Origin: a virus | Taxonomy: Duplodnaviria > Caudoviricetes | Strand: one strand, 5' to 3' | Length of the DNA: 64,000 bases | IMG/VR virus record: IMGVR_UViG_3300030330_003968 | Location: 5,711-69,710 of that record | Shown here: positions 1 to 64,000 of the stretch, piece after piece | Numbering within the stretch: the first letter of the stretch is position 1 | Layout: every line of letters starts with the position of its first letter | The notes under the pieces: generated by a model | Told to the model about the DNA's origin: nothing | The model's database searches: none | What the model saw: the letters and a program-made list of their open reading frames with translations, nothing else | Translations under genes and position numbers: made by a program

Positions 1-22
1 CTAAGTAATCTCTTAAACCCAT
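1..22 (-). CDS. 5' fragment of the next gene (MGLRDYL...), possibly portal by synteny
   Basis: ATG at 22-20 overlaps the stop of the upstream gene; only 7 codons visible; product guessed from position after terminase. Confidence 0.3.
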
Positions 23-1422
23 CAGACCACCCCACTTTCCATACTATCCATCAATTGCATCTTACAATTATCATGGTATTTAACAACTACTTCGGGGTCT
101 ATATCATATTTTTCAAATTCTTTAACGCCTTGACCTCTTGAATCCTTCCAATTCTCATATTTAATTAGTTTAAATATTTCCTGTAATCGGGGTTTAGCCC
201 ATTCTTCTCTCTTAAAATTTTTCTTGATTCTAATCGCCTCTTGAATTAATCTACCCTGTGCTTGTTTCATTCTAAGATGTGGTATGCACTTTTCTAAAAT
301 TGTTGTGATGTCATCTTGACTGTAAAAATTTAACCTATGTTGGCTTCTACTATTCTCCCCTACTTTTTGGTCTAAGTGTAATCTTCCACATTTTAATTCC
401 TTTTCTAATTCTTGGAAAAATGCTTTACCTCTTTTACCCGTAGCAATCATTCCTACTCTTGGTGCTAAAGAAGAATCCATTGTGATGTAGCCATCGGAAT
501 CAATAAAGCCCGCTACATAGGAATACAAATCTTTCTTAATTAAATGTTTCACTAAGTAGTATTCATTATCTACCTTAGTAGCACCTATCTTCATTAACAT
601 TTTTGAAATAGATTGAGGGGTTGAAATTTTAGAATGTCCTTTGGATAATCTGGAGTGAATTTCATTAGAAGATAATCCTTGATTATTACAAATAATTTCT
701 TTTACACTCTTTTCAATCATTTCTTTCTTAGTTTTTCTTATAGATTGATGAGGTATATCTTTTAATAATTTTCTCAATTCATTTCTACTCTCTCTTAACA
801 TAATATAATTATTAGAATATTGTGTACCGTAATCTAATGACTTCATTTCTAAATCACTTTCCCACATCTTACAACATAATTCTATGATACTCTTTCTTGT
901 TTCACCGTCTTTAATATTATGCAACTTTTGTATTTGTGAAGGATTATAACCTAATCTTTTAAATCCTGATTGATATGGCTTTAACCAATAAATTGTATCT
1001 AAGGACTTCTGTAAATATTCTTCATAAGCAGTAATTAAATGGTCTATACCTTTTGAGATTTTAACCTTTTCTTCACCTTTAAAATTTCTTCTCATATCTC
1101 TTAATTCCTTAACTAAATCAGGAATATTTTTATTAGATACGATAGGTTCTACGGGAAGTTGTTGAATGTAATCATTTGCTTCAGTTAAATTAATTTGTAG
1201 TGTTTTAGAAATATTTTTTAGAATATCTACCTCATTACCGTATTGAGTACATAGCCATTGTCCTACATTACTCTTATTAAACTGTTCTTTAATTTTATCT
1301 TTAACAGGTTTAACTTCTTGGTCTAACATTCTTTTTTCATCTTCTACTCTTTTAATTTCTTGAACATCTTGTTCTAATTCTTCTATATCAATATCATCAT
1401 CCTGTTTAAAGATTAATACCAT
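22..1422 (-). CDS. Winged-HTH plus LAGLIDADG-domain protein
   Basis: C-terminal YVAGFIDSDG LAGLIDADG motif with downstream LRMKQAQ; central wHTH-like segment GLSSNEIHSRL...TPQSISKML; start placed at MVLIFKQ after a GGGAGGTG RBS. Confidence 0.75.
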   Translation of the reverse strand: MVLIFKQDDDIDIEELEQDVQEIKRVEDEKRMLDQEVKPVKDKIKEQFNKSNVGQWLCTQYGNEVDILKNISKTLQINLTEANDYIQQLPVEPIVSNKNIPDLVKELRDMRRNFKGEEKVKISKGIDHLITAYEEYLQKSLDTIYWLKPYQSGFKRLGYNPSQIQKLHNIKDGETRKSIIELCCKMWESDLEMKSLDYGTQYSNNYIMLRESRNELRKLLKDIPHQSIRKTKKEMIEKSVKEIICNNQGLSSNEIHSRLSKGHSKISTPQSISKMLMKIGATKVDNEYYLVKHLIKKDLYSYVAGFIDSDGYITMDSSLAPRVGMIATGKRGKAFFQELEKELKCGRLHLDQKVGENSRSQHRLNFYSQDDITTILEKCIPHLRMKQAQGRLIQEAIRIKKNFKREEWAKPRLQEIFKLIKYENWKDSRGQGVKEFEKYDIDPEVVVKYHDNCKMQLMDSMESGVV

Positions 1423-2824
1423 AAAATGCACCTCCCTTTGTTGGAGTAGTAGGGGTTGAACTAAACAGACTACCACTATCTATATCTAAAAATGTATCGG
1501 AGAAAGTTTTGGTTGCATAATTGGCTAAAGCAAGAGCAATTACTATATCGTCATGTGCGCCAACACCTTCAATTTTACCATGTGCATTAATTCCAAATGC
1601 ACCTAATTCTTGAGTAATCATATTAGTTACAGACTTAGATGCTTCATTTTGCATAGGTAAAACTATTTTTCCATTATCAATATTCATTTGTAAATTTAAT
1701 ATAATTTCTTCCTTCTTCTTTCTACTCATAGTAAATTCTCTAACAGGAAAATCTGAAATATTTTTCAATTCCATAGCAAAAGCCTTAGCGAATGTATTTG
1801 TTTCAATCATGACTACTTCGGGTTTATACCTTCTACATAATTCCATTATATGTTGTATGTGTTCCCTAAAGTCAAGTCCTTTCGCTCTAAACATATGAAC
1901 CACTTGTTTATTCATATTTTCATCAACCTCTAAGACCATCATTACAGTATAATCCCCATTTGCCGAAATAGCAGGGTCATATCCTATGTAATATTGAAAA
2001 CCCTCTCTCGCAACGCTCTCAAGTGAAGCATAGGGATTCTTACACGCTTTAATTGCATCAGGTTGAAAAAGCATAGTATTTGTACTGATAGGTACGCAAA
2101 GATATTCTCTTGTAAATTTAGCCGAGCCTATTTCTACTTTCCTCTCTTCAAGCATTTCAAGACTCCAACGATTAGCCCATAAAGCCGTTCCGTCTTGTTT
2201 AATTGCAGGGTATCTTGAAACGGTATATGCGGGGTTTTCTTCTAACTGTACAAATATATCTGTATATGTAAAGGGTGTTCCGACCATTCTCAAAGAAGCC
2301 GTATGGTGAAGTGTAGGAATCATATCTCCCCAAAACCAATCTGTAACTCTTTGGATAGCGGTCATACTAAATTCTTTCAAAGGGTCGTCAATAATAATTT
2401 CTTGAGGGTGCAAACCACGAATCTGAGAACCTACTGAACGCTCTAATATCTCATTACCATTTGTTAAACGCATAGCCCCAACTGCCCAACCGCCTCTCGG
2501 TTTGAATCTTTTTAATTGTGGAATATTAGTGAACATTCTATCTATGTCCTTCATGTGTACCATTGTCTGTTTATGGTTAGAAGAAATATAAAGCATTTGA
2601 TATGGTGGTTCTTGAAAACATAATTGATAAACACACCATGAATGAAAGAAAACAGATTTACCGTGGTCTCTTGAACAAATAATAACTGTCCTTGAAGTAT
2701 TATTTACAAGGTCTAACCATTCCTCATGAAAGTCGGCTAACTCATAACCTAATACCTTTTCAAAAAAATAAGGAAAATTTCCTTTGGACATTTTCAAATC
2801 CATTTCTGTTAAAAAATCATCCAT
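1406..2824 (-). CDS. terL: Terminase large subunit
   Basis: Walker A-like SRDHGKS, Walker B IIIDD, coupling motif VGTP, RNase H-like nuclease IGYDPA...GDYT and C-terminal HDDIVIALALA. Confidence 0.95.
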   Translation of the reverse strand: MDDFLTEMDLKMSKGNFPYFFEKVLGYELADFHEEWLDLVNNTSRTVIICSRDHGKSVFFHSWCVYQLCFQEPPYQMLYISSNHKQTMVHMKDIDRMFTNIPQLKRFKPRGGWAVGAMRLTNGNEILERSVGSQIRGLHPQEIIIDDPLKEFSMTAIQRVTDWFWGDMIPTLHHTASLRMVGTPFTYTDIFVQLEENPAYTVSRYPAIKQDGTALWANRWSLEMLEERKVEIGSAKFTREYLCVPISTNTMLFQPDAIKACKNPYASLESVAREGFQYYIGYDPAISANGDYTVMMVLEVDENMNKQVVHMFRAKGLDFREHIQHIMELCRRYKPEVVMIETNTFAKAFAMELKNISDFPVREFTMSRKKKEEIILNLQMNIDNGKIVLPMQNEASKSVTNMITQELGAFGINAHGKIEGVGAHDDIVIALALANYATKTFSDTFLDIDSGSLFSSTPTTPTKGGAFYGINL

Positions 2825-2829
2825 TAGAA

Positions 2830-3465
2830 TCACCTACACTTAAGAATATCCCATGCCTTTTGCATAGCCTTATCTTCTTTCATACTTTCAGGAACATAAA
2901 TAGCATAAGTTCTATTTTTAGCCTTTAGTACATCATAATGTCTTTGAGGAATATCAGGATGTTTTTCTTCAGCATTGAGAAATATCTCAAAACCCTCACT
3001 TGTATATTTTGCTAATCTATTTTCGCTATCATTAGATAAATCAAGAACAATAGGAATCTTTCTTTGGTTTGCTAAATCTTTGATAAAAGGCATTCTTTTT
3101 TCATCTAACATTTTATTAAAACCTCTACCTCTATAATCTACTCCATACATTTCAGGGTGTTTAGGCATACCGCCTACTGTAAAACTACCTGCATCACCAA
3201 TAACATCATCTAATGCTACTACCGCAACTTTAGCAACATAATAACCAAATTCATCTACAATCATCCAAATATAATATTCTTCTCCTTTAAATGTAAAAGG
3301 ACTGTCCTTTCTATTTCTTGGTCTTCTATTTGCTTTCTTCCACCTATTACCTATTTCTATAAATTTGGCTTCTGAGATTGGACCAACTAATGTAAAGGTT
3401 TCCCCATTATTTTCAAATGTTTCTCCCGCAGGTACAGGGTATGTTCCTTCTCTTTCACCTTTCAT
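2830..3465 (-). CDS. GNAT-like acetyltransferase with C-terminal KAWDILK motif
   Basis: acetyl-CoA binding motif A-like VDYRGRGFNKML and downstream YTSEGF. Confidence 0.55.
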   Translation of the reverse strand: MKGEREGTYPVPAGETFENNGETFTLVGPISEAKFIEIGNRWKKANRRPRNRKDSPFTFKGEEYYIWMIVDEFGYYVAKVAVVALDDVIGDAGSFTVGGMPKHPEMYGVDYRGRGFNKMLDEKRMPFIKDLANQRKIPIVLDLSNDSENRLAKYTSEGFEIFLNAEEKHPDIPQRHYDVLKAKNRTYAIYVPESMKEDKAMQKAWDILKCR

Positions 3466-6038
3466 CTAAACATCCCCTTAACCTTATAGATAATTTCTGA
3501 AGTAAATCCAAAGGTTTCGGCAATATCATTAAATGAAGATTGACTCTTAGTAATATTGTATATATCAATACCGTATAAATCTACATTATGTTCTTCCTTA
3601 ATCATATTTGAAACATATTGAATGTCCTCTAAATCACTAATATCTAATAATCCATAATAGATTTTATCTCCTTTCATTTTTCTAAGTATATCTGTTGCTT
3701 CTAACATAGCATGAGTAATTGGTCCTGTTAATTTTACATCACTTTCTAACAACTTTTTCTTTACTCTTTCACTCGCTGATTTAAATCCTCTAATTCTCAT
3801 ACCTGTTGTATTAATATAATTTTCCCATTCATCTGAATTAATTAGGGCTATTAAATTTTCAATACTTACCTGTTCCTCTTTTTGTTTATTATTCCAAAAA
3901 CTTAACGATTCTCCTTCAAAAATAATTTCATCTAATTCAGATTTATCTTCGGTTGCTGAAGCAACATCGTATAAACTTGCACCAAATAGTATTTCACTTC
4001 TTTCAATAATATTATCTAACTCATATGATTCATTTTCTACTACTGAATCTACACCTGCAAAGAATTTAACATAAGCATCCAAAGCATCACTAAACAAATT
4101 ATTCAAATCATCAGTATAAACTAATTCATTTTGATTTGCTATTCTTGCTAAAAATTTATTTAAAGTGTTTAAATCATCTACTTCTACAATAGGTTCATTA
4201 CCTTCTCTCATAGACCTTCTCGCCATGTTAATATTACTACTTGCAACAATTGAAGGGAAATCTTTGAATGCCTTTGATGTAAAGAATTTAGGTACATCTT
4301 CTAACAAAACCATATTACTTGTTAATGGTTTTACATAAAACTCAGAAATAAGAGTTGTTACAGTTTCTATTTCTTTCATTCTATCTAAATCTACTTGACT
4401 CATCTTAGGTTGAAGTGTTCTTGTAATACCACCTAAGTATTGAATAGGTGTACTATCTTGTCCACCCCTACCTCTTCTTACAGGTCTATCAGGTACTCTT
4501 TGTTTTGAGTATTGTAAATTAATAAAATTACCTACACCTTTAAAGAATCTTTCTGTACCAACATTAATAAATTTAACAGCCTCAGAATATTTTCTAAATG
4601 ATTCAGATTTTTTAATTCCCTTCTCATAATAATTAACAGTATAAAGTGCTTCTAAACTATCGAAATATTTTATAGCGAACTCATCATCTAATAAGGGAAT
4701 ATAAGAATCTCCTCTAATCATAGTACTTTTTCTAAAATTATCTAAGAATTTTTCTAATTCTTTATCTACAATTTTTTCAAGGTCTTTTTGGAATGCACCC
4801 ATAGTTTCAAATTTTAATTCAGATTTAATTAATTTAAGAGCCTCATCAATAACATCGTTATCATATTCACCCTTTAATTCTTTGTCCCTCATTAACAAAG
4901 CAAATAGTGGGTCTGTTTCTTTATCTATTTTAGTTTCATCTATTTCTTTTTCGGCTGCTTCAACTTCATCTACTAAATCATCTGTTGCCGTTGGGTCAAT
5001 AGATAAAGTAGAGCCTCCACCTTCAGCATCATAATCTTCTCTTGCAGTTACATTTATTCTTGCTTCGGCTTCCTTAGCATCAACTTTAGGTCTAAACTCT
5101 TCAGGTATTTCTCTACCTATTTCACTAAAGAAATCTCTAAATAATTCTAATGCTTGATATTCAGGTCCATTACTTTTAATTTTCATACCTGATACTTTAA
5201 TAATATAAGAAGGAAGATATGCATTTTCAGTTAATTTATTAATATCGCTATATGCTTCCTTAATTCTTTTTTCTTCCTCTTCTTCTTTATCAGATTTAGG
5301 GCTTTCAGCAAAAGGTTGTGATTCATTAAACTGTGCAATAATTCTTTCTACATTTGTTATTTCATCATCTACTGCACCAACAAACCCATCAAAATCTTCA
5401 AATTTAGTTTCTATATTTTTCCAATATCTGTAATATTTTTCTCTTGATTCAGTAGATATAACACTCGCATTTACTAAAGATTTTTCTAATAAGTCTAAAC
5501 TTTTAAACTCAGGTATTTCAGCAATTTCACTTGCTTCTTCATCGCTAATACCACCCAATCTTTCAATTAGTATTTGTATTGCTTCTTTATCCTCTTCATT
5601 TAAAATATCTTTACCCATTCTACTTGCTCTTTGGGTTAAAACTTTATTTAATTCTTCAACTAATTCTTCTTTATTTTCAACAGCATTATATGTTACATCA
5701 ATTTTTCTTGCTGATTTAATTGCCGCTACAAGTGAATCTCTATTCTTTTCTGTGTTTAAAGAAGTGGCTATTTGATTAGCATCTTTTCCATCAATAATAA
5801 AATTACTAATAATACCCTCGTTTGGATTAAAGACCTCTCCCCTTTGTTCCTTGTAATCAGTAATATCATTGAATAGTCTTTTTAATTCACCTATTCTCAT
5901 TTTATCATTATCAGTTTCCTGTTGTACTAAGGCAAGTGTTTCTTGTAGTCTTTCATCAGTAATTCTACCTCTTTCATATCTACCTGCATCTCTAAATAAT
6001 CTTGTTCTCAATTCATCAGACAAGTTATCTATATCCAT
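3462..6038 (-). CDS. Large acidic hypothetical protein (858 aa), possible virion protein
   Basis: long ORF coupled to both neighbours; no recognisable motif. Confidence 0.6.
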   Translation of the reverse strand: MDIDNLSDELRTRLFRDAGRYERGRITDERLQETLALVQQETDNDKMRIGELKRLFNDITDYKEQRGEVFNPNEGIISNFIIDGKDANQIATSLNTEKNRDSLVAAIKSARKIDVTYNAVENKEELVEELNKVLTQRASRMGKDILNEEDKEAIQILIERLGGISDEEASEIAEIPEFKSLDLLEKSLVNASVISTESREKYYRYWKNIETKFEDFDGFVGAVDDEITNVERIIAQFNESQPFAESPKSDKEEEEEKRIKEAYSDINKLTENAYLPSYIIKVSGMKIKSNGPEYQALELFRDFFSEIGREIPEEFRPKVDAKEAEARINVTAREDYDAEGGGSTLSIDPTATDDLVDEVEAAEKEIDETKIDKETDPLFALLMRDKELKGEYDNDVIDEALKLIKSELKFETMGAFQKDLEKIVDKELEKFLDNFRKSTMIRGDSYIPLLDDEFAIKYFDSLEALYTVNYYEKGIKKSESFRKYSEAVKFINVGTERFFKGVGNFINLQYSKQRVPDRPVRRGRGGQDSTPIQYLGGITRTLQPKMSQVDLDRMKEIETVTTLISEFYVKPLTSNMVLLEDVPKFFTSKAFKDFPSIVASSNINMARRSMREGNEPIVEVDDLNTLNKFLARIANQNELVYTDDLNNLFSDALDAYVKFFAGVDSVVENESYELDNIIERSEILFGASLYDVASATEDKSELDEIIFEGESLSFWNNKQKEEQVSIENLIALINSDEWENYINTTGMRIRGFKSASERVKKKLLESDVKLTGPITHAMLEATDILRKMKGDKIYYGLLDISDLEDIQYVSNMIKEEHNVDLYGIDIYNITKSQSSFNDIAETFGFTSEIIYKVKGMFR

Positions 6039-8230
6039 TACTCTTCCTCCTCAGTTGATGTTTCTCTTAAAAATTTCTTAGTAATTAAATACTCTCTAAT
6101 TCCTGCTGCTTGCCCTCTTACTTTTAATCCTTGACTTCTATATCTACCTGTGGTATCATCAGCAATATTTTGAATTGTTGATGCTAATTGAGCCTTTATA
6201 GCATCTTCTACATCTATAAGAATTTCATCAATAAGACCTTTTGCTTCTCTAAAATCTTGTCTTGTAGCAAACCAATTTGTAGAGTTATCTTCAAAATCTC
6301 CATCTTCAATAAATTCTCTCATAGAATTTAGTCTATCTTCTTGAGATTCTGTTGAATCATTTTCTTTAAAATATTCTTCTATATTATCAAAGAATGTATC
6401 TATCAATGTTCTCATTGTAACATTAAAAGGAGAGTATTTGTCTCTATCTAATGTCATTTTAATAATAGTCATTAATGCCCTCATTGATTTAATAAAATTT
6501 TCTTCTGAAGGGTCTGCAAATAATTTTCCTGTCGGAAGGTATTGTTTAAATCCTCCCGTTGGTACTATTTGTAAAGCCGTGTCTTTTCCTTCTAACCCTA
6601 AATCTATGTAACTGTTATACATCAATGCTAAAATGTTTCTCTCAAAACGATTCATAGGAGTTTCTAACATATCAATAAAATCTGATAGCCCTTTTTCAGT
6701 ATCAAATGAATACGCTAAATCTACAAAGTCAGCACCTGTATTACCCCTAAAGTTAAAGTATTCTTTCATTGATTGTCTATTAGAAGTAATCTCATCTTGT
6801 TCTTCTTTTGGTAATTTTCTGAACTCGGCATCCATTTTATTTTTTCTTCTAATGTCATCTTCATATCTTTTTTTCCATGTAGCATTCTCATTCTTAACTT
6901 GAGATTTAATCCAATCAATCAGTTTTGCTCTTTGAGTATAATGACTTTCATACTTTCTACTACCTTTAGGTATTGCGGGTACTAATTCACCCTCTTTATT
7001 TTTAACTTTTTCTTCTAATTGAAACCTTGAGAGAATTTCATATCCACCAATATTAATATCTGTATTAGATTCATCCATTCTTCTATTAATATAACTAATA
7101 GTCCAATCATGAAGATAATCTCTTTGTCTTTGTGTACCTCTATCTCCTTTTCTTCTAATTTCTAAATCTCTAACTAATTGTACAATACTTTGACCTTTAT
7201 AGCCTAAATCATAAACAATACCTATACTTTGATTTCTGATATTTTTAAATATACCTTCGGCTGAATTAGTCTTTTGTAATTTTTCTACTAATTCTTTAAA
7301 TTGTCCTTCAGTAAGTCCTGCAATTTTATTTCCAAGTCTTTCATGAGTAAGTAATTTTTCTGATGTTGCCTCTCCTACTTCCATTGTTTTAGGGTCTGCT
7401 ACTCTTCTTGTTCTTTCCTTTGTACCTTCTCTTCTAACTCTTTCACTTGCTCTACCGTATTTATCTTCATCTTTACCTGATACTACTGTAATATCTTTCA
7501 TACCCTGTGAAGTATATTTGTATTTATTAGTAAAGAAATCAAATACTCTTTTATCAACGCCACCCGTAACTTCAGGTTCTAATCTTAATTTAAATACATT
7601 TTGGAAAAATTCAGGATTAGGATTTTCAATAGAATTTATTCCCATTTTGTTATACCACTTTGTATTACCTTTAAATTGTCCATTAGTACTTTCATCTATA
7701 AATTTATGCAAAGCATATAGAACATCAACAGATGGCTCATTAACCATCATATTATAAAGTGTATTTAGAGTTTCAATAGTCCATTCTTGATTTGTTTTAC
7801 CATCAGGAGAAACAATGTCACCGTATGTTTTACCAAACGGAGTTTTCTTACCTTCTAATTCATTAAACCCTTCGACAAAACCTATCTCGCTTGCTAAAGA
7901 AATATCAGATGTTCTTTTCAAACCTTCATAATGTTTTAATCTCTCTTCAATAATCTTTAGACTTTCTTCTCTTGTATCAGCAACCTTAGTCCTTCTACCT
8001 GTAATCATTTGTGTAACTACACTATCTTCTAAATCATTACCTTCCTTAGAAGAATTAAATCCTTCTCTAAGTTTAGTAATTACATTATCTAAATATTTAT
8101 CTTGTAAATCTTGATTTGTAACTTCAGCAATCTCTTCTTTAGAAGGTAATTTACCTGTTCTAAATCTTGAGATTAAAGCCCCTACTGATATAGGTGGCTT
8201 ATCCGCTTTCAATAAAGAAATCCAAGACAT
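6038..8230 (-). CDS. Hypothetical protein (730 aa) with W-xx-LLK leader
   Basis: long ORF starting MSWISLLKA. Confidence 0.65.
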   Translation of the reverse strand: MSWISLLKADKPPISVGALISRFRTGKLPSKEEIAEVTNQDLQDKYLDNVITKLREGFNSSKEGNDLEDSVVTQMITGRRTKVADTREESLKIIEERLKHYEGLKRTSDISLASEIGFVEGFNELEGKKTPFGKTYGDIVSPDGKTNQEWTIETLNTLYNMMVNEPSVDVLYALHKFIDESTNGQFKGNTKWYNKMGINSIENPNPEFFQNVFKLRLEPEVTGGVDKRVFDFFTNKYKYTSQGMKDITVVSGKDEDKYGRASERVRREGTKERTRRVADPKTMEVGEATSEKLLTHERLGNKIAGLTEGQFKELVEKLQKTNSAEGIFKNIRNQSIGIVYDLGYKGQSIVQLVRDLEIRRKGDRGTQRQRDYLHDWTISYINRRMDESNTDINIGGYEILSRFQLEEKVKNKEGELVPAIPKGSRKYESHYTQRAKLIDWIKSQVKNENATWKKRYEDDIRRKNKMDAEFRKLPKEEQDEITSNRQSMKEYFNFRGNTGADFVDLAYSFDTEKGLSDFIDMLETPMNRFERNILALMYNSYIDLGLEGKDTALQIVPTGGFKQYLPTGKLFADPSEENFIKSMRALMTIIKMTLDRDKYSPFNVTMRTLIDTFFDNIEEYFKENDSTESQEDRLNSMREFIEDGDFEDNSTNWFATRQDFREAKGLIDEILIDVEDAIKAQLASTIQNIADDTTGRYRSQGLKVRGQAAGIREYLITKKFLRETSTEEEE

Positions 8231-8239
8231 ATGACAACC

Positions 8240-8455
8240 TCACAGTTGAGATTGTACTAATGCTACTACTACCAAAATAGAAGGTATTGCAATAAGAATT
8301 TGTTTCTTATATTGCTTAAGTTTAGCGAGAATCTTATCAACCTTTTTCTCACTAATAAGTCCTAAATCTTCCGCAATATCAAGAGCATCTTCTACTAAAT
8401 CTTCTACATCTTCTACTGTTTCTTTAATTTCTTCTTCCTTTACCATTTTATTCAC
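8240..8455 (-). CDS. Small membrane protein with C-terminal TM helix
   Basis: acidic N-terminus, hydrophobic ILIAIPSILVVVALV tail. Confidence 0.6.
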   Translation of the reverse strand: MNKMVKEEEIKETVEDVEDLVEDALDIAEDLGLISEKKVDKILAKLKQYKKQILIAIPSILVVVALVQSQL

Positions 8456-8810
8456 CTTTAATTGTGTCCATAGTATTACTATGAGTATTATTTTCTGCTT
8501 CCATAGCCATTTGATGTCTATGTTGTGCTTCTTCTAAACCTCTTCGGTGTTCATATTCAGCAGGTACTTCTGTAATTTCATTAGCCTGTTCCGCTTCCCA
8601 TGTTCTTAAAAGAGTATTAAATGCGGGTGCTGCAATTCCACCAATAATAGCAATAAGAGCAATAAAACCATCAAGATTCTGTAATACTACATCGGGCTTC
8701 ATAATACCTGTATAAACAACTGCACCTGAAGCCAATAACCACAAATAAATAGCAGGTAGTACAGTTTTATTTACTAATTTATCATTAAATGTATTTTTAT
8801 CTTTACCCAT
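8448..8810 (-). CDS. Two-TM membrane protein (holin-like)
   Basis: two hydrophobic segments (VLPAIYLWLLASGAVVY; FIALIAIIGGIAAPAF) and a charged tail. Confidence 0.55.
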   Translation of the reverse strand: MGKDKNTFNDKLVNKTVLPAIYLWLLASGAVVYTGIMKPDVVLQNLDGFIALIAIIGGIAAPAFNTLLRTWEAEQANEITEVPAEYEHRRGLEEAQHRHQMAMEAENNTHSNTMDTIKGE

Positions 8811-8811
8811 T

Positions 8812-9069
8812 TTACATCACCTGTGTTCCAACCATAATAGACGATACTATCCCTATTAATCCTAATATTACTTTCTTAATTAAATCAAACCCTTCCCCGA
8901 TAATTTGGTTCTGTGCATCCATTGATGTTGCTAACTCCGTTAATCTCGTACTTAACTCTAACTGATTATCCGCTAATTTATCTAAAAGTAATTCATGTCT
9001 ATCAACCTTTGTTTCGATATTGTCTAATCTAATATCCTGAACATCGTCTTTAGCCATTGTATTACTCAC
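8812..9069 (-). CDS. Coiled-coil protein with C-terminal TM helix
   Basis: heptad-like N-terminus followed by VILGLIGIVSSIMVG. Confidence 0.55.
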   Translation of the reverse strand: MSNTMAKDDVQDIRLDNIETKVDRHELLLDKLADNQLELSTRLTELATSMDAQNQIIGEGFDLIKKVILGLIGIVSSIMVGTQVM

Positions 9070-9331
9070 CTAAATCATAATAATAATCTTCTACTCTCAT
9101 AGTATTAGGGTCAAAACTATCTATTTTATCTGAATGCCACCCATATAAATAAGTTCTAAATGCTCTTGGAGGTACGGACATTCCTACTACTCCTAATTTT
9201 TTTAAAACATATTGATTTACTTCTCTTACTGAAGTTTTACCTTCTACTGATGACATAAATTCATCAATAACATCTCTAACATTTTTTGGTGGTACAGGTT
9301 TTTTTCTTTTTAATATATTTGTCCATTCCAT
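9062..9331 (-). CDS. W-leader protein, wHTH-like
   Basis: start re-placed at MEWTNILKR; helix pattern VIDEFM...TSVREVNQYV. Confidence 0.6.
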   Translation of the reverse strand: MEWTNILKRKKPVPPKNVRDVIDEFMSSVEGKTSVREVNQYVLKKLGVVGMSVPPRAFRTYLYGWHSDKIDSFDPNTMRVEDYYYDLGE

Positions 9332-9341
9332 TTTAATCCCT

Positions 9342-9794
9342 CTAATTATAATAATATTCATCAGGAGTTTCAGCATAGCCTATTTGTGAACGCTGAGTTT
9401 TTCCATCATATTCTCTTTCTTGTGCTCTTAACATTTCTTTATTTGCTTTTGCGGCATCAGACATATTAGCAATTTCTTGACCTTCATAATAACCATTTAA
9501 TAATCTACCATCTAATGTTATAGTTAAACTTACTCTACCAAACATTGTATCATATACAAGTGCAGAAGCAAACTCTTTTTCCATTTCTTTTATTTCATCA
9601 CCATAGAAGGCAGTACTCGGAGAAAAACTTTGTTCTTCAAAAGTATCAATACCTCTCATTACTCTTTCAACAAGTTTTTCAGTTTTTTCTTCAGCCTCAT
9701 AGACCATTTGTTCTCTCATTTCATCAAATGCATATTTACGACCTAATCTATTTGCTTCTTCCATATCTATTTTTAATATTTCTTTCCAACTCAT
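9342..9794 (-). CDS. W-leader hypothetical protein
   Basis: starts MSWKEILKI. Confidence 0.65.
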   Translation of the reverse strand: MSWKEILKIDMEEANRLGRKYAFDEMREQMVYEAEEKTEKLVERVMRGIDTFEEQSFSPSTAFYGDEIKEMEKEFASALVYDTMFGRVSLTITLDGRLLNGYYEGQEIANMSDAAKANKEMLRAQEREYDGKTQRSQIGYAETPDEYYYN

Positions 9795-10453
9795 GACAAT
9801 CTCTCCGCTACACTATCTCTAATCTCAGTCCATACTTCAGGATATTTTTCTATTAAAACTTTTTGTATAATTTCAACTTGTTGAACAACAACAGTTTCTT
9901 CTCTTTTATGAACCAATTGTCCTTTAAATTCTAACATATACTTTAGAGATTCTCTAATTTCTTTTGCTAATTTTGTTAATGAGTCAATTTGTTTTGTACC
10001 TAAATCAGTATTTTCTAATAACTCATTTACTTTATTTTGTAATGTAGTTACATTTCCTGATAATATATCTATTTCGTTTAAATCCATTCTTGCTACCTCC
10101 ATAGCACCGTGTTGTTGTACAATTGGTTTCAAATGTTTTTTCATATGTAATTGTACTTGGGCTTCTGAACATGATAACATTTCAGCAACTTCTGATATTT
10201 TTAATTCTCCTTCGGCTATTCTAATTTCTATTTCGGCTCTATTAGAATGAGTACATAGTGGACAAGATGGATTTGAGTTATCATGATAACTACCTAAATG
10301 ATTTTGCATGTGCTTTTTAGAAGTTCCTGCCCACCAATTATTTTGTTTATCTAATTCATCACAAGTAATGTTTCCAGCAAGAATATCCTCTTCTAAACCA
10401 TCACGGTCTTCGTGTTGGCATAATTTACAAGACTTTCTTACCTTTCTTGTCAT
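9791..10453 (-). CDS. Tandem Zn-finger/HTH protein with coiled coil; candidate terminase small subunit
   Basis: two CxxC...HxxxH repeats (CKLC...HMQNH; CPLC...HMKKH) each enclosing an HTH-like segment, then a helical region. Confidence 0.5.
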   Translation of the reverse strand: MTRKVRKSCKLCQHEDRDGLEEDILAGNITCDELDKQNNWWAGTSKKHMQNHLGSYHDNSNPSCPLCTHSNRAEIEIRIAEGELKISEVAEMLSCSEAQVQLHMKKHLKPIVQQHGAMEVARMDLNEIDILSGNVTTLQNKVNELLENTDLGTKQIDSLTKLAKEIRESLKYMLEFKGQLVHKREETVVVQQVEIIQKVLIEKYPEVWTEIRDSVAERLS

Positions 10454-10457
10454 AAAA

Positions 10458-10649
10458 TCAATCCCTTGCTAAGAAAGCACTATTACCGCCCTTTCTACTT
10501 TTACTTCTTTTTTGTGGTATCTTTTTATTTTCTTCGGCTAATGCTTTGAAATCTGCACCTGTAATTTTATGTTTAGGTTCAGCCGCCTCAGCAATTTTCT
10601 TTTGTTTATCAGTTAATTTTTTATTTTTAATTACAGTCCACCATTTCAT
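10458..10649 (-). CDS. Small basic W-leader protein
   Basis: starts MKWWTVIKN; contains LTDKQKKIAEAAEPKHKITGADFKAL. Confidence 0.6.
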   Translation of the reverse strand: MKWWTVIKNKKLTDKQKKIAEAAEPKHKITGADFKALAEENKKIPQKRSKSRKGGNSAFLARD

Positions 10650-10654
10650 ATTAT

Positions 10655-11932
10655 CTACCTCTTTACAAATCTATTTCCGGCACAACCACCATATTGTCTT
10701 TTAGAGCATTGTTTTGCTACCTTAACAGTAACATCAGGTAAAGAACCTCTATATTGTGCATTAGGACAATCATTTCTATGACACCTAATTTTCTTTTGTA
10801 GCATTTCTTCTAAGGATGAAACTTGACTACCAAATTTTTCTATTTGTAATTCACCTTGTTGTTTTAAAACTAATCCAGGTTTTGATATACCTTCTTTTGC
10901 TTTAGGAGTTTCAAACTCTTTTATTTCTTGTCCTAATATATTTAATACCTCTTTAATTGTTTTATTTAATGCAATATTATTTCTTGGAAATCTTAATTGA
11001 ATATTCTTAATCTTTTCAATGCCTTCGACTCTATCATATCCTTTTGCAAAATTTAATAACTGCGCTTCTTCAGCATTTCTAATAGCATAAGATTCATTTG
11101 TAAATGCAGCATTTAACCTATCTTTCATAGGTGCTCTTGATTTACCTGCTGGATATATATTTCTATTATTCAAAACTTCAATGACTTTTTCTTGTACACT
11201 TTTAATTTGTGCTAATTGTCTTGGACCTGCTGAATTATTAAATACTGCAATTCTGTTTCCATCACCCATTTTAATTTTATCTACACCTTTTAGTGCCTTC
11301 CTTGCAATTGCTAACAAACCATTCTTACCGTATTCAGTTTCACCTTCACCTGTAATTGCTTGCCATAGTGGAGGTTTTGCTTTACCTTTCTTTTCGTTAT
11401 ACCAATCAGAATTTGTTTGTGCGAATTGCCCTTTAAAACCCTGCTTATTTTCTTTCATATAGGTTACATATTCATTATATGCTTCTGTTCTATAATGTCC
11501 AAATACTTGTCCTCTTTCTACAATAGGGTCGTCATCGGTTTCAGTAAAATCAACAACAGTAGTAAAAGGAATGTTTCTTGGATTCCATTTAGGATTTTGT
11601 AGAACTGATAATAAATCTTCAATATCTTCTTCTAACTTATTTCTGTGTTCTGTTTCTATAACATCCCCATCAAAAATTTCTGTTAATGATTCTAATAAAG
11701 CACCTAAACCTTCTGTACTTCTCGCTTGGTCTCTCGCATAAGTAGCATCACCATGATTTAATACTGTATCTAAAACAGTATCAGGTTTTGCTTCTCCAAC
11801 TTTACCTCCAACAATTCCCCATTCTGTACCTTTATTCCATCTTTTTTTCCATGAATTAAAAGCACCTTTAATCTCACCAATGTTTAAGCCCTGCTCAACA
11901 TTATCAAAATCTGTACCTTCAAATTTACTCAT
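10655..11932 (-). CDS. Hypothetical protein (425 aa) with Cys-rich C-terminus
   Basis: long ORF coupled to upstream gene. Confidence 0.6.
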   Translation of the reverse strand: MSKFEGTDFDNVEQGLNIGEIKGAFNSWKKRWNKGTEWGIVGGKVGEAKPDTVLDTVLNHGDATYARDQARSTEGLGALLESLTEIFDGDVIETEHRNKLEEDIEDLLSVLQNPKWNPRNIPFTTVVDFTETDDDPIVERGQVFGHYRTEAYNEYVTYMKENKQGFKGQFAQTNSDWYNEKKGKAKPPLWQAITGEGETEYGKNGLLAIARKALKGVDKIKMGDGNRIAVFNNSAGPRQLAQIKSVQEKVIEVLNNRNIYPAGKSRAPMKDRLNAAFTNESYAIRNAEEAQLLNFAKGYDRVEGIEKIKNIQLRFPRNNIALNKTIKEVLNILGQEIKEFETPKAKEGISKPGLVLKQQGELQIEKFGSQVSSLEEMLQKKIRCHRNDCPNAQYRGSLPDVTVKVAKQCSKRQYGGCAGNRFVKR

Positions 11933-13233
11933 TATTTACCACAACCGCAAGGTGTTGTTTTATCATTACATTTTTTACAAGGAGGTTTTTCACCATACAT
12001 TATATTTGCTTCAGCAGGTCTAAAACCCGCATTTGTTGTCATTCCTGTTCCTGCTCTTTTAGATAATAAATCACGCCAACCGAATTCTCCTGTATATTGG
12101 TCGTTAGATTTAAATTCTTCTTCAAACTTTCGTCTTTCTTCATCTGTCATTTCTCCTACTTGTACTTGTGGTCTATCTCTCATTTCTTGTGCTTGTTGTT
12201 CTGTTAATTGGTCTGATACTTCAGGATTACTTTCAACACTTTCTTGAAATTGTACTAATCTAACTTGGAATGCAAAACCTACATTACCTGTAAATTTCTT
12301 AACTAATTCTGTCATTTCAGATGAAGCATAAACCTTTTGTAAATTATTCTTAACATTTCTTCTAATTTCGTTATTGTTAATATCGGTTTTCCCATCACCA
12401 TCTAAATCAAAAATACTTTCTTCAGCATCATTAATTACATCATCTAAATATTCATCAACATTGTTAATTAAATTCTTAACATCCTTTTCAATCCTACTAC
12501 CTAACGATGTCCATTGGTCTTCAATAAATGATTGAGGTGGGTCATCCATAAAATCAATTTCTTCATCATCTTCCTCATCTTCATCTTCACTATAAGATTC
12601 TTTATCAAACAGATGTTGTTGTTTTGTATATGATGCATCAAATATCGCAGACATCATTTCTTCTGTAAATTTAAGTCCTGCATCTACCATTCTATTATAT
12701 CCTGATGAACCCATAATTCCTTGAATACTTCTTTCTGAATCATCGAAATTTTTATTATTTTTAGTAAGACTTGTTAGATAACCTTCAAGCATACCTTCAA
12801 TATTATTCATAGCAATTTCCATACCAATACTTTGAATATTTTTAGATGCCTTTGATTTCTTTTTATCTACTCTTGCAAATCCTGGATTTTCAGGGTCTAA
12901 ATTAACTGATGTTTGTCCGAAAGCACCGACCTTTCCTAAATATTCATCAAAGGTATTCATTATGGTTCTAAACCAATTTACAAGACCCACCTTTTGTAGT
13001 CTTATTTCATCAGGTAAAGGTTTATCAGGATTTTCTTCTCTAAAGTCAGCAACATTTTCTCTAATATTACCATCTTTATCTCTAATTATAGATTGTTTAT
13101 CCCTTCTAAATGGCTTTTGTTTAAACCCATAACCGTCAATAAATACTGAACCATCGGGTTTTTGAAATCTATCACCGAGTTTGATTTTGCGTTTATCATC
13201 ATCATCATCTTTTAGTATATTTCTCCAATTCAT
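11932..13233 (-). CDS. W-leader acidic protein (433 aa)
   Basis: starts MNWRNILKD; second W motif GWRDLLSK and C-terminal CxxC...CxC. Confidence 0.65.
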   Translation of the reverse strand: MNWRNILKDDDDDKRKIKLGDRFQKPDGSVFIDGYGFKQKPFRRDKQSIIRDKDGNIRENVADFREENPDKPLPDEIRLQKVGLVNWFRTIMNTFDEYLGKVGAFGQTSVNLDPENPGFARVDKKKSKASKNIQSIGMEIAMNNIEGMLEGYLTSLTKNNKNFDDSERSIQGIMGSSGYNRMVDAGLKFTEEMMSAIFDASYTKQQHLFDKESYSEDEDEEDDEEIDFMDDPPQSFIEDQWTSLGSRIEKDVKNLINNVDEYLDDVINDAEESIFDLDGDGKTDINNNEIRRNVKNNLQKVYASSEMTELVKKFTGNVGFAFQVRLVQFQESVESNPEVSDQLTEQQAQEMRDRPQVQVGEMTDEERRKFEEEFKSNDQYTGEFGWRDLLSKRAGTGMTTNAGFRPAEANIMYGEKPPCKKCNDKTTPCGCGK

Positions 13234-13385
13234 TCTTCGTTCCTCCTTAGAGCCTTAACTAAAGAGTCAATGACATCTAAGGGCATACCTAACTTTTTAC
13301 CTTCTTTGGTGAATGCTTTTAATGCTGTTTCCCAATCAGTAATATCTTCTTCGGTAATGCTCTTTAGATACTTTTCCCATGTCAT
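13230..13385 (-). CDS. Small W-leader protein (51 aa, not in ORF track)
   Basis: manual translation MTWEKYLKSITEEDITDWETALKAF...NEE; overlaps both neighbours at start and stop. Confidence 0.7.
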   Translation of the reverse strand: MTWEKYLKSITEEDITDWETALKAFTKEGKKLGMPLDVIDSLVKALRRNEE

Positions 13386-13636
13386 TATTGTAACTCTCCC
13401 TTCTGAATCATTTGTTTAAATAACATTTCTACACTCTTACTAAATTTTGTAAAATCATCAAGAATATCCTTAGCCTCATCTACATCAAAAGGAATATTAG
13501 TTGATGAAGCGGAAGTACCAAAAGATTCTCTTGCTATTTCTTCCATTTCATCTATATTGTCCTTCAGTCTTGCTATAAAATCAACAATACTGTTAAGTCC
13601 TGTATATTCTTTTTGTAAGGTATCTTCCCATGACAT
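13385..13636 (-). CDS. W-leader hypothetical protein
   Basis: starts MSWEDTLQKE. Confidence 0.65.
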   Translation of the reverse strand: MSWEDTLQKEYTGLNSIVDFIARLKDNIDEMEEIARESFGTSASSTNIPFDVDEAKDILDDFTKFSKSVEMLFKQMIQKGELQ

Positions 13637-13690
13637 GTAATCGCCTTTGAATAGTTTATTTTTTTACTACTATATATTAATTACTTAAGA

Positions 13691-15415
13691 TTAAGGTCTA
13701 TACTTAAGTGCATCATCAAAATTATTAGTGACCCATTCATCAGCAATATCTACTATTTTTTCCATCATATATTCAGCCTGTATATCAAAATGATTTATAT
13801 CGGATATAATTCTTTCTTTCCAATTACGAGGGTAATTAGAATATCTAACAATATTAGGTTTTTTAAATGCTACAAGTAATTGTAGTCCGTAATTTGGTAC
13901 TCTTTCCCCATCCCTTGAATTTTTTAAAGCATTACTTTCATAGGTATTTAATCTACGAGATTCTGAGGAAGTCCAAAATTCAGTAGTTTCATAATATGAT
14001 GTCCATCCCCCAGAATGTATTAACCATAATAATCTACAAGCATCTTTTCTTGATATATTTTCAGATTTAGTATAAATAAAATCTACTAATAAAACATGCA
14101 TAGTGTTATAATTTGTTCTATCGTTAGGTACAAATGTCATATTACTATCAACTAATTTAGACATATGACTTCCTTTAAATTTATTACCTACTTTTTTCCC
14201 ACTAAAATTATAACTAAAATCAGCAGTACTAAAATCATATTTTCCTTCCTCATAAGGGTAAAAACCAAAAGTTTTATATTGATTAACAAAATCTTCAATT
14301 ACATCTGTTATTCTTCTATAATATTCTAAACAGTCATCGCTTGGTTCTTCTTCAGGAACAGGCTCATCTTCTTCATCTTCTTCTTCATCAGGTAATTGTT
14401 CTGTATCAGTTAATAGTTTTGTTCTTGCTTGAGTTACTGTTTCGGCTTTATTAAAATTCCATTCAGGGTCATCTTCACTAAATAATAACTGACCTATTTC
14501 AATAGCATCTGTATTCCATATACAACCTGAATCTACATCCCAACTATATGCCCATTTTATACTACCTTTAGGAAAATCTTTATCTCGTTGTCTTTCTGAA
14601 TCAACACTATCATATAATGCAGCATTATGATATTTACCTCCCATAACTTCTATACCATCATAATCCTCTTGTACTTTTGCCCAATTAATATATGGTAAGT
14701 AGTTATAAAATTTCCAACTATGACTAAGACCTTCTTTATCTCTTTGCCAATAATTACTATCTTTTTGTTTAAAGGTATCTTGTTTGTATTTTTCCCAAAA
14801 ATCTATATGGTCTTGTTTTGTATCAAGTTTTAAAACATTACCTACAATTTTAACTTCATAAAAGTATTTGTAACCATCACACCCCATGTTTTCACAAACC
14901 CAATCAATCCATTGTGTACCAAGTCCATACCATAAACCAAAAGGCTTACTTCCTGTTCCACCAAAAGGTCGTCTTTGATTTGCTTCTATACTTGCAAGAG
15001 GATTTCTTGTTCTCCAAGAATCTTTTTGAAATACTCCCTTATAGGGAGTAGCAATAGTACGCATATTAGCAGGAATATCCATTTTCATTCTTACATTATT
15101 AATGGGTGCTTTTCTAATATGTGAAGTAACCTTTCCACTTATCACTTTACCCGCTAAATCTGAATTAGATACAATTCTATTACCTATTGATACAAGCCAA
15201 GTTTCAAGCCTAACATTAACCCATGAAGATATATCTTGTGGTCTAATATCAGTTTGTTTAAGATTTTCTACAAATTTATTTTTTATATCCGTATCTGTTA
15301 CATAGAATTTAGTACCTTCAGGTAATTCTTTAACTACATCTAATAAAGCATTTTTAAACTCTTGAAAATAAATGCTATGTAATTTTCTTTTCTTTAGAAT
15401 AGTATTCCAACTCAT
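13691..15415 (-). CDS. W-leader three-module protein (putative polyprotein; middle module ART-fold-like, last module of the PLPD-acidic-Cys family)
   Basis: starts MSWNTILKK; junctions IRKA and FNKA; middle KPFGLWY...WAKVQEDYDGI...WDVDSGCIW; last module TQARTKLLTDTEQLPDEEE...C. Confidence 0.65.
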   Translation of the reverse strand: MSWNTILKKRKLHSIYFQEFKNALLDVVKELPEGTKFYVTDTDIKNKFVENLKQTDIRPQDISSWVNVRLETWLVSIGNRIVSNSDLAGKVISGKVTSHIRKAPINNVRMKMDIPANMRTIATPYKGVFQKDSWRTRNPLASIEANQRRPFGGTGSKPFGLWYGLGTQWIDWVCENMGCDGYKYFYEVKIVGNVLKLDTKQDHIDFWEKYKQDTFKQKDSNYWQRDKEGLSHSWKFYNYLPYINWAKVQEDYDGIEVMGGKYHNAALYDSVDSERQRDKDFPKGSIKWAYSWDVDSGCIWNTDAIEIGQLLFSEDDPEWNFNKAETVTQARTKLLTDTEQLPDEEEDEEDEPVPEEEPSDDCLEYYRRITDVIEDFVNQYKTFGFYPYEEGKYDFSTADFSYNFSGKKVGNKFKGSHMSKLVDSNMTFVPNDRTNYNTMHVLLVDFIYTKSENISRKDACRLLWLIHSGGWTSYYETTEFWTSSESRRLNTYESNALKNSRDGERVPNYGLQLLVAFKKPNIVRYSNYPRNWKERIISDINHFDIQAEYMMEKIVDIADEWVTNNFDDALKYRP

Positions 15416-15723
15416 TGTACCACTATCCTATTTATTAATTTTTTAAGGTCTGAAATTCTAATATGATATGTTCCTCTTGAATCAGGTATAGCCATTTGAT
15501 ACCAATATCTTTGATTTGCTTGTAAATTCATAAACCAATAATACATAAATTGCGGGTCAAGTTGGTCGGTAGCAATAATTTTAATTCCTATATATTGAGG
15601 TTTAAATTCTTTAACAGGTTTACCTACCGTATTTGCATCGTGTACTCTAATAAGCCAAAAGTCGGCATCTTGCATATTAGTACCAACTTTAATTAATTCA
15701 GACTTGAGTATCTCTTCCCACAT
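15412..15723 (-). CDS. W-leader protein resembling a fragment of a type I R-M target recognition domain
   Basis: starts MWEEILKS; DADFWLIR...VGKP...IGIK...LDPQFMYYWF. Confidence 0.5.
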   Translation of the reverse strand: MWEEILKSELIKVGTNMQDADFWLIRVHDANTVGKPVKEFKPQYIGIKIIATDQLDPQFMYYWFMNLQANQRYWYQMAIPDSRGTYHIRISDLKKLINRIVVQ

Positions 15724-15727
15724 ATTA

Positions 15728-15838
15728 TCATCTCTTTCTTGGATAGTTTGGTTTATTAGGTCTTTTCTTTTCAGATTTTTGACTTGGTTCTCCCTTCTTT
15801 CTTTTTATTGGCTTTCTAACTTTATTTTTATTTGGCAA
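15728..15838 (-). CDS. Very basic 36-aa peptide (TTG start)
   Basis: manual translation PNKNKVRKPIKRKKGEPSQKSEKKRPNKPNYPRKR after a GGTGA RBS. Confidence 0.4.
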   Translation of the reverse strand: MPNKNKVRKPIKRKKGEPSQKSEKKRPNKPNYPRKR

Positions 15839-15958
15839 TCAATCACCATCTACTTTCATCGCTTCAGGCTTACCATGTTTAACCCAACATTCATAACAAA
15901 ACCCAAATGGATAAGTACCTTCAGTACTATAACACCAGCCGCAATATACAAAATCCAT
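15839..15958 (-). CDS. Small Zn-finger protein (39 aa)
   Basis: manual translation MDFVYCGWCYSTEGTYPFGFCYECWVKHGKPEAMKVDGD; two CxxC. Confidence 0.6.
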   Translation of the reverse strand: MDFVYCGWCYSTEGTYPFGFCYECWVKHGKPEAMKVDGD

Positions 15959-16678
15959 TTAACCACCTATCCCATATCTAATTTCTAATAATCTTAATTG
16001 TAATAATAGTAAAAATAAACCATTACTTGTTCTTATTGACACACCAACTGCATTACCTATAAACATATCCATGTCACTTTTTGGTATTTGTTCACTACTA
16101 TTTAAATTATTAAATAATTTATCAAAAGTATCTAATGCTTTTTGTAACTCATTTTTTGATACATCAAATATATCATAAGTAAATAATTCATCAATATTAA
16201 TATTTCTTGCAACATGTTTAGCAGAAGTAGTAAATAATGGTGAAGCATTAATAAGACTACTTTTGAATATATTATAATGTTTATTAAACTCACTAACGGG
16301 CATAACCTCAAACTGAACTTTATTTTCAGACCCCGTACCTCCGAGCATTATATGTTGTTTTCCTGTCATCATTGTAGTATCATTAAAATCATAAAATAAT
16401 TCTACTTCATCTTCGGTTAATTTTGCTACATTTATTATAGGCTTACCCGTCATTCTAAAATTTCCACCCGTACTACCATACAAAGCATAAGGCATAGACT
16501 CATATACATTTGTACTCCAATATTCACTTGAGCCTCCTTCTTGATTTCCTTGATAAATAGTTTCTACTATTTTTTCATCAAATTTTGGTTGTCCTGTTTT
16601 CCAATAGTCACCCGTTTTTCTCTTAGAAAAATTAGGGTTTGTTAATTTATATGGGGATTTGAGAATATCTTTCCACAT
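15959..16678 (-). CDS. W-leader protein, possible ADP-ribosyltransferase-like fold
   Basis: start re-placed at MWKDILKS; IYQG...YWSTN...PYA pattern. Confidence 0.5.
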   Translation of the reverse strand: MWKDILKSPYKLTNPNFSKRKTGDYWKTGQPKFDEKIVETIYQGNQEGGSSEYWSTNVYESMPYALYGSTGGNFRMTGKPIINVAKLTEDEVELFYDFNDTTMMTGKQHIMLGGTGSENKVQFEVMPVSEFNKHYNIFKSSLINASPLFTTSAKHVARNINIDELFTYDIFDVSKNELQKALDTFDKLFNNLNSSEQIPKSDMDMFIGNAVGVSIRTSNGLFLLLLQLRLLEIRYGIGG

Positions 16679-16679
16679 A

Positions 16680-16994
16680 TTATTTTCTCCTTTCTTTAGT
16701 TTTTCTTTTTTGTTGATTAATAAAAGTTCTATAAATATCTGCCGCAGATTTTTTACCCATTTCTCTTGCTCTTTGTTCCATAGCAATAGCCGCTTGAGTT
16801 TTGTGTGCGTGTGTCCTATTACTTCTTTTTATTTTTGCTACTGAGCGTTTAGCAGTTTCTACATCTTTAAATCCTAAACCATGTATCGTTCCTTTAGGAT
16901 TTTCATCTGTATATAAATCTGAATGTTTTTTAGAATTAGCAGGTTGCCCTTTCTTTCTTGGTATTCTTTTTGCTTTAAGAATATTTTTCCACAC
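16680..16994 (-). CDS. W-leader basic protein
   Basis: GTG start VWKNILKA; HSDLYTDENPKGTIHGLGF segment. Confidence 0.65.
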   Translation of the reverse strand: MWKNILKAKRIPRKKGQPANSKKHSDLYTDENPKGTIHGLGFKDVETAKRSVAKIKRSNRTHAHKTQAAIAMEQRAREMGKKSAADIYRTFINQQKRKTKERRK

Positions 16995-16995
16995 A

Positions 16996-18039
16996 TTATC
17001 CTCTCCTCTTAAACCAACCGTGAAGCCCATACTTTTCTTCTAAACTAAAAGTGCCTTTTCTTCTTTTCTTTTTCTTTCCTCTTTTACCTGCTCGTCTTTT
17101 ATAATCTTTACAGGCTGAACAAGTTGGTCGGCATCTTCTTTTTTGCCCTTTAGAAGCATCCCTTCTACCGCACGGTCTACGCTTTTTTCCTTTACCACAT
17201 GAAGAACAATCAATCCAACCTTTGTATAATACATCCTCCCATGATTTTTTTATATCACTTTTTAGATAAGTGTCAGCAATTAGTAATCCTATTTTTTCTC
17301 CAGCCTCTATATCACTTGGATAATGATTACCCATTAACACTCTTGATAAAGAAATTGCTTCAGCCATATTAAATAATTCTTCTTCCTTATCAGGGTATTC
17401 TTCAGCAAGAACTTTTGCTAAGGCATATGCTTCAATAGCATGACCACTTGGAAAAGATGGTGAATCATCTGTATCTGTAATAGAATCTATTTTATCTGAA
17501 ATTTCATAAGGTCTTTTTCTTTTATATTTCATTTTTAATTTAATAGTATGAATATCTGTATCTTCTATAAAGTCTTTCCAATTATTTATATCTTCATCAA
17601 CAATATCTAACATCATTTTATGATTATTTTTATCTAAATCATTTTTAGTATCTTCATCCATCTCATACTTTTTCATAATATCAATTACTTCAGGTAATTC
17701 TTTTTCGTTATCGGGAAATGATAATTCAGGAAAATCTACATCAAATGATGGTTTGCTATTTAGTAATTTTTTTTTACTATTAGATAATTCTTGCATCCAT
17801 TTTGATTCAGATTTCTTTACTGAATTTCCCCAATTAGCAGCACCTTTTTTTCTACATTGAACTAATGCGCCACTTGCATAAGCACTGGGCCACTTTTTAT
17901 ATCTTCTTCGCACTTTATAATAACAAGCATCTCTTTTACCTTTAGATTTACCATCTCTTCTTGTTTTTTTCTTGGCTCTTTTAGCACCTGATTTTCTACG
18001 GGCTTTGCTTTTCTTTTGAATTATATCCTCCCAACTCAA
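16996..18039 (-). CDS. W-leader protein with PAP2/acid phosphatase domain flanked by K/R/C-rich modules
   Basis: TTG start SWEDIIQK; PAP2 motifs KYKRKRP, PSFPSGHA, SRVLMGNHYPSDI. Confidence 0.8.
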   Translation of the reverse strand: MSWEDIIQKKSKARRKSGAKRAKKKTRRDGKSKGKRDACYYKVRRRYKKWPSAYASGALVQCRKKGAANWGNSVKKSESKWMQELSNSKKKLLNSKPSFDVDFPELSFPDNEKELPEVIDIMKKYEMDEDTKNDLDKNNHKMMLDIVDEDINNWKDFIEDTDIHTIKLKMKYKRKRPYEISDKIDSITDTDDSPSFPSGHAIEAYALAKVLAEEYPDKEEELFNMAEAISLSRVLMGNHYPSDIEAGEKIGLLIADTYLKSDIKKSWEDVLYKGWIDCSSCGKGKKRRPCGRRDASKGQKRRCRPTCSACKDYKRRAGKRGKKKKRRKGTFSLEEKYGLHGWFKRRG

Positions 18040-18044
18040 AATAA

Positions 18045-18341
18045 TCACCAATCCCTACAAGCCATACATCGGGCTGAATAATCTCCTCTTCCACAAGTTT
18101 TACAATTATGTCTTGCGTTAAATGATTTCTTTCTTTTAGTGTTTCCACTTTTTCCTGTAACTTTAACTCCTGCTTGACCCCAATGTACTCTTTTATATTT
18201 ACCTTTTTTACCTGCGGGTACACAAGCCATCCATTTCTTTCCTTTACGATTAGAACTTGTTTTTCCTGTTCTTTTAGTACATCTACTTGAAGAAGCCTTT
18301 TTTCTACGCTTCTTTCTTTTTAGAATATCCTCCCAAGACAT
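18045..18341 (-). CDS. W-leader basic Cys-rich protein
   Basis: starts MSWEDILKR; VHWGQAG...KSFNARHNC...SARCMACRDW. Confidence 0.65.
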   Translation of the reverse strand: MSWEDILKRKKRRKKASSSRCTKRTGKTSSNRKGKKWMACVPAGKKGKYKRVHWGQAGVKVTGKSGNTKRKKSFNARHNCKTCGRGDYSARCMACRDW

Positions 18342-18343
18342 AA

Positions 18344-18592
18344 TTATTCCTCCAAAATATAATCACCATGTTCATGTTCTTTCATCCAATCTTTATGGTC
18401 TAATATATCACTAATAACATATTTTAAATATCTCTCATCAAAACCTTTGAATTCTTTTCCAGCATCTATGAAACCCTGCAATCCTACTGCACCACCTTCA
18501 TCTTTCAAAACCTTTTTAATAAAACGAGAATAGACTTTATACTTCTTATTCTCAACTGCCTTGAGGTTTGCCTTTAAAATATCTTTCCACAT
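18344..18592 (-). CDS. W-leader hypothetical protein
   Basis: starts MWKDILKA. Confidence 0.65.
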   Translation of the reverse strand: MWKDILKANLKAVENKKYKVYSRFIKKVLKDEGGAVGLQGFIDAGKEFKGFDERYLKYVISDILDHKDWMKEHEHGDYILEE

Positions 18593-18596
18593 ATTA

Positions 18597-18920
18597 TCAC
18601 ATCATATCAAAAATTCTATCATATTCGGCTATAACTCTCTTTGAAATTTCATTCCAATTAACTTCATCCATTGTATAACCACTACCTAAAAATTGTCTTA
18701 CCCATTCTGAATCCATACCAACAACTGTTCTTGCATTATTTCCCCATGTATCTCTCCAAATTTGTTGCATGGCTTTATCACTTATATCAAAGCCCATCAT
18801 TCTATTTAATTGTAATGATTGGTCTATATGATGAGGAATTGTAACTTTTAAATCTTCCATTATAATTTCTAATAATGCTTTGGTTGCATCATTTTTTCTT
18901 ATAATGTCATTCCATCTCAT
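18597..18920 (-). CDS. W-leader hypothetical protein
   Basis: starts MRWNDIIRK. Confidence 0.6.
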   Translation of the reverse strand: MRWNDIIRKNDATKALLEIIMEDLKVTIPHHIDQSLQLNRMMGFDISDKAMQQIWRDTWGNNARTVVGMDSEWVRQFLGSGYTMDEVNWNEISKRVIAEYDRIFDMM

Positions 18921-18925
18921 ATAAA

Positions 18926-19216
18926 TCACTCAAATGGGTCATCCTTTAATCTAATATCTCCTTTAGTCTTTACTAAAATTTCAAGCAATTTTTCCTTAGA
19001 TAGACCTTTTAGATAATATTCAATTTCTGTAATAATATCTTGTTTAGTAGCCCTTGCTAATTCTTCTTCAGTTTTTGTATCATATATATCTTCAAATGAT
19101 TCATTAACATCAGATTGTCTATCATCTACTTCTAATAAATCATCGGCTTTACTTCCACCTGCTGACCTTATTTGCGGTTTTCTTCTAATTGTTTTTAAAA
19201 TTGTCATCCATGTCAT
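18926..19216 (-). CDS. W-leader hypothetical protein
   Basis: starts MTWMTILKT. Confidence 0.65.
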   Translation of the reverse strand: MTWMTILKTIRRKPQIRSAGGSKADDLLEVDDRQSDVNESFEDIYDTKTEEELARATKQDIITEIEYYLKGLSKEKLLEILVKTKGDIRLKDDPFE

Positions 19217-19686
19217 TGTTCTTCCCTACTCCATAAGTTAGACCATAGAGAATTTCTTTTATAATTTTCTCTAAGATATTCGTTAATTTCTTTTCTTGAT
19301 GGTGAATTAAACTTTAATTTGCTAATAATTTTTTGATACATCTCTTCAAAATTTGTATTATTTCCTACCATTTCATCTACCATTTCTCTCCAATCAGATT
19401 TGTTAATAGGTTCAGGTAATTTTCTAAAAACATAATTTGTTCTACCTCCTGCATCACTCGCAATTTTATCCTGTTTAGATTCTACTAAACCATCTCTTTC
19501 TAATGCTTTTAGTGTAAATACAAGTTGTGTAGCAGTAAAATCACCTGCCCTTCGACCACCTCTATCCTTTAATCTTTCTAAAACTCCACCTGCTGATAAA
19601 AATTGGTCTTCTGATAAACCATATTTATAGACATATCTTTTGTTATGTGGGGAGGTAGCCTTTCCCTTTAGAATATTAGCCCACAT
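19213..19686 (-). CDS. W-leader two-module protein (wHTH-like modules)
   Basis: starts MWANILKG; internal INKSDW junction. Confidence 0.6.
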   Translation of the reverse strand: MWANILKGKATSPHNKRYVYKYGLSEDQFLSAGGVLERLKDRGGRRAGDFTATQLVFTLKALERDGLVESKQDKIASDAGGRTNYVFRKLPEPINKSDWREMVDEMVGNNTNFEEMYQKIISKLKFNSPSRKEINEYLRENYKRNSLWSNLWSREEQ

Positions 19687-19733
19687 AAATATCCCTTAGT
19701 ACAATTTAATTTAAAGTTACTATTTAAAAGTTA

Positions 19734-20450
19734 TCACAATTTAGAAGTAATTATACTCATGAAATAGTGATACATTCTATTGAAAACTGCATCGTCATCA
19801 GTTTTATCTTTTTGGTTTTGATATAAAAATTCTATAACATCCCTTATTAGTTTATAGTAAAATTCATGTCGTAAGTTTATATTACCTATATAGTCAAAAA
19901 ATAAATCAAATTTATCAAGATTTTTTTTAATTTCTTCTTCCCATTCATCTAAAATAATATGTTTATTTGTTTGTAAGTTAGTATCTTTATCGGCATCTGC
20001 TTGTAAAACAATAATATATTGAGTCAAAAGCCAAGGTATTGCAAAGGGATAATTTTCATTTTCTTTTTCAGGTATTGTACCAAAAGATAAATCTATTCTA
20101 AACCATAATTTATATGCATTATTAGGATATGCAAAAACTTCTAAATCCCACAAGTTTCCATATTCTTCATAATTTAAACCAAATTCGACATCTTCATTAT
20201 GATGGTACGATGTTTCCGTTTCTAATATTCTTTTTAATTCACAACACATATCTTCTCGCTCGGCAAGAGCACGATTTATCATAAAAATATTATTATATGG
20301 TTTAAACAACGGTTCATTTACTATACTCTTTAATTCTAATAACCATTGATAACAATCATCGTCATCATCATCAGGTAAGGGTTGATTGTCCGACCTTAAT
20401 TTTTGTCTCCCAACCTGAATTTGGTTTTTTATAATATCTTCCCAATTCAT
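19734..20450 (-). CDS. PLPD-acidic-Cys family paralog
   Basis: MNWEDIIKNQIQVGRQKLRSDNQPLPDDDDDDC. Confidence 0.75.
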   Translation of the reverse strand: MNWEDIIKNQIQVGRQKLRSDNQPLPDDDDDDCYQWLLELKSIVNEPLFKPYNNIFMINRALAEREDMCCELKRILETETSYHHNEDVEFGLNYEEYGNLWDLEVFAYPNNAYKLWFRIDLSFGTIPEKENENYPFAIPWLLTQYIIVLQADADKDTNLQTNKHIILDEWEEEIKKNLDKFDLFFDYIGNINLRHEFYYKLIRDVIEFLYQNQKDKTDDDAVFNRMYHYFMSIITSKL

Positions 20451-21631
20451 TATAATTCCCTTCTTTTTCTTTCAATAACGCCTCTTGCAAAATGTTCTAA
20501 TTCACCACAAAATCTAACTAACCCTGTTCTAAAACCACGAACCTTACCTACTTGTCCTAAAGCAATAAACCAAGATATAGAATGTCCATAAGAATTACCA
20601 ATTTTAACCTTAATTCCTCCACCATCTACTATATGCTGCCCATGTCTAAAATCATAAAATGCACTTGTTTCTAATAATTTACAAAACCATTCATTAGAGG
20701 ATGGATATTGTGTATCTAAATAATGATAAAATCTAAGTTTTACTTCAAAACCTACATCGCTATTATGTTTTGCCATATAACAGATTGATTGACCCTCCCC
20801 TCTTTGTTCTTCAAAAGCAGTTTGAGTGTACCATTTACCATCATCATAATTTTGAATCCAATTTTTAATTTCATCTACTGCTTCTCTCCATAATTGTTCG
20901 CAGTTTTTATCATCTTCTTCATCGGGTAATGGGTTATCATCTGTTCTTAATTTTTGACGACCTACTTGAATTTGGCTCTTTTTAAAATCAAATTTCATAC
21001 CTCTATGTAATTGGACACCTGCAAAAAATCTATCTGCGGCTGAATCGACCTTTTTAGGGTTTAATGTCATTATACTTTCTTCAAATTCTCTTAACTCATG
21101 AGCGAATCTTGCTACATTTTTCCACCAATCAAATAACATTTGTTTTTTATATTCGCCTTTGCGTTCAGCACCAAACATCATTGTAAATAAATTAGACATA
21201 TCACCATCAGGTGTTACCATTTCTGTTTCAAGAACACATTCATTACTTTGTAATTGTAGTTCGCAGATAAAAAATATTTTTACATCTTTTTTTGTTGGTG
21301 GTAACACTTCACCCTTAAGATTACCTCTATATGTAACTTTACCTGAAAGTCCAGCAACATAAACTCTTCCACCATCACTTGAATGACTATTAAATGATAA
21401 TGTTTCTAAAAATTCACACCATTGTTCAGGAGTTAATTTATATCTATAACCTAAATCGAATAATAAAGTTTTATTAGGGTCTATAATATTACCCATCTTT
21501 TGAAATTGTCTAACAATATAATCAAATTTTTGAAAGCAATCTTCATCGTCATCATCTGGTAATGGATTATTATCAGACCTTAACTTTTGTCTTGTTTGGC
21601 TTATCTGCACTTTAATAATATCTTCCCACAT
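20450..21631 (-). CDS. PLPD-acidic-Cys family paralog, two fused modules
   Basis: N-terminal leader plus an internal copy FKKSQIQVGRQKLRTDDNPLPDEEDDKNC. Confidence 0.75.
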   Translation of the reverse strand: MWEDIIKVQISQTRQKLRSDNNPLPDDDDEDCFQKFDYIVRQFQKMGNIIDPNKTLLFDLGYRYKLTPEQWCEFLETLSFNSHSSDGGRVYVAGLSGKVTYRGNLKGEVLPPTKKDVKIFFICELQLQSNECVLETEMVTPDGDMSNLFTMMFGAERKGEYKKQMLFDWWKNVARFAHELREFEESIMTLNPKKVDSAADRFFAGVQLHRGMKFDFKKSQIQVGRQKLRTDDNPLPDEEDDKNCEQLWREAVDEIKNWIQNYDDGKWYTQTAFEEQRGEGQSICYMAKHNSDVGFEVKLRFYHYLDTQYPSSNEWFCKLLETSAFYDFRHGQHIVDGGGIKVKIGNSYGHSISWFIALGQVGKVRGFRTGLVRFCGELEHFARGVIERKRREL

Positions 21632-22089
21632 TAGGCATACCTCTTTATAACGCTAAGTAATTCATCAAATTTTTCTAAAGTATTAAATATTTCTAATTCA
21701 TAACACAACTCACCATCGTACTGTAATCCTATAATTATCTTATCTTCTGATGGTACATGGGTTAAAAATCCATAATCTGTCCTATATATAATATTATTAG
21801 TACGGGAATATAAAATCTCACTATCATATATACTAATCTTAACACGAATTCTATAATTTTTAATATCTCTAAAAAAGTCTAAAAATTTACAAAATATTTC
21901 TTCTGGAACTCTATCCAACTTATTATATCTATAACTCTTATACTTAGTTTTATTAGCCTCTATCATAGCATCTAAATACATAAACTTTCTTTTACAATCC
22001 TCTTCTTCATCTTCAGGAAGAGGTTGGTCGTCAGTCCTTAACTTTTGGCGACCTACTTGTATTTGATTTTTTAAAACATCTTTCCACAT
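21631..22089 (-). CDS. PLPD-acidic-Cys family paralog
   Basis: MWKDVLKNQIQVGRQKLRTDDQPLPEDEEEDC. Confidence 0.75.
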   Translation of the reverse strand: MWKDVLKNQIQVGRQKLRTDDQPLPEDEEEDCKRKFMYLDAMIEANKTKYKSYRYNKLDRVPEEIFCKFLDFFRDIKNYRIRVKISIYDSEILYSRTNNIIYRTDYGFLTHVPSEDKIIIGLQYDGELCYELEIFNTLEKFDELLSVIKRYA

Positions 22090-22090
22090 T

Positions 22091-22720
22091 CTAAATCCCC
22101 CTTGTATATTCTCTAATCTTATTCATAAATTCTGGACTTGTTGGGAAAGATACCTTAGCGTTACTTTCAATAGTATTTTTGATAGCCTCATGTAAAAATT
22201 CCAATTCTTCCATAACTCCTATGGTTAAATCTGGTAAAGCAAATCGTAATAAAACATGAAATTTATTATCTAAATCATAACATGTTTTAACTTTTATTTC
22301 TACTTGACAATTTTTACCAAAACTCGTTTTACCTCTATAAACACTTATAATAACACCTAAACCATCTTCTAATACACCTTTTACTTCAAACTTTGATAGT
22401 ACTGATAAAGTATCTTTTTCAGGTCTATCTAATATTACTAAGTCTGTATGTTCATAATTAGAAAAACCTCCTAATATTTTACACCATACATCTTCATCAT
22501 ATAAATTTCTTGAAAATGCTTCAATTGCTGCACTCTTATTGTAATTTGTAGCATAAGTATTACCTTGAAAAGTTATCGCATGTTTTAAAATTTCTCTAAA
22601 TATTTTTTGTACAATAGGGAAACATTCTTCATCATCATCTTCAGGTAGTGGTTCTTTATCAGTACGCAACTTCTGTCTTGAAGTAGTAATCTGAACCTTT
22701 AGTATATCTTCCCAATTCAT
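22091..22720 (-). CDS. PLPD-acidic-Cys family paralog
   Basis: MNWEDILKVQITTSRQKLRTDKEPLPEDDDEEC. Confidence 0.75.
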   Translation of the reverse strand: MNWEDILKVQITTSRQKLRTDKEPLPEDDDEECFPIVQKIFREILKHAITFQGNTYATNYNKSAAIEAFSRNLYDEDVWCKILGGFSNYEHTDLVILDRPEKDTLSVLSKFEVKGVLEDGLGVIISVYRGKTSFGKNCQVEIKVKTCYDLDNKFHVLLRFALPDLTIGVMEELEFLHEAIKNTIESNAKVSFPTSPEFMNKIREYTRGI

Positions 22721-23382
22721 AGCCACCCATCCAATTTAATTTCATCAAAATTACTTGTATATTTCATCGGTTTATATTCATTTTTATAAGGAAGATGAAA
22801 ATCTGTAATTAAACCTTTAATCGCAAATGCTGTTCCGTATTTATCCCTTACTCTAAAATGTAGAAGTTTTTTACTTGGTACAAAACCTGTTCTTTGGCGA
22901 TTGTCAGAATATCTTATCCCCATATGTATTTTAAAATCATATTCTTCATAAGTATATTGTTTATCAAAATCACTTTTACTACTAAGTTGTCGTATAAAAA
23001 TCTCTAACATTTCTAATATTACACACGCTTCTTCTTCAGAATATTTATTTCCAGGTCTTGTTCTCCAATATGTTCTTGTGCCATGTAAATATTGTTTAAA
23101 ATATTCTTCAATAACAGGATTTCCATACATAACATTTTCATAAGAAAACTTTGTATCATTTAGTATAGGTACTAAATTATCTCCGTAATACTGTGCCTCT
23201 ATCATTGTAGGATTAATTAACTCTACTTTAAGTACAGGTTTCCAATTTTTAAATTTTTCTAAATATCCCATTAATTCTTGATAGCAGTTTGTATCTTCAT
23301 CATCATCAGGTAAAGGCTCGTCATCTGTTCTTAATTTTTGCCTTGCAACAGAAACCTGCGCCTTTAACAAATCTTCCCACAT
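22717..23382 (-). CDS. PLPD-acidic-Cys family paralog
   Basis: MWEDLLKAQVSVARQKLRTDDEPLPDDDEDTNC. Confidence 0.75.
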   Translation of the reverse strand: MWEDLLKAQVSVARQKLRTDDEPLPDDDEDTNCYQELMGYLEKFKNWKPVLKVELINPTMIEAQYYGDNLVPILNDTKFSYENVMYGNPVIEEYFKQYLHGTRTYWRTRPGNKYSEEEACVILEMLEIFIRQLSSKSDFDKQYTYEEYDFKIHMGIRYSDNRQRTGFVPSKKLLHFRVRDKYGTAFAIKGLITDFHLPYKNEYKPMKYTSNFDEIKLDGWL

Positions 23383-23384
23383 AA

Positions 23385-23870
23385 TTAATACCTACTTTCA
23401 TCGTATCTTTTACCATCAAGTCTATCTAAAACTCTACTTGGAGAAGTATTATCTACTTTAGGATTATAATTAATTGGGTCGGGTAACTCTTCTCCATCTT
23501 CTATAATAATAAATTTATAAGATGGTGCACTTAACATCATAAATACTCCATCATAAACGATAGCAGTCCCACCAAATAAACTTCCTTCAACAGTCCAAGG
23601 TCTTGGATTTCCATCTGCCCTCATTCTCCTTTCTATTTCGTTATATGCATTTTGTCTTGTATCAAATAATTCTTTAGGATGTTGAACCCATTCGCCTCTC
23701 AAATTTGGAGAATTATACTGTTCAGTTACAAATACTTTATATTTTATATCCTCATCTTCAGGTAATGGTTCGGCATCTGTACTAACTTTAATATCAGGTT
23801 TAACCTTAGAACCTAAAGATGGTTTAGGTGTTTGTGTTGGACCAAATTTCTTTAAAATATCTTTCCACAT
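23385..23870 (-). CDS. W-leader protein with partial PLPED motif
   Basis: MWKDILKK...KVSTDAEPLPEDED, no following Cys. Confidence 0.65.
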   Translation of the reverse strand: MWKDILKKFGPTQTPKPSLGSKVKPDIKVSTDAEPLPEDEDIKYKVFVTEQYNSPNLRGEWVQHPKELFDTRQNAYNEIERRMRADGNPRPWTVEGSLFGGTAIVYDGVFMMLSAPSYKFIIIEDGEELPDPINYNPKVDNTSPSRVLDRLDGKRYDESRY

Positions 23871-24487
23871 CAAACATTCCTTCCTAATCTTCTAAGAAGT
23901 GCATCATAACTTATACCCTCTTTTGTTGCCTGTTCTTTTAAATCTTCAATCTTATACATTTTTTGATTAATGTATAAATATCCTGGATTTGCTCTTTCAA
24001 CTTCAGCAATAGTTTCTTCAGCAGTTTGTCTATCCTCACCTGAAGTATCTCTCAAATCTTTTCTTTCTCTAATATTTTCTTTTACATTTCTTGCTACTGC
24101 ATCAGCAACAATAGTAATTAGTTTAGTTTCACTACTTACTACATCATCTCTTGTCAAGGTTACAGATGGACCAAGTAATCTTTCAAAATAATAATCACCT
24201 GATTCATCCTCCATCATGATAATTTCAAATACTTCTCTTTGTTTAGTATCTTTATGTCTATATGAAATTCTAATCTGTAATATTTCATCTGAAATATATC
24301 TTTCTCTAACATTAATATTAGAAACTCTATCCTCTCCCTCTCTCATGGCTTGAGTAATTTTACCATAGTATTGACTTGCTGATGCTCTAACTGCTGCTCT
24401 TAACCTTTCAACAAAATTATCTACATCAGTTACAATTAAATTTTCACCTTGATTATTTTTAATTTTTAATATTTCTTCCCATGTCAT
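23870..24487 (-). CDS. W-leader hypothetical protein
   Basis: starts MTWEEILKI. Confidence 0.65.
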   Translation of the reverse strand: MTWEEILKIKNNQGENLIVTDVDNFVERLRAAVRASASQYYGKITQAMREGEDRVSNINVRERYISDEILQIRISYRHKDTKQREVFEIIMMEDESGDYYFERLLGPSVTLTRDDVVSSETKLITIVADAVARNVKENIRERKDLRDTSGEDRQTAEETIAEVERANPGYLYINQKMYKIEDLKEQATKEGISYDALLRRLGRNV

Positions 24488-25245
24488 AATACATCACTTC
24501 CGTATTCCTGTAATAAGTAAGGTTCTTCAGTCATTAATTTTTCCTTTATCTTATTATACATTTCCATTGTTGCTGGATTTCTTGATGCTTTCTCTTTTAC
24601 CTGTGGATGTCTAAGTACTGCTAATAATCTACCATTAGGATTATCAGGCATTTGTACTGTATAGGCAATATATTCTTCCATTAAACTATTACCTTCTGAT
24701 ATACCTGCGGATTTATCCTTGTATGGATAATCTAATATTTTTGATGCTTGATGTCCAAACTCATGAGTTAAGGTATCGTATATTTTTTCCTGTTGCTCAT
24801 AATAATATTCTCTATCAAATGGGAATAATTTAGTAGCCAAATTAACTACTACTGCATCATCTTCAGGACTATAATATCCTGCCGACCTTCTTTTAGGTTC
24901 ATATCTAAAATCAGCCGTCATCATTTGCGAACTTAATTCATTTAACATTTCGTTAAAATCTTCTAAGTCATAATGTTCTTCAATTCTATCCTTATCAGTA
25001 TTATAGACTACCTGCACTCTATCTAAAATTTTAGAAATAACTGAATCATATTTTGCTAATACTTCTTTTGTTGTCGGACCTGCTACATCTAATAGGTCTT
25101 GTAATTCATTATGAAGTCTATCTATTTCAGGAGTCCAATATTCATATCTACCACCTTTATAAAAACCCATAACATCTTCTAAGTCATCAAGAATATCATC
25201 CATATTTGTTGGAGTTAAACTCTTAAGGACTTCAAACCATGTCAT
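24484..25245 (-). CDS. W-leader protein with zincin metallopeptidase motif
   Basis: starts MTWFEVLKS; AGYYSP...VVVNL, LTHEFGH and downstream EEYIA. Confidence 0.65.
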   Translation of the reverse strand: MTWFEVLKSLTPTNMDDILDDLEDVMGFYKGGRYEYWTPEIDRLHNELQDLLDVAGPTTKEVLAKYDSVISKILDRVQVVYNTDKDRIEEHYDLEDFNEMLNELSSQMMTADFRYEPKRRSAGYYSPEDDAVVVNLATKLFPFDREYYYEQQEKIYDTLTHEFGHQASKILDYPYKDKSAGISEGNSLMEEYIAYTVQMPDNPNGRLLAVLRHPQVKEKASRNPATMEMYNKIKEKLMTEEPYLLQEYGSDVL

Positions 25246-25349
25246 TTTTTTTCACCTGTGATTAAATCTTTACCATTTAATTTTTCAGCCTTATCTAACT
25301 CTTTAGACTTAACATCAAACCATTGGTCTAACAAAGTACACCTTGTCAT
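25242..25349 (-). CDS. Small hypothetical protein (35 aa), first gene of the leftward run
   Basis: manual translation MTRCTLLDQWFDVKSKELDKAEKLNGKDLITGEKK; ATGA overlap with next gene. Confidence 0.55.
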   Translation of the reverse strand: MTRCTLLDQWFDVKSKELDKAEKLNGKDLITGEKK

Positions 25350-25529
25350 TATACATCCCCTTGAATAAATAGTAAAAAATAATTACTATTTAACTTATAT
25401 GGCTGCGAATTTAGAAAATGATATATAAATATACCATCGCTTTTTTTGAAAAAATGCCCGCAAATTTTTTTGGTACTTGCAAAAAAAATTTTTTTTAATT
25501 AAATCTATTTCCAGAATAAGAATATTGTT

Positions 25530-25889
25530 TTAATTATACATATTAAAATCAGATTTGTTTTCTTTAGATTTATTTGTCATCATTTCTTTCATTTGATTAA
25601 CAACTTGATTTTCAAAGTCTGTATTTGGTTCTTCACCTCTATGTATATCTGCAAAATGGCGTATTTTATTGTTATATTGTTTAACTAATTCTACAAAGTC
25701 CTCTCTTAAATCATTAAAAAATTGCTGTATCTTTTCAGCATTTCTTGGTGGTATTCCTGCTGTTCTTGTAAAGAATGTATAAAAGTCATTCCAATCTGCG
25801 AAATGATTTTCAAGTTTTTTCATAATATCTTCTAATTCTTCTGTATTATTATCTTCAGGCGGGTTATTTATGTAAAAGTTGAACACCAT
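25530..25889 (-). CDS. Hypothetical protein
   Basis: 119-aa ORF with normal composition. Confidence 0.5.
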   Translation of the reverse strand: MVFNFYINNPPEDNNTEELEDIMKKLENHFADWNDFYTFFTRTAGIPPRNAEKIQQFFNDLREDFVELVKQYNNKIRHFADIHRGEEPNTDFENQVVNQMKEMMTNKSKENKSDFNMYN

Positions 25890-26390
25890 AAGGTTGTCCT
25901 CATATGCTATTAGGGTATGTTAGGGGTTATAACACTATGTATTGTGTATTTTTGAGCATTTTTAGGTTGTATGCTATTTTGTTGTACAGTTTGTATGCGA
26001 TTTTGCGTTTTTATGCTGTTAGAAACACAGTTTTTTGCTATGAGGGTGTTTTTCTCTTGATGGAAGAAAAGAATTAAAACAATTAATATAAAATTCAAGA
26101 ACCTCCAAAGTAGAACCATATGGATGTAAGAATGAATTAGGAAACAAAAAGAACCCTCCGCCATAAGAGATGATGACGAATGAACCTGCAAACAGAACCA
26201 TATGGTTCATGCGTTAGCATATTATGAACCATGTGGGGGGTGAACAGGAATGTATTGTGATGATGAGTGATTAATATATACATTCTATTTCTGTTACCAT
26301 ATGGTTGTCGCTTTGCAGACATACCTTATCTCAAATAAAATAAAAAATGTAGTGCTTCAAAGTGAAGCGAAAAAAAAAGGAGAAAAAAAT

Positions 26391-27023
26391 ATGCCGAAAA
26401 ACACAGAAAAGAAAGAAAAAGATTTGTCTATGACAGATGAAAGTTGGAACACAAGAACAGGGCGGGTATTGGATTTCTTGAACCATGAAGGTAATCAAGA
26501 ATATCTAAATTCGTCAGATGACATAATGGATGCCGTTGAATTAATTCAAATGAACATTCGTCGTGGTAATCGTTCAGCCGATAAGAGAAAGAATTTGTGG
26601 AATCAAATTCTAATTGAAGGAAGAGAATGGACTATCGAAAAAACTGATGGTGCATTAGCGACTAATTGGCCTGTTTCTGTTGGAAAAGAATCAAATCTTC
26701 CAGCCCATGTACAAGCAAGTCTTAAGCAAATTGAACAACACACCTTTGACACATTTGTTGAATTGTGGAATAACAATTTAATTGTTCAACAAACAATGGT
26801 TATTTCAGACCGCAACAAAGAATTGGGTGGTTCACCTTATCAAGAAGGAACAGAATTTGCAAAAGCAAGAGCATTTGCTAACAAGCAAAGATTTACCAAG
26901 TATTTCAATGATGGTCGTTGGGATGGTAACTTTGACCTTGAAGCAGGGTTCAATATTGCACCACCAATTGATGAAAATGCTGAAACCACAGAATCAACAG
27001 GTGATTCATCTGATGATTCGTGA
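26391..27023 (+). CDS. Hypothetical early-type protein, paralog of 29285..29770
   Basis: ATG after AGGAG RBS; shared segment DIMDAVELIQMNIRRGNRSADKRKNL. Confidence 0.7.
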   Translation: MPKNTEKKEKDLSMTDESWNTRTGRVLDFLNHEGNQEYLNSSDDIMDAVELIQMNIRRGNRSADKRKNLWNQILIEGREWTIEKTDGALATNWPVSVGKESNLPAHVQASLKQIEQHTFDTFVELWNNNLIVQQTMVISDRNKELGGSPYQEGTEFAKARAFANKQRFTKYFNDGRWDGNFDLEAGFNIAPPIDENAETTESTGDSSDDS

Positions 27024-27349
27024 AGAAGAAGATTGATTCTTTTTTAGAATCAGTATTTTCTTAGAGGTCTGAATCAATGTCAGTCTAAGTTTTGGATATT
27101 TCTTAGTAAAAAATATTCATCCCATGGGGAGTTTTGATTTCGAGGTCTTGGGCTTTTGTTTTCGTTATCACCTCCGTTAAAAAAATAGTAATATATTTTC
27201 TCCCCACCTTTTTTAAATTTTAATTTGTAAAAATTAATTTTTAAAAACTTAGGGTGCGTTACAAAGTACTTACCATATGGATGCATCTTTGAGTAATACC
27301 TGATAATCCTACCATTAGGATATATATTGCCTAATCAGGAGGGCACAAG

Positions 27350-27823
27350 ATGGTAGAAGAAGAAAACAACCAAGAAATAAAGCAAGCAACCAAAGAGGAT
27401 GTAATTGAATTGGCTGAATTCATGGGAATTGAGAAAGGTACTTGTTCATGGGACACCCCAACGAACAAATTTGTACATATGCTCAATTCTATGATGATGC
27501 ATGAGTTAGCGAGCAATAGAGTAAACCAAGATTGCCTAATGATTCTAATTGGACAACCCATGAACCAATTAGAAGCCATCAAGGAATCATATAAAGCGTT
27601 TACAGATGCTATTGAAAGAGCAAACAATGATTACAAGAAAGAACGAAAGAATAAGGAAGAAATCCGAGCAAAGTTGGATAATGCGAGTTGGAGAAACTCA
27701 CATATTGAGAGGTCTAATAGATTTGCAAGAGTTATTGCTGAAATGGCTCTTAATGATTCAAACCAACTTTACGATGCAATACGGGAGGCAAGAGAAATGT
27801 TCCACATTTTCGACGATGAGTAA
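27350..27823 (+). CDS. Hypothetical protein
   Basis: ORF with GGAGG RBS downstream of a CCATATGG element. Confidence 0.7.
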   Translation: MVEEENNQEIKQATKEDVIELAEFMGIEKGTCSWDTPTNKFVHMLNSMMMHELASNRVNQDCLMILIGQPMNQLEAIKESYKAFTDAIERANNDYKKERKNKEEIRAKLDNASWRNSHIERSNRFARVIAEMALNDSNQLYDAIREAREMFHIFDDE

Positions 27824-28145
27824 TTAATTCTCATCTACATCCCCTGAAATTAGAGGGGTGGGGCTACATGGTTGGTAGCCCTGCCTCTCGACCTGTGGTT
27901 TTCATTACATTATCCAAAGATTCATTTCATTTTCAAACCATATGGTACGCTTTGCAGTACCTTACATTTTTACAAAAATAAAAAAATTAAAACTTTTTTT
28001 TCAAAAGTGGCTTGTTTTTTTTACAGAAAAACAGCCAAAAAACTGAACAATCTTAAGTTTGAAGTTACCTTACTAAACCTATGCTTAAGCACACGGAGGA
28101 AACTGAATACTTGCTTTGCTAACAAGGTAATCCAAACTTAGGAAT

Positions 28146-28364
28146 TTACTTTCTTAAAAATGGGTAATCCTTAAGATTCTTTACTGTTGTAACAAAAGAT
28201 AAGTATAATTTTTCTAACTTATCATCATTTCTTGGAATTTTTCCTAATTCTTCCTCCATAACTGAAATGGTGTATCTTGTTAAAAGTAGTATATCTTCGA
28301 TTCCATCAGCCTTAATATTATTAGCATACCATTGTTTTACTCTTCGTAGTTTTTCTTCAATCAC
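28146..28364 (-). CDS. Hypothetical protein
   Basis: last ORF of a small leftward cluster. Confidence 0.45.
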   Translation of the reverse strand: MIEEKLRRVKQWYANNIKADGIEDILLLTRYTISVMEEELGKIPRNDDKLEKLYLSFVTTVKNLKDYPFLRK

Positions 28365-28667
28365 TATTGTTCATCTCCCATTCTGTTAGCCAATCATCTA
28401 TTATTCGAGCCACATCATCAGGCATATCATTAACTGATAGTTTTTTAGTTTGTTGAATTTTTCCTTCTTCAGTATAAACTAAAATTCTCCAAGCATAAAT
28501 ATTCATTCTTCACCCTCCTTCTTTTTCTTTTCACCATGTAAATAGGTGTCTTTCATTGGACAAATAGCCCATAAATATCTAATAGCATCTACAAAAGCAA
28601 CACTATCACTAACATCATGAACCGTTGTAGTGCAACATCCATCATCGCATTGTAAATCTGTTGGCAT

Positions 28668-28961
28668 TCAAATCATCTCCTTCAATTTTATGTGTATCAT
28701 TTTTAATTCATTCCTTGTTTTCATGCCTTCTTCACATTTCCAATCTTCAAGATTTGAAAGTATGTATAGAATCTGTGTTCTTAGACCTTCGACTCCATAC
28801 ATTTGCAAAGCATCATTCATATTTAGAAAATATGTTATTGCATAATCTCGATAAATAGGTTTTTTACCTGTCTTTGAGTCTTTTGCACCAATAACTTTCA
28901 TTCTCAAATCAACTAATTGCTTGTATAATTCATTAAAAGTTTCACTCATCATCATCACCAT
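28668..28961 (-). CDS. Hypothetical protein
   Basis: AITY...YGVEGLRTQILYILSNL...W; coupled to upstream ORF. Confidence 0.55.
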   Translation of the reverse strand: MVMMMSETFNELYKQLVDLRMKVIGAKDSKTGKKPIYRDYAITYFLNMNDALQMYGVEGLRTQILYILSNLEDWKCEEGMKTRNELKMIHIKLKEMI

Positions 28962-29175
28962 TTACTTCTCTTGTTTTGTTAATTACTGCTTCAATCAATA
29001 AGTCCATGCGTTCTTTGACTTCTTCAATTGTATCACCTTGAACCCTTGCGGATTCACAAATCCAATTCTTGTATCTGTCTTGCTTCAACTTAATTGTGAA
29101 GTTTTTCATTGTTTCCTCTTTCTTTTCCTCTCTTTGTGGTTCTTGTTTTCTCCAAAACATTTTATCACCATACAT
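28942..29175 (-). CDS. Hypothetical protein
   Basis: first gene of leftward cluster, divergent from 29285 ORF. Confidence 0.55.
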   Translation of the reverse strand: MYGDKMFWRKQEPQREEKKEETMKNFTIKLKQDRYKNWICESARVQGDTIEEVKERMDLLIEAVINKTREVNGDDDE

Positions 29176-29284
29176 TTGTAATTAATTTCACATAAGGTTC
29201 GGATGCAAAGCAACCTTACCATATGGTTGTAACTTTGTGGAAACCCTATAATTCTAAACGCCTGCATTATAGTGGTGAAAACCA

Positions 29285-29770
29285 ATGAGTAAGAAAAACA
29301 AATGGGAAAACAATGCAATATGGGAGAAATTCATTGCGCCTTTGGTAGCGTGGATTAAATCTCTAAACATGGATGAACAAACCGATGAAATGTTGGACAT
29401 GGTTGAAAACGCTGAATTTCAAATTAAGCGTGGGACAAGAAATGCCTCCAATAGACAAAACATCGTCAAGAGTTTGAAACTTGAATTCGGACATCTTGAG
29501 TTTGAAGGTTGGACATCGGTTCGCATTGACAAGGATTTGTTGAAGAAAATGAAGAAACAGGCGAAAGATAATCGCCCCGTTCATATTGACTTCTTCAATA
29601 ATACATCTGTCAAGCCTACATATGTCAAAGATGATGTTCGTTATCAACACACGGCTGAATCATACGCTGACAAACAAGAAGAAGCGGATTTGCGAAACAT
29701 CAAATTGATGTATCGGGAATTGGAGTCCTTAGATGCTACCTTTGGGGTTGAATCTAATGATGCCTCTTGA
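29285..29770 (+). CDS. Hypothetical early-type protein, paralog of 26391..27023
   Basis: GGTGA RBS; segment DEMLDMVENAEFQIKRGTRNASNRQNI. Confidence 0.7.
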   Translation: MSKKNKWENNAIWEKFIAPLVAWIKSLNMDEQTDEMLDMVENAEFQIKRGTRNASNRQNIVKSLKLEFGHLEFEGWTSVRIDKDLLKKMKKQAKDNRPVHIDFFNNTSVKPTYVKDDVRYQHTAESYADKQEEADLRNIKLMYRELESLDATFGVESNDAS

Positions 29771-30520
29771 AGAAGAGGACTGATTTCTTAGGAAATCGGG
29801 TTCACCCATGAATTGAATGGGCAGTTTTAGCAATTTCTGTAAAAAATTGCAACCCTTCAGGGTTTTATGCGCTACACAAATTTTCACTATATTTCATTTA
29901 AAACCATATGGTACTAAACTTCGGCTATGAGTCCGACAAATGGTGATATATAGGGCAGGGGTCGGGGGTCGGGTTGCCTTATAAGCGGTTGAGGGTCGCA
30001 TGTGGTGTCAAGTGATGGACAACCATGACCCATTATTTCAGACAATTTGTCTTTTATCTGTATGTATAACCAAGACAATATATAAACTATATCTAATTAA
30101 ATGAATATAGTTATAATTTATTATTCTTCTTCTCTTATTGTTTAATAAAAGAAGTCAAACAATTTGTACTACTTAATTTTCTCGATGGGAATTCCCACAT
30201 TTTCCCATTAGTATGAGAAAACATTTTGTTAGAGTTATTCTTAATATCTAATTCATTATGTATTATTTAGTATCTTTTCCCCTTTTCCCTTTCCTTCCTT
30301 ACTTACTTACCTTACTTTTCTTCTTCTTTGTGTGTATATTTGTGTATATATGTGAGAGGGGGTAAGTGTGGGAAAAGTGGGATAATGGGAAAAGGTAATG
30401 TTTTGTTAGAGATATTTGGATTATCTCATGCAAAATATTATCTCATACATTTTGTACGATGGGATAATGGGAAAAGGTGTCATTTTGTATGAGTTATTGT
30501 TTTGTAATTATTTACAAAAT
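29771..30520. other. Long non-coding region, candidate replication origin/control region
   Basis: no credible ORF; G-run clusters, AT-rich core, direct and inverted repeats, pyrimidine tract. Confidence 0.45.
30378..30478 (+). repeat. 19-bp direct repeat TGGGATAATGGGAAAAGGT x2
   Basis: copies at 30378-30396 and 30460-30478; related inverted copy TTTTCCCATTA near 30200-30210. Confidence 0.8.
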
Positions 30521-30537
30521 ACTTGGATGTGAAAAAC

Positions 30538-30804
30538 ATGACAGATACAAAAAAGAAGATAAAACAGACAATGGATGAAATTAGGGATTTCCTAATCCAA
30601 AAGAATGAACAATATGGCGATTCCGTGATGAACCCAATTAGGGTTTTCTCTAAAGCAGGAATTGATGAAGGGTTAAGAGTTAGAATTGATGATAAACTCA
30701 ATAGATTAATGCAAGGTAATGATAGCATGGAATCTGATGAGGATGTTGTTAAAGATTTGATAGGTTATTTGACCCTACTATTAATTCAAATTAGGGAGGA
30801 ATAA
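30538..30804 (+). CDS. DUF1599/Nmad1-like nucleotide-modification-associated protein
   Basis: KNEQYGDS...RVRIDDKLNRL...ED...DLIGY pattern. Confidence 0.7.
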   Translation: MTDTKKKIKQTMDEIRDFLIQKNEQYGDSVMNPIRVFSKAGIDEGLRVRIDDKLNRLMQGNDSMESDEDVVKDLIGYLTLLLIQIREE

Positions 30805-30815
30805 ACCTGGGAAAA

Positions 30816-31001
30816 ATGAAACAACTTTACTATATGTTAGAAAATAACTTTAGCGAAGACAAAATCGCTTGGTATATTTTTCTAAATGGTCGTGCTGGCA
30901 ATTGGCATAAGTGTAAAGAAATTGCAAGAGAAATGAGGGAAGATTATGAAAACACAAGAAAAGAAACTGAAGATGCAAGCAAAACTGAACCTACAAACTA
31001 A
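30816..31001 (+). CDS. Hypothetical protein
   Basis: short ORF in a co-directional run. Confidence 0.45.
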   Translation: MKQLYYMLENNFSEDKIAWYIFLNGRAGNWHKCKEIAREMREDYENTRKETEDASKTEPTN

Positions 31002-31341
31002 AGAATTGAGAGAGATTCTTAATCAGATTGAGGCGAAGAAACAAAAAGATATTGCTAATTATGGCAAGCCTTTGAAGAACAAGCAATTGAGAGATAAGGC
31101 TGAGGCTAAGAAAAGAGCAATTAAGAAAACTAAGGAAAGTTTGAAGAATATTGAAACCAAACTTGAACAGAAGTTTAAGTTAAATCAAAGGGATTCAAGA
31201 GTCCTTGATGCAATAAGAGGAAACTCCCATATTGCAAATACGACTTCAAACAAGAAAGGTTCAAGATTTGATAACCGATTTAATGGTTCAGCAAATTCAA
31301 GAAGAAGTGCAAAACTATATCACAGGAGGAAAAAAGAATGA
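30946..31341 (+). CDS. Basic coiled-coil hypothetical protein
   Basis: K/R-rich ORF with ATGA overlap downstream. Confidence 0.55.
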   Translation: MKTQEKKLKMQAKLNLQTKELREILNQIEAKKQKDIANYGKPLKNKQLRDKAEAKKRAIKKTKESLKNIETKLEQKFKLNQRDSRVLDAIRGNSHIANTTSNKKGSRFDNRFNGSANSRRSAKLYHRRKKE

Positions 31342-31562
31342 CTGATTGTGTAGCATGTGGATGTTTTATATCAGCAACAGGTAAATCAATTATCTGCGAT
31401 AGTTGTTATGAAGATATTGGTAGAGTAATTAAAAAGAACCCTTCTTGGAAGGAAGAGGTTGATGTAAAACTTAAAGAAGTATCAGAAACAATTGATGATG
31501 TTATGAAAGTTATTGAAAGATTGGAGGGTATTGTTAATGAAATACAAAAGAATCAGGATTAA
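31338..31562 (+). CDS. Small Zn-finger plus coiled-coil protein
   Basis: CVAC...CDSC. Confidence 0.55.
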   Translation: MTDCVACGCFISATGKSIICDSCYEDIGRVIKKNPSWKEEVDVKLKEVSETIDDVMKVIERLEGIVNEIQKNQD

Positions 31563-31767
31563 AATCAAAAAGTATCTTGAAGAAAATGGTCCAAAAAGTA
31601 CACACCAAATATATGAATATATTAATGGTAGTGAAAAGAATGGAATTCAGATGCAAGCATTGGCAAATGTATTGGCTAAGAGTCCATACATTAGAGAATC
31701 CCATACTGAAAGGGTCAAGGGAATTACACTCAATTCGTATAAAGGAAAGGTTTGGACTGTAAAATGA
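31537..31767 (+). CDS. Winged-HTH protein
   Basis: IKKYLEENGPKSTHQIYEYI...MQALANVL...W. Confidence 0.6.
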   Translation: MKYKRIRIKIKKYLEENGPKSTHQIYEYINGSEKNGIQMQALANVLAKSPYIRESHTERVKGITLNSYKGKVWTVK

Positions 31768-31922
31768 TGCGAAATGAGATACTGTACAATTTGTATAGTA
31801 TAGGGCATTGGCTTTTAGTCATTATGTCCAATATATTAAACAAGAACCTTAATAGGCTCAGTTTAGTATGTAAATACGGTGAGGAACAGCCTAATGTCCA
31901 ATATCAAAAAAGGTGAAAAGAA

Positions 31923-32231
31923 ATGAGCAAAAATGTGAATGAATTGGAAACAATGTTGAAGGAACAGGTAGAAGCAGGTCTTATTACAGACTTTGAACTA
32001 CGAAGAATTATGAGTCGTGCAACAGGTGGAGTCTATCTTGATGAAAACCAAAATGCACAGTTTGAGTTGGCTAAGAATTTTATCAATGCGACTCTAACTA
32101 CTCTATCTAACTTAAATGTTGTAAGTGAAAAGAGAATGGAAAGTACCCGAAGGAAGATGGAAAAGGCTATTGTAAAGCATATTACAAATGGTGGAAATCT
32201 AACTGAAAATGGAGAACCCGTTTGGGAATAA
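31923..32231 (+). CDS. Hypothetical protein
   Basis: AGGTGA RBS; upstream ACCTTAATAG TATA-like box. Confidence 0.65.
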   Translation: MSKNVNELETMLKEQVEAGLITDFELRRIMSRATGGVYLDENQNAQFELAKNFINATLTTLSNLNVVSEKRMESTRRKMEKAIVKHITNGGNLTENGEPVWE

Positions 32232-32250
32232 ATAAAAGGAGATGAAAAGA

Positions 32251-32478
32251 ATGGTAAAAATTACAATTTTGAATGAAACAGGACACACAGAACTAACTCT
32301 TAGTGCAAGTGAAGCATTAGACCAAATTATCGACCACCCAACCCATTGGGCTTATGTTGATGGTGAATTGGTTTCAAGAGAAGATATTGCTAACATTGAT
32401 TTTAATGCGGTTGATGAAGTCGTATTGACTCAAGCAATTGTTGGTGGTTCTTGTACCATTGATGATGACGATTATTGA
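32251..32478 (+). CDS. Ubiquitin-like (ThiS/MoaD/SAMP beta-grasp) protein with extension after GG
   Basis: MVKITIL start, AYVDGELV, DEVVLTQAIVGG followed by SCTIDDDDY. Confidence 0.7.
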   Translation: MVKITILNETGHTELTLSASEALDQIIDHPTHWAYVDGELVSREDIANIDFNAVDEVVLTQAIVGGSCTIDDDDY

Positions 32479-32615
32479 TTAATATCAGTAATTAGAGTCT
32501 AAAGTTAGTATGCGACTATGGCATATGGTTTTGGTATTTTACCGATAAAATATTCTACTCATAGCAGTTTCCCGTCTGCTTTATCAAAACGGGATTTTTT
32601 TATTGAGGTTTCATT

Positions 32616-32990
32616 ATGTATTGGAAAAAAGAAAGTGGCTCAGAAGAATTTATTGAAATTTGTGATTATTTAGCGGAAAAGAGAAATGATTATTATACTT
32701 ATAGTCATTACCCAAGTCCTCTTTACCATATTAAATATCCTGTTTTGAATAAAGGTTGGAATACTCAATTAAAAGATATGATTGCCGAGGCAAAAGAAAC
32801 AATAAAGAATTCTTGGAGTGAAGAAACTGAAGAAGAACAAGCAAAAAGGTATGATTGGATAATGATACAAAAACTAAACAGATGGGCAAATAGTAATATT
32901 ACTTGGAAAGATGGCAAAGATGGCAGGAAAAGATTTGCCGAAGCAAAGGATATGATTTACTATTTCAAGAAAGAGGCGAACTTCTCATGA
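32616..32990 (+). CDS. Hypothetical protein
   Basis: ORF with GAGG RBS. Confidence 0.55.
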   Translation: MYWKKESGSEEFIEICDYLAEKRNDYYTYSHYPSPLYHIKYPVLNKGWNTQLKDMIAEAKETIKNSWSEETEEEQAKRYDWIMIQKLNRWANSNITWKDGKDGRKRFAEAKDMIYYFKKEANFS

Positions 32991-33313
32991 AGATAATTGG
33001 TGATTTCTGGTTTTACCTAAAAAATCTATATCCATTGTGGAAAGATATTAGGAGTCAAAGGAAATATTCAAGGTCTGTTGAAAAGAGGAAAAACGAAGAA
33101 GGTCTTTTGTCAGCATTTTTGTATGAATTTGAACAAAATATTATGGAAGAGATGCCGCAGGAGTTAGTTAAATTAATATTAACTGAATTTTGTGTAAATT
33201 ATTTCAGAATAACTGAGGAAAGTAAATCCGAAATGGATAAAGAATTAGAATCAACACTTGTACAGTATATGAATAAGTACGAGATTACTCTTGTGAGGTA
33301 TAATACTGCATAA
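32987..33313 (+). CDS. Hypothetical protein
   Basis: ATGA overlap with previous gene (MKIIGDFW). Confidence 0.55.
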   Translation: MKIIGDFWFYLKNLYPLWKDIRSQRKYSRSVEKRKNEEGLLSAFLYEFEQNIMEEMPQELVKLILTEFCVNYFRITEESKSEMDKELESTLVQYMNKYEITLVRYNTA

Positions 33314-33325
33314 GTAGAAAAACAT

Positions 33326-33413
33326 AGCGAGATGGCTGAGTTTGGTTAAAAGCGCAGGGCTTAAAATCCTGTCCGTATTTGGTTCGTGGGTTCAAATCCC
33401 ACTCTCGCTACCA
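33326..33413 (+). tRNA. trnL: tRNA-Leu (anticodon TAA), CCA encoded
   Basis: acceptor AGCGAGA/TCTCGCT, anticodon arm CAGGG-CTTAAAA-TCCTG, long variable arm, T arm GTGGG-TTCAAAT-CCCAC, ACCA end. Confidence 0.92.
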
Positions 33414-33434
33414 ATTCAATTTAATAATTAAAAT

Positions 33435-33506
33435 GGGCATATGGTGTAATGGATAGCATTCTAACCTTCTAAGTTGGAGATAGGGGTTCGATTCCTCTTA
33501 TGCCCG
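33435..33506 (+). tRNA. trnR: tRNA-Arg (anticodon TCT), CCA not encoded
   Basis: acceptor GGGCATA/TATGCCC, anticodon arm CTAAC-CTTCTAA-GTTGG, T loop GGTTCGATTCC. Confidence 0.9.
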
Positions 33507-33534
33507 CTTTAATTATTTTATGGAGATGATGGTT

Positions 33535-33765
33535 ATGACAATAACAGGAAAAGAGATTAAGAAAATGAGAAAGGAGATTGAATCATTAGGCGTAGAAATA
33601 GTTGAAATGATTAATGCAAGACATATTAAATTGAGGATTAGAAACCCTCAAACGGGAACAGTTAAACTAATTACTGTTTCTAAAACCCCAAGAGCAAGCG
33701 GGAGATGGGATGAAGTTAAATCATCCATAAGAAAAGTATTCAGAAAAGAAGGTGAAACAATATGA
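33535..33765 (+). CDS. HicA-like small basic protein
   Basis: helix-LGVEIV-RHIKL-beta-VSKTP-helix layout typical of HicA/dsRBD fold. Confidence 0.5.
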   Translation: MTITGKEIKKMRKEIESLGVEIVEMINARHIKLRIRNPQTGTVKLITVSKTPRASGRWDEVKSSIRKVFRKEGETI

Positions 33766-34085
33766 GTGATGAGAGAAAGAAATTGAAAGAAAGATGGCTG
33801 AAAAATATAGGACATACTGTTGCAGATAAACTTAGAGAGTGTATTATTTGTGGTAAAGGCATACAATCATGTGCAAAAACCAAGTCCTTAATTGGTGGTG
33901 TAGAACTAATTTCCTATGCTACATGGGGAAGTAGGCATGATTATACCTATAACGATTTTAATCGCAAGCAAATAGCATTTTGCATATGTGATGACTGCTA
34001 TGAAAAGAATATTGAGAAGGGGATAATATTTGTCAATATTAGAAATGACGATTTTTTGAAGCCTAAGAAAGAAGAAAAATCTTGA
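33762..34085 (+). CDS. Zn-binding hypothetical protein
   Basis: CIIC...WGSRHD...ICDDC. Confidence 0.55.
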   Translation: MSDERKKLKERWLKNIGHTVADKLRECIICGKGIQSCAKTKSLIGGVELISYATWGSRHDYTYNDFNRKQIAFCICDDCYEKNIEKGIIFVNIRNDDFLKPKKEEKS

Positions 34086-34170
34086 ATTTTTTGAAGACGA
34101 CAGCAAGAAACCCTATTTTTTTGCATTTTTTAGTGTAAAAAAGACTATGGGTAATATATATGGTGATAGT

Positions 34171-34617
34171 ATGAGAATAAGTAAATTTTATAGCGAGTAT
34201 AATATAGATGAAGAAGATGAGTTTTTCCTACCAAGTCGCATTTTTGAAGGTGATTTAAAAGCATCAGGTTGGAAGATAAAAGAGTCATTAAGTTTAGCAA
34301 ATTTCCATAGAAAATTTAATGACTTAAATGTTATCTGTTCTAATCCTAACTTTTATAGTGATGGACAGATAATTGGAGAAAGCCGAAAAAGTATAATTCA
34401 AGCAAGTGGTAATCCTATTATAAAATACAAAGGTAAAGAGTATTGGGATATTGGTAATCTTGTTAGAATACATGGCGATAAAGCAATAGCCGAAATGGGA
34501 GAATGGGAATGGTTACAAGTAATGGATTGGATAGTTGTAACAAAAAAAGACAATAGATTGTTAGCACAATTTAACAAATGGGATGAATTACCAACAAGAA
34601 AGGAAGTGGAAAAATGA
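34171..34617 (+). CDS. Hypothetical protein
   Basis: GGTGA RBS; ATGA overlap with RNR. Confidence 0.55.
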   Translation: MRISKFYSEYNIDEEDEFFLPSRIFEGDLKASGWKIKESLSLANFHRKFNDLNVICSNPNFYSDGQIIGESRKSIIQASGNPIIKYKGKEYWDIGNLVRIHGDKAIAEMGEWEWLQVMDWIVVTKKDNRLLAQFNKWDELPTRKEVEK

Positions 34618-36473
34618 ATAAAGCAAGTAAGATTTTAAGTGATGTGACGGTACATATGAAGTATGCAAAGTATTTACCCGAAAAAGAAAGAAGAGAAACA
34701 TGGGCTGAGTTATGTTATAGAAATATGGAGATGCATTTGAAAAAGTATCCTCATTTGGAAAGTCAAATAACTCAAACCTATGCTGAATATGTATTCAATA
34801 AAAAGATTCTACCATCTATGAGAAGTCTTCAGTTTGGAGGAAAGCCGATTGAAGTAGCACCTAATAGAATTTACAATTGTGCTTATTTACCAATTGATAA
34901 TATTGCTGCTTTTTCTGAGTCAATGTTTTTATTGTTAGGTGGTACAGGAGTTGGATATTCAGTACAATATAATCATATTGATAAGTTACCTGTAATTCAA
35001 CATCCTAACCCTAATAGAAAGAGAAGGTATCTTATTGGAGATTCTATCGAAGGTTGGGCTGATGCAATTAAGGTTTTAATTAAGTCATACTTTGGTAGGC
35101 TTTCATCAACACCTGATTTTGATTTTTCTGATATTAGAGCAAAAGGTGAAAGATTAATTACTTCTGGAGGAAAAGCACCCGGCCCTCAGCCACTAAAAGA
35201 ATGTTTAGTTAAAGTAGAAGGAATTCTAAAAGACATTCCAACAGGAGAGAAAATTACTCCAATTCAAGCACATGATATTATGTGTCATATTGCTGATGCA
35301 GTTTTAGCGGGTGGTATTAGACGAGCCGCTTTAATTTCTTTATTTAGTGCAGATGATATGGATATGATAACTGCTAAATCTGGAAATTGGTGGGAGTTAA
35401 ATCCACAAAGAGGAAGGGCTAATAATTCAGCCGTTCTTATTAGAAGTAGAATTGATAAAGATTACTTTATGAAATTGTGGAAGAGAATTGAAGAATCAGG
35501 TTCTGGAGAGCCTGGAATTTATTTTAGTAATGATAAAGATTGGGGAACTAATCCTTGTTGTGAAATAGCCTTGAGACCTAATCAATTTTGTAATCTTGTA
35601 GAAGTTAATGTTAGTGATGTTGTAAGTCAAGAAGATTTAAACTCACGAGTTGCTGCCGCTACCTTACTTGCTACTTTACAAGCAGGTTATACAGATTTCC
35701 ATTATCTTAGAGAAGTATGGAAAAAGACTACTGAAAAAGATGCTTTACTTGGGGTTAGTATGACAGGAATTGCATCTAATAAGTTGAAAGGGTTAAATGT
35801 TGAAGAGGCGGCTAATTTAGCGAAGGAAGTAAATGAGTTAATTGCAAAAGAGATTGGTATAAATCCTGCGGCAAGAATTACTTGTGTTAAACCTGCTGGA
35901 ACTACATCTTGTGTTTTAGGAACTTCAAGTGGTATTCATGCTTGGCATGATGATTACTATATTAGAAGAATTAGAGTTGGAAAGAATGAGGCGATATATA
36001 ATTACCTTGTAGAAAACCATCCTAATATTATAGAAGATGAACAATTTAGACCTCATGATACTGCGGTAATTTCTATACCACAAAAAGCACCTAAAGGGGC
36101 TACTACGAGAGATGAAACAGCAATTGATTTACTTAGAAGGGTAAAGTATATCGCAACAAAGTGGGTAAATACAGGACATAATACAGGTATGAATACTCAT
36201 AATGTATCAGCAACAATTTCTATTCGTAAATTTGAATGGGATGAAGTTGGAGAATGGATGTGGAATAATAGAAAATTCTACAATGGATTATCCGTTTTAC
36301 CTTATGATGGTGGTACTTATGTTCAAGCACCCTTTGAAACAATTATGAGGGGTAAATATGAAGATATGATGGCTTCATTGACTTCTATTGACTTGACTCA
36401 AGTTAAGGAAACAGAAGATAATACAGACTTGCAGGGCGAAATTGCTTGTGCAGGTGGAGTATGTGAAATCTAA
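34614..36473 (+). CDS. nrdJ: Class II (B12-dependent) ribonucleotide reductase
   Basis: YNC, AGGIRRAALI, TNPCCEI...FCNL, VKPAGT and C-terminal CAGGVCEI; no NrdB nearby. Confidence 0.93.
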   Translation: MNKASKILSDVTVHMKYAKYLPEKERRETWAELCYRNMEMHLKKYPHLESQITQTYAEYVFNKKILPSMRSLQFGGKPIEVAPNRIYNCAYLPIDNIAAFSESMFLLLGGTGVGYSVQYNHIDKLPVIQHPNPNRKRRYLIGDSIEGWADAIKVLIKSYFGRLSSTPDFDFSDIRAKGERLITSGGKAPGPQPLKECLVKVEGILKDIPTGEKITPIQAHDIMCHIADAVLAGGIRRAALISLFSADDMDMITAKSGNWWELNPQRGRANNSAVLIRSRIDKDYFMKLWKRIEESGSGEPGIYFSNDKDWGTNPCCEIALRPNQFCNLVEVNVSDVVSQEDLNSRVAAATLLATLQAGYTDFHYLREVWKKTTEKDALLGVSMTGIASNKLKGLNVEEAANLAKEVNELIAKEIGINPAARITCVKPAGTTSCVLGTSSGIHAWHDDYYIRRIRVGKNEAIYNYLVENHPNIIEDEQFRPHDTAVISIPQKAPKGATTRDETAIDLLRRVKYIATKWVNTGHNTGMNTHNVSATISIRKFEWDEVGEWMWNNRKFYNGLSVLPYDGGTYVQAPFETIMRGKYEDMMASLTSIDLTQVKETEDNTDLQGEIACAGGVCEI

Positions 36474-36577
36474 TACAATATGTAATAGATAAAAAAGGGA
36501 AGTTTTACTATTTTCTTCCCGAATATTGGAAGATATTGGATTTTTCAAAAAAATAGAAACAAATAAGAAGTGATAGA

Positions 36578-36793
36578 ATGAGCGAAAGCAAGGATTATGA
36601 AAACGAAGAAAAATATGAAGTGATAAGGGTAACTTCTTTGAAATCAAACGGTAGCGTTTGGACAAAGCAGTACGATAATGAAATTGATTGGAATAAGGTA
36701 GTACCAATGTTACTATCTAAGTTTCCTCATATTTTATTGAGTAAGCAAACATTGAAGCAAGACCCACTAACACACTTAATGAATATGGAGTGA
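36578..36793 (+). CDS. Hypothetical protein
   Basis: short ORF in co-directional run. Confidence 0.45.
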   Translation: MSESKDYENEEKYEVIRVTSLKSNGSVWTKQYDNEIDWNKVVPMLLSKFPHILLSKQTLKQDPLTHLMNME

Positions 36794-37044
36794 TTGAAAT
36801 GCAAATGAAAGGAAAGAAAGCAGTAGAATTTAGATTGATAGAGAGCGAAGAAATGCCACCTGTGGTAATTAAAAGAAACGAAACAGATAACGGTTGTGTA
36901 ATTGTATTAAACCGAGCACATACTATATGGCTTAGTTTAAATCGTAGCACAATTCCTGGAATTACACAAAGTTTAGCCGAAAAATTAAATCAATTGTGTG
37001 ATGGATATTTAGAACAACAACTGTTTAATGCGGAAATGGAGTGA
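36790..37044 (+). CDS. Hypothetical protein
   Basis: short ORF with GGAGTGA RBS. Confidence 0.55.
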   Translation: MIEMQMKGKKAVEFRLIESEEMPPVVIKRNETDNGCVIVLNRAHTIWLSLNRSTIPGITQSLAEKLNQLCDGYLEQQLFNAEME

Positions 37045-37049
37045 TTTTT

Positions 37050-38243
37050 ATGGAAGAATTTATTGGACATCATATTGAAGGTGAACATAAGCAAGAGATT
37101 AACATCAAAAGTGGTGCTTTGAATCAAGCACTAATTAGAAGATTAACAGAAATTAGTGTTTCTGATGATTGGGATGTAGCAAAACATGAATGGAGAGCAA
37201 CAGGACAAGTATGGTATAGACCTTTAAGATATGAAGGTACTAATATTCAACAATTACCTGCACCTCATGGGGATAATCATCCTAATTATTGTGTATGTGG
37301 ACATCCAATTGCATGGCATTTTGAGGTTGAAAATACTGAAAACAATACTTTAGAGATTCTTGGTAGTGAACACATTACTAATTGGATGATTATTCGCCAC
37401 TTAAAAGAAAACAAAGGTATTCCTGATGATGCAATTACTGAAGAGAAGATAATTGAATGGATGAAGGAAGCAGTTAAAACTATGAAAGCCGAGTGGTGGT
37501 GGAAAGAAAATGGGGAAGATTGGGAAGAAATGTTTAATGAAGTTAAAGACTTAGATATTAGAATTAATGTCCGTTCAAAAGGACAATATTACGACCATTC
37601 TACTAAAAGATATGAACCACACATGACTATTGCTAAAACAAGGACTAATTCATTAGGTAAAATGGCTTCTGTTGTTTGGCGTTGGAATCACCCCGATAAC
37701 CCAAGAAGACAAATTGATACAAGAGGTTATCCTAATGAACAATTATGGAGAGATGTTCAATTACTATTTGCTAAATCTCAAAAGTTTGAAAAGTACTTAG
37801 ATGAAAAAATGGAAGAGGTTGAACAAAGAAAAGCATATGTCCGTGAACAAAATCAAAAGGCTATGGAATTGGCTGAAGAAAGAAGGGAGAGAATTAAAGA
37901 GGAGGCTAATAGAATTAGAGCCGAAACAAAAAGAGAATATGATAATACAGCATTAGCAGAAGCCTGTGAGTATTATGATATTCCTGTATTTTCAGTAGAA
38001 GATGCAAAGAATGATTGGGAACGAAGATTCTTAAACGATATGTCTAACAGAATTATTAGAAAGCAAACACTTTCTGTTAATCAGTTAAATGCACTATTAA
38101 GAATCATTGCACCTGCATTAGATGAAACACCTGCATCTACAAAACAAATTAATTATATTAAAAAGTTAGGTGGAGAAGTTACAGAAAACATGACAAAAAG
38201 CCAAGCAAGTGATTTGATTGGAGAATTATTAAGGAGAAATTAA
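37050..38243 (+). CDS. Hypothetical protein with CxC..H motif, coiled coil and C-terminal helical motif
   Basis: CVCGHPI...LGSEHI; C-terminal ASTKQINYIKKLGG...QASDLIGEL. Confidence 0.7.
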   Translation: MEEFIGHHIEGEHKQEINIKSGALNQALIRRLTEISVSDDWDVAKHEWRATGQVWYRPLRYEGTNIQQLPAPHGDNHPNYCVCGHPIAWHFEVENTENNTLEILGSEHITNWMIIRHLKENKGIPDDAITEEKIIEWMKEAVKTMKAEWWWKENGEDWEEMFNEVKDLDIRINVRSKGQYYDHSTKRYEPHMTIAKTRTNSLGKMASVVWRWNHPDNPRRQIDTRGYPNEQLWRDVQLLFAKSQKFEKYLDEKMEEVEQRKAYVREQNQKAMELAEERRERIKEEANRIRAETKREYDNTALAEACEYYDIPVFSVEDAKNDWERRFLNDMSNRIIRKQTLSVNQLNALLRIIAPALDETPASTKQINYIKKLGGEVTENMTKSQASDLIGELLRRN

Positions 38244-38244
38244 A

Positions 38245-39492
38245 ATGGGAGAAGCAATATTTAGAATTAGACATGCAAGTGATGATAGAAACTCTATCTT
38301 AGAAACTAAACTAACATCATCAGCATTTATGAGAGATAGAACAATTGATATTTGGGCACAAAGACAACGCCAAAATATTTCAAAAGAACCTACAATTGAG
38401 AGTATTCACAATGCTCTTAAGAATACACTAAGAGTAAATCATCTTGTTAGAAGTAGCGAGAAGTCAAGTATCTTTATGAGAGTAGGTAATTGTAAGTATC
38501 TTATTAACATGAGAAAGGTAGGTAATAGATATATGGCAAATGGTGAGTTTGCTAATCTTGATACTATTATGAAAGCAATTAGTAGAACCATTATGCGTTC
38601 CGCTTATATTAATGGAGAAGGTGAAGAAGCACAAGAAGCATTAGATGATTATTTCTTTAGATGTATCTATGTTCCTGAAAATGTTTCCTATGCTATGGAA
38701 AATAGAGTACCATATAAATTCTATGAAAGAACAAATGACGGTGTTCAAGAAAGAAATACCCGTTTGTCTTTGATGAGAATTGCTGAGGATAACTATGCTC
38801 TTGAAATTAGTAGCGGTGTATGGGGAGAAATTAAGACAAGAGATTTGAATACTTTTATCAATTCCTATCTTTATAATAAAAGAACGGGTAAGTGGTACAT
38901 GGTTTCTCCTGCTGAATTATGGTTTAGGACTGTTGGTGAAAAAGCCACTCCTGCACAGGTTAAAATTATGAAAGAATTTTTGAAGCAGAATAGGAGAAGC
39001 GATTTGGCTGAACAAAGGGCTATGGAATTGTTTAATGATATGGTTAAGAAATACGATGTAGTTACAAAAGGTGTTTATTCAAGAAACGGTGAAGATGTTT
39101 TGGCTATGTTTGTTCGTGGTAAATATGCTGATTGGATGATTGTAGATAATCAATCTAAGAGAGGTATTCAAGATGTGAGCACATATGTTCTAACTACAAG
39201 AAATACACAAGATGTAAATCCTGTTATTCCTAATGTAATAAATAATACTGATAATGAACCTTATTGGGCAGGACCTATTTGTATTGATAATCTTTCAAGT
39301 GGTGCTTCTGTTGGCGACCAATTTGCTGCGAGAGCATTTGCTTGTATGAATGATACTATGCTTGTTAAATTAGTTTCTACTGTTAGGCGATATATTAATG
39401 GACATGAAATGAATCAACAAGATATAAGGTTAGATTGGGATGCCGTGTGTAAATTGTCAGTCGAAGCACCTGAACTTAAACAAAGAAATTAA
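38245..39492 (+). CDS. Hypothetical protein (415 aa)
   Basis: long ORF; C-terminal GPICIDN...GDQFAARA motif. Confidence 0.7.
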   Translation: MGEAIFRIRHASDDRNSILETKLTSSAFMRDRTIDIWAQRQRQNISKEPTIESIHNALKNTLRVNHLVRSSEKSSIFMRVGNCKYLINMRKVGNRYMANGEFANLDTIMKAISRTIMRSAYINGEGEEAQEALDDYFFRCIYVPENVSYAMENRVPYKFYERTNDGVQERNTRLSLMRIAEDNYALEISSGVWGEIKTRDLNTFINSYLYNKRTGKWYMVSPAELWFRTVGEKATPAQVKIMKEFLKQNRRSDLAEQRAMELFNDMVKKYDVVTKGVYSRNGEDVLAMFVRGKYADWMIVDNQSKRGIQDVSTYVLTTRNTQDVNPVIPNVINNTDNEPYWAGPICIDNLSSGASVGDQFAARAFACMNDTMLVKLVSTVRRYINGHEMNQQDIRLDWDAVCKLSVEAPELKQRN

Positions 39493-40069
39493 TCTTCCTG
39501 TTTGTGCAGTTTGTGGTTGTATTCAGGCTTATAGGATATATGAGGTTAATGATATTTTACCTAATAAAAAGATAGTAGTAAATGATTTAACTTTGTTATT
39601 AAATGAATACGATATTGAAGATAGAGATGAAGTTATTAAGAATGATAAATATATTTCTTATACTAATTTGTATTATAGTTATGATAGTGCTGAAAGGGCT
39701 GTGGCTATATTATATTACACAATGAGAGATTTAAATAAACCAGCAAATATGCGAACCTACTGTAAATTCTTAGGTTGTAAAGAAACAAGAGTTTCAAGAT
39801 TAGCAAAAAAGATTGCAAGACATTATTCTAATTCTGGAGTGTTTGGTATAAATGATATTGACGAGTTTTTATCTAATATGGAAATCAAATGTGAGAAGGT
39901 TTCTGAAGCGTGTAAAATGTGGAATGAAACCCAAACATTAACAAGAGGCATTATTGCCGCATATGTATATGAATACACACCATATACTCAAAAACAAGTG
40001 TGTAAAAAATTTGGAGTTAGTTTGCCAAGATTGAAAAGAAACTTAAGGAAAGTGAGACGAAATGAGTAA
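39440..40069 (+). CDS. tfb: Transcription factor B (TFB/TFIIB)-like protein
   Basis: N-terminal Zn ribbon CVNC...CAVCG and two cyclin-like repeats (AVAILYY...; IIAAYVY...TQKQVCKKFGVS). Confidence 0.7.
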   Translation: MPCVNCQSKHLNLNKEINLPVCAVCGCIQAYRIYEVNDILPNKKIVVNDLTLLLNEYDIEDRDEVIKNDKYISYTNLYYSYDSAERAVAILYYTMRDLNKPANMRTYCKFLGCKETRVSRLAKKIARHYSNSGVFGINDIDEFLSNMEIKCEKVSEACKMWNETQTLTRGIIAAYVYEYTPYTQKQVCKKFGVSLPRLKRNLRKVRRNE

Positions 40070-40619
40070 AAGAAATGTAATGATAATTGGTGCAGGTGGA
40101 ATTGGAAGTTTTCTAATACCACTTTTGGATAAAGTAGGAATATATGATATTACTGTATATGACCCCGACATTGTTGAGGAAAAGAATATCACATATCAAA
40201 ACTTTACCAAAGAAGATATTGAAAAGAAAAAGGTTGATGTAATGGATGAAAGATATAATGTATCTGCTAATCCTTATCCTGTTCTAACTGCTAATCAATT
40301 GAAAGGATATGATTTGGTTGTTTGTTGTGCTGATAACTTAGATATTAGACGCACTATGTACAATTCAAATGTTAAATGGTTAGACCTAAGAGCACAAGCA
40401 AGAAACGCTGCAATGATTTCTTTCTTGGAAGATGCTAATTTGTATAATGTATTTACAAGTGGACCTGATGGTTCTTTTAGTTGTCAAGGAGATACTTGGG
40501 AAGGAAAACCTGAAGGTGTTAATTTCATGCAAGTTGTAATTGCAGGTTATGGCGCACAATGGATGCAAAGATGGTTTAATGGAGATTATGTTGAAAAGCA
40601 TTTTAGAATTAACGGGTGA
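40062..40619 (+). CDS. ThiF/MoeB/E1-like adenylyltransferase
   Basis: IIGAGGIGS, YDPDIVEEKNITYQNF, KKKVD, VVCCADNLDIR. Confidence 0.88.
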   Translation: MSKRNVMIIGAGGIGSFLIPLLDKVGIYDITVYDPDIVEEKNITYQNFTKEDIEKKKVDVMDERYNVSANPYPVLTANQLKGYDLVVCCADNLDIRRTMYNSNVKWLDLRAQARNAAMISFLEDANLYNVFTSGPDGSFSCQGDTWEGKPEGVNFMQVVIAGYGAQWMQRWFNGDYVEKHFRING

Positions 40620-40623
40620 TTAA

Positions 40624-40938
40624 ATGAATTATGTTGAATTGATTAAGAACGGTCATATTACTCCTATTATTTGTAATAAGTGCCCAAAAGAAGATAAGGT
40701 TGTAGATAGAGAGTATTTTAGCGGAACAAGGAGTAAAGAAAATTTCCCTATGTCAATTGCTTTTATGTCGCCTATCTTATCTATTGGATTAGATTGTGCT
40801 TGTAATAAGTGTGGTAAAGAAGCAATACATATGTATATGATTGACCCTTTGGAAAAGCACAACATCTTTGAGAATACTAATTTTCCGAAAGAAGATTATC
40901 CATCAATGTATGAAATAAATTGGAGTGAGGAAGAATGA
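40624..40938 (+). CDS. Zn-binding hypothetical protein
   Basis: CNKC...CNKC. Confidence 0.55.
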   Translation: MNYVELIKNGHITPIICNKCPKEDKVVDREYFSGTRSKENFPMSIAFMSPILSIGLDCACNKCGKEAIHMYMIDPLEKHNIFENTNFPKEDYPSMYEINWSEEE

Positions 40939-41078
40939 GTGAATATAAAGATTATACAAGAGAACAGTTGATTGCTATGTTAGAAGAATCAAATGATATT
41001 GTTGATGCAGTATCAAGTTTCTTAGGTGCGACTGTGGTTGCTGATTTATATATGAATCATAGGAGTGAGGAAGAATGA
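40935..41078 (+). CDS. Small hypothetical protein (47 aa)
   Basis: manual translation MSEYKDYTREQL...HRSEEE; flanked by identical 17-bp junctions. Confidence 0.55.
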   Translation: MSEYKDYTREQLIAMLEESNDIVDAVSSFLGATVVADLYMNHRSEEE

Positions 41079-41200
41079 AAACTTTATTTATAGGAATTAT
41101 GGGAATGATTGTATTGTATTGTATCGGGAGAGTATTGTACCCTGATATATCAAATAAATCAATTCAACAAGAGTTAATTAAAATGGAGGAAGAAGAATGA
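41075..41200 (+). CDS. Small membrane peptide (41 aa)
   Basis: manual translation MKTLFIGIMGMIVLYCIGRVLY...MEEEE; ATGA overlaps on both sides. Confidence 0.5.
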   Translation: MKTLFIGIMGMIVLYCIGRVLYPDISNKSIQQELIKMEEEE

Positions 41201-41724
41201 ATTTCTTTTATATAGAAACTTGTCCTTTGGCTATTGCTAAAAGTCATAACAATGCACATTGTATCAAGATGATTTTAGAGTATGCACAAATGCTATCTAC
41301 GACTCATAGAGTTTTAGACCAATACTATGAAGAAGTAGATGGTGATTATGTATTTAGACCATTACCTAAAGATAAGCAAATTCTTTACAAAATTGCACAT
41401 CTAAATCACCCTACAACTATTTGGGTTAGAGAATCTGTACAACATTATGATTTTATGTTTGATGTATTTGAAGCATTGTGTGATGAATATACTTATCGTT
41501 ATGGTAAAGTACATCAATCAGATAGATTATTGAGAGAGATGTTGAGAAAACCACCATCTAATCTAAAAGATAATGGATTTCAAGAACCACCTCAATGTAT
41601 GCCCGATAAATACAAAGTAGAGGGAAATAGCCTTCAGGCTTATCGCAATTTTTACAAAGGCGATAAACAATGGAATGATTGGAGAAGTGAATATAAAAAA
41701 AGAGAAAAGCCAACATGGATGTGA
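41197..41724 (+). CDS. Pyrimidine-dimer DNA glycosylase (DenV-like) family protein
   Basis: MNFFY...HCIKMILEYAQMLST, HLNHPTTIW, EYTYRYGKVH, PQCMPDKYK, AYRNFY. Confidence 0.75.
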   Translation: MNFFYIETCPLAIAKSHNNAHCIKMILEYAQMLSTTHRVLDQYYEEVDGDYVFRPLPKDKQILYKIAHLNHPTTIWVRESVQHYDFMFDVFEALCDEYTYRYGKVHQSDRLLREMLRKPPSNLKDNGFQEPPQCMPDKYKVEGNSLQAYRNFYKGDKQWNDWRSEYKKREKPTWM

Positions 41725-41929
41725 GATAATGACAGAATGGAAATTAGGAATAGGAACAGGAAATGCAAAATGTAGGGTATGTGGCAAACTGATTAAAGAA
41801 GGTCAGCCAAATATCAAAATAGTCAATTCAAGGATTAGTGGACAAATTCACTCTAATCCTTTTGACTGTGGAAAAGAAAGACAAGAACAATTAGGATTTG
41901 AATATATAGGAGATGAAGAAGATGAGTGA
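41708..41929 (+). CDS. Small Zn-finger protein
   Basis: AKCRVCGKLI...H...C; start uncertain, possibly MTEWKL near 41729. Confidence 0.4.
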   Translation, partial: SQHGCEIMTEWKLGIGTGNAKCRVCGKLIKEGQPNIKIVNSRISGQIHSNPFDCGKERQEQLGFEYIGDEEDE

Positions 41930-42116
41930 CGAAATGAAGAATAGAAAGTATTGGGAGTGGTATGCAGACCATAGTAATATCGTAGCATTATGCAGATTTT
42001 TACATGATGTAAAAGGTGTAAGTGTAGAAGATTTACTTTATGCTTTGGAGAAACCACATAAATATGAAGATGAATATAGAGAAATGTTAAAACATAATGA
42101 GGAGAGTGAAGAATAA
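41922..42116 (+). CDS. Hypothetical protein
   Basis: short ORF ending EESEE. Confidence 0.5.
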   Translation: MSDEMKNRKYWEWYADHSNIVALCRFLHDVKGVSVEDLLYALEKPHKYEDEYREMLKHNEESEE

Positions 42117-42197
42117 TGTTTGAATTATACTTTATGAAAATATTAGATGAATACAGAATTATGCCGTTTATTGGCGAATTTATAGGAGAGTGAAAAT

Positions 42198-42638
42198 ATG
42201 CAAACTTATGATATAAAATGGGAATGGAATGAATGCAAAGAAATGATTAGAGATATGTTTGATGGCGATTACCAAGATGATGAATTTTTAAATACCATTT
42301 GGGAAGTTTCAACTGTATTACTTGATGGTCTTGAAGTTTCAGTTATTGTAGATGCTGATAATAAACTTTTCATTTCTAAGGGTACTGCAAGTTTTGTAGA
42401 TTATAAAGATGAAAATGTTGTTGGTATGAAAATTCCTCTTAAGTCTTGGATTCATACTCACCCATTTGGACAAGCATATTTTAGTGGTACAGATTGGAAT
42501 ACTATTAATTCTCAAATGCCTATCCTTAATTCAGCAATTGTACTTGGAGATATGGAGAGAATGAAATGGTGGAAAACACAGAATGGAACACAAAGACTCG
42601 CAAAGATGACAATGGAAGAATTGTCAGAAGAAGAGTAA
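42198..42638 (+). CDS. JAB/MPN+ (JAMM) metallo-isopeptidase
   Basis: LEVSVIV followed by WIHTHPFGQAYFSGTD (E...HxH-x7-S-x2-D). Confidence 0.85.
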   Translation: MQTYDIKWEWNECKEMIRDMFDGDYQDDEFLNTIWEVSTVLLDGLEVSVIVDADNKLFISKGTASFVDYKDENVVGMKIPLKSWIHTHPFGQAYFSGTDWNTINSQMPILNSAIVLGDMERMKWWKTQNGTQRLAKMTMEELSEEE

Positions 42639-42997
42639 GGAAAATAAGATTTCCCGTATTATCTAATTTAGTAATTACTTGCCCTATATGTAGTGGACAA
42701 AAATGTAATGTTTGCAATCAAACAGGGGAGTATGAATTAGAATCAGAACCTTATGTGGAAATACAACAACCTTTGATAATCAAATATATTGTTGATAATA
42801 TAGAATCAGTATCAAGCGAGATTCAAAGATTGTATGGTAAAACGCCTAATGTAGAAACATATATTGTAACTGATGAATACGAAATAATTAGAGTTGATTC
42901 TCTAAGTGGTTCGGTTTGGATTGCCTTGAACCTTAAAAAAGTTGAAAATCCAAAATACTTTTATAACAAGGAGAGTGTAGATAAATGGTTAGTGTAA
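42566..42997 (+). CDS. Zn-finger hypothetical protein
   Basis: CPICSGQKCNVCNQTG; start uncertain. Confidence 0.55.
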   Translation: MVENTEWNTKTRKDDNGRIVRRRVRKIRFPVLSNLVITCPICSGQKCNVCNQTGEYELESEPYVEIQQPLIIKYIVDNIESVSSEIQRLYGKTPNVETYIVTDEYEIIRVDSLSGSVWIALNLKKVENPKYFYNKESVDKWLV

Positions 42998-43272
42998 GAG
43001 AAATAAAAAGAATATTTGAAAAGATAGCCCCAGAAAGGCAATTGCCTTTACCTGCGATTATAGAATTTCAAACAAGAGCCGAAAAGATTTTGGAACAGTT
43101 TGCTGAATTGTGTAATTTAGAAGCAGGTGGAGATATGACAAAAACAAGATTGACTAAGAATCATGTGAAGTTAGCATCAGTTAATTTTAATGATAGAGTA
43201 GTTGAAAGAAAAGAAGAAGAATTAGAATTTGGAGAATGGAATACAGGAGATGATGAAGATGCTATGGAATGA
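42985..43272 (+). CDS. Histone-fold protein with acidic tail
   Basis: VREIKRIF helix 1, long helix 2 (AIIEFQ...CNLEA), TRLTKNHVKLA equivalent to archaeal RKTIxxEDIxLA. Confidence 0.6.
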   Translation: MVSVREIKRIFEKIAPERQLPLPAIIEFQTRAEKILEQFAELCNLEAGGDMTKTRLTKNHVKLASVNFNDRVVERKEEELEFGEWNTGDDEDAME

Positions 43273-44752
43273 TTTTGCAAGAGTAAATGAAGACTTTATT
43301 GATATGACACCCACACAAATGGTAAAGTATTTTGATGATAACCCAATGGATAATGTTGAACAAATATTAAACCTATGGGCAAGAAACTATCCTAATAATG
43401 GTGCAGGTGAAACAGGACTAATTAAGAGAGTTGCTGATAAATATAATGTTGATGCAGGTACTATTGAAACATTAGTAGAAATACATGGTGGATTAGGTGA
43501 AGCAATTGAAACATTATTTGGTGAGGCTGATGGAAATAGAGATATTACAGTAGCCGATGTTTATACTGCTCTACACGGAGAAGATATGAATTCAGTATTT
43601 ACTATGATTATGGAATGTTTTGATAATGTAGATTCTATGGGTAAGAAATGGTTAGCATCCTTTTTGTTAAATGAAACAAGAAATAAGTGTGGTAATAATG
43701 TCGTTAAGAAAATACTTCAAAAGACATATGGTATTCCTGCAAGTGATATTAAGAAGGCTGTAAGTTTCCTACCTATTGAAGAAGTTATTTCTCAAGCAGT
43801 TAATAATGGTGCTTTAGTATATGTTCCCGAAGCAGGTAATTATATGAAGCCTATGTTAGCAAAGGGTGGAGATTTTGTAGTAACAAATAAGAGATTCTGT
43901 GATTACAAGTATGACGGTATTAGAGCACAAATTCACCAAAATGAAGAAGGTATTACTATCTTTAATAGAAAAGGTGATGATATTACATCTAAGTTTGAAA
44001 ATGATTTGATTCCTTTGATTGAGAAAAATGCTGACCCTGTGGATTGGATTGTTGATGGTGAGATTTATCCTGTTGATACAGAAGGCAACCCTGCTGAATT
44101 TAAGAATATTATGAGTCGTATTCATGGTAAGACTGAAGAAGTAATTTATCGCAATCCTGTAACTATTAAATTGTTTGATTGTTTGATGTATGGTGGGCAA
44201 CCTGTATTTGAAGATGATTTAGATACCCGTTGGGAAACACTAAAAATGCACTTTGGTAATGATTTGATTGCTGACATGGTAGAGGTCTATAATCAAGATG
44301 AATTTTTAGAAGTCTATAATGATGCAATTGAAGCAGGATTTGAAGGGGTTATTGTAAAAGACCCTAATATGGCTTATGATTTTGGCGCAAGAAGTAAAGG
44401 TTGGTTGAAGTATAAACCTCCAATGGTAGATATTGATGTTATTATTACTGATGCTCATGCAGGTAAAGGTAGATTAACAGGACAATATTCTTCTTTTGAT
44501 ATTGCTATTAAAGATGGAGAAACATTAATTCCGTTTGGAAGAGTAGGTAGTGGATTTACAGAAGAGGACATAATGTTTTTAACCCGACTGTATAACCAAA
44601 CAGATAGGGAAGATATTATTATCGAGGTCAAGGGTGATATGATTACTAAAAATGAATCTGGTGAATACGGTTTAAGATTCCCAAGATATGTTAAACACCG
44701 AGATGATAAGACAGAACCAACACAATTAGAAGAATTAGAGGTGAAACTATGA
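43259..44752 (+). CDS. lig: ATP-dependent DNA ligase
   Basis: KPMLA, motif I DYKYDGIRAQIH, IVDGEI, FDCL, EGVIVK, WLKYK, LRFPR. Confidence 0.95.
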   Translation: MLWNDFARVNEDFIDMTPTQMVKYFDDNPMDNVEQILNLWARNYPNNGAGETGLIKRVADKYNVDAGTIETLVEIHGGLGEAIETLFGEADGNRDITVADVYTALHGEDMNSVFTMIMECFDNVDSMGKKWLASFLLNETRNKCGNNVVKKILQKTYGIPASDIKKAVSFLPIEEVISQAVNNGALVYVPEAGNYMKPMLAKGGDFVVTNKRFCDYKYDGIRAQIHQNEEGITIFNRKGDDITSKFENDLIPLIEKNADPVDWIVDGEIYPVDTEGNPAEFKNIMSRIHGKTEEVIYRNPVTIKLFDCLMYGGQPVFEDDLDTRWETLKMHFGNDLIADMVEVYNQDEFLEVYNDAIEAGFEGVIVKDPNMAYDFGARSKGWLKYKPPMVDIDVIITDAHAGKGRLTGQYSSFDIAIKDGETLIPFGRVGSGFTEEDIMFLTRLYNQTDREDIIIEVKGDMITKNESGEYGLRFPRYVKHRDDKTEPTQLEELEVKL

Positions 44753-45015
44753 ATATAAGAAAAATAGAACAAGGGAAAAAGTGTCATTATTGTAGAGAAC
44801 CTTTTAATGGAGTAGAAGAAGGATTAGTACAAATATTACCAAATGGTGAAGAATCATATTATCATTTAAGATGCGTTGGTAAATTAATGGTGTATAGAAT
44901 TGAGGGTGTATTACCTAAGCATTTATTTACAGCAGTAGTAGATGAATTAAATAAGCCATTACCAATTGAAGAAACAGGACAGACTACACTTAATGATTTC
45001 CATGAAGAAGAATAA
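44749..45015 (+). CDS. Small Zn-finger protein
   Basis: CHYC...HLRC; C-terminal QTTLNDF PIP-box-like motif. Confidence 0.55.
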   Translation: MNIRKIEQGKKCHYCREPFNGVEEGLVQILPNGEESYYHLRCVGKLMVYRIEGVLPKHLFTAVVDELNKPLPIEETGQTTLNDFHEEE

Positions 45016-45038
45016 TTTTGTAGATATTATAATAAGGT

Positions 45039-45461
45039 ATGAGCAAAATGTTTAATGAAGGACAATTACAAGGAGTGCTATTAACAATAGCAAGACCTGA
45101 AGTAACTGCCTATCAATCACAAAGTAAAACGGGTTGGACAATTAGAACAAGGATTATGTTTAGAGCAAGTAAATCTTTTCTTGTAGCACTACAAAGAAAG
45201 TTTGAGCAGTTAGAAATTAAATCTATTCTCAGACTTATAGAGGGTGCAAATAGAGAAGCACCTGTGTTAATAGTAGGTAAAAGAGATTCTATTAAGATTT
45301 TAAGAGAATTAATGCCTAAGCATATTCCTTGTTCACATTCAAATTGGGCTTTGATTGATGATGTAATGGCAAGTATGGAAAATAAAGAACACTTAGAGGA
45401 TGAAGGAATGAGTAGATTGATAGAGTTGATTAACAATGAAAGGAAAGACAAAGAAGTTTAA
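45039..45461 (+). CDS. Degenerate LAGLIDADG-fold protein
   Basis: QLQGVLLTIA helix, GWTIRTRIMF strand and KEHLEDEGMSRLIEL tail typical of single LAGLIDADG domains; catalytic acidic residue absent. Confidence 0.5.
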   Translation: MSKMFNEGQLQGVLLTIARPEVTAYQSQSKTGWTIRTRIMFRASKSFLVALQRKFEQLEIKSILRLIEGANREAPVLIVGKRDSIKILRELMPKHIPCSHSNWALIDDVMASMENKEHLEDEGMSRLIELINNERKDKEV

Positions 45462-46266
45462 TTTATATGTTGGTGGAAACGGTAGTGGTAAAACCAAAAG
45501 AGCGAAGCAACAATTAGGTTCAAGACCCTTTGTTGTTTATCAAGCCAATGATATTAAGTTAGACGATGTTTATTCTTATCCTAAAAATCATGGTATATTA
45601 ATTGAAGATGTACATTACAAACCTAATAAAGATAAGATACTTCAAATTCTATATGTCTTAGATTATGTAGCATTAACATCAAATAATGAAAAGGATGTAC
45701 CAAAGGCTATAATGAATCTATGCGTAAGAAAAAGAATGGGTCAAACAGACAATAGGCAAATAGAAATAAAAAAGATTGCACCAAACGCTGAATCAATTAA
45801 AAAGTATGAATCATCAATTTATGATATTAATATAGCATACTTAAAAAATAAAAATAGAAAGGAGGTATTAGATTTGATTAAATATAACAAGCCTTCTGAT
45901 ATGCAATTGATTAGTTGGATTCAGCCTAATATTGATGTAAGAAATATAGCCTTTGCTGATAATATTATGAGGAGATGGAGTACAGATTATTTCTATGAAA
46001 TACTAACTTATTCATGGTCGGGTTATCATGGTGGTAGAGTAGAATTTCCAAGAAGAAATAGTTATTCACCTGTTCCTAAAATATGTGCAAAGTTAGGGTT
46101 GAAAGAAAAAGATGCCTATTTAGTAAAGACATTTTTGAAAAACCCTGAGTATCAAGAATGGGCTATTAGTAAGTTAGATAGAGATGAATGTAAAATCTTA
46201 GGTTTAAAGAAACCAAGAAAGCAACCGATTAGAGTAGTTAATACAAAGTTAGGTGATTGGTTATGA
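45436..46266 (+). CDS. Clamp-loader (RFC large subunit-like) ATPase
   Basis: Walker A GGNGSGKT, ILIEDV, LTSN; close to RFC small subunit; C-terminal TKLGDW. Confidence 0.6.
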   Translation: MKGKTKKFNLYVGGNGSGKTKRAKQQLGSRPFVVYQANDIKLDDVYSYPKNHGILIEDVHYKPNKDKILQILYVLDYVALTSNNEKDVPKAIMNLCVRKRMGQTDNRQIEIKKIAPNAESIKKYESSIYDINIAYLKNKNRKEVLDLIKYNKPSDMQLISWIQPNIDVRNIAFADNIMRRWSTDYFYEILTYSWSGYHGGRVEFPRRNSYSPVPKICAKLGLKEKDAYLVKTFLKNPEYQEWAISKLDRDECKILGLKKPRKQPIRVVNTKLGDWL

Positions 46267-46410
46267 GAATAGCAAAAGGAACAGGAGTATCTTTTAACGC
46301 ATGGTTAGGTAAGATAGATAAGACTGTAAAAGATAAAGTTAGATTTTTACAGTTAAGAGAATTCTATGAAGATGATTTAACTCCTGAAGAGGTAAAAATA
46401 AAGGTGGATA

Positions 46411-46755
46411 TTGATGGTTAAAAGAAATTGGATTAAAGGCGTAAGAAGAAAAAGAAATAAAACTTATGCTGAAAGGTTTATTGATAGAGCCATGAATGAT
46501 GGCGTTGAAAGAAGTGCAAGTCAAATATTAGATGCTATTATTGATTATATTGATAATAATGGTTTAACATATAACTATGTACCAACAAAAGGAAAAATAA
46601 TTAATTATGTTAATGACAGTAGTAGGTATCATAAAACTATCAATAAAACATCCAATACTTATACCAAAATATATTTATGCGAAACTTGTGATGGGACAGG
46701 TTTCGTTAGACATAATAATTGTAAAGAATGTAATAGTGAGAGTGAAGAAGAATGA
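46411..46755 (+). CDS. Hypothetical protein with C-terminal CxxC motifs
   Basis: CETCDGTG...CKEC. Confidence 0.5.
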   Translation: MMVKRNWIKGVRRKRNKTYAERFIDRAMNDGVERSASQILDAIIDYIDNNGLTYNYVPTKGKIINYVNDSSRYHKTINKTSNTYTKIYLCETCDGTGFVRHNNCKECNSESEEE

Positions 46756-46949
46756 AATGTGAAATGTGTGGATTAGAAAATGCTGAACATAAAGGAATGC
46801 ATTGTGGAGTGTATAAAGTTTGTAACGATTGTGTTACAAAATCAGTACACGCAAGAATGTGGCTTCTTGGTAAAGCAAAGGAAATTAAAACGGATTATTT
46901 ATACGGTGTAGATTATAAGGTGAATAGCGATGATGCAGGAAACAAATAA
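46752..46949 (+). CDS. Small Zn-finger protein
   Basis: CEMC...CNDC. Confidence 0.5.
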   Translation: MKCEMCGLENAEHKGMHCGVYKVCNDCVTKSVHARMWLLGKAKEIKTDYLYGVDYKVNSDDAGNK

Positions 46950-47136
46950 ACTACTGAATAAATTAAATGAAAACATAGAACGAGGCAATAGAATACTTGT
47001 CGTTGTAACGATAGTTAATATTGCTACTGTAATTATGATAGGATTGGTATTACTATGAAATGTAAATACTGTGATGGCTCAGGGGTTGCCATTGAAATGC
47101 CATGCCCCGAATGTAAAGGATTAGGAGAGATTGAAG

Positions 47137-48042
47137 ATGAATTGGACAGAAAAATACAGACCACAAAGAGTAAGTGATATAAGAGGACAAATTAAATTTG
47201 TATCAGATGCAAACTCATGGATTGAAAGAGGCGATATGCCTAATGTTTTAATCTATGGAAATCCTGGAAATGGTAAAACAACAGCAGGACATTGTTTAGC
47301 AAATGAATTTTTAGGTGATGGTAAGAGCGTTAATTTTATTGAGATTAATGCAAGCCAAGATAGAAAGTTAGATACAATTAGAAATACTATTTCTAACTTT
47401 GCGAATACTAAAGGTACAACACCTTTCAAGATTTGTATGTTAGATGAGATAGATGGTATGACAAGAGATTCTCAAAGAGCATTAAAGAGAGTTATGGAAA
47501 GAGCAACCAATGTTAGGTTTATTATTACTTGTAATGAACATAGTGATGTTGATTATGCTATCCGTAGTAGATGTGCTAATTATTGGTTTGAACCTCTTAG
47601 TATTGATGGTATGGTAGAAATGCTTTGGCAAATTGCTGAAGAAGAAAATATTGTATTAATAAAAGATGAAGTTATTGATTTCTGTAAATCACTTAATGGT
47701 GATATGCGTAGAGGTATTAATGAATTACAAGCCATCGCATTTAGTGGTTCAAGTTTAAGCAAAAAGACAAAAGAGTTTATGATAAATTACGATAAGATTT
47801 TGGATATGCTTGTGGATGGACAAGTTTTTGAAGCAAATGACCTATTGATGAAAGAAGTATTAAGTGGTCGTTCTGTAAAAGAAATATGTAATAATCTACA
47901 TCATTGTGTATTAGATATGGAAATTGATAGAAGCATTATGTTTAAGTGCCTCAGTCATATAGGAGAAATGGAATGGAGAAGCAAGTCAATGACTCCAAAA
48001 ATAATCGTGTCGTGGTTCTCGGCACAATTCATTGACAACTAA
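47137..48042 (+). CDS. rfcS: Replication factor C small subunit
   Basis: WTEKYRP, GNPGNGKTT, EINAS, LDEID, FIITCN, IRSRC, GDMRRGINELQ. Confidence 0.95.
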   Translation: MNWTEKYRPQRVSDIRGQIKFVSDANSWIERGDMPNVLIYGNPGNGKTTAGHCLANEFLGDGKSVNFIEINASQDRKLDTIRNTISNFANTKGTTPFKICMLDEIDGMTRDSQRALKRVMERATNVRFIITCNEHSDVDYAIRSRCANYWFEPLSIDGMVEMLWQIAEEENIVLIKDEVIDFCKSLNGDMRRGINELQAIAFSGSSLSKKTKEFMINYDKILDMLVDGQVFEANDLLMKEVLSGRSVKEICNNLHHCVLDMEIDRSIMFKCLSHIGEMEWRSKSMTPKIIVSWFSAQFIDN

Positions 48043-48068
48043 AGAAAAGACAAAGGAAAGTGAAAAAT

Positions 48069-49313
48069 ATGAATGAAAGAATAGAAAAAGAATTGAATGG
48101 ATTAGCAAACAAATTGGGTAAGTCTGAAGCCGAAATGCTTGAGAAGTACAACGAAATTGCAGAAAGTAACAACCTTGATTTAGAGAATGAGCGACAACAA
48201 ATGGTTGCACTAACTCTAACAAGAAACTTTGTAAGAGGTTCTCTAAAGTCTAATACTACTAAGAGAAGTAGTGGTGGATATGGAAATGATGCTTTTGGAT
48301 TTGTTGTTGGGTCTGAACCTGCAAGAGATGTTCAAGAATGGAAGAGAAAGACTTTGATTAGTGATTATAATAGTAATCCTAATACTGTATTCAATGAAGA
48401 AAGATGTGCTGAAGTTGTACTAACTGATGCAGGTTATGAAAAGAGTCAAGTTGTAGATGGTGATGTACAAACTAAGGTAATTCCTCAATTGCCTAATTCA
48501 TCTATTGAAGTAGAAGAAAATAAGTGGATTGTACCTCTTGATAATATTAAGTCTTTTATGAGTGGAGATTCAAACCCTCGCTATGGAAAGCCTCTACCTG
48601 CTGAAGAATTTAGAAGAAGAGTACATTTAATTGCAAAGAAAGACGGTGGAGATTATCAATATTGGACTTTTGGTTTGAAGAATATTGCCGCTAAAGAATG
48701 GGATGTAAAACCATTTGAGTGGATTCATCTAAATGCTTTATTTAATGATGACAGAAATGCTTGTTATGGTATCAAGGGAAGAACACTTGCTTCTCTACAA
48801 TACAATGCTAACTTAGATGAAGATGATGATTTGTATGTTGGTAAGTTGCCTTCTATGGAAGATTTACTTGTAGATTGTATGGAAGAATATATTGCTGATT
48901 TGATGGAGATTGAAGATTATCATTCTACTATTATGTCAAATCCAGGAATGAAACTATGTATTACCGATGGTATTGTAAGCAGTATGAATTTGACTGTAAA
49001 TGAAAAGACAGGAAATAGAGTATTGTGGATTGAACCTGCTGATGCAAGTTATGGATTTGAAGAAGCCGATATTCCTGATTCAACCCCATGTTGGATTCCT
49101 TCTAATGTGGAAATTGATTTTGGCGTAGGTTCTGATATTATTGTTATTGGTAGAACAAATCAAACTCTAAAAAGAGATGAAGATGGAAACCAATTAGAAG
49201 ATGAATGGAATCCTGTTTCAATGAATGTATATGGTATTCTACCGAGAGTTGCTCTTGGTGCACCGAATGAAGTTATAGAATCATCTGATGATGAATCATT
49301 GAGTTATTGGTGA
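48069..49313 (+). CDS. Putative ssDNA-binding/RPA-like OB-fold protein
   Basis: beta-rich C-terminal ITDGIVSSMN...FGVGSDIIVIGRT; acidic tail; located in replication module. Confidence 0.5.
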   Translation: MNERIEKELNGLANKLGKSEAEMLEKYNEIAESNNLDLENERQQMVALTLTRNFVRGSLKSNTTKRSSGGYGNDAFGFVVGSEPARDVQEWKRKTLISDYNSNPNTVFNEERCAEVVLTDAGYEKSQVVDGDVQTKVIPQLPNSSIEVEENKWIVPLDNIKSFMSGDSNPRYGKPLPAEEFRRRVHLIAKKDGGDYQYWTFGLKNIAAKEWDVKPFEWIHLNALFNDDRNACYGIKGRTLASLQYNANLDEDDDLYVGKLPSMEDLLVDCMEEYIADLMEIEDYHSTIMSNPGMKLCITDGIVSSMNLTVNEKTGNRVLWIEPADASYGFEEADIPDSTPCWIPSNVEIDFGVGSDIIVIGRTNQTLKRDEDGNQLEDEWNPVSMNVYGILPRVALGAPNEVIESSDDESLSYW

Positions 49314-49318
49314 TTTTA

Positions 49319-49474
49319 ATGAATTGGAAGAAGTTAGGATTTTACAGTAGTTTAGTATCTATTGTTGGTAGTATTGCTATCTATGCTTTGCACGATGAGA
49401 ATTTAGGTATTTTTGTTGGGCTTTGGGCATCAGCATTATTACTTCTATCAGATAGAGTCGAAGAAGTACTTTGA
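49319..49474 (+). CDS. Small two-TM membrane protein (51 aa)
   Basis: manual translation MNWKKLGFYSSLVSIVGSIAIYAL...GIFVGLWASALLLL. Confidence 0.55.
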   Translation: MNWKKLGFYSSLVSIVGSIAIYALHDENLGIFVGLWASALLLLSDRVEEVL

Positions 49475-49556
49475 TTGTGCTTTGATTTATGATGTGTAAT
49501 CGTAGGCGTTAATGACGGTCATAGAGGTGCGAAGCCTATACAAATGAGGTATTCAA

Positions 49557-49775
49557 ATGAGTGAAGAAAGATATGTAAGAATGAATCAGTTAAGTTTAGA
49601 CTTGGCTGAAGTAGAAGCAATTGAGTGGAAGAAAATAGATGATGATGAAAATATATCAGCGCAAGATTTGTATTCAATAAGAATACATCTAAAGAGTGGT
49701 AAAATGTATTCAAGACAATTATTTGAAACTCAATTTGATGAACTGAAAGAACAGTTTAAAGGATTAATTAATTAA
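49557..49775 (+). CDS. Hypothetical protein
   Basis: GAGGT RBS. Confidence 0.6.
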   Translation: MSEERYVRMNQLSLDLAEVEAIEWKKIDDDENISAQDLYSIRIHLKSGKMYSRQLFETQFDELKEQFKGLIN

Positions 49776-49793
49776 AAAAGGAAGTGAAGAAAA

Positions 49794-50708
49794 ATGGGAA
49801 TAGGAAATAAGAAAGGAAATGCGGCAGGAAGTGTATTGAAAAATGCAAAGGAAGAAAGCGGATTATCTGCTTTTAAGGAAGCAAAACTAAGAGCAATGAA
49901 TCAGCGAAAGAAATTACTTGAGCAAGATTCAGCATTTATGATTTGTGGAATTAGTGGAAATCCAGGAACAGGTAAAACAGGAATTGCTTTAGATTGTAGA
50001 ACCGAAGAAGAAAAAGAAACACATTGGTTGTTTATTCTTGATTTTGATGAAGGTGCTGAACCTACATGGAGGCAACATTGGGCTAACGATGAAAAGATTG
50101 TTATCTTTAATCCATATATTTACAATGAAGATATGACTGTTGATTATTTGGCTACGGCTGATATGGCAAGATTCTTTATTGCTATGGTTAAGGAAGCAAT
50201 TGAAACAGGACAAATTGAAGATGGTGAAGATACTGTACAAATTGATGCAGTAAAGGCTATTGTTTTTGATGGACTTGATTCATGGTTAGATACTACAAAT
50301 ATGATTGCAAGATTAAATCATATTAAGGGTAAAGACCCAAGAGCAGCAGATAAAGTAAAAATGGTTCCTACACAATGGTATGCAAGAACAGAAGAGTATA
50401 AGAGATTATTTAAGGCGGCTTGTCAATTAAGATGTCATAAATTCTTTATTACTCATATGAAAGAAGTACATGATGGATTTGATATTGTTGGTATGAAGCC
50501 TGATTGGGAGAAATCTACAACGGCTAAATTATTCCAACACATTGAATGTAAAATGGAAGAAAGAGGTAAGACATTTAAACTTACAGGAACAGTTAGAAAG
50601 TCTAAGACTAATGCTGATAATGTAGGTCAAACATTTACAATTATGGAAAATAATGGTAAAGAAATTGTATGGAATGGTATTCCTGCAATTAGCGAGAATA
50701 CTCTTTGA
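49794..50708 (+). CDS. RecA-superfamily ATPase (AAA_24/Sak4-like)
   Basis: Walker A GNPGTGKT, LDFDEG, Walker B IVFDG, FITH. Confidence 0.75.
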   Translation: MGIGNKKGNAAGSVLKNAKEESGLSAFKEAKLRAMNQRKKLLEQDSAFMICGISGNPGTGKTGIALDCRTEEEKETHWLFILDFDEGAEPTWRQHWANDEKIVIFNPYIYNEDMTVDYLATADMARFFIAMVKEAIETGQIEDGEDTVQIDAVKAIVFDGLDSWLDTTNMIARLNHIKGKDPRAADKVKMVPTQWYARTEEYKRLFKAACQLRCHKFFITHMKEVHDGFDIVGMKPDWEKSTTAKLFQHIECKMEERGKTFKLTGTVRKSKTNADNVGQTFTIMENNGKEIVWNGIPAISENTL

Positions 50709-50877
50709 CTTGGTTATGACGGACTCTAAAATTGATAATTCGTTATGTAAATTGTGAGTCTATACAACCATGAAAAGATATAGGGTTTTGTTAAGCGGTA
50801 ATTGAATAGAGAAGTGGCTAATGCAAACGGGGTTTTCCTCCATCCTTCTATTTCCCCTACTTTAAGGAGATGTTAAT

Positions 50878-51639
50878 ATGAAATGTAAAGTTAATGGTAA
50901 ATTGTTAAAAGAGAAGATTGAAAGTGTATTATTGAAAGGCAAATGGAACAACGGTGGTAGTAGTAAAAATACTATCCTTTGTCCATCAGTTATCATTAGT
51001 GTACAGAATGAGAATATATGTAAGTTATCTAATGGTAACCCTTCTACATATGTTTCTAATACTTTAGAACTTATAGAGTTAGAAGATTGTGAAACAGGTA
51101 GAGTTTCAGTAGATTCTGAAATCCTATTGAAATATCTACCTAAAGAAGATTGTATTCTTCAATTGGTAAATAATATTTTTCAATTGGTTTCTGAAAGAAA
51201 GACAGTAAGAATTCCTATATTAGAAAGACATGAAAATAATGATAGTATTTTATTTGTTGAAAAGAATCTAAATATAGAAAGAAATATTAATACTGAAGTT
51301 ACAGTTAGTGCAAGAACAACACTAAATACAAGAGTTAAAGTTAGTACCGATGAATTGGTAAATGCTTTATCAGATTGTGAAGCAGTTGGAACTTCAGTTT
51401 TTCAGTTAGATTATGATGGTGAACATTTAAATGTTTCATCATCTAATGGGACAGAATTAGTTATGGTAAAGATTGAACCTATGGAATCCGTAGGTGAAAA
51501 AGCAACAATGGAATTTAGCGCACCTGTACATAAATATTTAGAAGGTCGTGCTACAATTTTATCTTTTGAAGATGAAACTCCACTTGCATTACTAAGTGGT
51601 AATTTAAAAGTGTTAAGAGCACCAAGAATAGAACATTAA
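50878..51639 (+). CDS. pcn: DNA sliding clamp (PCNA-like)
   Basis: about 250 aa two-domain alpha/beta pattern ending ETPLALL...LRAPRIE as in PCNA; RFC and PolB nearby. Confidence 0.7.
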   Translation: MKCKVNGKLLKEKIESVLLKGKWNNGGSSKNTILCPSVIISVQNENICKLSNGNPSTYVSNTLELIELEDCETGRVSVDSEILLKYLPKEDCILQLVNNIFQLVSERKTVRIPILERHENNDSILFVEKNLNIERNINTEVTVSARTTLNTRVKVSTDELVNALSDCEAVGTSVFQLDYDGEHLNVSSSNGTELVMVKIEPMESVGEKATMEFSAPVHKYLEGRATILSFEDETPLALLSGNLKVLRAPRIEH

Positions 51640-51648
51640 GGTGATTAA

Positions 51649-51891
51649 ATGGGTAAAAAGAATAAGAAAAATATAGATAGAGAAATTATAGAAAGACTAT
51701 TATTAATGACACAGCATTTTGCTAACGCTATTAATTTAGAAACTGCGGCAATATTACATAATATGGGAGTATGTCAAACTTATATTATGCCTGATGAAAA
51801 TGGAAATAACAATTGTCCTATTTGTAGAATGGAAAAAGAAAAGAAAGAAGCGGAGTCGGAAGATAATGACAATGAGCGACCATCAAGATAG
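51649..51891 (+). CDS. Hypothetical protein
   Basis: AGGTGA RBS; CPIC. Confidence 0.5.
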   Translation: MGKKNKKNIDREIIERLLLMTQHFANAINLETAAILHNMGVCQTYIMPDENGNNNCPICRMEKEKKEAESEDNDNERPSR

Positions 51892-52138
51892 CGAGATATT
51901 CGCATATGATAAAACATGGGAACAAATAGAATCTTTTTTAGAAGAAGCCGAAAGAGAGCAAAATAGAAGGTGGACAGCATTTCAAAATTGTCCAAAGCCT
52001 TTGCGTATGCAACATTGGAATAACTACAAAGGATTAGAAGGAGTAATTAATGCTCTAAGATGGGTTCTTGGCGACCTTAGAATGCCAAAAGAGAAAGTAT
52101 TAGGGAGAGATAGTAATGAAAATAGAAGAAAGAGATAG
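51872..52138 (+). CDS. Hypothetical protein
   Basis: MSDHQDS...YKGLEGVINALRWVLG. Confidence 0.55.
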   Translation: MSDHQDSEIFAYDKTWEQIESFLEEAEREQNRRWTAFQNCPKPLRMQHWNNYKGLEGVINALRWVLGDLRMPKEKVLGRDSNENRRKR

Positions 52139-53168
52139 TTTAACTTATGAAGATATTAGTATTATACCGAGTTATTCGGATATTAAAACAAGAAGTCATT
52201 GTGATACATCAGTTGAATTTGGTAATTTTGATTTAAATGTACCATTAATCGCTTCACCAATGGACACAGTATGCGGTTCAGAAATGTGTATTGAATTAGC
52301 AAAACTTGGAGGTATTGGAGTATTACATAGATTTCAAGATATTAAAGAACAAGTAGCATTATGTTATGATATAGAAGCCGAAGTAAGAACACAATATATG
52401 GCAGCAGTTGGAGTAGGACAAAAAGGAAAAGAAAGATTTGATTCCTTAGTAGGATATACTAATATTCAAGGTGTATGTATTGATGTTGCTCATGGCGACC
52501 ATTCTCTTGTAGAAGAAATGATACATTATATCAAAGAAGAATTTGAAGATGTTAATGTAATGGCGGGAAATATTGTAACTAAAGAAAGTGCTGAAAGGTT
52601 AATTGAAGCAGGTGCTGATTCTCTAAGAGTAGGAATTGGTAATGGTTCTATGTGTGAAACAAGAATTAGAGCAGGTGTAGGTGTTCCTCAAGCAACAGCA
52701 TTAGATGATATTTCTAATCATATAAACAATGTTTTAGACTTAGATACTATACCATATATCGTTGCTGATGGTGGTTGTAAAACAGTAGGAGATATTCCTA
52801 AAGCAATTGCTCTTGGTGCTGATGCAGTTATGGTAGGTTCTTTGTTTGCAGGTACAAAAGAAACTCCCGGAATTATATCTAAAATGGGAATTTGGCCCAA
52901 TGAACAATTATACAAAAAGTATCAAGGTTCGGCTTCTATTGATTCAAAAACAGCAAGAGGAGAAGAAACAAAAAATGTAGAGGGTAATTCTAAAATTACT
53001 CCATACAAAGGAAAAGTAAGAAGAATAGTATCAGATATTTCAGACGGAATAAAATCCTCTATGAGTTATGTTGGTGCACATACAATTAGTGAATTTCAAA
53101 ATAGAGCAGTATTTTGTAGAGTTACACAAGCAGGACAATTAGAAGCAAAACCACATGGTTTATATTGA
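52116..53168 (+). CDS. guaB: IMP dehydrogenase / GMP reductase family enzyme without CBS domains
   Basis: [64 protein letters not shown]. Confidence 0.88.
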
Positions 53169-53177
53169 GGTGATAAT

Positions 53178-55580
53178 ATGATTATTAGTGAAGTAAAAAG
53201 TAATATTGAATTGAGATGGAGAGATAATGATGGTAAAAGAATTAATAAAACTGTTACTGATTTTAAACCTTATTTCTTTATTGAAGCAACAGATGATATG
53301 CCCGAATCTATTGAATCGTCAAGTAAGTATTCTCGCAATAGAATTGTTCCTACATATTCAGTAGATAATCATACTTCTTTGGAAGGTAAGCCTTTAGTAA
53401 AAGTTACCTTTGAAACAGTTGGTGATTTTCATAATGCTAAGAATCATTGGGGTAGAACATATGAAGCCGATATTGGTTTAGCAAGAAAGTACACTAATGA
53501 TTGTATGGAAGATATTAAAGAATATAATTTTCGTAAATGGTATCTTGATATTGAAACACAAGTAGGTGGTAGATATGATGGACAAATTAATGCTATTACA
53601 TTCTATGATTCTTTTGATGAATACTATTATGTAATGACACATTTTCCTATTGAACCTCTACCATTTTACAAAGATGTATTAGTTTATGACGATGAAGAAG
53701 ATATGCTTCATGCCTTTGTTAATTTTGTACAAGAGAAAGACCCTGATATGATTATAGGTTGGTATGTATTAGGTTTCGATATTCCTAAGATTATTGAAAG
53801 ATTACTTGCTAATGAAATAAATCCTCAATTACTTTCTCCACATAGAGAAGTTAGGGGAGTATCGCATAACAGAATTTACAATATTAATTATGCTAATACT
53901 TCACAACCAATCAAAGGAAGAATTACATATTGTTTGATGACTCGTTTTGAAAGACTATGGCTTGATTCACAAAGAGGTACACTACCTTCTCTTAAATTAG
54001 ATTATTGTTCTAAGAGATTACTTGGTGAAGATGCAGGTAAGAAAAGAACAAATGCTAAGTTTAATGATGATGAATTTTTTAGACGCTCATGGTTAGAAGA
54101 TACAGAAGTATTCCTTGAATATAACCGAGTCGATGTAGAATTGATGGTTAGAATGGATGATGAAATGAATATTAGTGAAAATGATATTGCTCTACAACAT
54201 CTATTTATTTGTCCTTTTGAATGTGTTTTCCACAATTCACAAATGGGTGCATCTTATTTTATGCGTCATTCAGATTGGATTGCACCAACAGGTATGAAAG
54301 GTATGAAAACAAAATATGAAGCAGCGTTTGTAATGAACCCTGAAGAAGAAGATACTTTTGGACTTCATGAAAATGTTGCAGTATTCGATTTTAAATCTCT
54401 ATATCCAAGTATGATGGCGGCAAGAAACATATCATGGGAAACAAAAACTAATGATGATGATGGACATAATGTACATTTTTCTATGCCTAAAAATTTAGTT
54501 GAGTGGGAAGGAGAAAAACCAAGTGTATCATTCTGTAAAGATAAAATCGGTATATTACCTCAAGCGGTATTAACACTAATGAAAATGCGTGATGAGTACA
54601 AGGCTAAAAGAAAGAATGCTTCTAATGATGAAGAATACAGAAAGTGGGATTCAGCACAAATGGCTACTAAGCGTGGTGTAAATGCTCTTTACGGTGTATT
54701 AGCAAAAGACGGATATGGTTGGGGTGATATGCAAATGGCTCAAGCAATTACAGCAAGTGCAAGAGAAGCCATGAGAAGCGTAGCATTCAAAGCAATAGAT
54801 TTAGGATATGAAGTAATTTACGGACATACAGATTCTATATTTGTAAAGGTAGGTAATGTAGGAGAAGCCGTAGTGCTTTGTAGTAAGTTAAATGAGCATA
54901 TACAGAATGAAGTATTTAATGAACATGTAGTATTAGAATTTGAGAAATACGCAAAGTCGTTTTTCCTATCTAAGAAAAAGAATCGTTATTGTGGGTATCT
55001 ATCATGGAAAGACGGTGAGTTTATTGATGATGAATTTTTTGTTATGGGATTTGAAATGAAAAAGTCAAACGAAACTAAGTTGGCTAAAGAAGTACAATCT
55101 CAAATATTAAAGATGGTTGCATCAGGTAAAACCGAAACTGATGTAACTAAATATGCAAAGGCTATGTATAAAATAGTCAAGGGTGGCAAATACAAACCTT
55201 CCTCAGTTATCAAACAAAGTAGATTGAGAAAGTCATTAGATGAATATGATTCTATTGCAGGTGGTTCAGCAGGTGTTCTGTTTTACAATCAAGAAATAGG
55301 AACAATAGAAGTTGGTGATAGTTATTATTTTTACAATGTAGATAACAAAGGTATTAAGGACTTCCCACGACAGTATGAAGTCAAGGGAAGAATAAGGAAT
55401 GTTGAGTATATTGCATTTAAAAAGTTGGAGGAAGTTATAGATAACTTCCCTATTAATTGGGTTAGATTGGCTGAATCTGAAATTAGTAAGAAGGTCAGTT
55501 TAATATATGAATCTCTAAGGTGGGATTTATCAGCGATAGCCAATGATGGCAGACAAACAACATTAGATAGTTGGTGGTAA
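53178..55580 (+). CDS. polB: Family B DNA polymerase
   Basis: exo LDIET, GFDIP, YNRVD; pol DFKSLYPS, KRGVNALYG, YGHTDS, KKNRY; C-terminal QTTLDSWW PIP box. Confidence 0.96.
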   Translation: MIISEVKSNIELRWRDNDGKRINKTVTDFKPYFFIEATDDMPESIESSSKYSRNRIVPTYSVDNHTSLEGKPLVKVTFETVGDFHNAKNHWGRTYEADIGLARKYTNDCMEDIKEYNFRKWYLDIETQVGGRYDGQINAITFYDSFDEYYYVMTHFPIEPLPFYKDVLVYDDEEDMLHAFVNFVQEKDPDMIIGWYVLGFDIPKIIERLLANEINPQLLSPHREVRGVSHNRIYNINYANTSQPIKGRITYCLMTRFERLWLDSQRGTLPSLKLDYCSKRLLGEDAGKKRTNAKFNDDEFFRRSWLEDTEVFLEYNRVDVELMVRMDDEMNISENDIALQHLFICPFECVFHNSQMGASYFMRHSDWIAPTGMKGMKTKYEAAFVMNPEEEDTFGLHENVAVFDFKSLYPSMMAARNISWETKTNDDDGHNVHFSMPKNLVEWEGEKPSVSFCKDKIGILPQAVLTLMKMRDEYKAKRKNASNDEEYRKWDSAQMATKRGVNALYGVLAKDGYGWGDMQMAQAITASAREAMRSVAFKAIDLGYEVIYGHTDSIFVKVGNVGEAVVLCSKLNEHIQNEVFNEHVVLEFEKYAKSFFLSKKKNRYCGYLSWKDGEFIDDEFFVMGFEMKKSNETKLAKEVQSQILKMVASGKTETDVTKYAKAMYKIVKGGKYKPSSVIKQSRLRKSLDEYDSIAGGSAGVLFYNQEIGTIEVGDSYYFYNVDNKGIKDFPRQYEVKGRIRNVEYIAFKKLEEVIDNFPINWVRLAESEISKKVSLIYESLRWDLSAIANDGRQTTLDSWW

Positions 55581-55581
55581 A

Positions 55582-56058
55582 TTGACAAGAGAAAAAAGTA
55601 ATATTAAAAGAATAATGAAATTGAAAAATGAAATGGATAAGTTGGAAGAAAAGTATAACAAGCATGAAGAAGAAATTGCTAAGTTACAACTTGAAGAAGA
55701 AAGTCTTTGGGTTAAAACAGGCGTTTGTAGTATTTGTATGGAAGTACCTGAAGATGGTATTACCGAATGGCATCATATTATATCACAACATAAATGTAAA
55801 AAAGAAGGACTATTACATTTAATTAGTGCAAGGTCAAATGTTGTTGAACTATGTAAGGCATGTCATGATTTAACTACTGCTTCAATGTTAAGAACAAATT
55901 TAGAAAATGCTACATCAAGAGTTTCTAAAGAGAATGCTGATAAAGAGCCAACAGAAAATCAAATCAAGTATATCAAAAAATTGGGTGGAGATATACCTGA
56001 TGGACTTACCCGACAGGGGGCAAGTCAATTAATTGACGAACTAAAAAAAGCGAAGTAA
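55582..56058 (+). CDS. HNH-family nuclease with C-terminal helical motif
   Basis: CSIC...EWHHI...NVVELCKACH. Confidence 0.7.
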   Translation: MTREKSNIKRIMKLKNEMDKLEEKYNKHEEEIAKLQLEEESLWVKTGVCSICMEVPEDGITEWHHIISQHKCKKEGLLHLISARSNVVELCKACHDLTTASMLRTNLENATSRVSKENADKEPTENQIKYIKKLGGDIPDGLTRQGASQLIDELKKAK

Positions 56059-56096
56059 AAATCCTCCCAAATAGAAATATAAAGAAGGTGTTTAGA

Positions 56097-56960
56097 ATGA
56101 GAAAAGAGAATGGAGAATATACATATAAGTGGGAACCAAATAAAGAAGGCGCACCTATTTTGAAGATTACTAAATCTTCTATTGGTAGTTATGGCTTTTG
56201 TAATCTAAATTATAAGTACGGGTATATTGACGATATTAAACAAAAGACAAGCCCTGCTATGATTAAAGGTACGATTGTACACAATGCACAAGAAGAGTTT
56301 TGGAAAATTGTAAAGATTGATGATGCGTTAGAATTTGTAGAAGAACCTATGAAATTACAAAAGCATTTTAGAAGTCTTTATCCTGAAACTGATAACGAAG
56401 AATATGAGGATTTGTATAGGGCTATGTCAGCCTATAATACTGAAAGATTTATTGAATGTCATCATGAAGAAACACTTAATACATTTATTCCTGTTGGAAA
56501 TGAAATAATGTTAGATGCAAGATACACTACTGAATCTGGTGTTGAAGTACATCTTCAAGGTATTATTGATAGACTATTCTTTGAAGATGATGGTTATATC
56601 CCTATGGAATTAAAGACAGGTGCTTGGAAAGATACTAAGAAAACTATGATGCGTAAAGAAATGGCTTTCTATAAAATACTATTTGAGAATGCCGACCCCG
56701 AACAAATTAGAGGATTAGGATTAGACCCTGAAACTCCATTTACACATTGGGCTTGGTATTATCCAGCAAGTAATTATGTATATGCTGAAAAGGTTTCTAA
56801 GCGTTCTGAAACAGCAGTTAAAGCATCTTTTGAAAAATTGATTAATTCATATTTAGAAGAAGAATTTAATGCTTCATATTTCTATAAAAAATGTATTCAT
56901 TGTGGACATTACGACCATTGCGAAGCGGCTGATGGAGGAAGTCAAAATGATTGGTTCTAA
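56097..56960 (+). CDS. Cas4/RecB-like PD-(D/E)XK exonuclease
   Basis: N-terminal Cys, GTIVH, QGIIDR...ELKTG, C-terminal CIHC...C. Confidence 0.85.
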   Translation: MRKENGEYTYKWEPNKEGAPILKITKSSIGSYGFCNLNYKYGYIDDIKQKTSPAMIKGTIVHNAQEEFWKIVKIDDALEFVEEPMKLQKHFRSLYPETDNEEYEDLYRAMSAYNTERFIECHHEETLNTFIPVGNEIMLDARYTTESGVEVHLQGIIDRLFFEDDGYIPMELKTGAWKDTKKTMMRKEMAFYKILFENADPEQIRGLGLDPETPFTHWAWYYPASNYVYAEKVSKRSETAVKASFEKLINSYLEEEFNASYFYKKCIHCGHYDHCEAADGGSQNDWF

Positions 56961-57420
56961 TGCAGGTGAGGATTTTTACAATAGCGACATAATAGAAAAC
57001 AAAATTAAAGAACGAAGATGGACTATTAATGACATAATTCAAAAAGAAGAAATAGTAACAGAAATAGCAAAAGAGATACTTAGCGAGTTAGATATAGAAA
57101 CTAAATATTATATTATTTGTGATACTGAAATACCAAAAAGAAATATGTCATTTGCTAAAGCCATTTATAATAAAACATTTGATATATTAGAAGAATGGAT
57201 AACTGCTAAGTTAGCATTGTTTCTAAAATCAGCAACGGTGAATTTTAATGATGAACCTATTAAAGCACTTGAATCATTTATTGAAGAGGGTGAAGGAGAG
57301 TTGGAATCAAATGAAAATAGTGATGACGAAGATGAGAAAGTAATGACTTTAAAAGAAAGAATAAAATTAGATACTAAACAATTAGATGATAAAGAAATGA
57401 AAAAGAGAGGAATGAAATGA
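56947..57420 (+). CDS. Hypothetical protein
   Basis: GGAGG RBS before MIGSNAG. Confidence 0.55.
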   Translation: MIGSNAGEDFYNSDIIENKIKERRWTINDIIQKEEIVTEIAKEILSELDIETKYYIICDTEIPKRNMSFAKAIYNKTFDILEEWITAKLALFLKSATVNFNDEPIKALESFIEEGEGELESNENSDDEDEKVMTLKERIKLDTKQLDDKEMKKRGMK

Positions 57421-57504
57421 AAAGAAGGTGTAAAGTTATAGGCTGTAAGGCTGAATTAACTAAGCCTGAAAAAATATTTTGTTCTATACATGAATATGTA
57501 AAAG

Positions 57505-58560
57505 GTGATGATGGTGTATTTTCCAAGAGAGATGTGGGCAGGGAGTCTAAGAAGTAATGCAAGAGAAGCAGGAAGAATTGTAGTTAAGAATGAAGAAGAG
57601 TATAAAAACTTTATCAATATGTATAATGGTAAAATGAATCTATTTACTTCTGTTTATGATTACAAACACTTTACTACTAACCGTGGATTAGAATATTCTA
57701 TTATAATTGATAGAATATTTTTAGATTTTGATGCTCATGGTGATGAAGAATCTATGCCTAATTTATATCAAGATGTATTAAAAATGCATCAATGGTTAAT
57801 GGAAAAAGATTACAAACATAACATATCCTTTTCTGGTAGAGGGTTTCATATATTTGTATATGGTAATGTAGCGAAGTCATTTAGACAAGTTAAAGCATTC
57901 TTTAATATCTGTCATGATGTAGTAAATAAAAGTCCTTTTCTTGATACGGTTGTAATTAATACAAGTAGATTAAGAAGGATTCAAAATACATTTCATCTTA
58001 AGGCTAACCGTTGGTGTATTCCTATTACACATGAAGATTTAATGGCAGGAATGCCGACCATATATAAACTCTCAGATAATGGTAAAAGAAATATAAAACC
58101 TGTTTATTATGGAAATAAATTAGTTGATTTTCCTGAAGTAAGAAAAATGGAAATGGCTGATATAGAAATTGATAGTGTAGAAAGTCCAGGATTATTACCT
58201 ATATTACCTTGTTTAAAAAATGCAGTTATGGTAGAAAATCCTAATCATAGAGCGAGAGTACTTTTAGTACAATGGTATAATGAGTTTTTATCTGAACTTA
58301 TTGTTCTAAACAAAGGGCTAAACATTACACCAAGACAATTAAGCGGAGAGGCTTTAGAAGTAATTAAACTTGAAATAGAATCTGAAATATTTAATATCGC
58401 ATCAAATGAAGATACATGGATAGATTTTAATATGAACGAAACAAAAAAACATGTTAGTTTTATTGTAGATGGTAGATATATGTCGCCCCATTGTAATACG
58501 CTAATTGAAGAAGGACTTTGTATAGGGAAGTGTTGGAGGTATGGACATGATAGTAATTGA
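57505..58560 (+). CDS. Archaeo-eukaryotic primase (PriS catalytic domain fused to PriL-like C-terminal domain)
   Basis: FLDFD, FSGRGFH, D...RLRRI; C-terminal LPCL...NH..R...YMSPHC...GLC.GKC. Confidence 0.85.
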   Translation: MMMVYFPREMWAGSLRSNAREAGRIVVKNEEEYKNFINMYNGKMNLFTSVYDYKHFTTNRGLEYSIIIDRIFLDFDAHGDEESMPNLYQDVLKMHQWLMEKDYKHNISFSGRGFHIFVYGNVAKSFRQVKAFFNICHDVVNKSPFLDTVVINTSRLRRIQNTFHLKANRWCIPITHEDLMAGMPTIYKLSDNGKRNIKPVYYGNKLVDFPEVRKMEMADIEIDSVESPGLLPILPCLKNAVMVENPNHRARVLLVQWYNEFLSELIVLNKGLNITPRQLSGEALEVIKLEIESEIFNIASNEDTWIDFNMNETKKHVSFIVDGRYMSPHCNTLIEEGLCIGKCWRYGHDSN

Positions 58561-59224
58561 CAGTAGGGAAGATTCACAATTAAGTAGAACATTAGAATCT
58601 TTTGCAGAAAGAGCAAAAATTAAAACAGAAAAGAAATGGTTAGAGATTGGAGATTATATAGTGGGTGATTGTTGTATAGAAGCAAAATCAACTGCTGACT
58701 TTTTACAATCAGTTAGAAATAAAAGAATATTTAATCAATTAGATAATATGGATAGAACATACAATAAGAATATAATATTAATATATGGAACATTAGAAGA
58801 CGCAGTACAATATTTAGAAAGAACAAATTATAATTCAACATCATGGAAAAATAAATTAAAGAAAATGTTTGTTGGTGCTTTAACTTCAATAGCATTACAT
58901 ACAGATGTTAAACCTATATGGGTAGATAATTATAGAACAGCCGCCCATATTATATTAGCAACAACAGAACATATAGATAAAGATTTAATTATACACAAAG
59001 AGTTACCAAAGAAAATAAGAACAGACGATGTAAGAGTAGATGTGCTATCTGAAATAAAGGGTGTTTCAGTAGAAAAAGCAAAAGCCCTACTAAAGTCCTT
59101 TGGAAGTATTGTGGAAATATCAATGGCTGATATTAAAGATATAACTAAGATAAAAGGTATTGGTAATAAAACTGCATACCATATTCTAAAGGCATTAAAT
59201 TCAGAAAATGAGGTGAGTTATTAA
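58547..59224 (+). CDS. ERCC4/XPF-family nuclease with HhH motifs
   Basis: IDSRE, LEIGDY, IEAKS..DF..S, IKGVSVEKA, IKGIGNKTA. Confidence 0.88.
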   Translation: MIVIDSREDSQLSRTLESFAERAKIKTEKKWLEIGDYIVGDCCIEAKSTADFLQSVRNKRIFNQLDNMDRTYNKNIILIYGTLEDAVQYLERTNYNSTSWKNKLKKMFVGALTSIALHTDVKPIWVDNYRTAAHIILATTEHIDKDLIIHKELPKKIRTDDVRVDVLSEIKGVSVEKAKALLKSFGSIVEISMADIKDITKIKGIGNKTAYHILKALNSENEVSY

Positions 59225-60750
59225 TGGCAAAAGATTTAGAAATAGATGAGTGGGAATTATATGATGCATTAGCAAAGGTAAATGATAACAGCGATTTAGA
59301 GGTTATTCGTTCTAAGAAAATAGAGATGCCTAAAGATGTTATACGCTGGAAAAATGTAGTAGGAGAGTTTTCTCTTTACAATGAGTATTCAGCAACAATG
59401 TCATATTTTGTATCATTAGGGCAGATATTAAAAGATTCAGTTAGAGTACCAATAGGTAGATTGGCTCTTGACCCAAGAATACATTATTGTTGGATTCAAA
59501 CTTCAAGGAGTGGTAAAACAACAATGTTTGATTTCTTGTGTCCTGTATGGGAAAGAACCTTTGAATTAATTAATGCTTATCCTACAACAAAAAATCAATT
59601 ACCGCTAACAGGTGTTCACAATTTTACATTGAACAATCCTGATAGTTTTACAGACCAAGCATTGTTAGGAACAATGAAGATGAATGTACCAAACCCTGAA
59701 TACAATAGACAAGAAGCAAGAGAAGATGATGATTATGATACTCCAGAATTTACAGATGTAACCATTTTTGGTAGCCTTTATGGTAGTGGTATTATTGCTT
59801 TTGATGAGTTTGAACATTCGGGTATTTTTAAGGAGTCGCAACATAAACAAGAAACAGTTATGCTATTTCAAAAGTTTATGAATCGTTTAGATTCTAAGAG
59901 TCACTTAATTAAGAAAAGACTAACTGAGTGGGGTAAAGATTTAGTTGTTGATTCACAAAGAAGTCTATGGGCTACAACATTACCACCCGAAGGATTAGAA
60001 AAAGTTATTCTAACAAAGGGTGTATTTCAAAGAATGTGGTTGTATGTTAGAGATGTTCCCGAATCTTTGAGGGCACAAATGGAAGAAGATTATATTGATA
60101 TGGTTGGCGAAATCTTAGAAGATGAAGATGGTTCATCTGTTTATCATGAAGAATTTTCTGAGATGCTTTACAATACTTATAGATGGATTCAAGATAGATT
60201 AGAAGCAGTAGATGGTGATAAAAGAAAAGTTGTAACTTGGTCTGAAGATGGACAGAAGGCTTTGAAAAATGTTTGGAGAGGTATGAAGAAATATATGAAT
60301 ACCTTTGATGACAGTATTTATGAAGCATTAAATACATTTTTAATGAATATGATTAACAATATCTGTATTGCTGCGGCTTTATGTGCTGTATCTGAAAGAA
60401 GTACAGTTATTACCGCTAAACATATTAAACAAGGTAGGCAATTAACTGATGAATCTTTTGACTCTATTACAAGTTGGTTCACAGAAAAGTTAAAGAAGAA
60501 GCCAAAGAGATTTTCTGATAAGAGTAATGAAAAGATGTATATCGCTGCTTATAATGCAACAAACCCAAAGGTTAAAGTTAATGGTACTAATGGATGGGTA
60601 GATAAAAAGTTGATGATTGAGTCTTTCAGAAAGAATGAACAATGTGGAAGAAATAAATTTTATAGACATTGGCATAGTGTAAAGCACATTTTTGAGGAAA
60701 TAAGAACAACTAAAACTTATGTAAGGTTAAAGGTGAATAAAGATGAGTAA
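59224..60750 (+). CDS. Divergent AAA+ ATPase, MCM-like replicative helicase candidate
   Basis: SRSGKTT, FTDQALLG, IIAFDE, GVFQR, HIKQGR; no N-terminal Zn/OB domain recognised. Confidence 0.6.
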   Translation: MAKDLEIDEWELYDALAKVNDNSDLEVIRSKKIEMPKDVIRWKNVVGEFSLYNEYSATMSYFVSLGQILKDSVRVPIGRLALDPRIHYCWIQTSRSGKTTMFDFLCPVWERTFELINAYPTTKNQLPLTGVHNFTLNNPDSFTDQALLGTMKMNVPNPEYNRQEAREDDDYDTPEFTDVTIFGSLYGSGIIAFDEFEHSGIFKESQHKQETVMLFQKFMNRLDSKSHLIKKRLTEWGKDLVVDSQRSLWATTLPPEGLEKVILTKGVFQRMWLYVRDVPESLRAQMEEDYIDMVGEILEDEDGSSVYHEEFSEMLYNTYRWIQDRLEAVDGDKRKVVTWSEDGQKALKNVWRGMKKYMNTFDDSIYEALNTFLMNMINNICIAAALCAVSERSTVITAKHIKQGRQLTDESFDSITSWFTEKLKKKPKRFSDKSNEKMYIAAYNATNPKVKVNGTNGWVDKKLMIESFRKNEQCGRNKFYRHWHSVKHIFEEIRTTKTYVRLKVNKDE

Positions 60751-61348
60751 TGTATTATCGTTTGATATAGAAACTAAAAATTTGAGTTATGAGATAGGAG
60801 GTTGGGGCAATACCCATTTATTTAAAGTCGCTTGTGTAACTACTTGGGATGGAGAAAATGGAGTAATTTATGTAGATGAACCTCTTAAGGAACTAAAAAA
60901 AGGTACTAATGTTGAAATTAAATCATTAAGAGAGTTTAAGTTTGATATAGATGAGCACTTTCAAAAGGGTGGAATTTTATTAGGGCATAATATTAATGCT
61001 TTTGATTTACCTGTTCTTAGAGATTCTATGGATATTTATATTGTAAGAAAATATTTAGAAGATAAATCAAATAGATGCATTGATACAAGTGCTTATTTGT
61101 TAAAAGAACATGGAAAAAGAATTCATTTGGACAATTTGGTTAAATGTACCATAGACGACCAAAAGAATATGAGTAGTATTGATTCCGTAGTCAAATGGAA
61201 AGCGGGAGAATACGATGATGTAGTGGATTATTGCCTTAAAGATTCACAATTGACCTATGATTTATGGAAATACGGTCAAGAAAATGGTATAGTCAAGTAT
61301 TTTGACGAAGAACAAAATATATTTACTGAGTTGCAGGTAAATTGGTAA
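60743..61348 (+). CDS. RNase H-like DEDD 3'-5' exonuclease
   Basis: FDIET, GHNINAFDLP, IDT, YCLKD. Confidence 0.85.
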   Translation: MSNVLSFDIETKNLSYEIGGWGNTHLFKVACVTTWDGENGVIYVDEPLKELKKGTNVEIKSLREFKFDIDEHFQKGGILLGHNINAFDLPVLRDSMDIYIVRKYLEDKSNRCIDTSAYLLKEHGKRIHLDNLVKCTIDDQKNMSSIDSVVKWKAGEYDDVVDYCLKDSQLTYDLWKYGQENGIVKYFDEEQNIFTELQVNW

Positions 61349-61376
61349 GGACATTGAGTAAAAAAGTTATTTTTAT

Positions 61377-61417
61377 CGGGGTGTAGCCGTGTAAAAGCGG
61401 CTATGCCTCGTTTTTTT
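61377..61417 (+). terminator. Stem-loop plus T-tract at the convergence of the two arms
   Basis: CGGGGTGTAGCCG-TGTAAAAG-CGGCTATGCCTCG followed by T7. Confidence 0.75.
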
Positions 61418-61429
61418 ACGCCAAAATCG

Positions 61430-61585
61430 TTAATTTTTAATTTTTAGTGATTTTTTAATCTTGCGTTTTAACTTTTTACCCATTATAAAAGCAATAGTTG
61501 TATAAAATAATACTTCTAATACTACTGCTAATATAAACATCCAACCTTTAACACAATAATTAGTGTCAGGCAAACAATACTCCAT
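61430..61585 (-). CDS. Small membrane protein (51 aa)
   Basis: manual translation MEYCLPDTNYCVKGWMFILAVVLEVLFYTTIAFIMGKKLKRK... Confidence 0.5.
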   Translation of the reverse strand: MEYCLPDTNYCVKGWMFILAVVLEVLFYTTIAFIMGKKLKRKIKKSLKIKN

Positions 61586-61595
61586 ATTAATCACA

Positions 61596-62252
61596 TCATG
61601 TTATAATTATTTTAAAGTGATAAGCATCTGAAACACTTGCTGAACCAGCAATTACATTTGAGTTTGTATCAGAACCACCATTAAGGTTAGCAATTTGAAT
61701 AATTAATTCACCTGCTACTGCTGTATTAAGAATATCAATTGAAAAACCACCACCATAAGGTGCTTTATAAGGAGAAGTTAATGTACCAAGAGCAGGGTTA
61801 ATTTGTATATTACCATTATTAAAATTATTTCCTACATCAGTAATAGGAAGACAAGCGGCACTTTCAGTACCTGAACCTGTCATATTAGGATGTAAAAAGG
61901 CTGCAATATCTATTCTATATTCAATACCTGCCGATAAATTAATTGTACCATTTGTTATTGCAGGAGAAGATACTAAACCATTTTGATGTGCTACCATATC
62001 CTGCACAGCCATCCCATTTATTGCTATCCCTGTTATTACATCAACATATATTGTTCCATTTGTCATATCTCTAACAGTCATTTCAACAGTAGAATAATTG
62101 TTTGGCATTGAAGGAAGTGCTTTACTTGTCATAGCAATTAGTTTAGTACCAACAAGGCTTCCGCCACCTCCACCTCCACTACCTGCTAATCTTTTCTTTT
62201 TGGCTTTTACACCTTTTCTAATTAACTGCATATGTATATCCATATCAACCAA
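61596..62252 (-). CDS. Putative virion/tail-associated beta-rich protein
   Basis: basic N-terminus, poly-Gly linker, G/N/T-rich beta domain. Confidence 0.55.
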   Translation of the reverse strand: MVDMDIHMQLIRKGVKAKKKRLAGSGGGGGGSLVGTKLIAMTSKALPSMPNNYSTVEMTVRDMTNGTIYVDVITGIAINGMAVQDMVAHQNGLVSSPAITNGTINLSAGIEYRIDIAAFLHPNMTGSGTESAACLPITDVGNNFNNGNIQINPALGTLTSPYKAPYGGGFSIDILNTAVAGELIIQIANLNGGSDTNSNVIAGSASVSDAYHFKIIIT

Positions 62253-64000
62253 CCTTTAACCATTCAGTAGCAGATATTTTAAGATAAGTAGCCATATCAA
62301 ATGCTGATAAAGCATCTGTTGATGCAGTTGTAGAAGTGCCTGTTCTTATTGTATCAAAAGTTAAACCTAAACCTGTTGTAACAGAATGTCCTCCACCACC
62401 TGCACAGGCTTGTACTGTACACGCTTGTTTAGCAAATATAAAGAACGATGTTCCTATTTTACAATTATTAGGCAATCCAATAAATCCTGATGATACATTC
62501 ATTACAATAGTGCTACCTGATTGACTTTGCCCTAAAATAGAATTTACCGTAATAGTAGATACTTTAGCATTTAAATTATTAGAAGTAGAATCAATTACTT
62601 TCCAAAAAGATAACGATTGATTATAACCTGTACTATTATAATATTCACCGTGAAATTGCTCTACTTGAGCATCCGGTTCTTCTTCTTCTGAATTTCTAAC
62701 CGCTTGTATAGTAATAGATTCGTTTGGTCTAATTAGTAAAGCCGACTGAGCACCTATAATAGTAGGTAATTCATATAATGGATTACCGTCAATATCGGGT
62801 ATAGCATTTAAACTATTAACAGTTAAACAATTAAATAAATTAACAGTATGGGCATTATAAGTTGTTCCTGTATTATCAACAGCATCAAATCCTTTATGCC
62901 AGCATTGTTGTATTTTAATATTATGTGGTAATGAAGGTTCATCAACACAAAATACAAACATAGGTACATTTGCAATATTAGATAAAGTTAATCTTTTACC
63001 TGTAAATGTTGATGGATTTGCTAAGTGTACAAATGCACCGCCACCCACTAATCCATTAGAGGGTGTTCCCGAAGTTTTACCTTCTAACATTGTAGTATAA
63101 TCAGCATGGGCTGAACCCCCAGATTCAATCCATTCTTGATTTAAAATTTGATTTTTAGCATTTATACCAATGTAAAATACTTCAGCAGTATCAGGACTAA
63201 TCATAGTAGAAGGGTCAAGAGCACTTTGTATTGTAGGTTTTGCTGAAATTATTGTTCCTACTCCTGATGGTATTCCGTCTTGTAATTGGAAATATTTTTG
63301 CTTTGAAGCATGATATGTTCCTAAGTTATCAATTTTATAATTAGTAGAAATATTTAAACCTTGATTAAAAGTTACAGTTAATGGTGCAGTATTATAAGTT
63401 ACAGAACCACCCGAAACAACAAGACTATTACCAATAGTTAAATGACCCGCTTCTGTTAAAGTAGCAATTGTAGTAGCAGCATTATTTATAAATGTAAAGG
63501 ATTGTGATGATTCATCATTATCAGCATCTATTCTAAAAGACATATTACCATCAGACCTAATTGCAAAGTCATTATCAGTTGGTCCAATTAAATCCCCTCC
63601 ACTTATTGTTAAATCGCCTCCTATTACTACATTATCATCGGTGTCCATTGTAATAGTGCTTCCTGAGTCTGAGGCTTTGATAATATTGCTTCCCACGATT
63701 AAACTACCTGCAATTGACAAATCTCCATTACCATCAATTGAACCCTTTGAAGCACCACCATATTTAACATCCAATACGGGATTAGTAATAGTACCATCTT
63801 GACCTTCAATAACTGCACCTGCTTCCCCACCTGTATTTTTAACATGAAGGATAGGTTTAGAACCTTCACCCCTTTCCATTTGAATAGCACCTACATTTGT
63901 AGAGCCATAGAAAGAAATATCTGTTCCGCTAATACCTATTACTTCAGTACCTGCGGTATTGTATATTTTATCAATAGACTGTGAAAATGTAGATTTATTA
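62245..64000 (-). CDS. Tail fibre/structural protein, 5'-partial
   Basis: frame stays open from 63879 to the window end; G/S/T/N-rich repeats (GDLSIAG, GDLTISG); ends KISATEWLKVG. Confidence 0.65.
   Translation of the reverse strand, partial: NKSTFSQSIDKIYNTAGTEVIGISGTDISFYGSTNVGAIQMERGEGSKPILHVKNTGGEAGAVIEGQDGTITNPVLDVKYGGASKGSIDGNGDLSIAGSLIVGSNIIKASDSGSTITMDTDDNVVIGGDLTISGGDLIGPTDNDFAIRSDGNMSFRIDADNDESSQSFTFINNAATTIATLTEAGHLTIGNSLVVSGGSVTYNTAPLTVTFNQGLNISTNYKIDNLGTYHASKQKYFQLQDGIPSGVGTIISAKPTIQSALDPSTMISPDTAEVFYIGINAKNQILNQEWIESGGSAHADYTTMLEGKTSGTPSNGLVGGGAFVHLANPSTFTGKRLTLSNIANVPMFVFCVDEPSLPHNIKIQQCWHKGFDAVDNTGTTYNAHTVNLFNCLTVNSLNAIPDIDGNPLYELPTIIGAQSALLIRPNESITIQAVRNSEEEEPDAQVEQFHGEYYNSTGYNQSLSFWKVIDSTSNNLNAKVSTITVNSILGQSQSGSTIVMNVSSGFIGLPNNCKIGTSFFIFAKQACTVQACAGGGGHSVTTGLGLTFDTIRTGTSTTASTDALSAFDMATYLKISATEWLKVG

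What the first reader, a model, noticed from the sequence alone, without database searches (positions are those of the whole stretch)
2830..25245. About 25 unrelated genes share a W-x-x-[ILV]-[LI]-K leader: candidate capsid-targeting tag
Seen: 25 minus-strand ORFs begin M-(x)-W-x-x-[ILV]-[LI]-K or a close variant: MSWISLLK (8230), MEWTNILK (9331), MSWKEILK (9794), MKWWTVIK (10649), MNWRNILK (13233), MTWEKYLK (13385), MSWEDTLQK (13636), MSWNTILK (15415), MWEEILK (15723), MWKDILK (16678, 18592, 23870), VWKNILK (16994), LSWEDIIQK (18039), MSWEDILK (18341), MRWNDIIRK (18920), MTWMTILK (19216), MWANILK (19686), MNWEDIIK (20450), MWEDIIK (21631), MWKDVLK (22089), MNWEDILK (22720), MWEDLLK (23382), MTWEEILK (24487), MTWFEVLK (25245). 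What follows the leader is mostly unrelated. I found no full motif at the start of any replication-arm gene. It also occurs internally and near a C-terminus (KAWDILK in 2830..3465), so it behaves as a portable peptide tag. Established: phage T4 internal proteins use a ~10-aa N-terminal capsid targeting sequence removed by the prohead protease. Inference: this archaeal virus uses an analogous short amphipathic tag, probably cleaved after Lys, to load many proteins into the virion for delivery into the host. I know of no description of this for archaeal viruses but could not search the literature.
Basis: partly seen in the sequence, partly recalled or inferred. Interest (0 to 1): 0.92.

Follow-up and report, generated by a model that had tools for sequence, protein, structure and literature searches.

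The report
Shared address tag on magrovirus proteins
About a quarter of the genes in this window of an ocean archaeal virus (a magrovirus) begin with the same seven-residue peptide, which resembles the tail of the virus family's own capsid scaffold, so it is most likely a portable label that loads a fast-changing set of soluble proteins into the virus head, though loading has never been measured.

Summary
Observation confirmed. All 25 listed minus-strand genes start with M-(x)-W-x-x-[ILV]-[IL]-K or a near variant (21 strict; chance expectation 0.01 per 108 genes). On the replication arm 1 weak match was found among 483 candidate starts. Synonymous codons in the motif vary much as in the rest of the genome, so the peptide is what is conserved, not the DNA. 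The tag is lineage-wide: 173 distinct tags in 13 related virus genomes or loci and at least 119 IMG/VR stretches, against 29 scattered single hits in 596 Gb of cellular genomes, none archaeal.

New here:
1. The conserved 425-aa gene inside the block is not the capsid protein. In a complete relative the true head genes lie beyond the terminase.
2. The family's prohead protease-scaffold protein ends in a conserved ...E-M-S-W-D/E-E/D-I... peptide that resembles the tag.
3. Two cargo domains shared with marine phages carry the W tag in magrovirus-like viruses. In other phages they carry other leaders, which are T4-CTS-like in T4-type phages.
4. Tagged proteins are all soluble and turn over fast.

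Best reading (about 0.55): a scaffold-mimicking encapsidation tag. Packaging, cleavage and delivery are unmeasured. This scan has noted the same tag on other magrovirus genomes. I found no paper describing it.

The parts
24484..25245 (-). tagged gene, MTWFEVLK, 253 aa, first gene of the leftward block
23870..24487 (-). tagged gene, MTWEEILK, 205 aa
23385..23870 (-). tagged gene, MWKDILK, 161 aa
22717..23382 (-). tagged gene, MWEDLLK, 221 aa; paralog family with extended leader (...RQKLRTD..PLP.acidic.C)
22091..22720 (-). tagged gene, MNWEDILK, 209 aa; same paralog family
21631..22089 (-). tagged gene, MWKDVLK, 152 aa; same paralog family
20450..21631 (-). tagged gene, MWEDIIK, 393 aa; same paralog family
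19734..20450 (-). tagged gene, MNWEDIIK, 238 aa; same paralog family
19213..19686 (-). tagged gene, MWANILK, 157 aa
18926..19216 (-). tagged gene, MTWMTILK, 96 aa
18597..18920 (-). tagged gene, variant MRWNDIIRK, 107 aa
18344..18592 (-). tagged gene, MWKDILK, 82 aa
18045..18341 (-). tagged gene, MSWEDILK followed by a basic run, 98 aa; weak DUF5754 match (26.2 bits, just below the cut-off)
16996..18039 (-). tagged gene with TTG start, LSWEDIIQK, 347 aa. Order: tag, basic run, DACYYK-type domain, soluble PAP2 phosphatase domain, internal tag copy, Cys-rich basic tail
17221..17244 (-). internal tag-like copy SWEDVLYK inside the PAP2 gene. No start codon or Shine-Dalgarno sequence before it
16680..16994 (-). 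tagged gene with GTG start, VWKNILK-AK-RIPRKKGQ..., 104 aa; member of a marine-phage family with more than 3000 hits whose leader changes with the virus lineage
15959..16678 (-). tagged gene, MWKDILK, 239 aa
15412..15723 (-). tagged gene, MWEEILK, 103 aa
13691..15415 (-). tagged gene, MSWNTILK, 574 aa
13385..13636 (-). tagged gene, variant MSWEDTLQK, 83 aa
13230..13385 (-). tagged gene, variant MTWEKYLK, 51 aa
11932..13233 (-). tagged gene, MNWRNILK, 433 aa, acidic and poorly conserved in the middle
12058..12081 (-). conserved internal copy GWRDLLSK, 48 aa from the C-terminus of the 433-aa protein, followed by G-M-T-T-N-A-G-F and a Cys cluster
10458..10649 (-). tagged gene, MKWWTVIK, 63 aa
9342..9794 (-). 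tagged gene, MSWKEILK, 150 aa
9062..9331 (-). tagged gene, MEWTNILK, 89 aa
6038..8230 (-). tagged gene, MSWISLLK, 730 aa, largest tagged protein
1406..2833 (-). large terminase subunit, untagged; marks the end of the tagged block and the start of the head module, which runs off the left end of the window

Best explanation
The leader M-(S/T/N)-W-x-x-[IV]-[IL]-K is a portable peptide tag, selected at the protein level and specific to magrovirus-like tailed viruses of marine archaea. It is most likely an encapsidation signal. It imitates the conserved C-terminal peptide (...E/N-M/L-S/T/D-W-D/E-E/D-I/V...) of the virus family's own prohead protease-scaffold fusion protein. In other tailed viruses that end of the scaffold holds on to the inner face of the capsid protein. 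Tagged proteins would therefore be built into the procapsid together with the scaffold. They would probably be clipped behind the Lys by the S78-type prohead protease, stay in the head, and enter the host with the DNA.

Shown here:
- The constraint acts on the peptide, not the DNA.
- The tag is portable between unrelated proteins.
- It is restricted to one gene block and one virus lineage.
- It resembles the scaffold tail.
- The tagged proteins are soluble and turn over fast.

Inferred, not shown: binding to capsid or scaffold, packaging, cleavage and delivery.
For: 1. Peptide-level signal, far above chance. There are 21 strict and 4 variant tags, against 0.01 expected. Codons at the I, L and K positions are mixed as genome-wide in 173 distinct tags.

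2. Confined to one block. In this genome 22 of 29 minus-strand genes between 11748 and 30955 of the record carry the tag, against 1 of 79 elsewhere (Fisher p = 7e-16). In the complete relative G002 the figures are 24 of 39 against 1 of 81 (p = 5e-14). The terminase, portal, protease-scaffold, capsid protein, tail tube and replication genes are all untagged.

3. Lineage-wide and viral.
- Tags occur on orthologs and non-orthologs in relatives down to 29% identity of the 425-aa marker protein.
- The DNA pattern for M-[ST..]-W-E-D-I-L-K gives 29 single, scattered, non-archaeal hits in 596 Gb of species-representative genomes.
- The same pattern gives at least 119 stretches in IMG/VR.
- The 80 IMG/VR loci fetched hold 386 strict tags in 727 kb, median 4 per locus.

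4. Portability.
- In the PRIPRKKGQ...HSDLYTDENPKG family, 40 of the 120 best hits have the W tag directly before the domain.
- In the same family, 13 of the 120 best hits have M-K-T-F-K-Q-F-I-E-A-like leaders.
- Three virus records of this family carry a T4-type S77 protease: one with such a CTS-like leader, one with a hybrid leader, one with a fusion form (3 of 5 records searched).
- The T4 capsid targeting sequence is MKTYQEFIAE; it is cut off once and the cargo stays in the head (PMC8442874, passage read).
- A second domain (DACYHK...) repeats the pattern: 20 of 120 hits carry the W tag and the rest carry other leaders.

5. Scaffold mimicry.
- In about 60 distinct loci the protein just upstream of the true capsid gene (S78 domain, acidic run, coiled coil) ends in ...H-E-M-S-W-D-E-I-N-E-L-V... 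or a close form.
- The same holds in 5 of 5 further tag-bearing lineages.
- It is the only internal match to [ML][STN]W[DEKQ][DEN][IVL] in 30,598 residues of G002 and in 27,805 residues of G004.
- With a scoring matrix built from 119 tags it ranks 34th of 29,758 positions in G002 and 18th of 27,014 in G004, the higher ranks being mostly real tags.
- Scaffold ends contact the capsid protein N-arm in 80alpha, P22 and phi29 (PMC12749128, passage read).

6. Cargo-like properties.
- 0 of 68 tagged proteins have a membrane-like segment, against 30 of 273 untagged.
- Only 8 of 23 tagged proteins have a homolog in G002, against 53 of 75 untagged. This parallels the diverse T-even internal proteins that share only the targeting sequence (PMC3012670, passage read).
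- In the AlphaFold2 model of a tagged family member the tag lies on a low-confidence N-terminal extension outside the folded three-helix domain.
Against: - No call shows packaging, cleavage or injection.
- Tag and scaffold tail agree only over M-S/T-W-acidic-acidic-I/V. After that the tag has L-K and the tail has N/H-x-L. The tail scores 5.9 bits where true tags score 12-16.
- Across lineages the tail varies (MSW, MDW, MTW) while the tags stay the same, so I saw no covariation.
- AlphaFold2 predicts no helix for the tag.
- The 25 tagged proteins sum to about 5,300 residues, including proteins of 730, 574, 433 and 393 aa (lengths). That is a large cargo list for a head that also holds about 95 kb of DNA.
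- The block starts right after the strand-switch region and lies upstream of the terminase, a position that would also suit early or middle genes.
- The protease-scaffold and capsid genes of this very genome are not on the 69.7-kb record, so the scaffold argument rests on relatives. The closest is L271, on the same contig as L001.
- The tail of haloarchaeal virus HVTV-1, whose protease domain is the nearest cultured relative, shows no convincing copy of the motif.
Confidence: 0.55

Rival explanations
1. The tag is a docking or recognition motif for the head-assembly machinery (prohead protease, portal or an assembly chaperone). It marks proteins that act or are processed at the assembling head but are not carried in the finished virion or delivered to the host.
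For: The tag resembles the tail of the protease-scaffold fusion. Aliphatic-aliphatic-Lys is invariant just before and just after the S78 domain in 55 distinct protease-scaffold proteins, and at residues 24-26 of all 41 aligned capsid proteins. The I-L-K end of the tag could therefore be a protease site.
Against: The same tripeptide is also invariant twice inside the protease fold, so it is not diagnostic of a cleavage site. Twenty-five fast-turning-over, mostly small proteins do not look like assembly factors, which are normally conserved.
Confidence: 0.15
2. The tag is a short linear motif for a partner unrelated to the capsid. One candidate is the virus's ubiquitin-like system: W-x-x-[ILV] is the core of Atg8/LC3-interacting motifs (recalled), and the invariant Lys could be a conjugation site. 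Another candidate is a chaperonin.
For: A ThiF/E1-like gene lies on the other arm (PF00899, 3.1e-17). The Lys is kept in 158 of 173 tags.
Against: Nothing links the two systems beyond co-occurrence. This reading does not explain the copy of the motif at the scaffold tail. The same cargo domains carry T4-CTS-like leaders in T4-type phages, which points to a capsid role. No binding test was run.
Confidence: 0.1
3. The tag acts at the N-terminus itself, as a nascent-peptide or N-end element that sets the translation efficiency, N-terminal processing or half-life of one class of viral proteins.
For: It sits at a fixed distance (0-2 residues) from the initiator Met in 173 tags. The residue after Met is mostly S, T or N.
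Against: Copies survive inside natural fusion proteins, without a start codon or Shine-Dalgarno sequence before them. Copies also occur near C-termini. Those positions make no sense for an N-end element.
Confidence: 0.07
4. The tag is the start of a membrane-active amphipathic N-terminus that takes the proteins to the host membrane.
For: The only literature hits for the tag strings are frog dermaseptins, which begin A-L-W-K-D-I-L-K (search listing only).
Against: Only 6-7 residues are conserved, and what follows is usually highly charged. No tagged protein has a hydrophobic segment (0 of 68).
Confidence: 0.04
5. The conservation lies in the DNA or RNA, as a promoter, ribosome-binding or recombination element at gene starts.
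For: The motif always sits at gene starts in a tightly packed operon, with GGAGG-like sequences 5-10 nt upstream.
Against: Synonymous positions vary freely and follow genome-wide codon use. The two x positions vary. The exact DNA pattern occurs once in the window.
Confidence: 0.01

Closest known systems
Capsid targeting sequence (CTS) of phage T4 internal proteins (MKTYQEFIAE; PMC8442874 and PMC3012670, passages read)
   Same: Both are short N-terminal peptides shared by otherwise diverse, non-essential-looking proteins whose genes turn over fast. One cargo domain family found here carries a T4-CTS-like leader in phages with a T4-type protease and carries the W tag in magrovirus-like viruses, at the same junction.
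   Different: There is no sequence similarity. The virus family here uses an S78 (HK97-type) protease-scaffold fusion, not the T4 S77 protease. About 25 genes per genome carry the tag, against a handful in T4. The host is an archaeon. Targeting and cleavage are shown for T4 but not here.
Capsid-binding ends of scaffolding proteins and of the HK97 maturation protease (PMC12749128, passage read; Duda, Oh and Hendrix 2013, J Mol Biol 425:2765, seen only as a reference title, paper not held)
   Same: In both, a short terminal peptide of an internal head protein docks on the inner face of an HK97-fold capsid protein. Here the protease-scaffold tail and the tag share M-S/T-W-acidic-acidic-I/V.
   Different: In the known cases the peptide belongs to the scaffold or protease itself. 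Here the same kind of peptide would have been copied onto the N-termini of dozens of unrelated proteins. Binding has not been tested.
Cargo-loading peptides of encapsulins and encapsulation peptides of bacterial microcompartments
   Same: They are short terminal peptides that load several unrelated enzymes into a protein shell. Encapsulin shells have the HK97 fold.
   Different: Those are cellular compartments, their tags have other sequences and are mostly C-terminal in encapsulins, and no genome or delivery to another cell is involved.

Membership tests
T4-type capsid targeting sequence | Short N-terminal peptide common to otherwise unrelated proteins of one virus | tested here: met
   25 genes in the window and 173 distinct tags in 13 genomes or loci
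T4-type capsid targeting sequence | Sequence like MKTYQEFIAE, and a T4-type (S77) prohead protease that removes it | tested here: not met
   The tag consensus M-S-W-E-D-I-L-K is unrelated. Relatives encode S78, not S77: PF04586 in G002 and in 5 of 5 further records. S77 was found only in T4-like records that carry the CTS-like leaders.
T4-type capsid targeting sequence | The peptide suffices to put a foreign protein into the head, and is cleaved off | not testable with these tools
   Needs expression or virion proteomics.
T4-type capsid targeting sequence | Cargo genes are diverse and variable between related viruses | tested here: met
   8 of 23 tagged proteins have a homolog in G002 against 53 of 75 untagged; in G004 the figures are 5 of 23 against 33 of 75.
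Scaffold or protease capsid-docking peptide | The peptide matches the terminal capsid-binding peptide of the virus's own scaffold or protease | tested here: met
   The tail ...E-M-S-W-D-E-I... is conserved in about 60 loci and in 5 further lineages. It is the only internal regex match. It ranks 34 of 29,758 and 18 of 27,014 positions by a tag-derived scoring matrix. The similarity covers 5-6 residues only.
Scaffold or protease capsid-docking peptide | Physical binding to the capsid protein interior | not testable with these tools
   Needs a binding or co-assembly experiment.
Sec or Tat signal peptide | A hydrophobic core of about 10-20 residues after a short charged N-region | tested here: not met
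   0 of 68 tagged proteins have a 19-residue window with Kyte-Doolittle mean of 1.6 or more. The tag is followed by charged residues.
Nucleotide-level start-associated element | Conservation of the DNA itself, including synonymous positions | tested here: not met
   Codon choice at the I, L and K positions follows genome-wide use. Sequences are shown.
Atg8/LC3-interacting (LIR/AIM) motif | Core W/F/Y-x-x-L/I/V that binds a ubiquitin-like fold (definition recalled) | tested here: inconclusive
   The core pattern is present in every tag and a ThiF/E1 gene is on the other arm. No binding test was run.

The most novel reading that the evidence does not exclude
Magroviruses, among the most abundant viruses of the surface ocean, load 20-30 different, rapidly diversifying soluble proteins per genome into their heads. 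The cargo includes enzymes such as a PAP2 phosphatase and small basic proteins shared with cyanophages and pelagiphages. Each cargo protein carries a seven-residue copy of the scaffold's capsid-binding tail. The head protease releases the proteins and they are injected as an effector arsenal. Relative to genome size this would be the largest virion-delivered effector set known in a tailed virus, the first encapsidation code in an archaeal virus, and a ready-made tag for loading foreign proteins into archaeal virus capsids.
Probability: 0.4. Interest if true: 0.9.

Novelty: new variant of a known kind. Interest (0 to 1): 0.8.

Why it matters
Magroviruses are uncultured and most of their genes have no known function. 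A shared tag would assign a location (inside the head) and a role (delivered cargo) to about a quarter of the genes in one step. It would also explain the hypervariable block as an arms-race arsenal like the T-even internal proteins. The idea can be tested without a cultured host, by co-expressing capsid protein, protease-scaffold and a tagged reporter. The finding further suggests that several small domain families widespread in marine phages are head-internal proteins whose leaders are swapped to fit each lineage's assembly machinery.

Tried and rejected
1. I first took the conserved 425-aa gene (10655-11932) for the capsid protein and the 433-aa gene for a scaffold or protease. This was wrong.
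- Neither gave any Pfam, PHROG or PDB sequence hit. The 425-aa and 433-aa proteins found nothing in 50,697 phage records.
- The AlphaFold2 model of the 425-aa protein (pLDDT 75.6) matched nothing by Foldseek (best E 0.64). VIA-align gave only helical-bundle noise (best Z 6.7).
- The true portal, protease-scaffold, capsid protein and tail tube were then found downstream of the terminase in the complete relative G002.

2. The ESM Atlas gave nothing usable for the 730-aa and 858-aa proteins. PDB sequence searches of these two gave nothing relevant.

3. Pfam on 20 further block proteins gave no match above a curated cut-off.

4. Complex prediction: the capsid protein of the closest relative (alignment A4) against the 45-residue leader of the paralog family (alignment A5). 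The verdict was 'no answer', with score 0.00 in two runs and the controls not run. This is neither support nor evidence against binding.

5. The host control through a Poseidoniales genome failed. The 544-aa protein I used as bait found no relative in genome contigs. I replaced the control with a pattern scan of all species-representative genomes. That scan tests only the M-[ST..]-W-E-D-I-L-K form of the tag.

6. The tail of the HVTV-1 protease was read. It has K-S-W-E-Q-E but no aliphatic residue at +3, so I do not count it as a copy.

7. I looked for covariation between tag and scaffold tail across lineages by eye and saw none.

8. Literature.
- The magrovirus listing holds 22 papers.
- 'find' for motif, N-terminal, leader and similar terms in PMC5434244, PMC11706807 and PMC10160649 found nothing relevant.
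- Tag strings matched only dermaseptin and unrelated papers.
- 'archaeal virus' + 'targeting sequence' + capsid + N-terminal + encapsidat: 0 papers.
- Poseidoniales + virus + 'conserved N-terminal': 1 unrelated preprint listed of 2 papers that hold the terms.
- Supplementary files were not opened. The gene tables of the magrovirus papers (for example Table S1 and Figure S2 of PMC5434244) could hold annotations that I did not see.

I therefore could not inspect the contigs of the database proteins with T4-CTS-like leaders. I used IMG/VR loci instead.

Full report
WHAT IS THERE. The window is bases 5711-69710 of a 69.7-kb IMG/VR virus record. GC skew splits it into a minus-strand arm (1 to about 26 kb) and a plus-strand arm (about 30-62 kb). 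The plus arm encodes family-B DNA polymerase, a clamp-loader-like AAA protein, an ATP-dependent ligase, ribonucleotide reductase and a ThiF/E1-like protein. The protease of close relatives is most like those of haloarchaeal tailed viruses. Both points fit the published description of magroviruses (PMC5434244, passages read).

Twenty-one fit W-x-x-[ILV]-[LI]-K strictly and four are near variants. The strict pattern is expected 0.01 times at the N-termini of 108 genes. Only one weak match exists among 483 candidate starts on the plus arm.

First, the five tandem genes at 19734-23382 are paralogs over about 30 further residues. Second, the C-terminal KAWDILK of 2830-3465 has a different spacing.

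PEPTIDE, NOT DNA. Each tagged gene has its own GGAGG-like ribosome-binding site. Within the motif the synonymous positions vary. In 173 distinct tags from 13 genomes or loci, the codons for Ile, Leu and Lys are used roughly as in the rest of the genome. The consensus is M-[S/N/T or none]-W-[E/K]-[D/N]-I-L-K. Lys is kept in 158 of 173 tags, and nothing is conserved after it.

WHERE THE TAG OCCURS. I called ORFs on the whole record and on two relatives fetched whole: G002 (95.6 kb, terminal repeats, CheckV 100%) and G004 (88 kb).
- In this genome 22 of 29 genes of the block are tagged by the automatic rule, which misses three variants. Elsewhere 1 of 79 is tagged.
- In G002 the figures are 24 of 39 against 1 of 81.
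- G004 has two tagged clusters.

My first assumption, that the conserved 425-aa gene in the block is the capsid protein, was wrong. In G002 the portal (PF04860), a ligase-containing protein, the S78 prohead protease (PF04586), the capsid protein (PF17236, phrog_24667), a tail tube (PF18906) and a tape-measure-like protein all lie downstream of the terminase, and all are untagged. In the present record the portal ortholog (86% identical) lies just left of the window, and the record ends before the protease and capsid genes. The tagged block is therefore a roughly 20-kb array between the strand-switch region and the terminase. It is co-oriented with the structural module but is not interleaved with the capsid genes.

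HOW WIDE.
- Using the 425-aa protein as a marker, relatives down to 29% identity carry the tag on orthologous and non-orthologous genes.
- A degenerate DNA pattern for M-[ST..]-W-E-D-I-L-K matches once in the window, and in none of 100 shuffles.
- The pattern matches 29 times in 596 Gb of species-representative bacterial and archaeal genomes. These are single scattered hits, none in an archaeon and none with neighbouring tags.
Many lie on contigs of 85-99 kb. The 80 loci fetched hold 386 strict tags in 727 kb.

The tag is thus a trait of one virus assemblage, not of its hosts. This control tests one form of the tag only.

PORTABILITY. The 104-aa tagged protein at 16680-16994 belongs to a family with more than 3000 database hits. 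The family is also present in the cyanomyophages S-SM2, P-TIM68 and Bellamy and in Pelagibacter phage Mosig. Among the 120 best hits:
- 40 have the W tag directly in front of the conserved ...RIPRKKGQ... start of the domain;
- many have no prefix (M-S-N-P-R-I-P...);
- 13 have leaders such as M-K-T-F-K-Q-F-I-E-A.

The T4 capsid targeting sequence is MKTYQEFIAE. It is cut off once, while the cargo stays in the head (PMC8442874). T-even internal proteins are diverse and share only this sequence (PMC3012670). Of five virus records of this family that I searched, three encode the T4-type S77 protease: one with a CTS-like leader, one with a hybrid M-W-D-I-L-K-F-K-E-F-I-E-A leader, and one with a fusion form. 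The two negatives are fragments of 24-34% completeness.

A second small domain (DACYHK...SAYASGALV...) shows the same behaviour: 20 of 120 hits carry the W tag and the rest carry other leaders. So the same cargo domains wear different leaders in different virus lineages, joined at the same point.

In some proteins the W tag sits between two domains of a natural fusion, with no start codon or ribosome-binding site before it. In others an ATT or GTG start with a good Shine-Dalgarno sequence explains an apparently internal copy.

THE SCAFFOLD TAIL. The protein encoded just upstream of the true capsid gene is a fusion of an S78 protease domain, an acidic run and a coiled-coil region.
- Its last 15 or so residues are conserved as ...[E/N]-[M/L]-[S/T]-W-[D/E/S]-[E/D]-[I/V/L/A]-[N/H]-x-[L/M/F]... 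in about 60 distinct loci spanning 52-100% capsid identity. This includes the closest relative of this genome.
- The same holds in 5 of 5 further tag-bearing lineages, one of them a 185-kb genome.
- A pattern written after seeing it has this tail as its only internal match in G002 and in G004.
- A scoring matrix built blindly from 119 tags ranks the tail 34th of 29,758 positions in G002 and 18th of 27,014 in G004. Nearly all higher ranks are real tags.
- Its score (5.9 bits) is well below that of true tags, because the tail lacks the L-K end.
- A 75-aa protein of this very genome, just left of the window, ends in a similar I-A-K-M-D-W-K-E-I-D-E-L-V tail.

In 80alpha, P22 and phi29 it is an end of the scaffold that contacts the N-arm helix of the capsid protein (PMC12749128). 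The HK97 protease is reported to carry its own encapsidation determinant. I saw only the title of Duda et al. 2013; the paper is not held.

PROPERTIES OF THE TAGGED PROTEINS.
- None of 68 tagged proteins in three genomes has a membrane-like hydrophobic segment, against 30 of 273 untagged.
- Their median length and pI do not differ much from the rest, except in G004.
- They are poorly conserved between relatives: 8 of 23 against 53 of 75 have a homolog in G002.
- Apart from a soluble PAP2 phosphatase domain (PF01569), Pfam gives no match above a curated cut-off.
- In an AlphaFold2 model of a tagged family member (pLDDT 75.3), residues 1-30 have pLDDT of about 46-51 and no secondary structure, while residues 46-107 form a confident three-helix domain. 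The tag is an appendage, not part of the fold. This gives no support for a preformed helix.

MECHANISM. The best-supported reading is that the tag is an encapsidation signal that copies the capsid-docking tail of the protease-scaffold, so that tagged proteins are co-assembled into the procapsid.

A cleavage after the Lys is plausible. Aliphatic-aliphatic-Lys is invariant at both borders of the S78 domain in 55 distinct proteins and at residues 24-26 of all 41 capsid proteins aligned. I also recall, without having checked, that the HK97 protease cuts its capsid protein after a Lys. However, the same tripeptide is invariant twice inside the protease fold, so this is weak evidence.

Delivery into the host is inferred only by analogy with T4. 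Against this reading stand the large total cargo (about 5,300 residues in 25 proteins), the partial nature of the similarity, the lack of covariation, and the position of the block next to the strand-switch region. The rival readings are listed separately in this report; the DNA-level rival is refuted.

NOVELTY. I found no description in the papers searched. Supplements were not opened. Earlier notes of this scan on other magrovirus genomes describe the same tag and, in three cases, the resemblance to the scaffold tail. I reached that point independently. I tested the 'I-L-K sites' lead myself. Those notes are AI notes and are not independent evidence. The kind of system (capsid targeting sequence, scaffold-like docking peptide) is known. 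Its sequence, its scale (about a quarter of the genes in the window), its derivation from the scaffold tail and its occurrence in an archaeal virus are new.

Noticed in passing
window 10655-11932 (-): The most conserved protein of the tagged block is untagged and 425 aa long, with 55 database relatives and many invariant W, H, G, P and R residues. It has no Pfam, PHROG or PDB match, and its AlphaFold2 model (pLDDT 75.6) matches no known fold. It is not the capsid protein. It could be a receptor or processing factor for the tag.
   Followed up: partly
window 11932-13233 (-); L013:8920-10482: The 433-aa acidic protein carries the tag at its N-terminus. It has a second conserved copy (G-W-R-D-L-L-S-K) 48 residues from its C-terminus, followed by G-M-T-T-N-A-G-F and a Cys cluster. 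In the distant relative L013 this element is in frame with, and N-terminal to, the homolog of the 425-aa protein. In L011 and L012 it sits on a separate small tagged protein.
   Followed up: partly
window 16996-18039 (-): A modular fusion protein: tag, basic run, DACYYK...SAYASGALV domain (phrog_727, 4.3e-15), soluble PAP2 phosphatase domain (PF01569), an internal tag copy, and a Cys-rich basic tail. Relatives split or fuse these modules differently (L001:4012-5900).
   Followed up: partly
window 16680-16994 (-); proteins P0056-P0175; loci L027-L106: The PRIPRKKGQ...HSDLYTDENPKGTIHGLGF family has more than 3000 hits in marine viral metagenomes and in cultured cyanomyophages and pelagiphages. 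Its leaders depend on lineage: W tag, F-D-Q-A-W-x-V-L-K, T4-CTS-like M-K-T-F-K-Q-F-I-E-A, or none. If the leaders are targeting signals, this widespread family is a head-internal protein of many marine phages.
   Followed up: partly
L014:1042-1269 (-), just left of the window: A 75-aa protein between the portal region and the ligase-containing gene ends in ...T-I-A-K-M-D-W-K-E-I-D-E-L-V-V-K-M-S-G-E. This resembles the protease-scaffold tails of distant lineages. It may be a second small scaffold-like protein.
   Followed up: partly
window 2830-3465 (-): The 211-aa protein directly upstream of the terminase ends in Q-K-A-W-D-I-L-K-C-R. Its longer orthologs in G002 and G004 keep K-K-A-W-E-I-L-K internally. 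The spacing is one residue shorter than in the tag.
   Followed up: partly
L001:5914, L009:3750: Two tagged genes in relatives seem to start at ATT (I-S-W-K-D-I-L-K), 5 nt after an AAAGGAGGGG ribosome-binding site. This suggests use of a non-canonical start codon.
   Followed up: no
window 40062-40619 (+): A short ThiF/E1-like protein (PF00899, 3.1e-17) lies on the replication arm. I considered a possible link to the invariant Lys or the W-x-x-I core of the tag but did not test it.
   Followed up: partly
L147 / record G011 (184,733 bases, CheckV 100%): A virus genome twice the usual magrovirus size carries 8 strict W tags in 12 kb and two S78 protease genes. One protease ends in ...A-E-M-D-W-A-D-I-H-K-M-V.
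   Followed up: no
window 22-1476 (-): A 484-aa gene between the terminase and the portal has a weak HNH-endonuclease match (phrog_5046, 8.1e-05) in its C-terminal third. Its start overlaps the terminase gene by about 70 bases.
   Followed up: no

Follow-up and report, generated by a model that had tools for sequence, protein, structure and literature searches.

A putative ubiquitin-like protein-tagging system encoded by a magrovirus-type virus of marine archaea

Genes of the locus

The window (the whole 64-kb stretch of DNA analysed) is DNA of a tailed virus of the magrovirus type, with marine archaea as hosts. An earlier note on this DNA had read a beta-grasp, ubiquitin-like protein (Ubl) ending AIVGG-SCTIDDDDY, an E1/ThiF enzyme and an intact JAMM protease (JAB) from three ORFs; ORF calling recovers all three at the same positions on the + strand, and all are conserved (Table 1). 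They are dispersed across 10 kb of the virus replication module. The Ubl gene always lies immediately upstream of a class II ribonucleotide reductase. The virus also encodes two tRNAs with U34.

Three further genes of the region are listed. The gene between the 415-aa gene and the E1 encodes a protein with a weak Pfam match to Sigma70_r4 (E 0.0092); in relatives this slot carries a TFIIB-like gene, which matches the TFIIB zinc ribbon at E 1.7e-8 in the complete relative G003 and 1.7e-4 in contig L119. The zinc-knuckle gene is frequent, not obligatory. It is found in 78 of 85 JAB-bearing loci, overlapping JAB in 28 of the 78 and otherwise lying 0.4-3.6 kb downstream; its protein gives zinc-finger noise only in Pfam.

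Table 1. Features of the locus, in window coordinates
Feature	Coordinates	Strand	Basis or remarks
Ubl precursor	32251..32478 (also 32242 start)	+	75 aa from MVKIT; ends AIVGG-SCTIDDDDY
Ubl beta-grasp core, 66 aa, ending AIVGG	32251-32448	+	
Ubl tail SCTIDDDDY, 9 aa	32449-32475, stop codon after	+	
Conserved 415-aa protein, C346 in GPICIDNL at 39280-39282	38245..39492	+	Candidate E2-like transfer enzyme
209-aa protein between 415-aa gene and E1	39440..40069	+	N-terminal Cys-rich ribbon, C-terminal HTH-like end
Minimal E1/ThiF-type adenylating enzyme, 185 aa	40062..40619	+	Pfam ThiF, invariant residues
JAMM/MPN+ metalloprotease (JAB), 146 aa	42198..42638	+	Invariant motif, AF2 fold
143-aa zinc-knuckle protein (CPxC...CxxC)	42566..42997	+	Overlaps JAB gene 3' end

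The Ubl, its E1 and the JAB protease

The Ubl has no match in Pfam, PHROG, NCBIfam or PADLOC; among 51 diverse members of its family, one matches Pfam ThiS, at E 0.097. As modelled by AF2 (pLDDT 77.7), it is a beta-grasp protein with the order strand-strand-helix-strand-strand-short helix-strand. Its fold matches are nearly all beta-grasp proteins, yet they are weak: the best Foldseek E is 1.5e-2, and the best VIA Z is 4.9, with none reaching 5. They include ubiquitin, NEDD8, MoaD, ThiS and SAMP1. MoaD takes the top VIA rows (Z 4.9 and 4.8), and ThiS, CysO and TtuB are also among the rows, so these matches do not separate a ubiquitin-type from a ThiS/MoaD-type beta-grasp.

The A[IV]VGG sequence is kept in 104 of 106 database homologues, the remaining two being truncated. 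GG is the very end in none of the 104; unconserved tails of 1-24 aa follow it. A conserved GG end with variable tails is also seen in the viral loci (53/53). The motifs NETGHTE and HPTHW are invariant in the homologue alignment. Lysines are scarce in the Ubl cores (none in 24/104, one in 63/104), which makes lysine-linked chains unlikely.

The E1 matches Pfam ThiF with 63 bits against a cut-off of 28.1 (E 3.1e-17). Invariant-residue analysis identifies the GxGGIG loop, D34/D36, D91, R96 and C141. ThiF and MoeB are the nearest models; in an alignment with the E. coli enzymes, D91 corresponds to ThiF D127 and MoeB D130, and C141 to MoeB C187 and to ThiF C184, the residue through which ThiF becomes joined to ThiS by an acyl disulfide. 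Compared with ThiF/MoeB, the viral E1 lacks ~60 aa at the C-terminus and has neither of the two CxxC zinc motifs. The best NCBIfam rows are ThiF models, all far under their cut-offs, and PADLOC matches cover the E1 part alone of E1-E2 models. Among 185,579 species genomes scanned by pattern, close relatives of the E1 occur on three contigs only, with the viral gene order.

JAB scores under the cut-off of Pfam Prok-JAB (19.5 bits against 25; E 9.5e-4). The active-site residues E46, H86-x-H88, S96 and D99 are invariant in all 23 aligned homologues, and the AF2 model (pLDDT 92.5) has an MPN fold. The nearest structure is P. furiosus JAMM1 (PfJAMM1), which is the top Foldseek match (E 2.5e-3, prob 1.00) and aligns in VIA with Z 8.7 and rmsd 3.6 over 109 residues. 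All three assignments of the earlier note hold: the Ubl on the ORF, the AF2 topology and weak beta-grasp matches, the E1 on Pfam ThiF, and JAB on its motif and model.

In the predicted E1-Ubl complex, G66 of the Ubl is placed in the adenylation pocket of the E1. The complex scores 0.75 (best of three controls, 0.01) and passes a mark that 116 of 157 solved complexes reach, against 2 of 215 mismatched pairs; the prediction used its own alignments and an E1 dimer, and the calibration was set up differently. Runs agree in at least 95% of contacts, with a partner pLDDT of 88 or more. On the Ubl side, residues 60-66 contact E1 residues 10, 12-15, 89-93, 109-117 and 137-141. Ubl 7-12 and 31-35 are also within the predicted interface, which accounts for the Ubl's own invariant motifs. 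MoeB-MoaD, ThiF-ThiS and Uba1-ubiquitin show this same textbook pose, so the passing score may reflect likeness to solved complexes.

Association of the genes

Co-occurrence was assessed in 88 IMG/VR loci taken from 386 matching contigs, with the genes on one strand. Every related locus that extends 3 kb or more past the E1 on the downstream side has JAB (85 of 85), and every one that extends 9 kb or more upstream has the Ubl (41 of 41); the three genes occur together in 40 of the 40 loci that reach far enough, as the earlier note had proposed to check in related viruses.

A profile search of 1.84 billion representatives yielded 143 relatives. Distant members of this set include three tri-Ubl proteins (P0347, P0352, P0353), eight proteins with two Ubl units, and two Ubl-E1 fusions (P0357, P0387) whose halves match the window's Ubl (E 1e-7/2e-8) and E1 (E 3e-21/1e-18). 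Metagenome contig L119 carries a diUbl-E1 fusion with a JAB gene directly behind it; the product of this JAB gene is 41% identical to the window's JAB in the core (E 2e-15). Tandem Ubls and Ubl-E1 fusions require a protease that cuts after GG. Because they give more tag than enzyme, a consumed modifier would fit them better than a recycled carrier. Of 53 relatives, six have a Ubl that terminates exactly at GG, and all six retain JAB; tail removal therefore cannot be its sole role.

ThiG, ThiI, MoaE, PP-loop, rhodanese and other sulfur-route families are absent, by Pfam, from 94 of the 95 ORFs called in the window (all except ORF 31752-31916) and from the 112 ORFs of the complete relative G003 (96,269 b). 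At this level, the earlier observation that no thiamine, molybdopterin or tRNA-thiolation genes are visible holds. Since Pfam matches are lacking for the majority of ORFs in these viruses, an unrecognised sulfur acceptor could exist. The co-occurrence, the fusions and adjoining JAB, the predicted complex and the lack of a sulfur-pathway partner support the view that Ubl, E1 and JAB are one functional module.

Wherever an E1 locus extends 3 kb or more upstream (65 of 65), it includes the gene for the 415-aa protein, which the earlier note had not picked out. The C-terminal domain of this protein has the invariant cysteine C346 at its centre. Of 76 family ORFs, 65 carry a G[PS]IC[IV]DN[LMIV] motif, and residues I90, C91, D93, G102, D103, Q104, R108, N114 and D115 of a 160-aa C-terminal piece are invariant. 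None of 29 members has a Pfam match (UQ_con in 0/29), and the C-terminal domain has no PDB sequence match at E up to 10. Pfam reveals no recognisable E2 gene in the window or in the complete 96-kb relative. The 415-aa protein, with its invariant cysteine, may be a transfer (E2-like) enzyme. The earlier note had proposed a self-contained conjugation system. Its grouping of Ubl, E1 and JAB stands, whereas a system of these three only is probably incomplete given the constant presence of the fourth gene.

Known systems and alternative readings

Sequence and structural models make it probable (roughly 0.6) that this virus carries genes for a ubiquitin-like modifier system of its own, with putative protein tagging. 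Archaeal sampylation (SAMP1-3, UbaA, HvJAMM1) resembles this system in its small GG-ending beta-grasp protein, ThiF-type E1, JAMM protease and archaeal setting; neither has a recognisable E2 or E3. PfJAMM1, the best structural match of the viral JAB, is represented by the P. furiosus JAMM1-SAMP2 structure (5lda), and SAMP1 is among the Ubl fold matches at Z 4.0. However, the present system is encoded by a virus. Its Ubl is in no Pfam family and has its own invariant NETGH/HPTHW surface; its E1, at 185 aa and without zinc motifs, scores 33.8 bits against a cut-off of 450 for the NCBIfam UbaA model. Precursor tails, tandem Ubls, E1 fusions and an additional conserved cysteine protein also set it apart.

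Bacterial Ubl/E1/E2/JAB clusters, as described in PMC1779556 and, for Bil, PMC10557695, likewise keep Ubl, E1-like and JAB genes together. The former (Iyer, Burroughs and Aravind 2006) describes bacterial proteins with two or three Ubl units in tandem, 'reminiscent of poly-ubiquitin', as well as ThiF proteins that bear a Ubl domain at the N-terminus. Chain 8tyz_B of a bacterial E1-E2-Ubl complex is among the viral Ubl fold matches (Z 4.5). The bacterial clusters have a recognisable E2 domain, whereas none is detectable by sequence in the viral set, and the viral genes are spread over 10 kb of replication module rather than forming a compact defence operon.

The pairs ThiS-ThiF and MoaD-MoeB also consist of a GG-ending beta-grasp protein and a ThiF-type adenylase, with which the catalytic Asp and conserved Cys of the viral E1 align. 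Carrier systems with JAB partners include CysO/Mec+ and QbsE/QbsD; a JAB can expose the GG end. It is conceivable, if unlikely, that the viral system is such a sulfur carrier: the E1 would adenylate the Ubl, a host persulfide donor would convert it to a thiocarboxylate, and the sulfur would be used to make a cofactor, thiolate a tRNA or modify a nucleotide, with JAB exposing GG or releasing an adduct. The nearest E1 models, the match of C141 to ThiF C184 and the MoaD, ThiS, CysO and TtuB rows of the Ubl agree with this, as do the neighbouring ribonucleotide reductase (a nucleotide-metabolism gene), the U34 tRNAs and the annotation of the E1 as a moeB auxiliary metabolic gene in PMC8276007 and PMC10160649. 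However, the E1 has neither a rhodanese domain nor the zinc motifs of these pairs, and Pfam detects no acceptor enzyme or sulfurtransferase family in the window or the complete relative. The Ubl lies outside the ThiS/MoaD families, so recognition by host enzymes is hardly expected. The tri- and di-Ubl tandem genes of relatives fit a recycled carrier poorly, and the additional conserved cysteine protein in the module also argues against one.

Quite improbable is host take-over or counter-defence by enzymes directed chiefly at host Ubls: the viral JAB would strip host SAMP-type or defence-related conjugates, and the host pathway would face competition or poisoning from the viral E1 and Ubl, with no productive viral tagging. 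Retention of JAB where no tail needs trimming would suit this, as would its nearest structure, an archaeal desampylase. However, the strict three-way co-occurrence and the Ubl-E1 fusions indicate the viral Ubl as substrate, the predicted interface explains the Ubl's invariant motifs, and close E1 relatives in the species genomes are confined to contigs of viral order. It is most improbable that the E1 is an MccB- or PaaA-like enzyme that makes a small bioactive product by altering a ribosomal peptide at its C-terminus: MccB is among the best PDB sequence matches of the E1 (profile E 1.3e-8), but the match is limited to the nucleotide-binding part, the substrate is no short peptide but a folded beta-grasp protein of 66 aa ending in GG, and the two proteins are predicted to dock as an E1 and its Ubl do.

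'MoeB/ThiF' has been described as a prevalent auxiliary gene of archaeal viruses (Coutinho et al. 2021, PMC8276007), and moeB appears in a magrovirus supplement table (Xu et al. 2023, PMC10160649). Three E1-like genes are present in Asgard 'Nidhogg' viruses, for which use of the host ubiquitin system is proposed (preprint 10.1101/2021.07.29.454249). In the accessible parts of these three sources, two tie the E1 gene in words to ubiquitination, and none mentions a virus-encoded Ubl, JAB, precursor tails, tandem Ubls or fusions; within those parts, the 'MoeB/ThiF' gene is all that is already published for this kit.

For a modifier system that tags proteins, the following course is proposed. The 75-aa precursor would be trimmed after G66 by the JAMM protease. 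The minimal E1 is predicted to bind the Ubl core via the invariant NETGH and HPTHW surfaces, with the AIVGG tail entering the nucleotide pocket; the conserved D91 and GxGGIG loop suggest that it adenylates G66. Invariant C141 would then take over the activated Ubl and might hand it to the 415-aa protein, at that protein's own invariant cysteine. The Ubl would finally be attached to lysines of viral or host proteins. The JAMM protease may remove the tag as well, which would account for its retention in loci whose Ubl gene has no codons beyond GG. Abundant ocean viruses of marine archaea would then be putative users of their own modifier, and probably tag proteins themselves.

The viral genome and its gene content

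The window takes up 64,000 b of a virus record of 69,710 b; its DNA has about 31% G+C and its genes form two opposed blocks. Replication and packaging functions are represented by a large terminase, a family B DNA polymerase, an RFC-like clamp loader ATPase and an ATP-dependent DNA ligase; nucleotide metabolism is served by a class II ribonucleotide reductase and an enzyme of the GMP reductase/IMPDH family, and there are also an ERCC4/Hef-type nuclease and two tRNAs. Both tRNAs decode A-ending codons, which are the expected favourites of an AT-rich genome. The IMPDH/GMP reductase gene lies directly 5' of the DNA polymerase gene, and is thus a nucleotide-metabolism gene inside the replication block. 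The corresponding polymerase of the complete relative G003 consists of two ORFs with about 270 b between them; possible causes are an intron, the remnant of an intein and a genuine split.

Marine contigs of about 90-98 kb, from Tara and other sources, carry homologues of the genes encoding the ubiquitin-like protein (Ubl), the adenylating enzyme (E1) and the JAMM protease (JAB) of the window. G003 (96,269 b, CheckV 100%) encodes a portal, a prohead protease, capsid and tail tube proteins, two ATP ligases and a protein with a zinc ribbon of TFIIB type. The nearest isolates by the window polymerase are haloarchaeal tailed viruses (24-25% identity over the full length); the first magrovirus paper (PMC5434244) places magrovirus polymerases likewise. 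Because of this polymerase affinity, the gene content and the marine homologues, the window is treated as a magrovirus-type archaeal virus. Its host is taken to be Poseidoniales.

Features of the window and of compared loci
Feature	Location	Strand	Remark
Ubl	window 32251-32478	+	75 aa; 66-aa core ending AIVGG, then tail SCTIDDDDY
tRNA Leu(TAA)	window 33326-33413		between Ubl gene and reductase
tRNA Arg(TCT)	window 33435-33507		between Ubl gene and reductase
Class II (B12-type) ribonucleotide reductase	window 34614-36473
415-aa cysteine protein	window 38245-39492	+	C346 in GPICIDNL
E1	window 40062-40619	+	185 aa, ThiF-type
JAB	window 42198-42638	+	146 aa, JAMM
143-aa neighbour	window 42566-42997	+	zinc-knuckle ORF; overlaps JAB gene at 42566-42638
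IMPDH/GMP reductase family gene	window 52116-53168		full length; Pfam IMPDH 1.1e-91
Family B DNA polymerase	window 53178-55580		one 800-aa ORF
Family B DNA polymerase of G003	L023:514-1431 and L023:1700-3370		two ORFs
T7-type RNA polymerase, TFIIB-like, diUbl-E1 and JAB genes	L119 1-8612		metagenome contig
Fpv3 JAMM ORF	L123 2692-3963		annotated 'hypothetical protein'
Fpv3 ThiF gene	L123 3938-4624		E1 profile E 1.6e-11

The Ubl, E1 and JAB proteins

The earlier note had read three ORFs as a Ubl precursor, an E1/ThiF enzyme and a JAB protease; ORF calling confirmed all three, on the + strand. The Ubl has no family match in four libraries (Pfam, PHROGs, NCBIfam and PADLOC), and its profile returned a single chance-level row (E 1.1) from the PDB sequences. 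When 51 diverse members were compared with Pfam models such as ThiS, MoaD and ubiquitin, ThiS appeared in one (E 0.097) and Lambda_tail_I in two (E 0.043). The predicted structure (pLDDT 77.7) has the strand order of a beta-grasp protein. It matches mostly ubiquitin, NEDD8, ISG15, MoaD, ThiS, CysO, TtuB and SAMP1, with scores that are weak for a domain of 66 aa (at best a Foldseek E of 1.5e-2 and a VIA Z of 4.9). The model supports a beta-grasp fold, short of proof; the predicted fold cannot tell ubiquitin-type from carrier-type proteins.

The core of the Ubl is strongly conserved, and two motifs, NETGHTE and HPTHW, are invariant. A[IV]VGG is kept in 104 of 106 database homologues, the remaining two being truncated; none of the 104 stops directly at GG, and their tails of 1-24 residues are mutually unrelated. 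All 53 Ubl genes taken from viral loci encode the C-terminal di-glycine, followed by no tail (6 genes), one residue (7), two (37) or more (3). G66, the last glycine of the core, is invariant across the wider family (51/51). Conservation which ends abruptly at GG is the mark of an exposed, used C-terminus, and this C-terminus is thus likely to be exposed and used. The JAB gene is still present beside all six tailless Ubl genes, so the role of JAB must be wider than trimming.

E1 passes the Pfam ThiF model (PF00899) with 63 bits against a gathering threshold of 28.1 (E 3.1e-17); in its relatives, the match covers positions 20-205 or 21-222 of the 238-position model. G10, G12, G13, G15 and D91 are invariant and align with E. 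coli ThiF and MoeB, D91 with the catalytic aspartate (ThiF D127, MoeB D130). The three proteins share the glycine loop, D34, D36, N42, Q46, K57, D84 and R96. C141 is invariant in 22/22 and aligns with ThiF C184 and MoeB C187; a local alignment with MccB (HMMER, score -3.5, not significant) pairs it with a CxxC cysteine instead. In the ThiF/MoeB alignment, E1 is without cysteines at both CxxC zinc sites and ends about 60 residues early, so that the C-terminal subdomain is missing. Judged by these residues, E1 is a stripped-down adenylase which looks catalytically complete. The nearest database models are ThiF, PRTRC ThiF, Cap2-type and MoeB/UbaA, all far under their cut-offs, and among PDB sequences those of an unnamed ThiF-type protein, MccB, UBA5 and Cap2 come closest. 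Megablast of window positions 32000-44800 against the phage collection gave no match, and an E1 search of the same collection found only remote bacteriophage ThiF genes (below 60% identity in 89/89 records). E1 forms a separate family.

The JAMM motif of JAB is intact, as first noticed: E46, H86, H88, S96 and D99 (E...HxHx7Sx2D) are invariant in 23/23 homologues. JAB scores under the Pfam Prok-JAB (PF14464) gathering threshold (19.5 against 25 bits) and represents a divergent branch of the superfamily. The structural model is confident (pLDDT 92.5) and has the MPN fold. Its nearest structure is P. furiosus JAMM1 (Foldseek E 2.5e-3, prob 1.00; VIA Z 8.7, rmsd 3.6, 109 aligned); the 50 VIA matches listed are mostly JAMM/MPN proteins, and the few others are RadC, cytidine deaminase and EMC8.

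The 143-aa ORF begins 73 b within the JAB gene in a different frame, and after its ATG there is no in-frame ATG, GTG or TTG near the JAB stop codon. The overlap recurs in 28 related loci. As an E2 or partner, the neighbour gave no usable lead in the protein atlas (best score 0.77), and its Pfam zinc-knuckle match is noise. It is missing in 7 of 85 JAB loci and was dropped as an obligatory part.

Linkage of the three genes in viruses and other elements

E1 relatives are encoded on 386 IMG/VR contigs, of which 88 loci were examined (13 plus the best 80, in overlapping sets) with purpose-built profiles for Ubl and JAB. JAB is present in all 85 loci that have at least 3 kb downstream of E1, and Ubl in all 41 that have at least 9 kb upstream. 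Co-occurrence in related viruses, a point raised in the earlier note, is borne out by 40/40 loci with both flanks, each of which has Ubl, E1 and JAB. Ubl and JAB are always single-copy and always on the strand of E1; loci where either found no match are all too short to reach the position of the gene. The Ubl gene lies 2.8-8.3 kb upstream of E1 and adjoins the ribonucleotide reductase gene. In those seven related loci of the first scan where both genes were placed, as in the window, it precedes this class II enzyme by 0.5-2.2 kb and is well separated from E1 and JAB. The most divergent loci have Ubl, E1 and JAB that are 44-55% identical to those of the window, and a ligase that is 31-33% identical.

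Outside the viral collection, 185,579 prokaryote species, each represented by one genome, were scanned by pattern, and close relatives of E1 turned up on three contigs only. These are filed under marine bacterial MAGs of Maricaulis and Altibacter (L114, L115 and L116) and carry the viral E1 (54-56% identical to that of the window) and JAB in viral order, with Ubl also on L115; they probably belong to archaeal viruses and were misbinned. Flavobacterium phage Fpv3 (KU599879.1) has an ORF with an HxHx7SxxD JAMM motif directly upstream of, and overlapping, a ThiF gene. Cultured bacteriophages thus have JAB-E1 pairs too; with the Ubl profiles, no Ubl was detected in the 8.4 kb of the Fpv3 locus.

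A search of 1.84 billion representatives with the Ubl profile gave 143 relatives at E <=1e-3. Eight of these have two Ubl repeats and three are tri-Ubl proteins (206-211 aa) in which every repeat ends [LIM]VGG. An excess of tag copies over enzyme copies would suit a modifier that is consumed. In two further proteins, P0387 and P0357, one or two Ubl repeats are fused N-terminally to a ThiF domain (Pfam ThiF 8.6e-17 and 3.6e-17), and the respective halves of both match the window's own Ubl and E1 genes. Such fusions link Ubl and E1 functionally, and a fused Ubl could gain a free GG end only by protease action. Scans of viral contigs with P0387 and another database relative, P0347, gave no matches. 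The same architectural themes are described for bacterial clusters by Iyer et al. 2006 (PMC1779556).

The 8.6-kb metagenome contig L119 encodes a diUbl-E1 fusion followed directly by JAB, whose core is 41% identical to that of the window. Upstream of the fusion are a TFIIB-like gene and a gene for a T7-type single-subunit RNA polymerase; all four share a strand. The opposite strand has genes of cellular appearance, for a radical SAM enzyme of wyosine formation and a PHO4/PhoU phosphate transporter. L119 may represent an integrated element, or else another type of mobile element of archaea. Four other database relatives (P0358, P0403, P0374 and P0390) have one or two Ubl repeats before a domain of about 300 aa. 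This domain has no Pfam match, window counterpart or atlas match; it could be another partner, or a target, of the system that other elements carry.

Two copies of E1 were modelled with mature Ubl (residues 1-66) using custom alignments. The predicted complex scored 0.75, against 0.01 for the best of three controls; that score is attained by 116/157 solved complexes and 2/215 mismatched pairs, in a calibration set-up which differs from the dimer and custom alignments used here. Contact agreement between runs was at least 95% and partner pLDDT at least 88. In the predicted pose, Ubl residues 60-66 lie against the glycine loop of E1 (10, 12-15), the D91 loop (89-93), 109-117 and 137-141, the last adjoining C141. 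Ubl residues 7-12 and 31-35, which are the two invariant motifs, fall within the predicted interface; facing E1 would account for their invariance. The pose is that of a textbook E1-Ubl complex, so the high score may derive from likeness to solved complexes.

A fourth family accompanies these genes. The 415-aa protein is found in all 65 loci that extend 3 kb or more upstream of E1, and its gene lies upstream of a TFB-like gene. G[PS]IC[IV]DN[LMIV] is present in 65 of 76 family ORFs, the other 11 being truncated or divergent, and all 29 aligned C-terminal pieces share the cysteine and eight other residues. The GPICIDN motif resembles the active-site stretch around the cysteine of UBC enzymes, which is a lead and no more. 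Pfam UQ_con matched 0/29 members, neither UQ_con nor Prok-E2 was found by Pfam in window or G003 ORFs, and the C-terminal profile had no match among PDB sequences at E up to 10.

Possible protein tagging or sulfur transfer, and meaning for magroviruses

The earlier note proposed a viral Ubl conjugation system. By co-occurrence and fusions, Ubl, E1 and JAB form one module, and this can be said with high confidence. Protein tagging is unproven; it is the best-supported output of the module, with a probability of about 0.6.

The rival reading, in which Ubl and E1 serve as a sulfur carrier system, is unlikely. The nearest models of E1 and the best fold rows of Ubl are of carrier type. The absence of thiamine, molybdopterin and tRNA-thiolation genes, first judged from the sequence alone, holds at the Pfam level in 94/95 window ORFs; these also include no rhodanese, sulfurtransferase or acceptor enzyme (ThiG, MoaE, CysM or TtuA/NcsA type), and the same families are missing, at the Pfam level, from the 112 ORFs of G003. 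Most ORFs in both searches are without any Pfam match, so a sulfur partner could hide among them. However, the Ubl is too remote from ThiS and MoaD for host enzymes to be likely partners, and its relatives possess tandem Ubl genes, which also argue against a carrier.

There are about even odds that magroviruses own a complete ubiquitin-like cascade and tag host or viral proteins in infection, for example so that host proteins go to the archaeal proteasome. Its parts would be a precursor or poly-Ubl gene, a JAMM protease for processing and removal, a minimal E1 that has no zinc, and a cysteine protein as a new kind of carrier.

The E1 gene is already in print. 'MoeB (ThiF family)' is among the most prevalent archaeal-virus auxiliary genes according to Coutinho et al. 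2021 (PMC8276007), where ubiquitination is mentioned, and Xu et al. 2023 (PMC10160649) list moeB in a supplementary table. For Asgard viruses, a 2021 preprint (10.1101/2021.07.29.454249) reports E1-like genes and suggests that the ubiquitin system of the host is used. In the accessible parts of such accounts, neither a Ubl nor a JAB of viruses was found, nor precursor tails, Ubl tandems or fusions. 'ThiF', 'JAB', 'ubiquitin' and 'adenylyltransferase' were not found in the main texts of magrovirus papers, as far as these were available, and their supplementary gene tables may differ. Similarly, the accessible literature on magroviruses, Poseidoniales/marine group II viruses and phage ThiF/JAB gave no description of the trio, although supplementary gene tables may name the genes. 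In the literature so covered, the Ubl, JAB, tails, tandem Ubls and fusions were not found described. The printed label of E1, 'molybdopterin (moeB) auxiliary metabolic gene', is corrected here.

The Ubl would be a new family, with tandem and fused genes like those of eukaryotic ubiquitin. The very small E1 (185 aa, zinc site absent) would be useful for mechanistic work. Known cases of prokaryotic ubiquitin-like tagging are archaeal sampylation and, as found more recently, bacterial anti-phage systems; in the present case it is the virus that has the kit, which is kept by every examined relative that covers the region. Magroviruses are uncultured and are among the most abundant archaeal viruses of the ocean. 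If the cascade reading is true, they have a virus-owned ubiquitin-type system outside the eukaryotic viruses, with poly-Ubl genes and Ubl fusions which parallel eukaryotic ubiquitin genes. If the system conjugates, it would be a new means for archaeal viruses to reprogramme cells.
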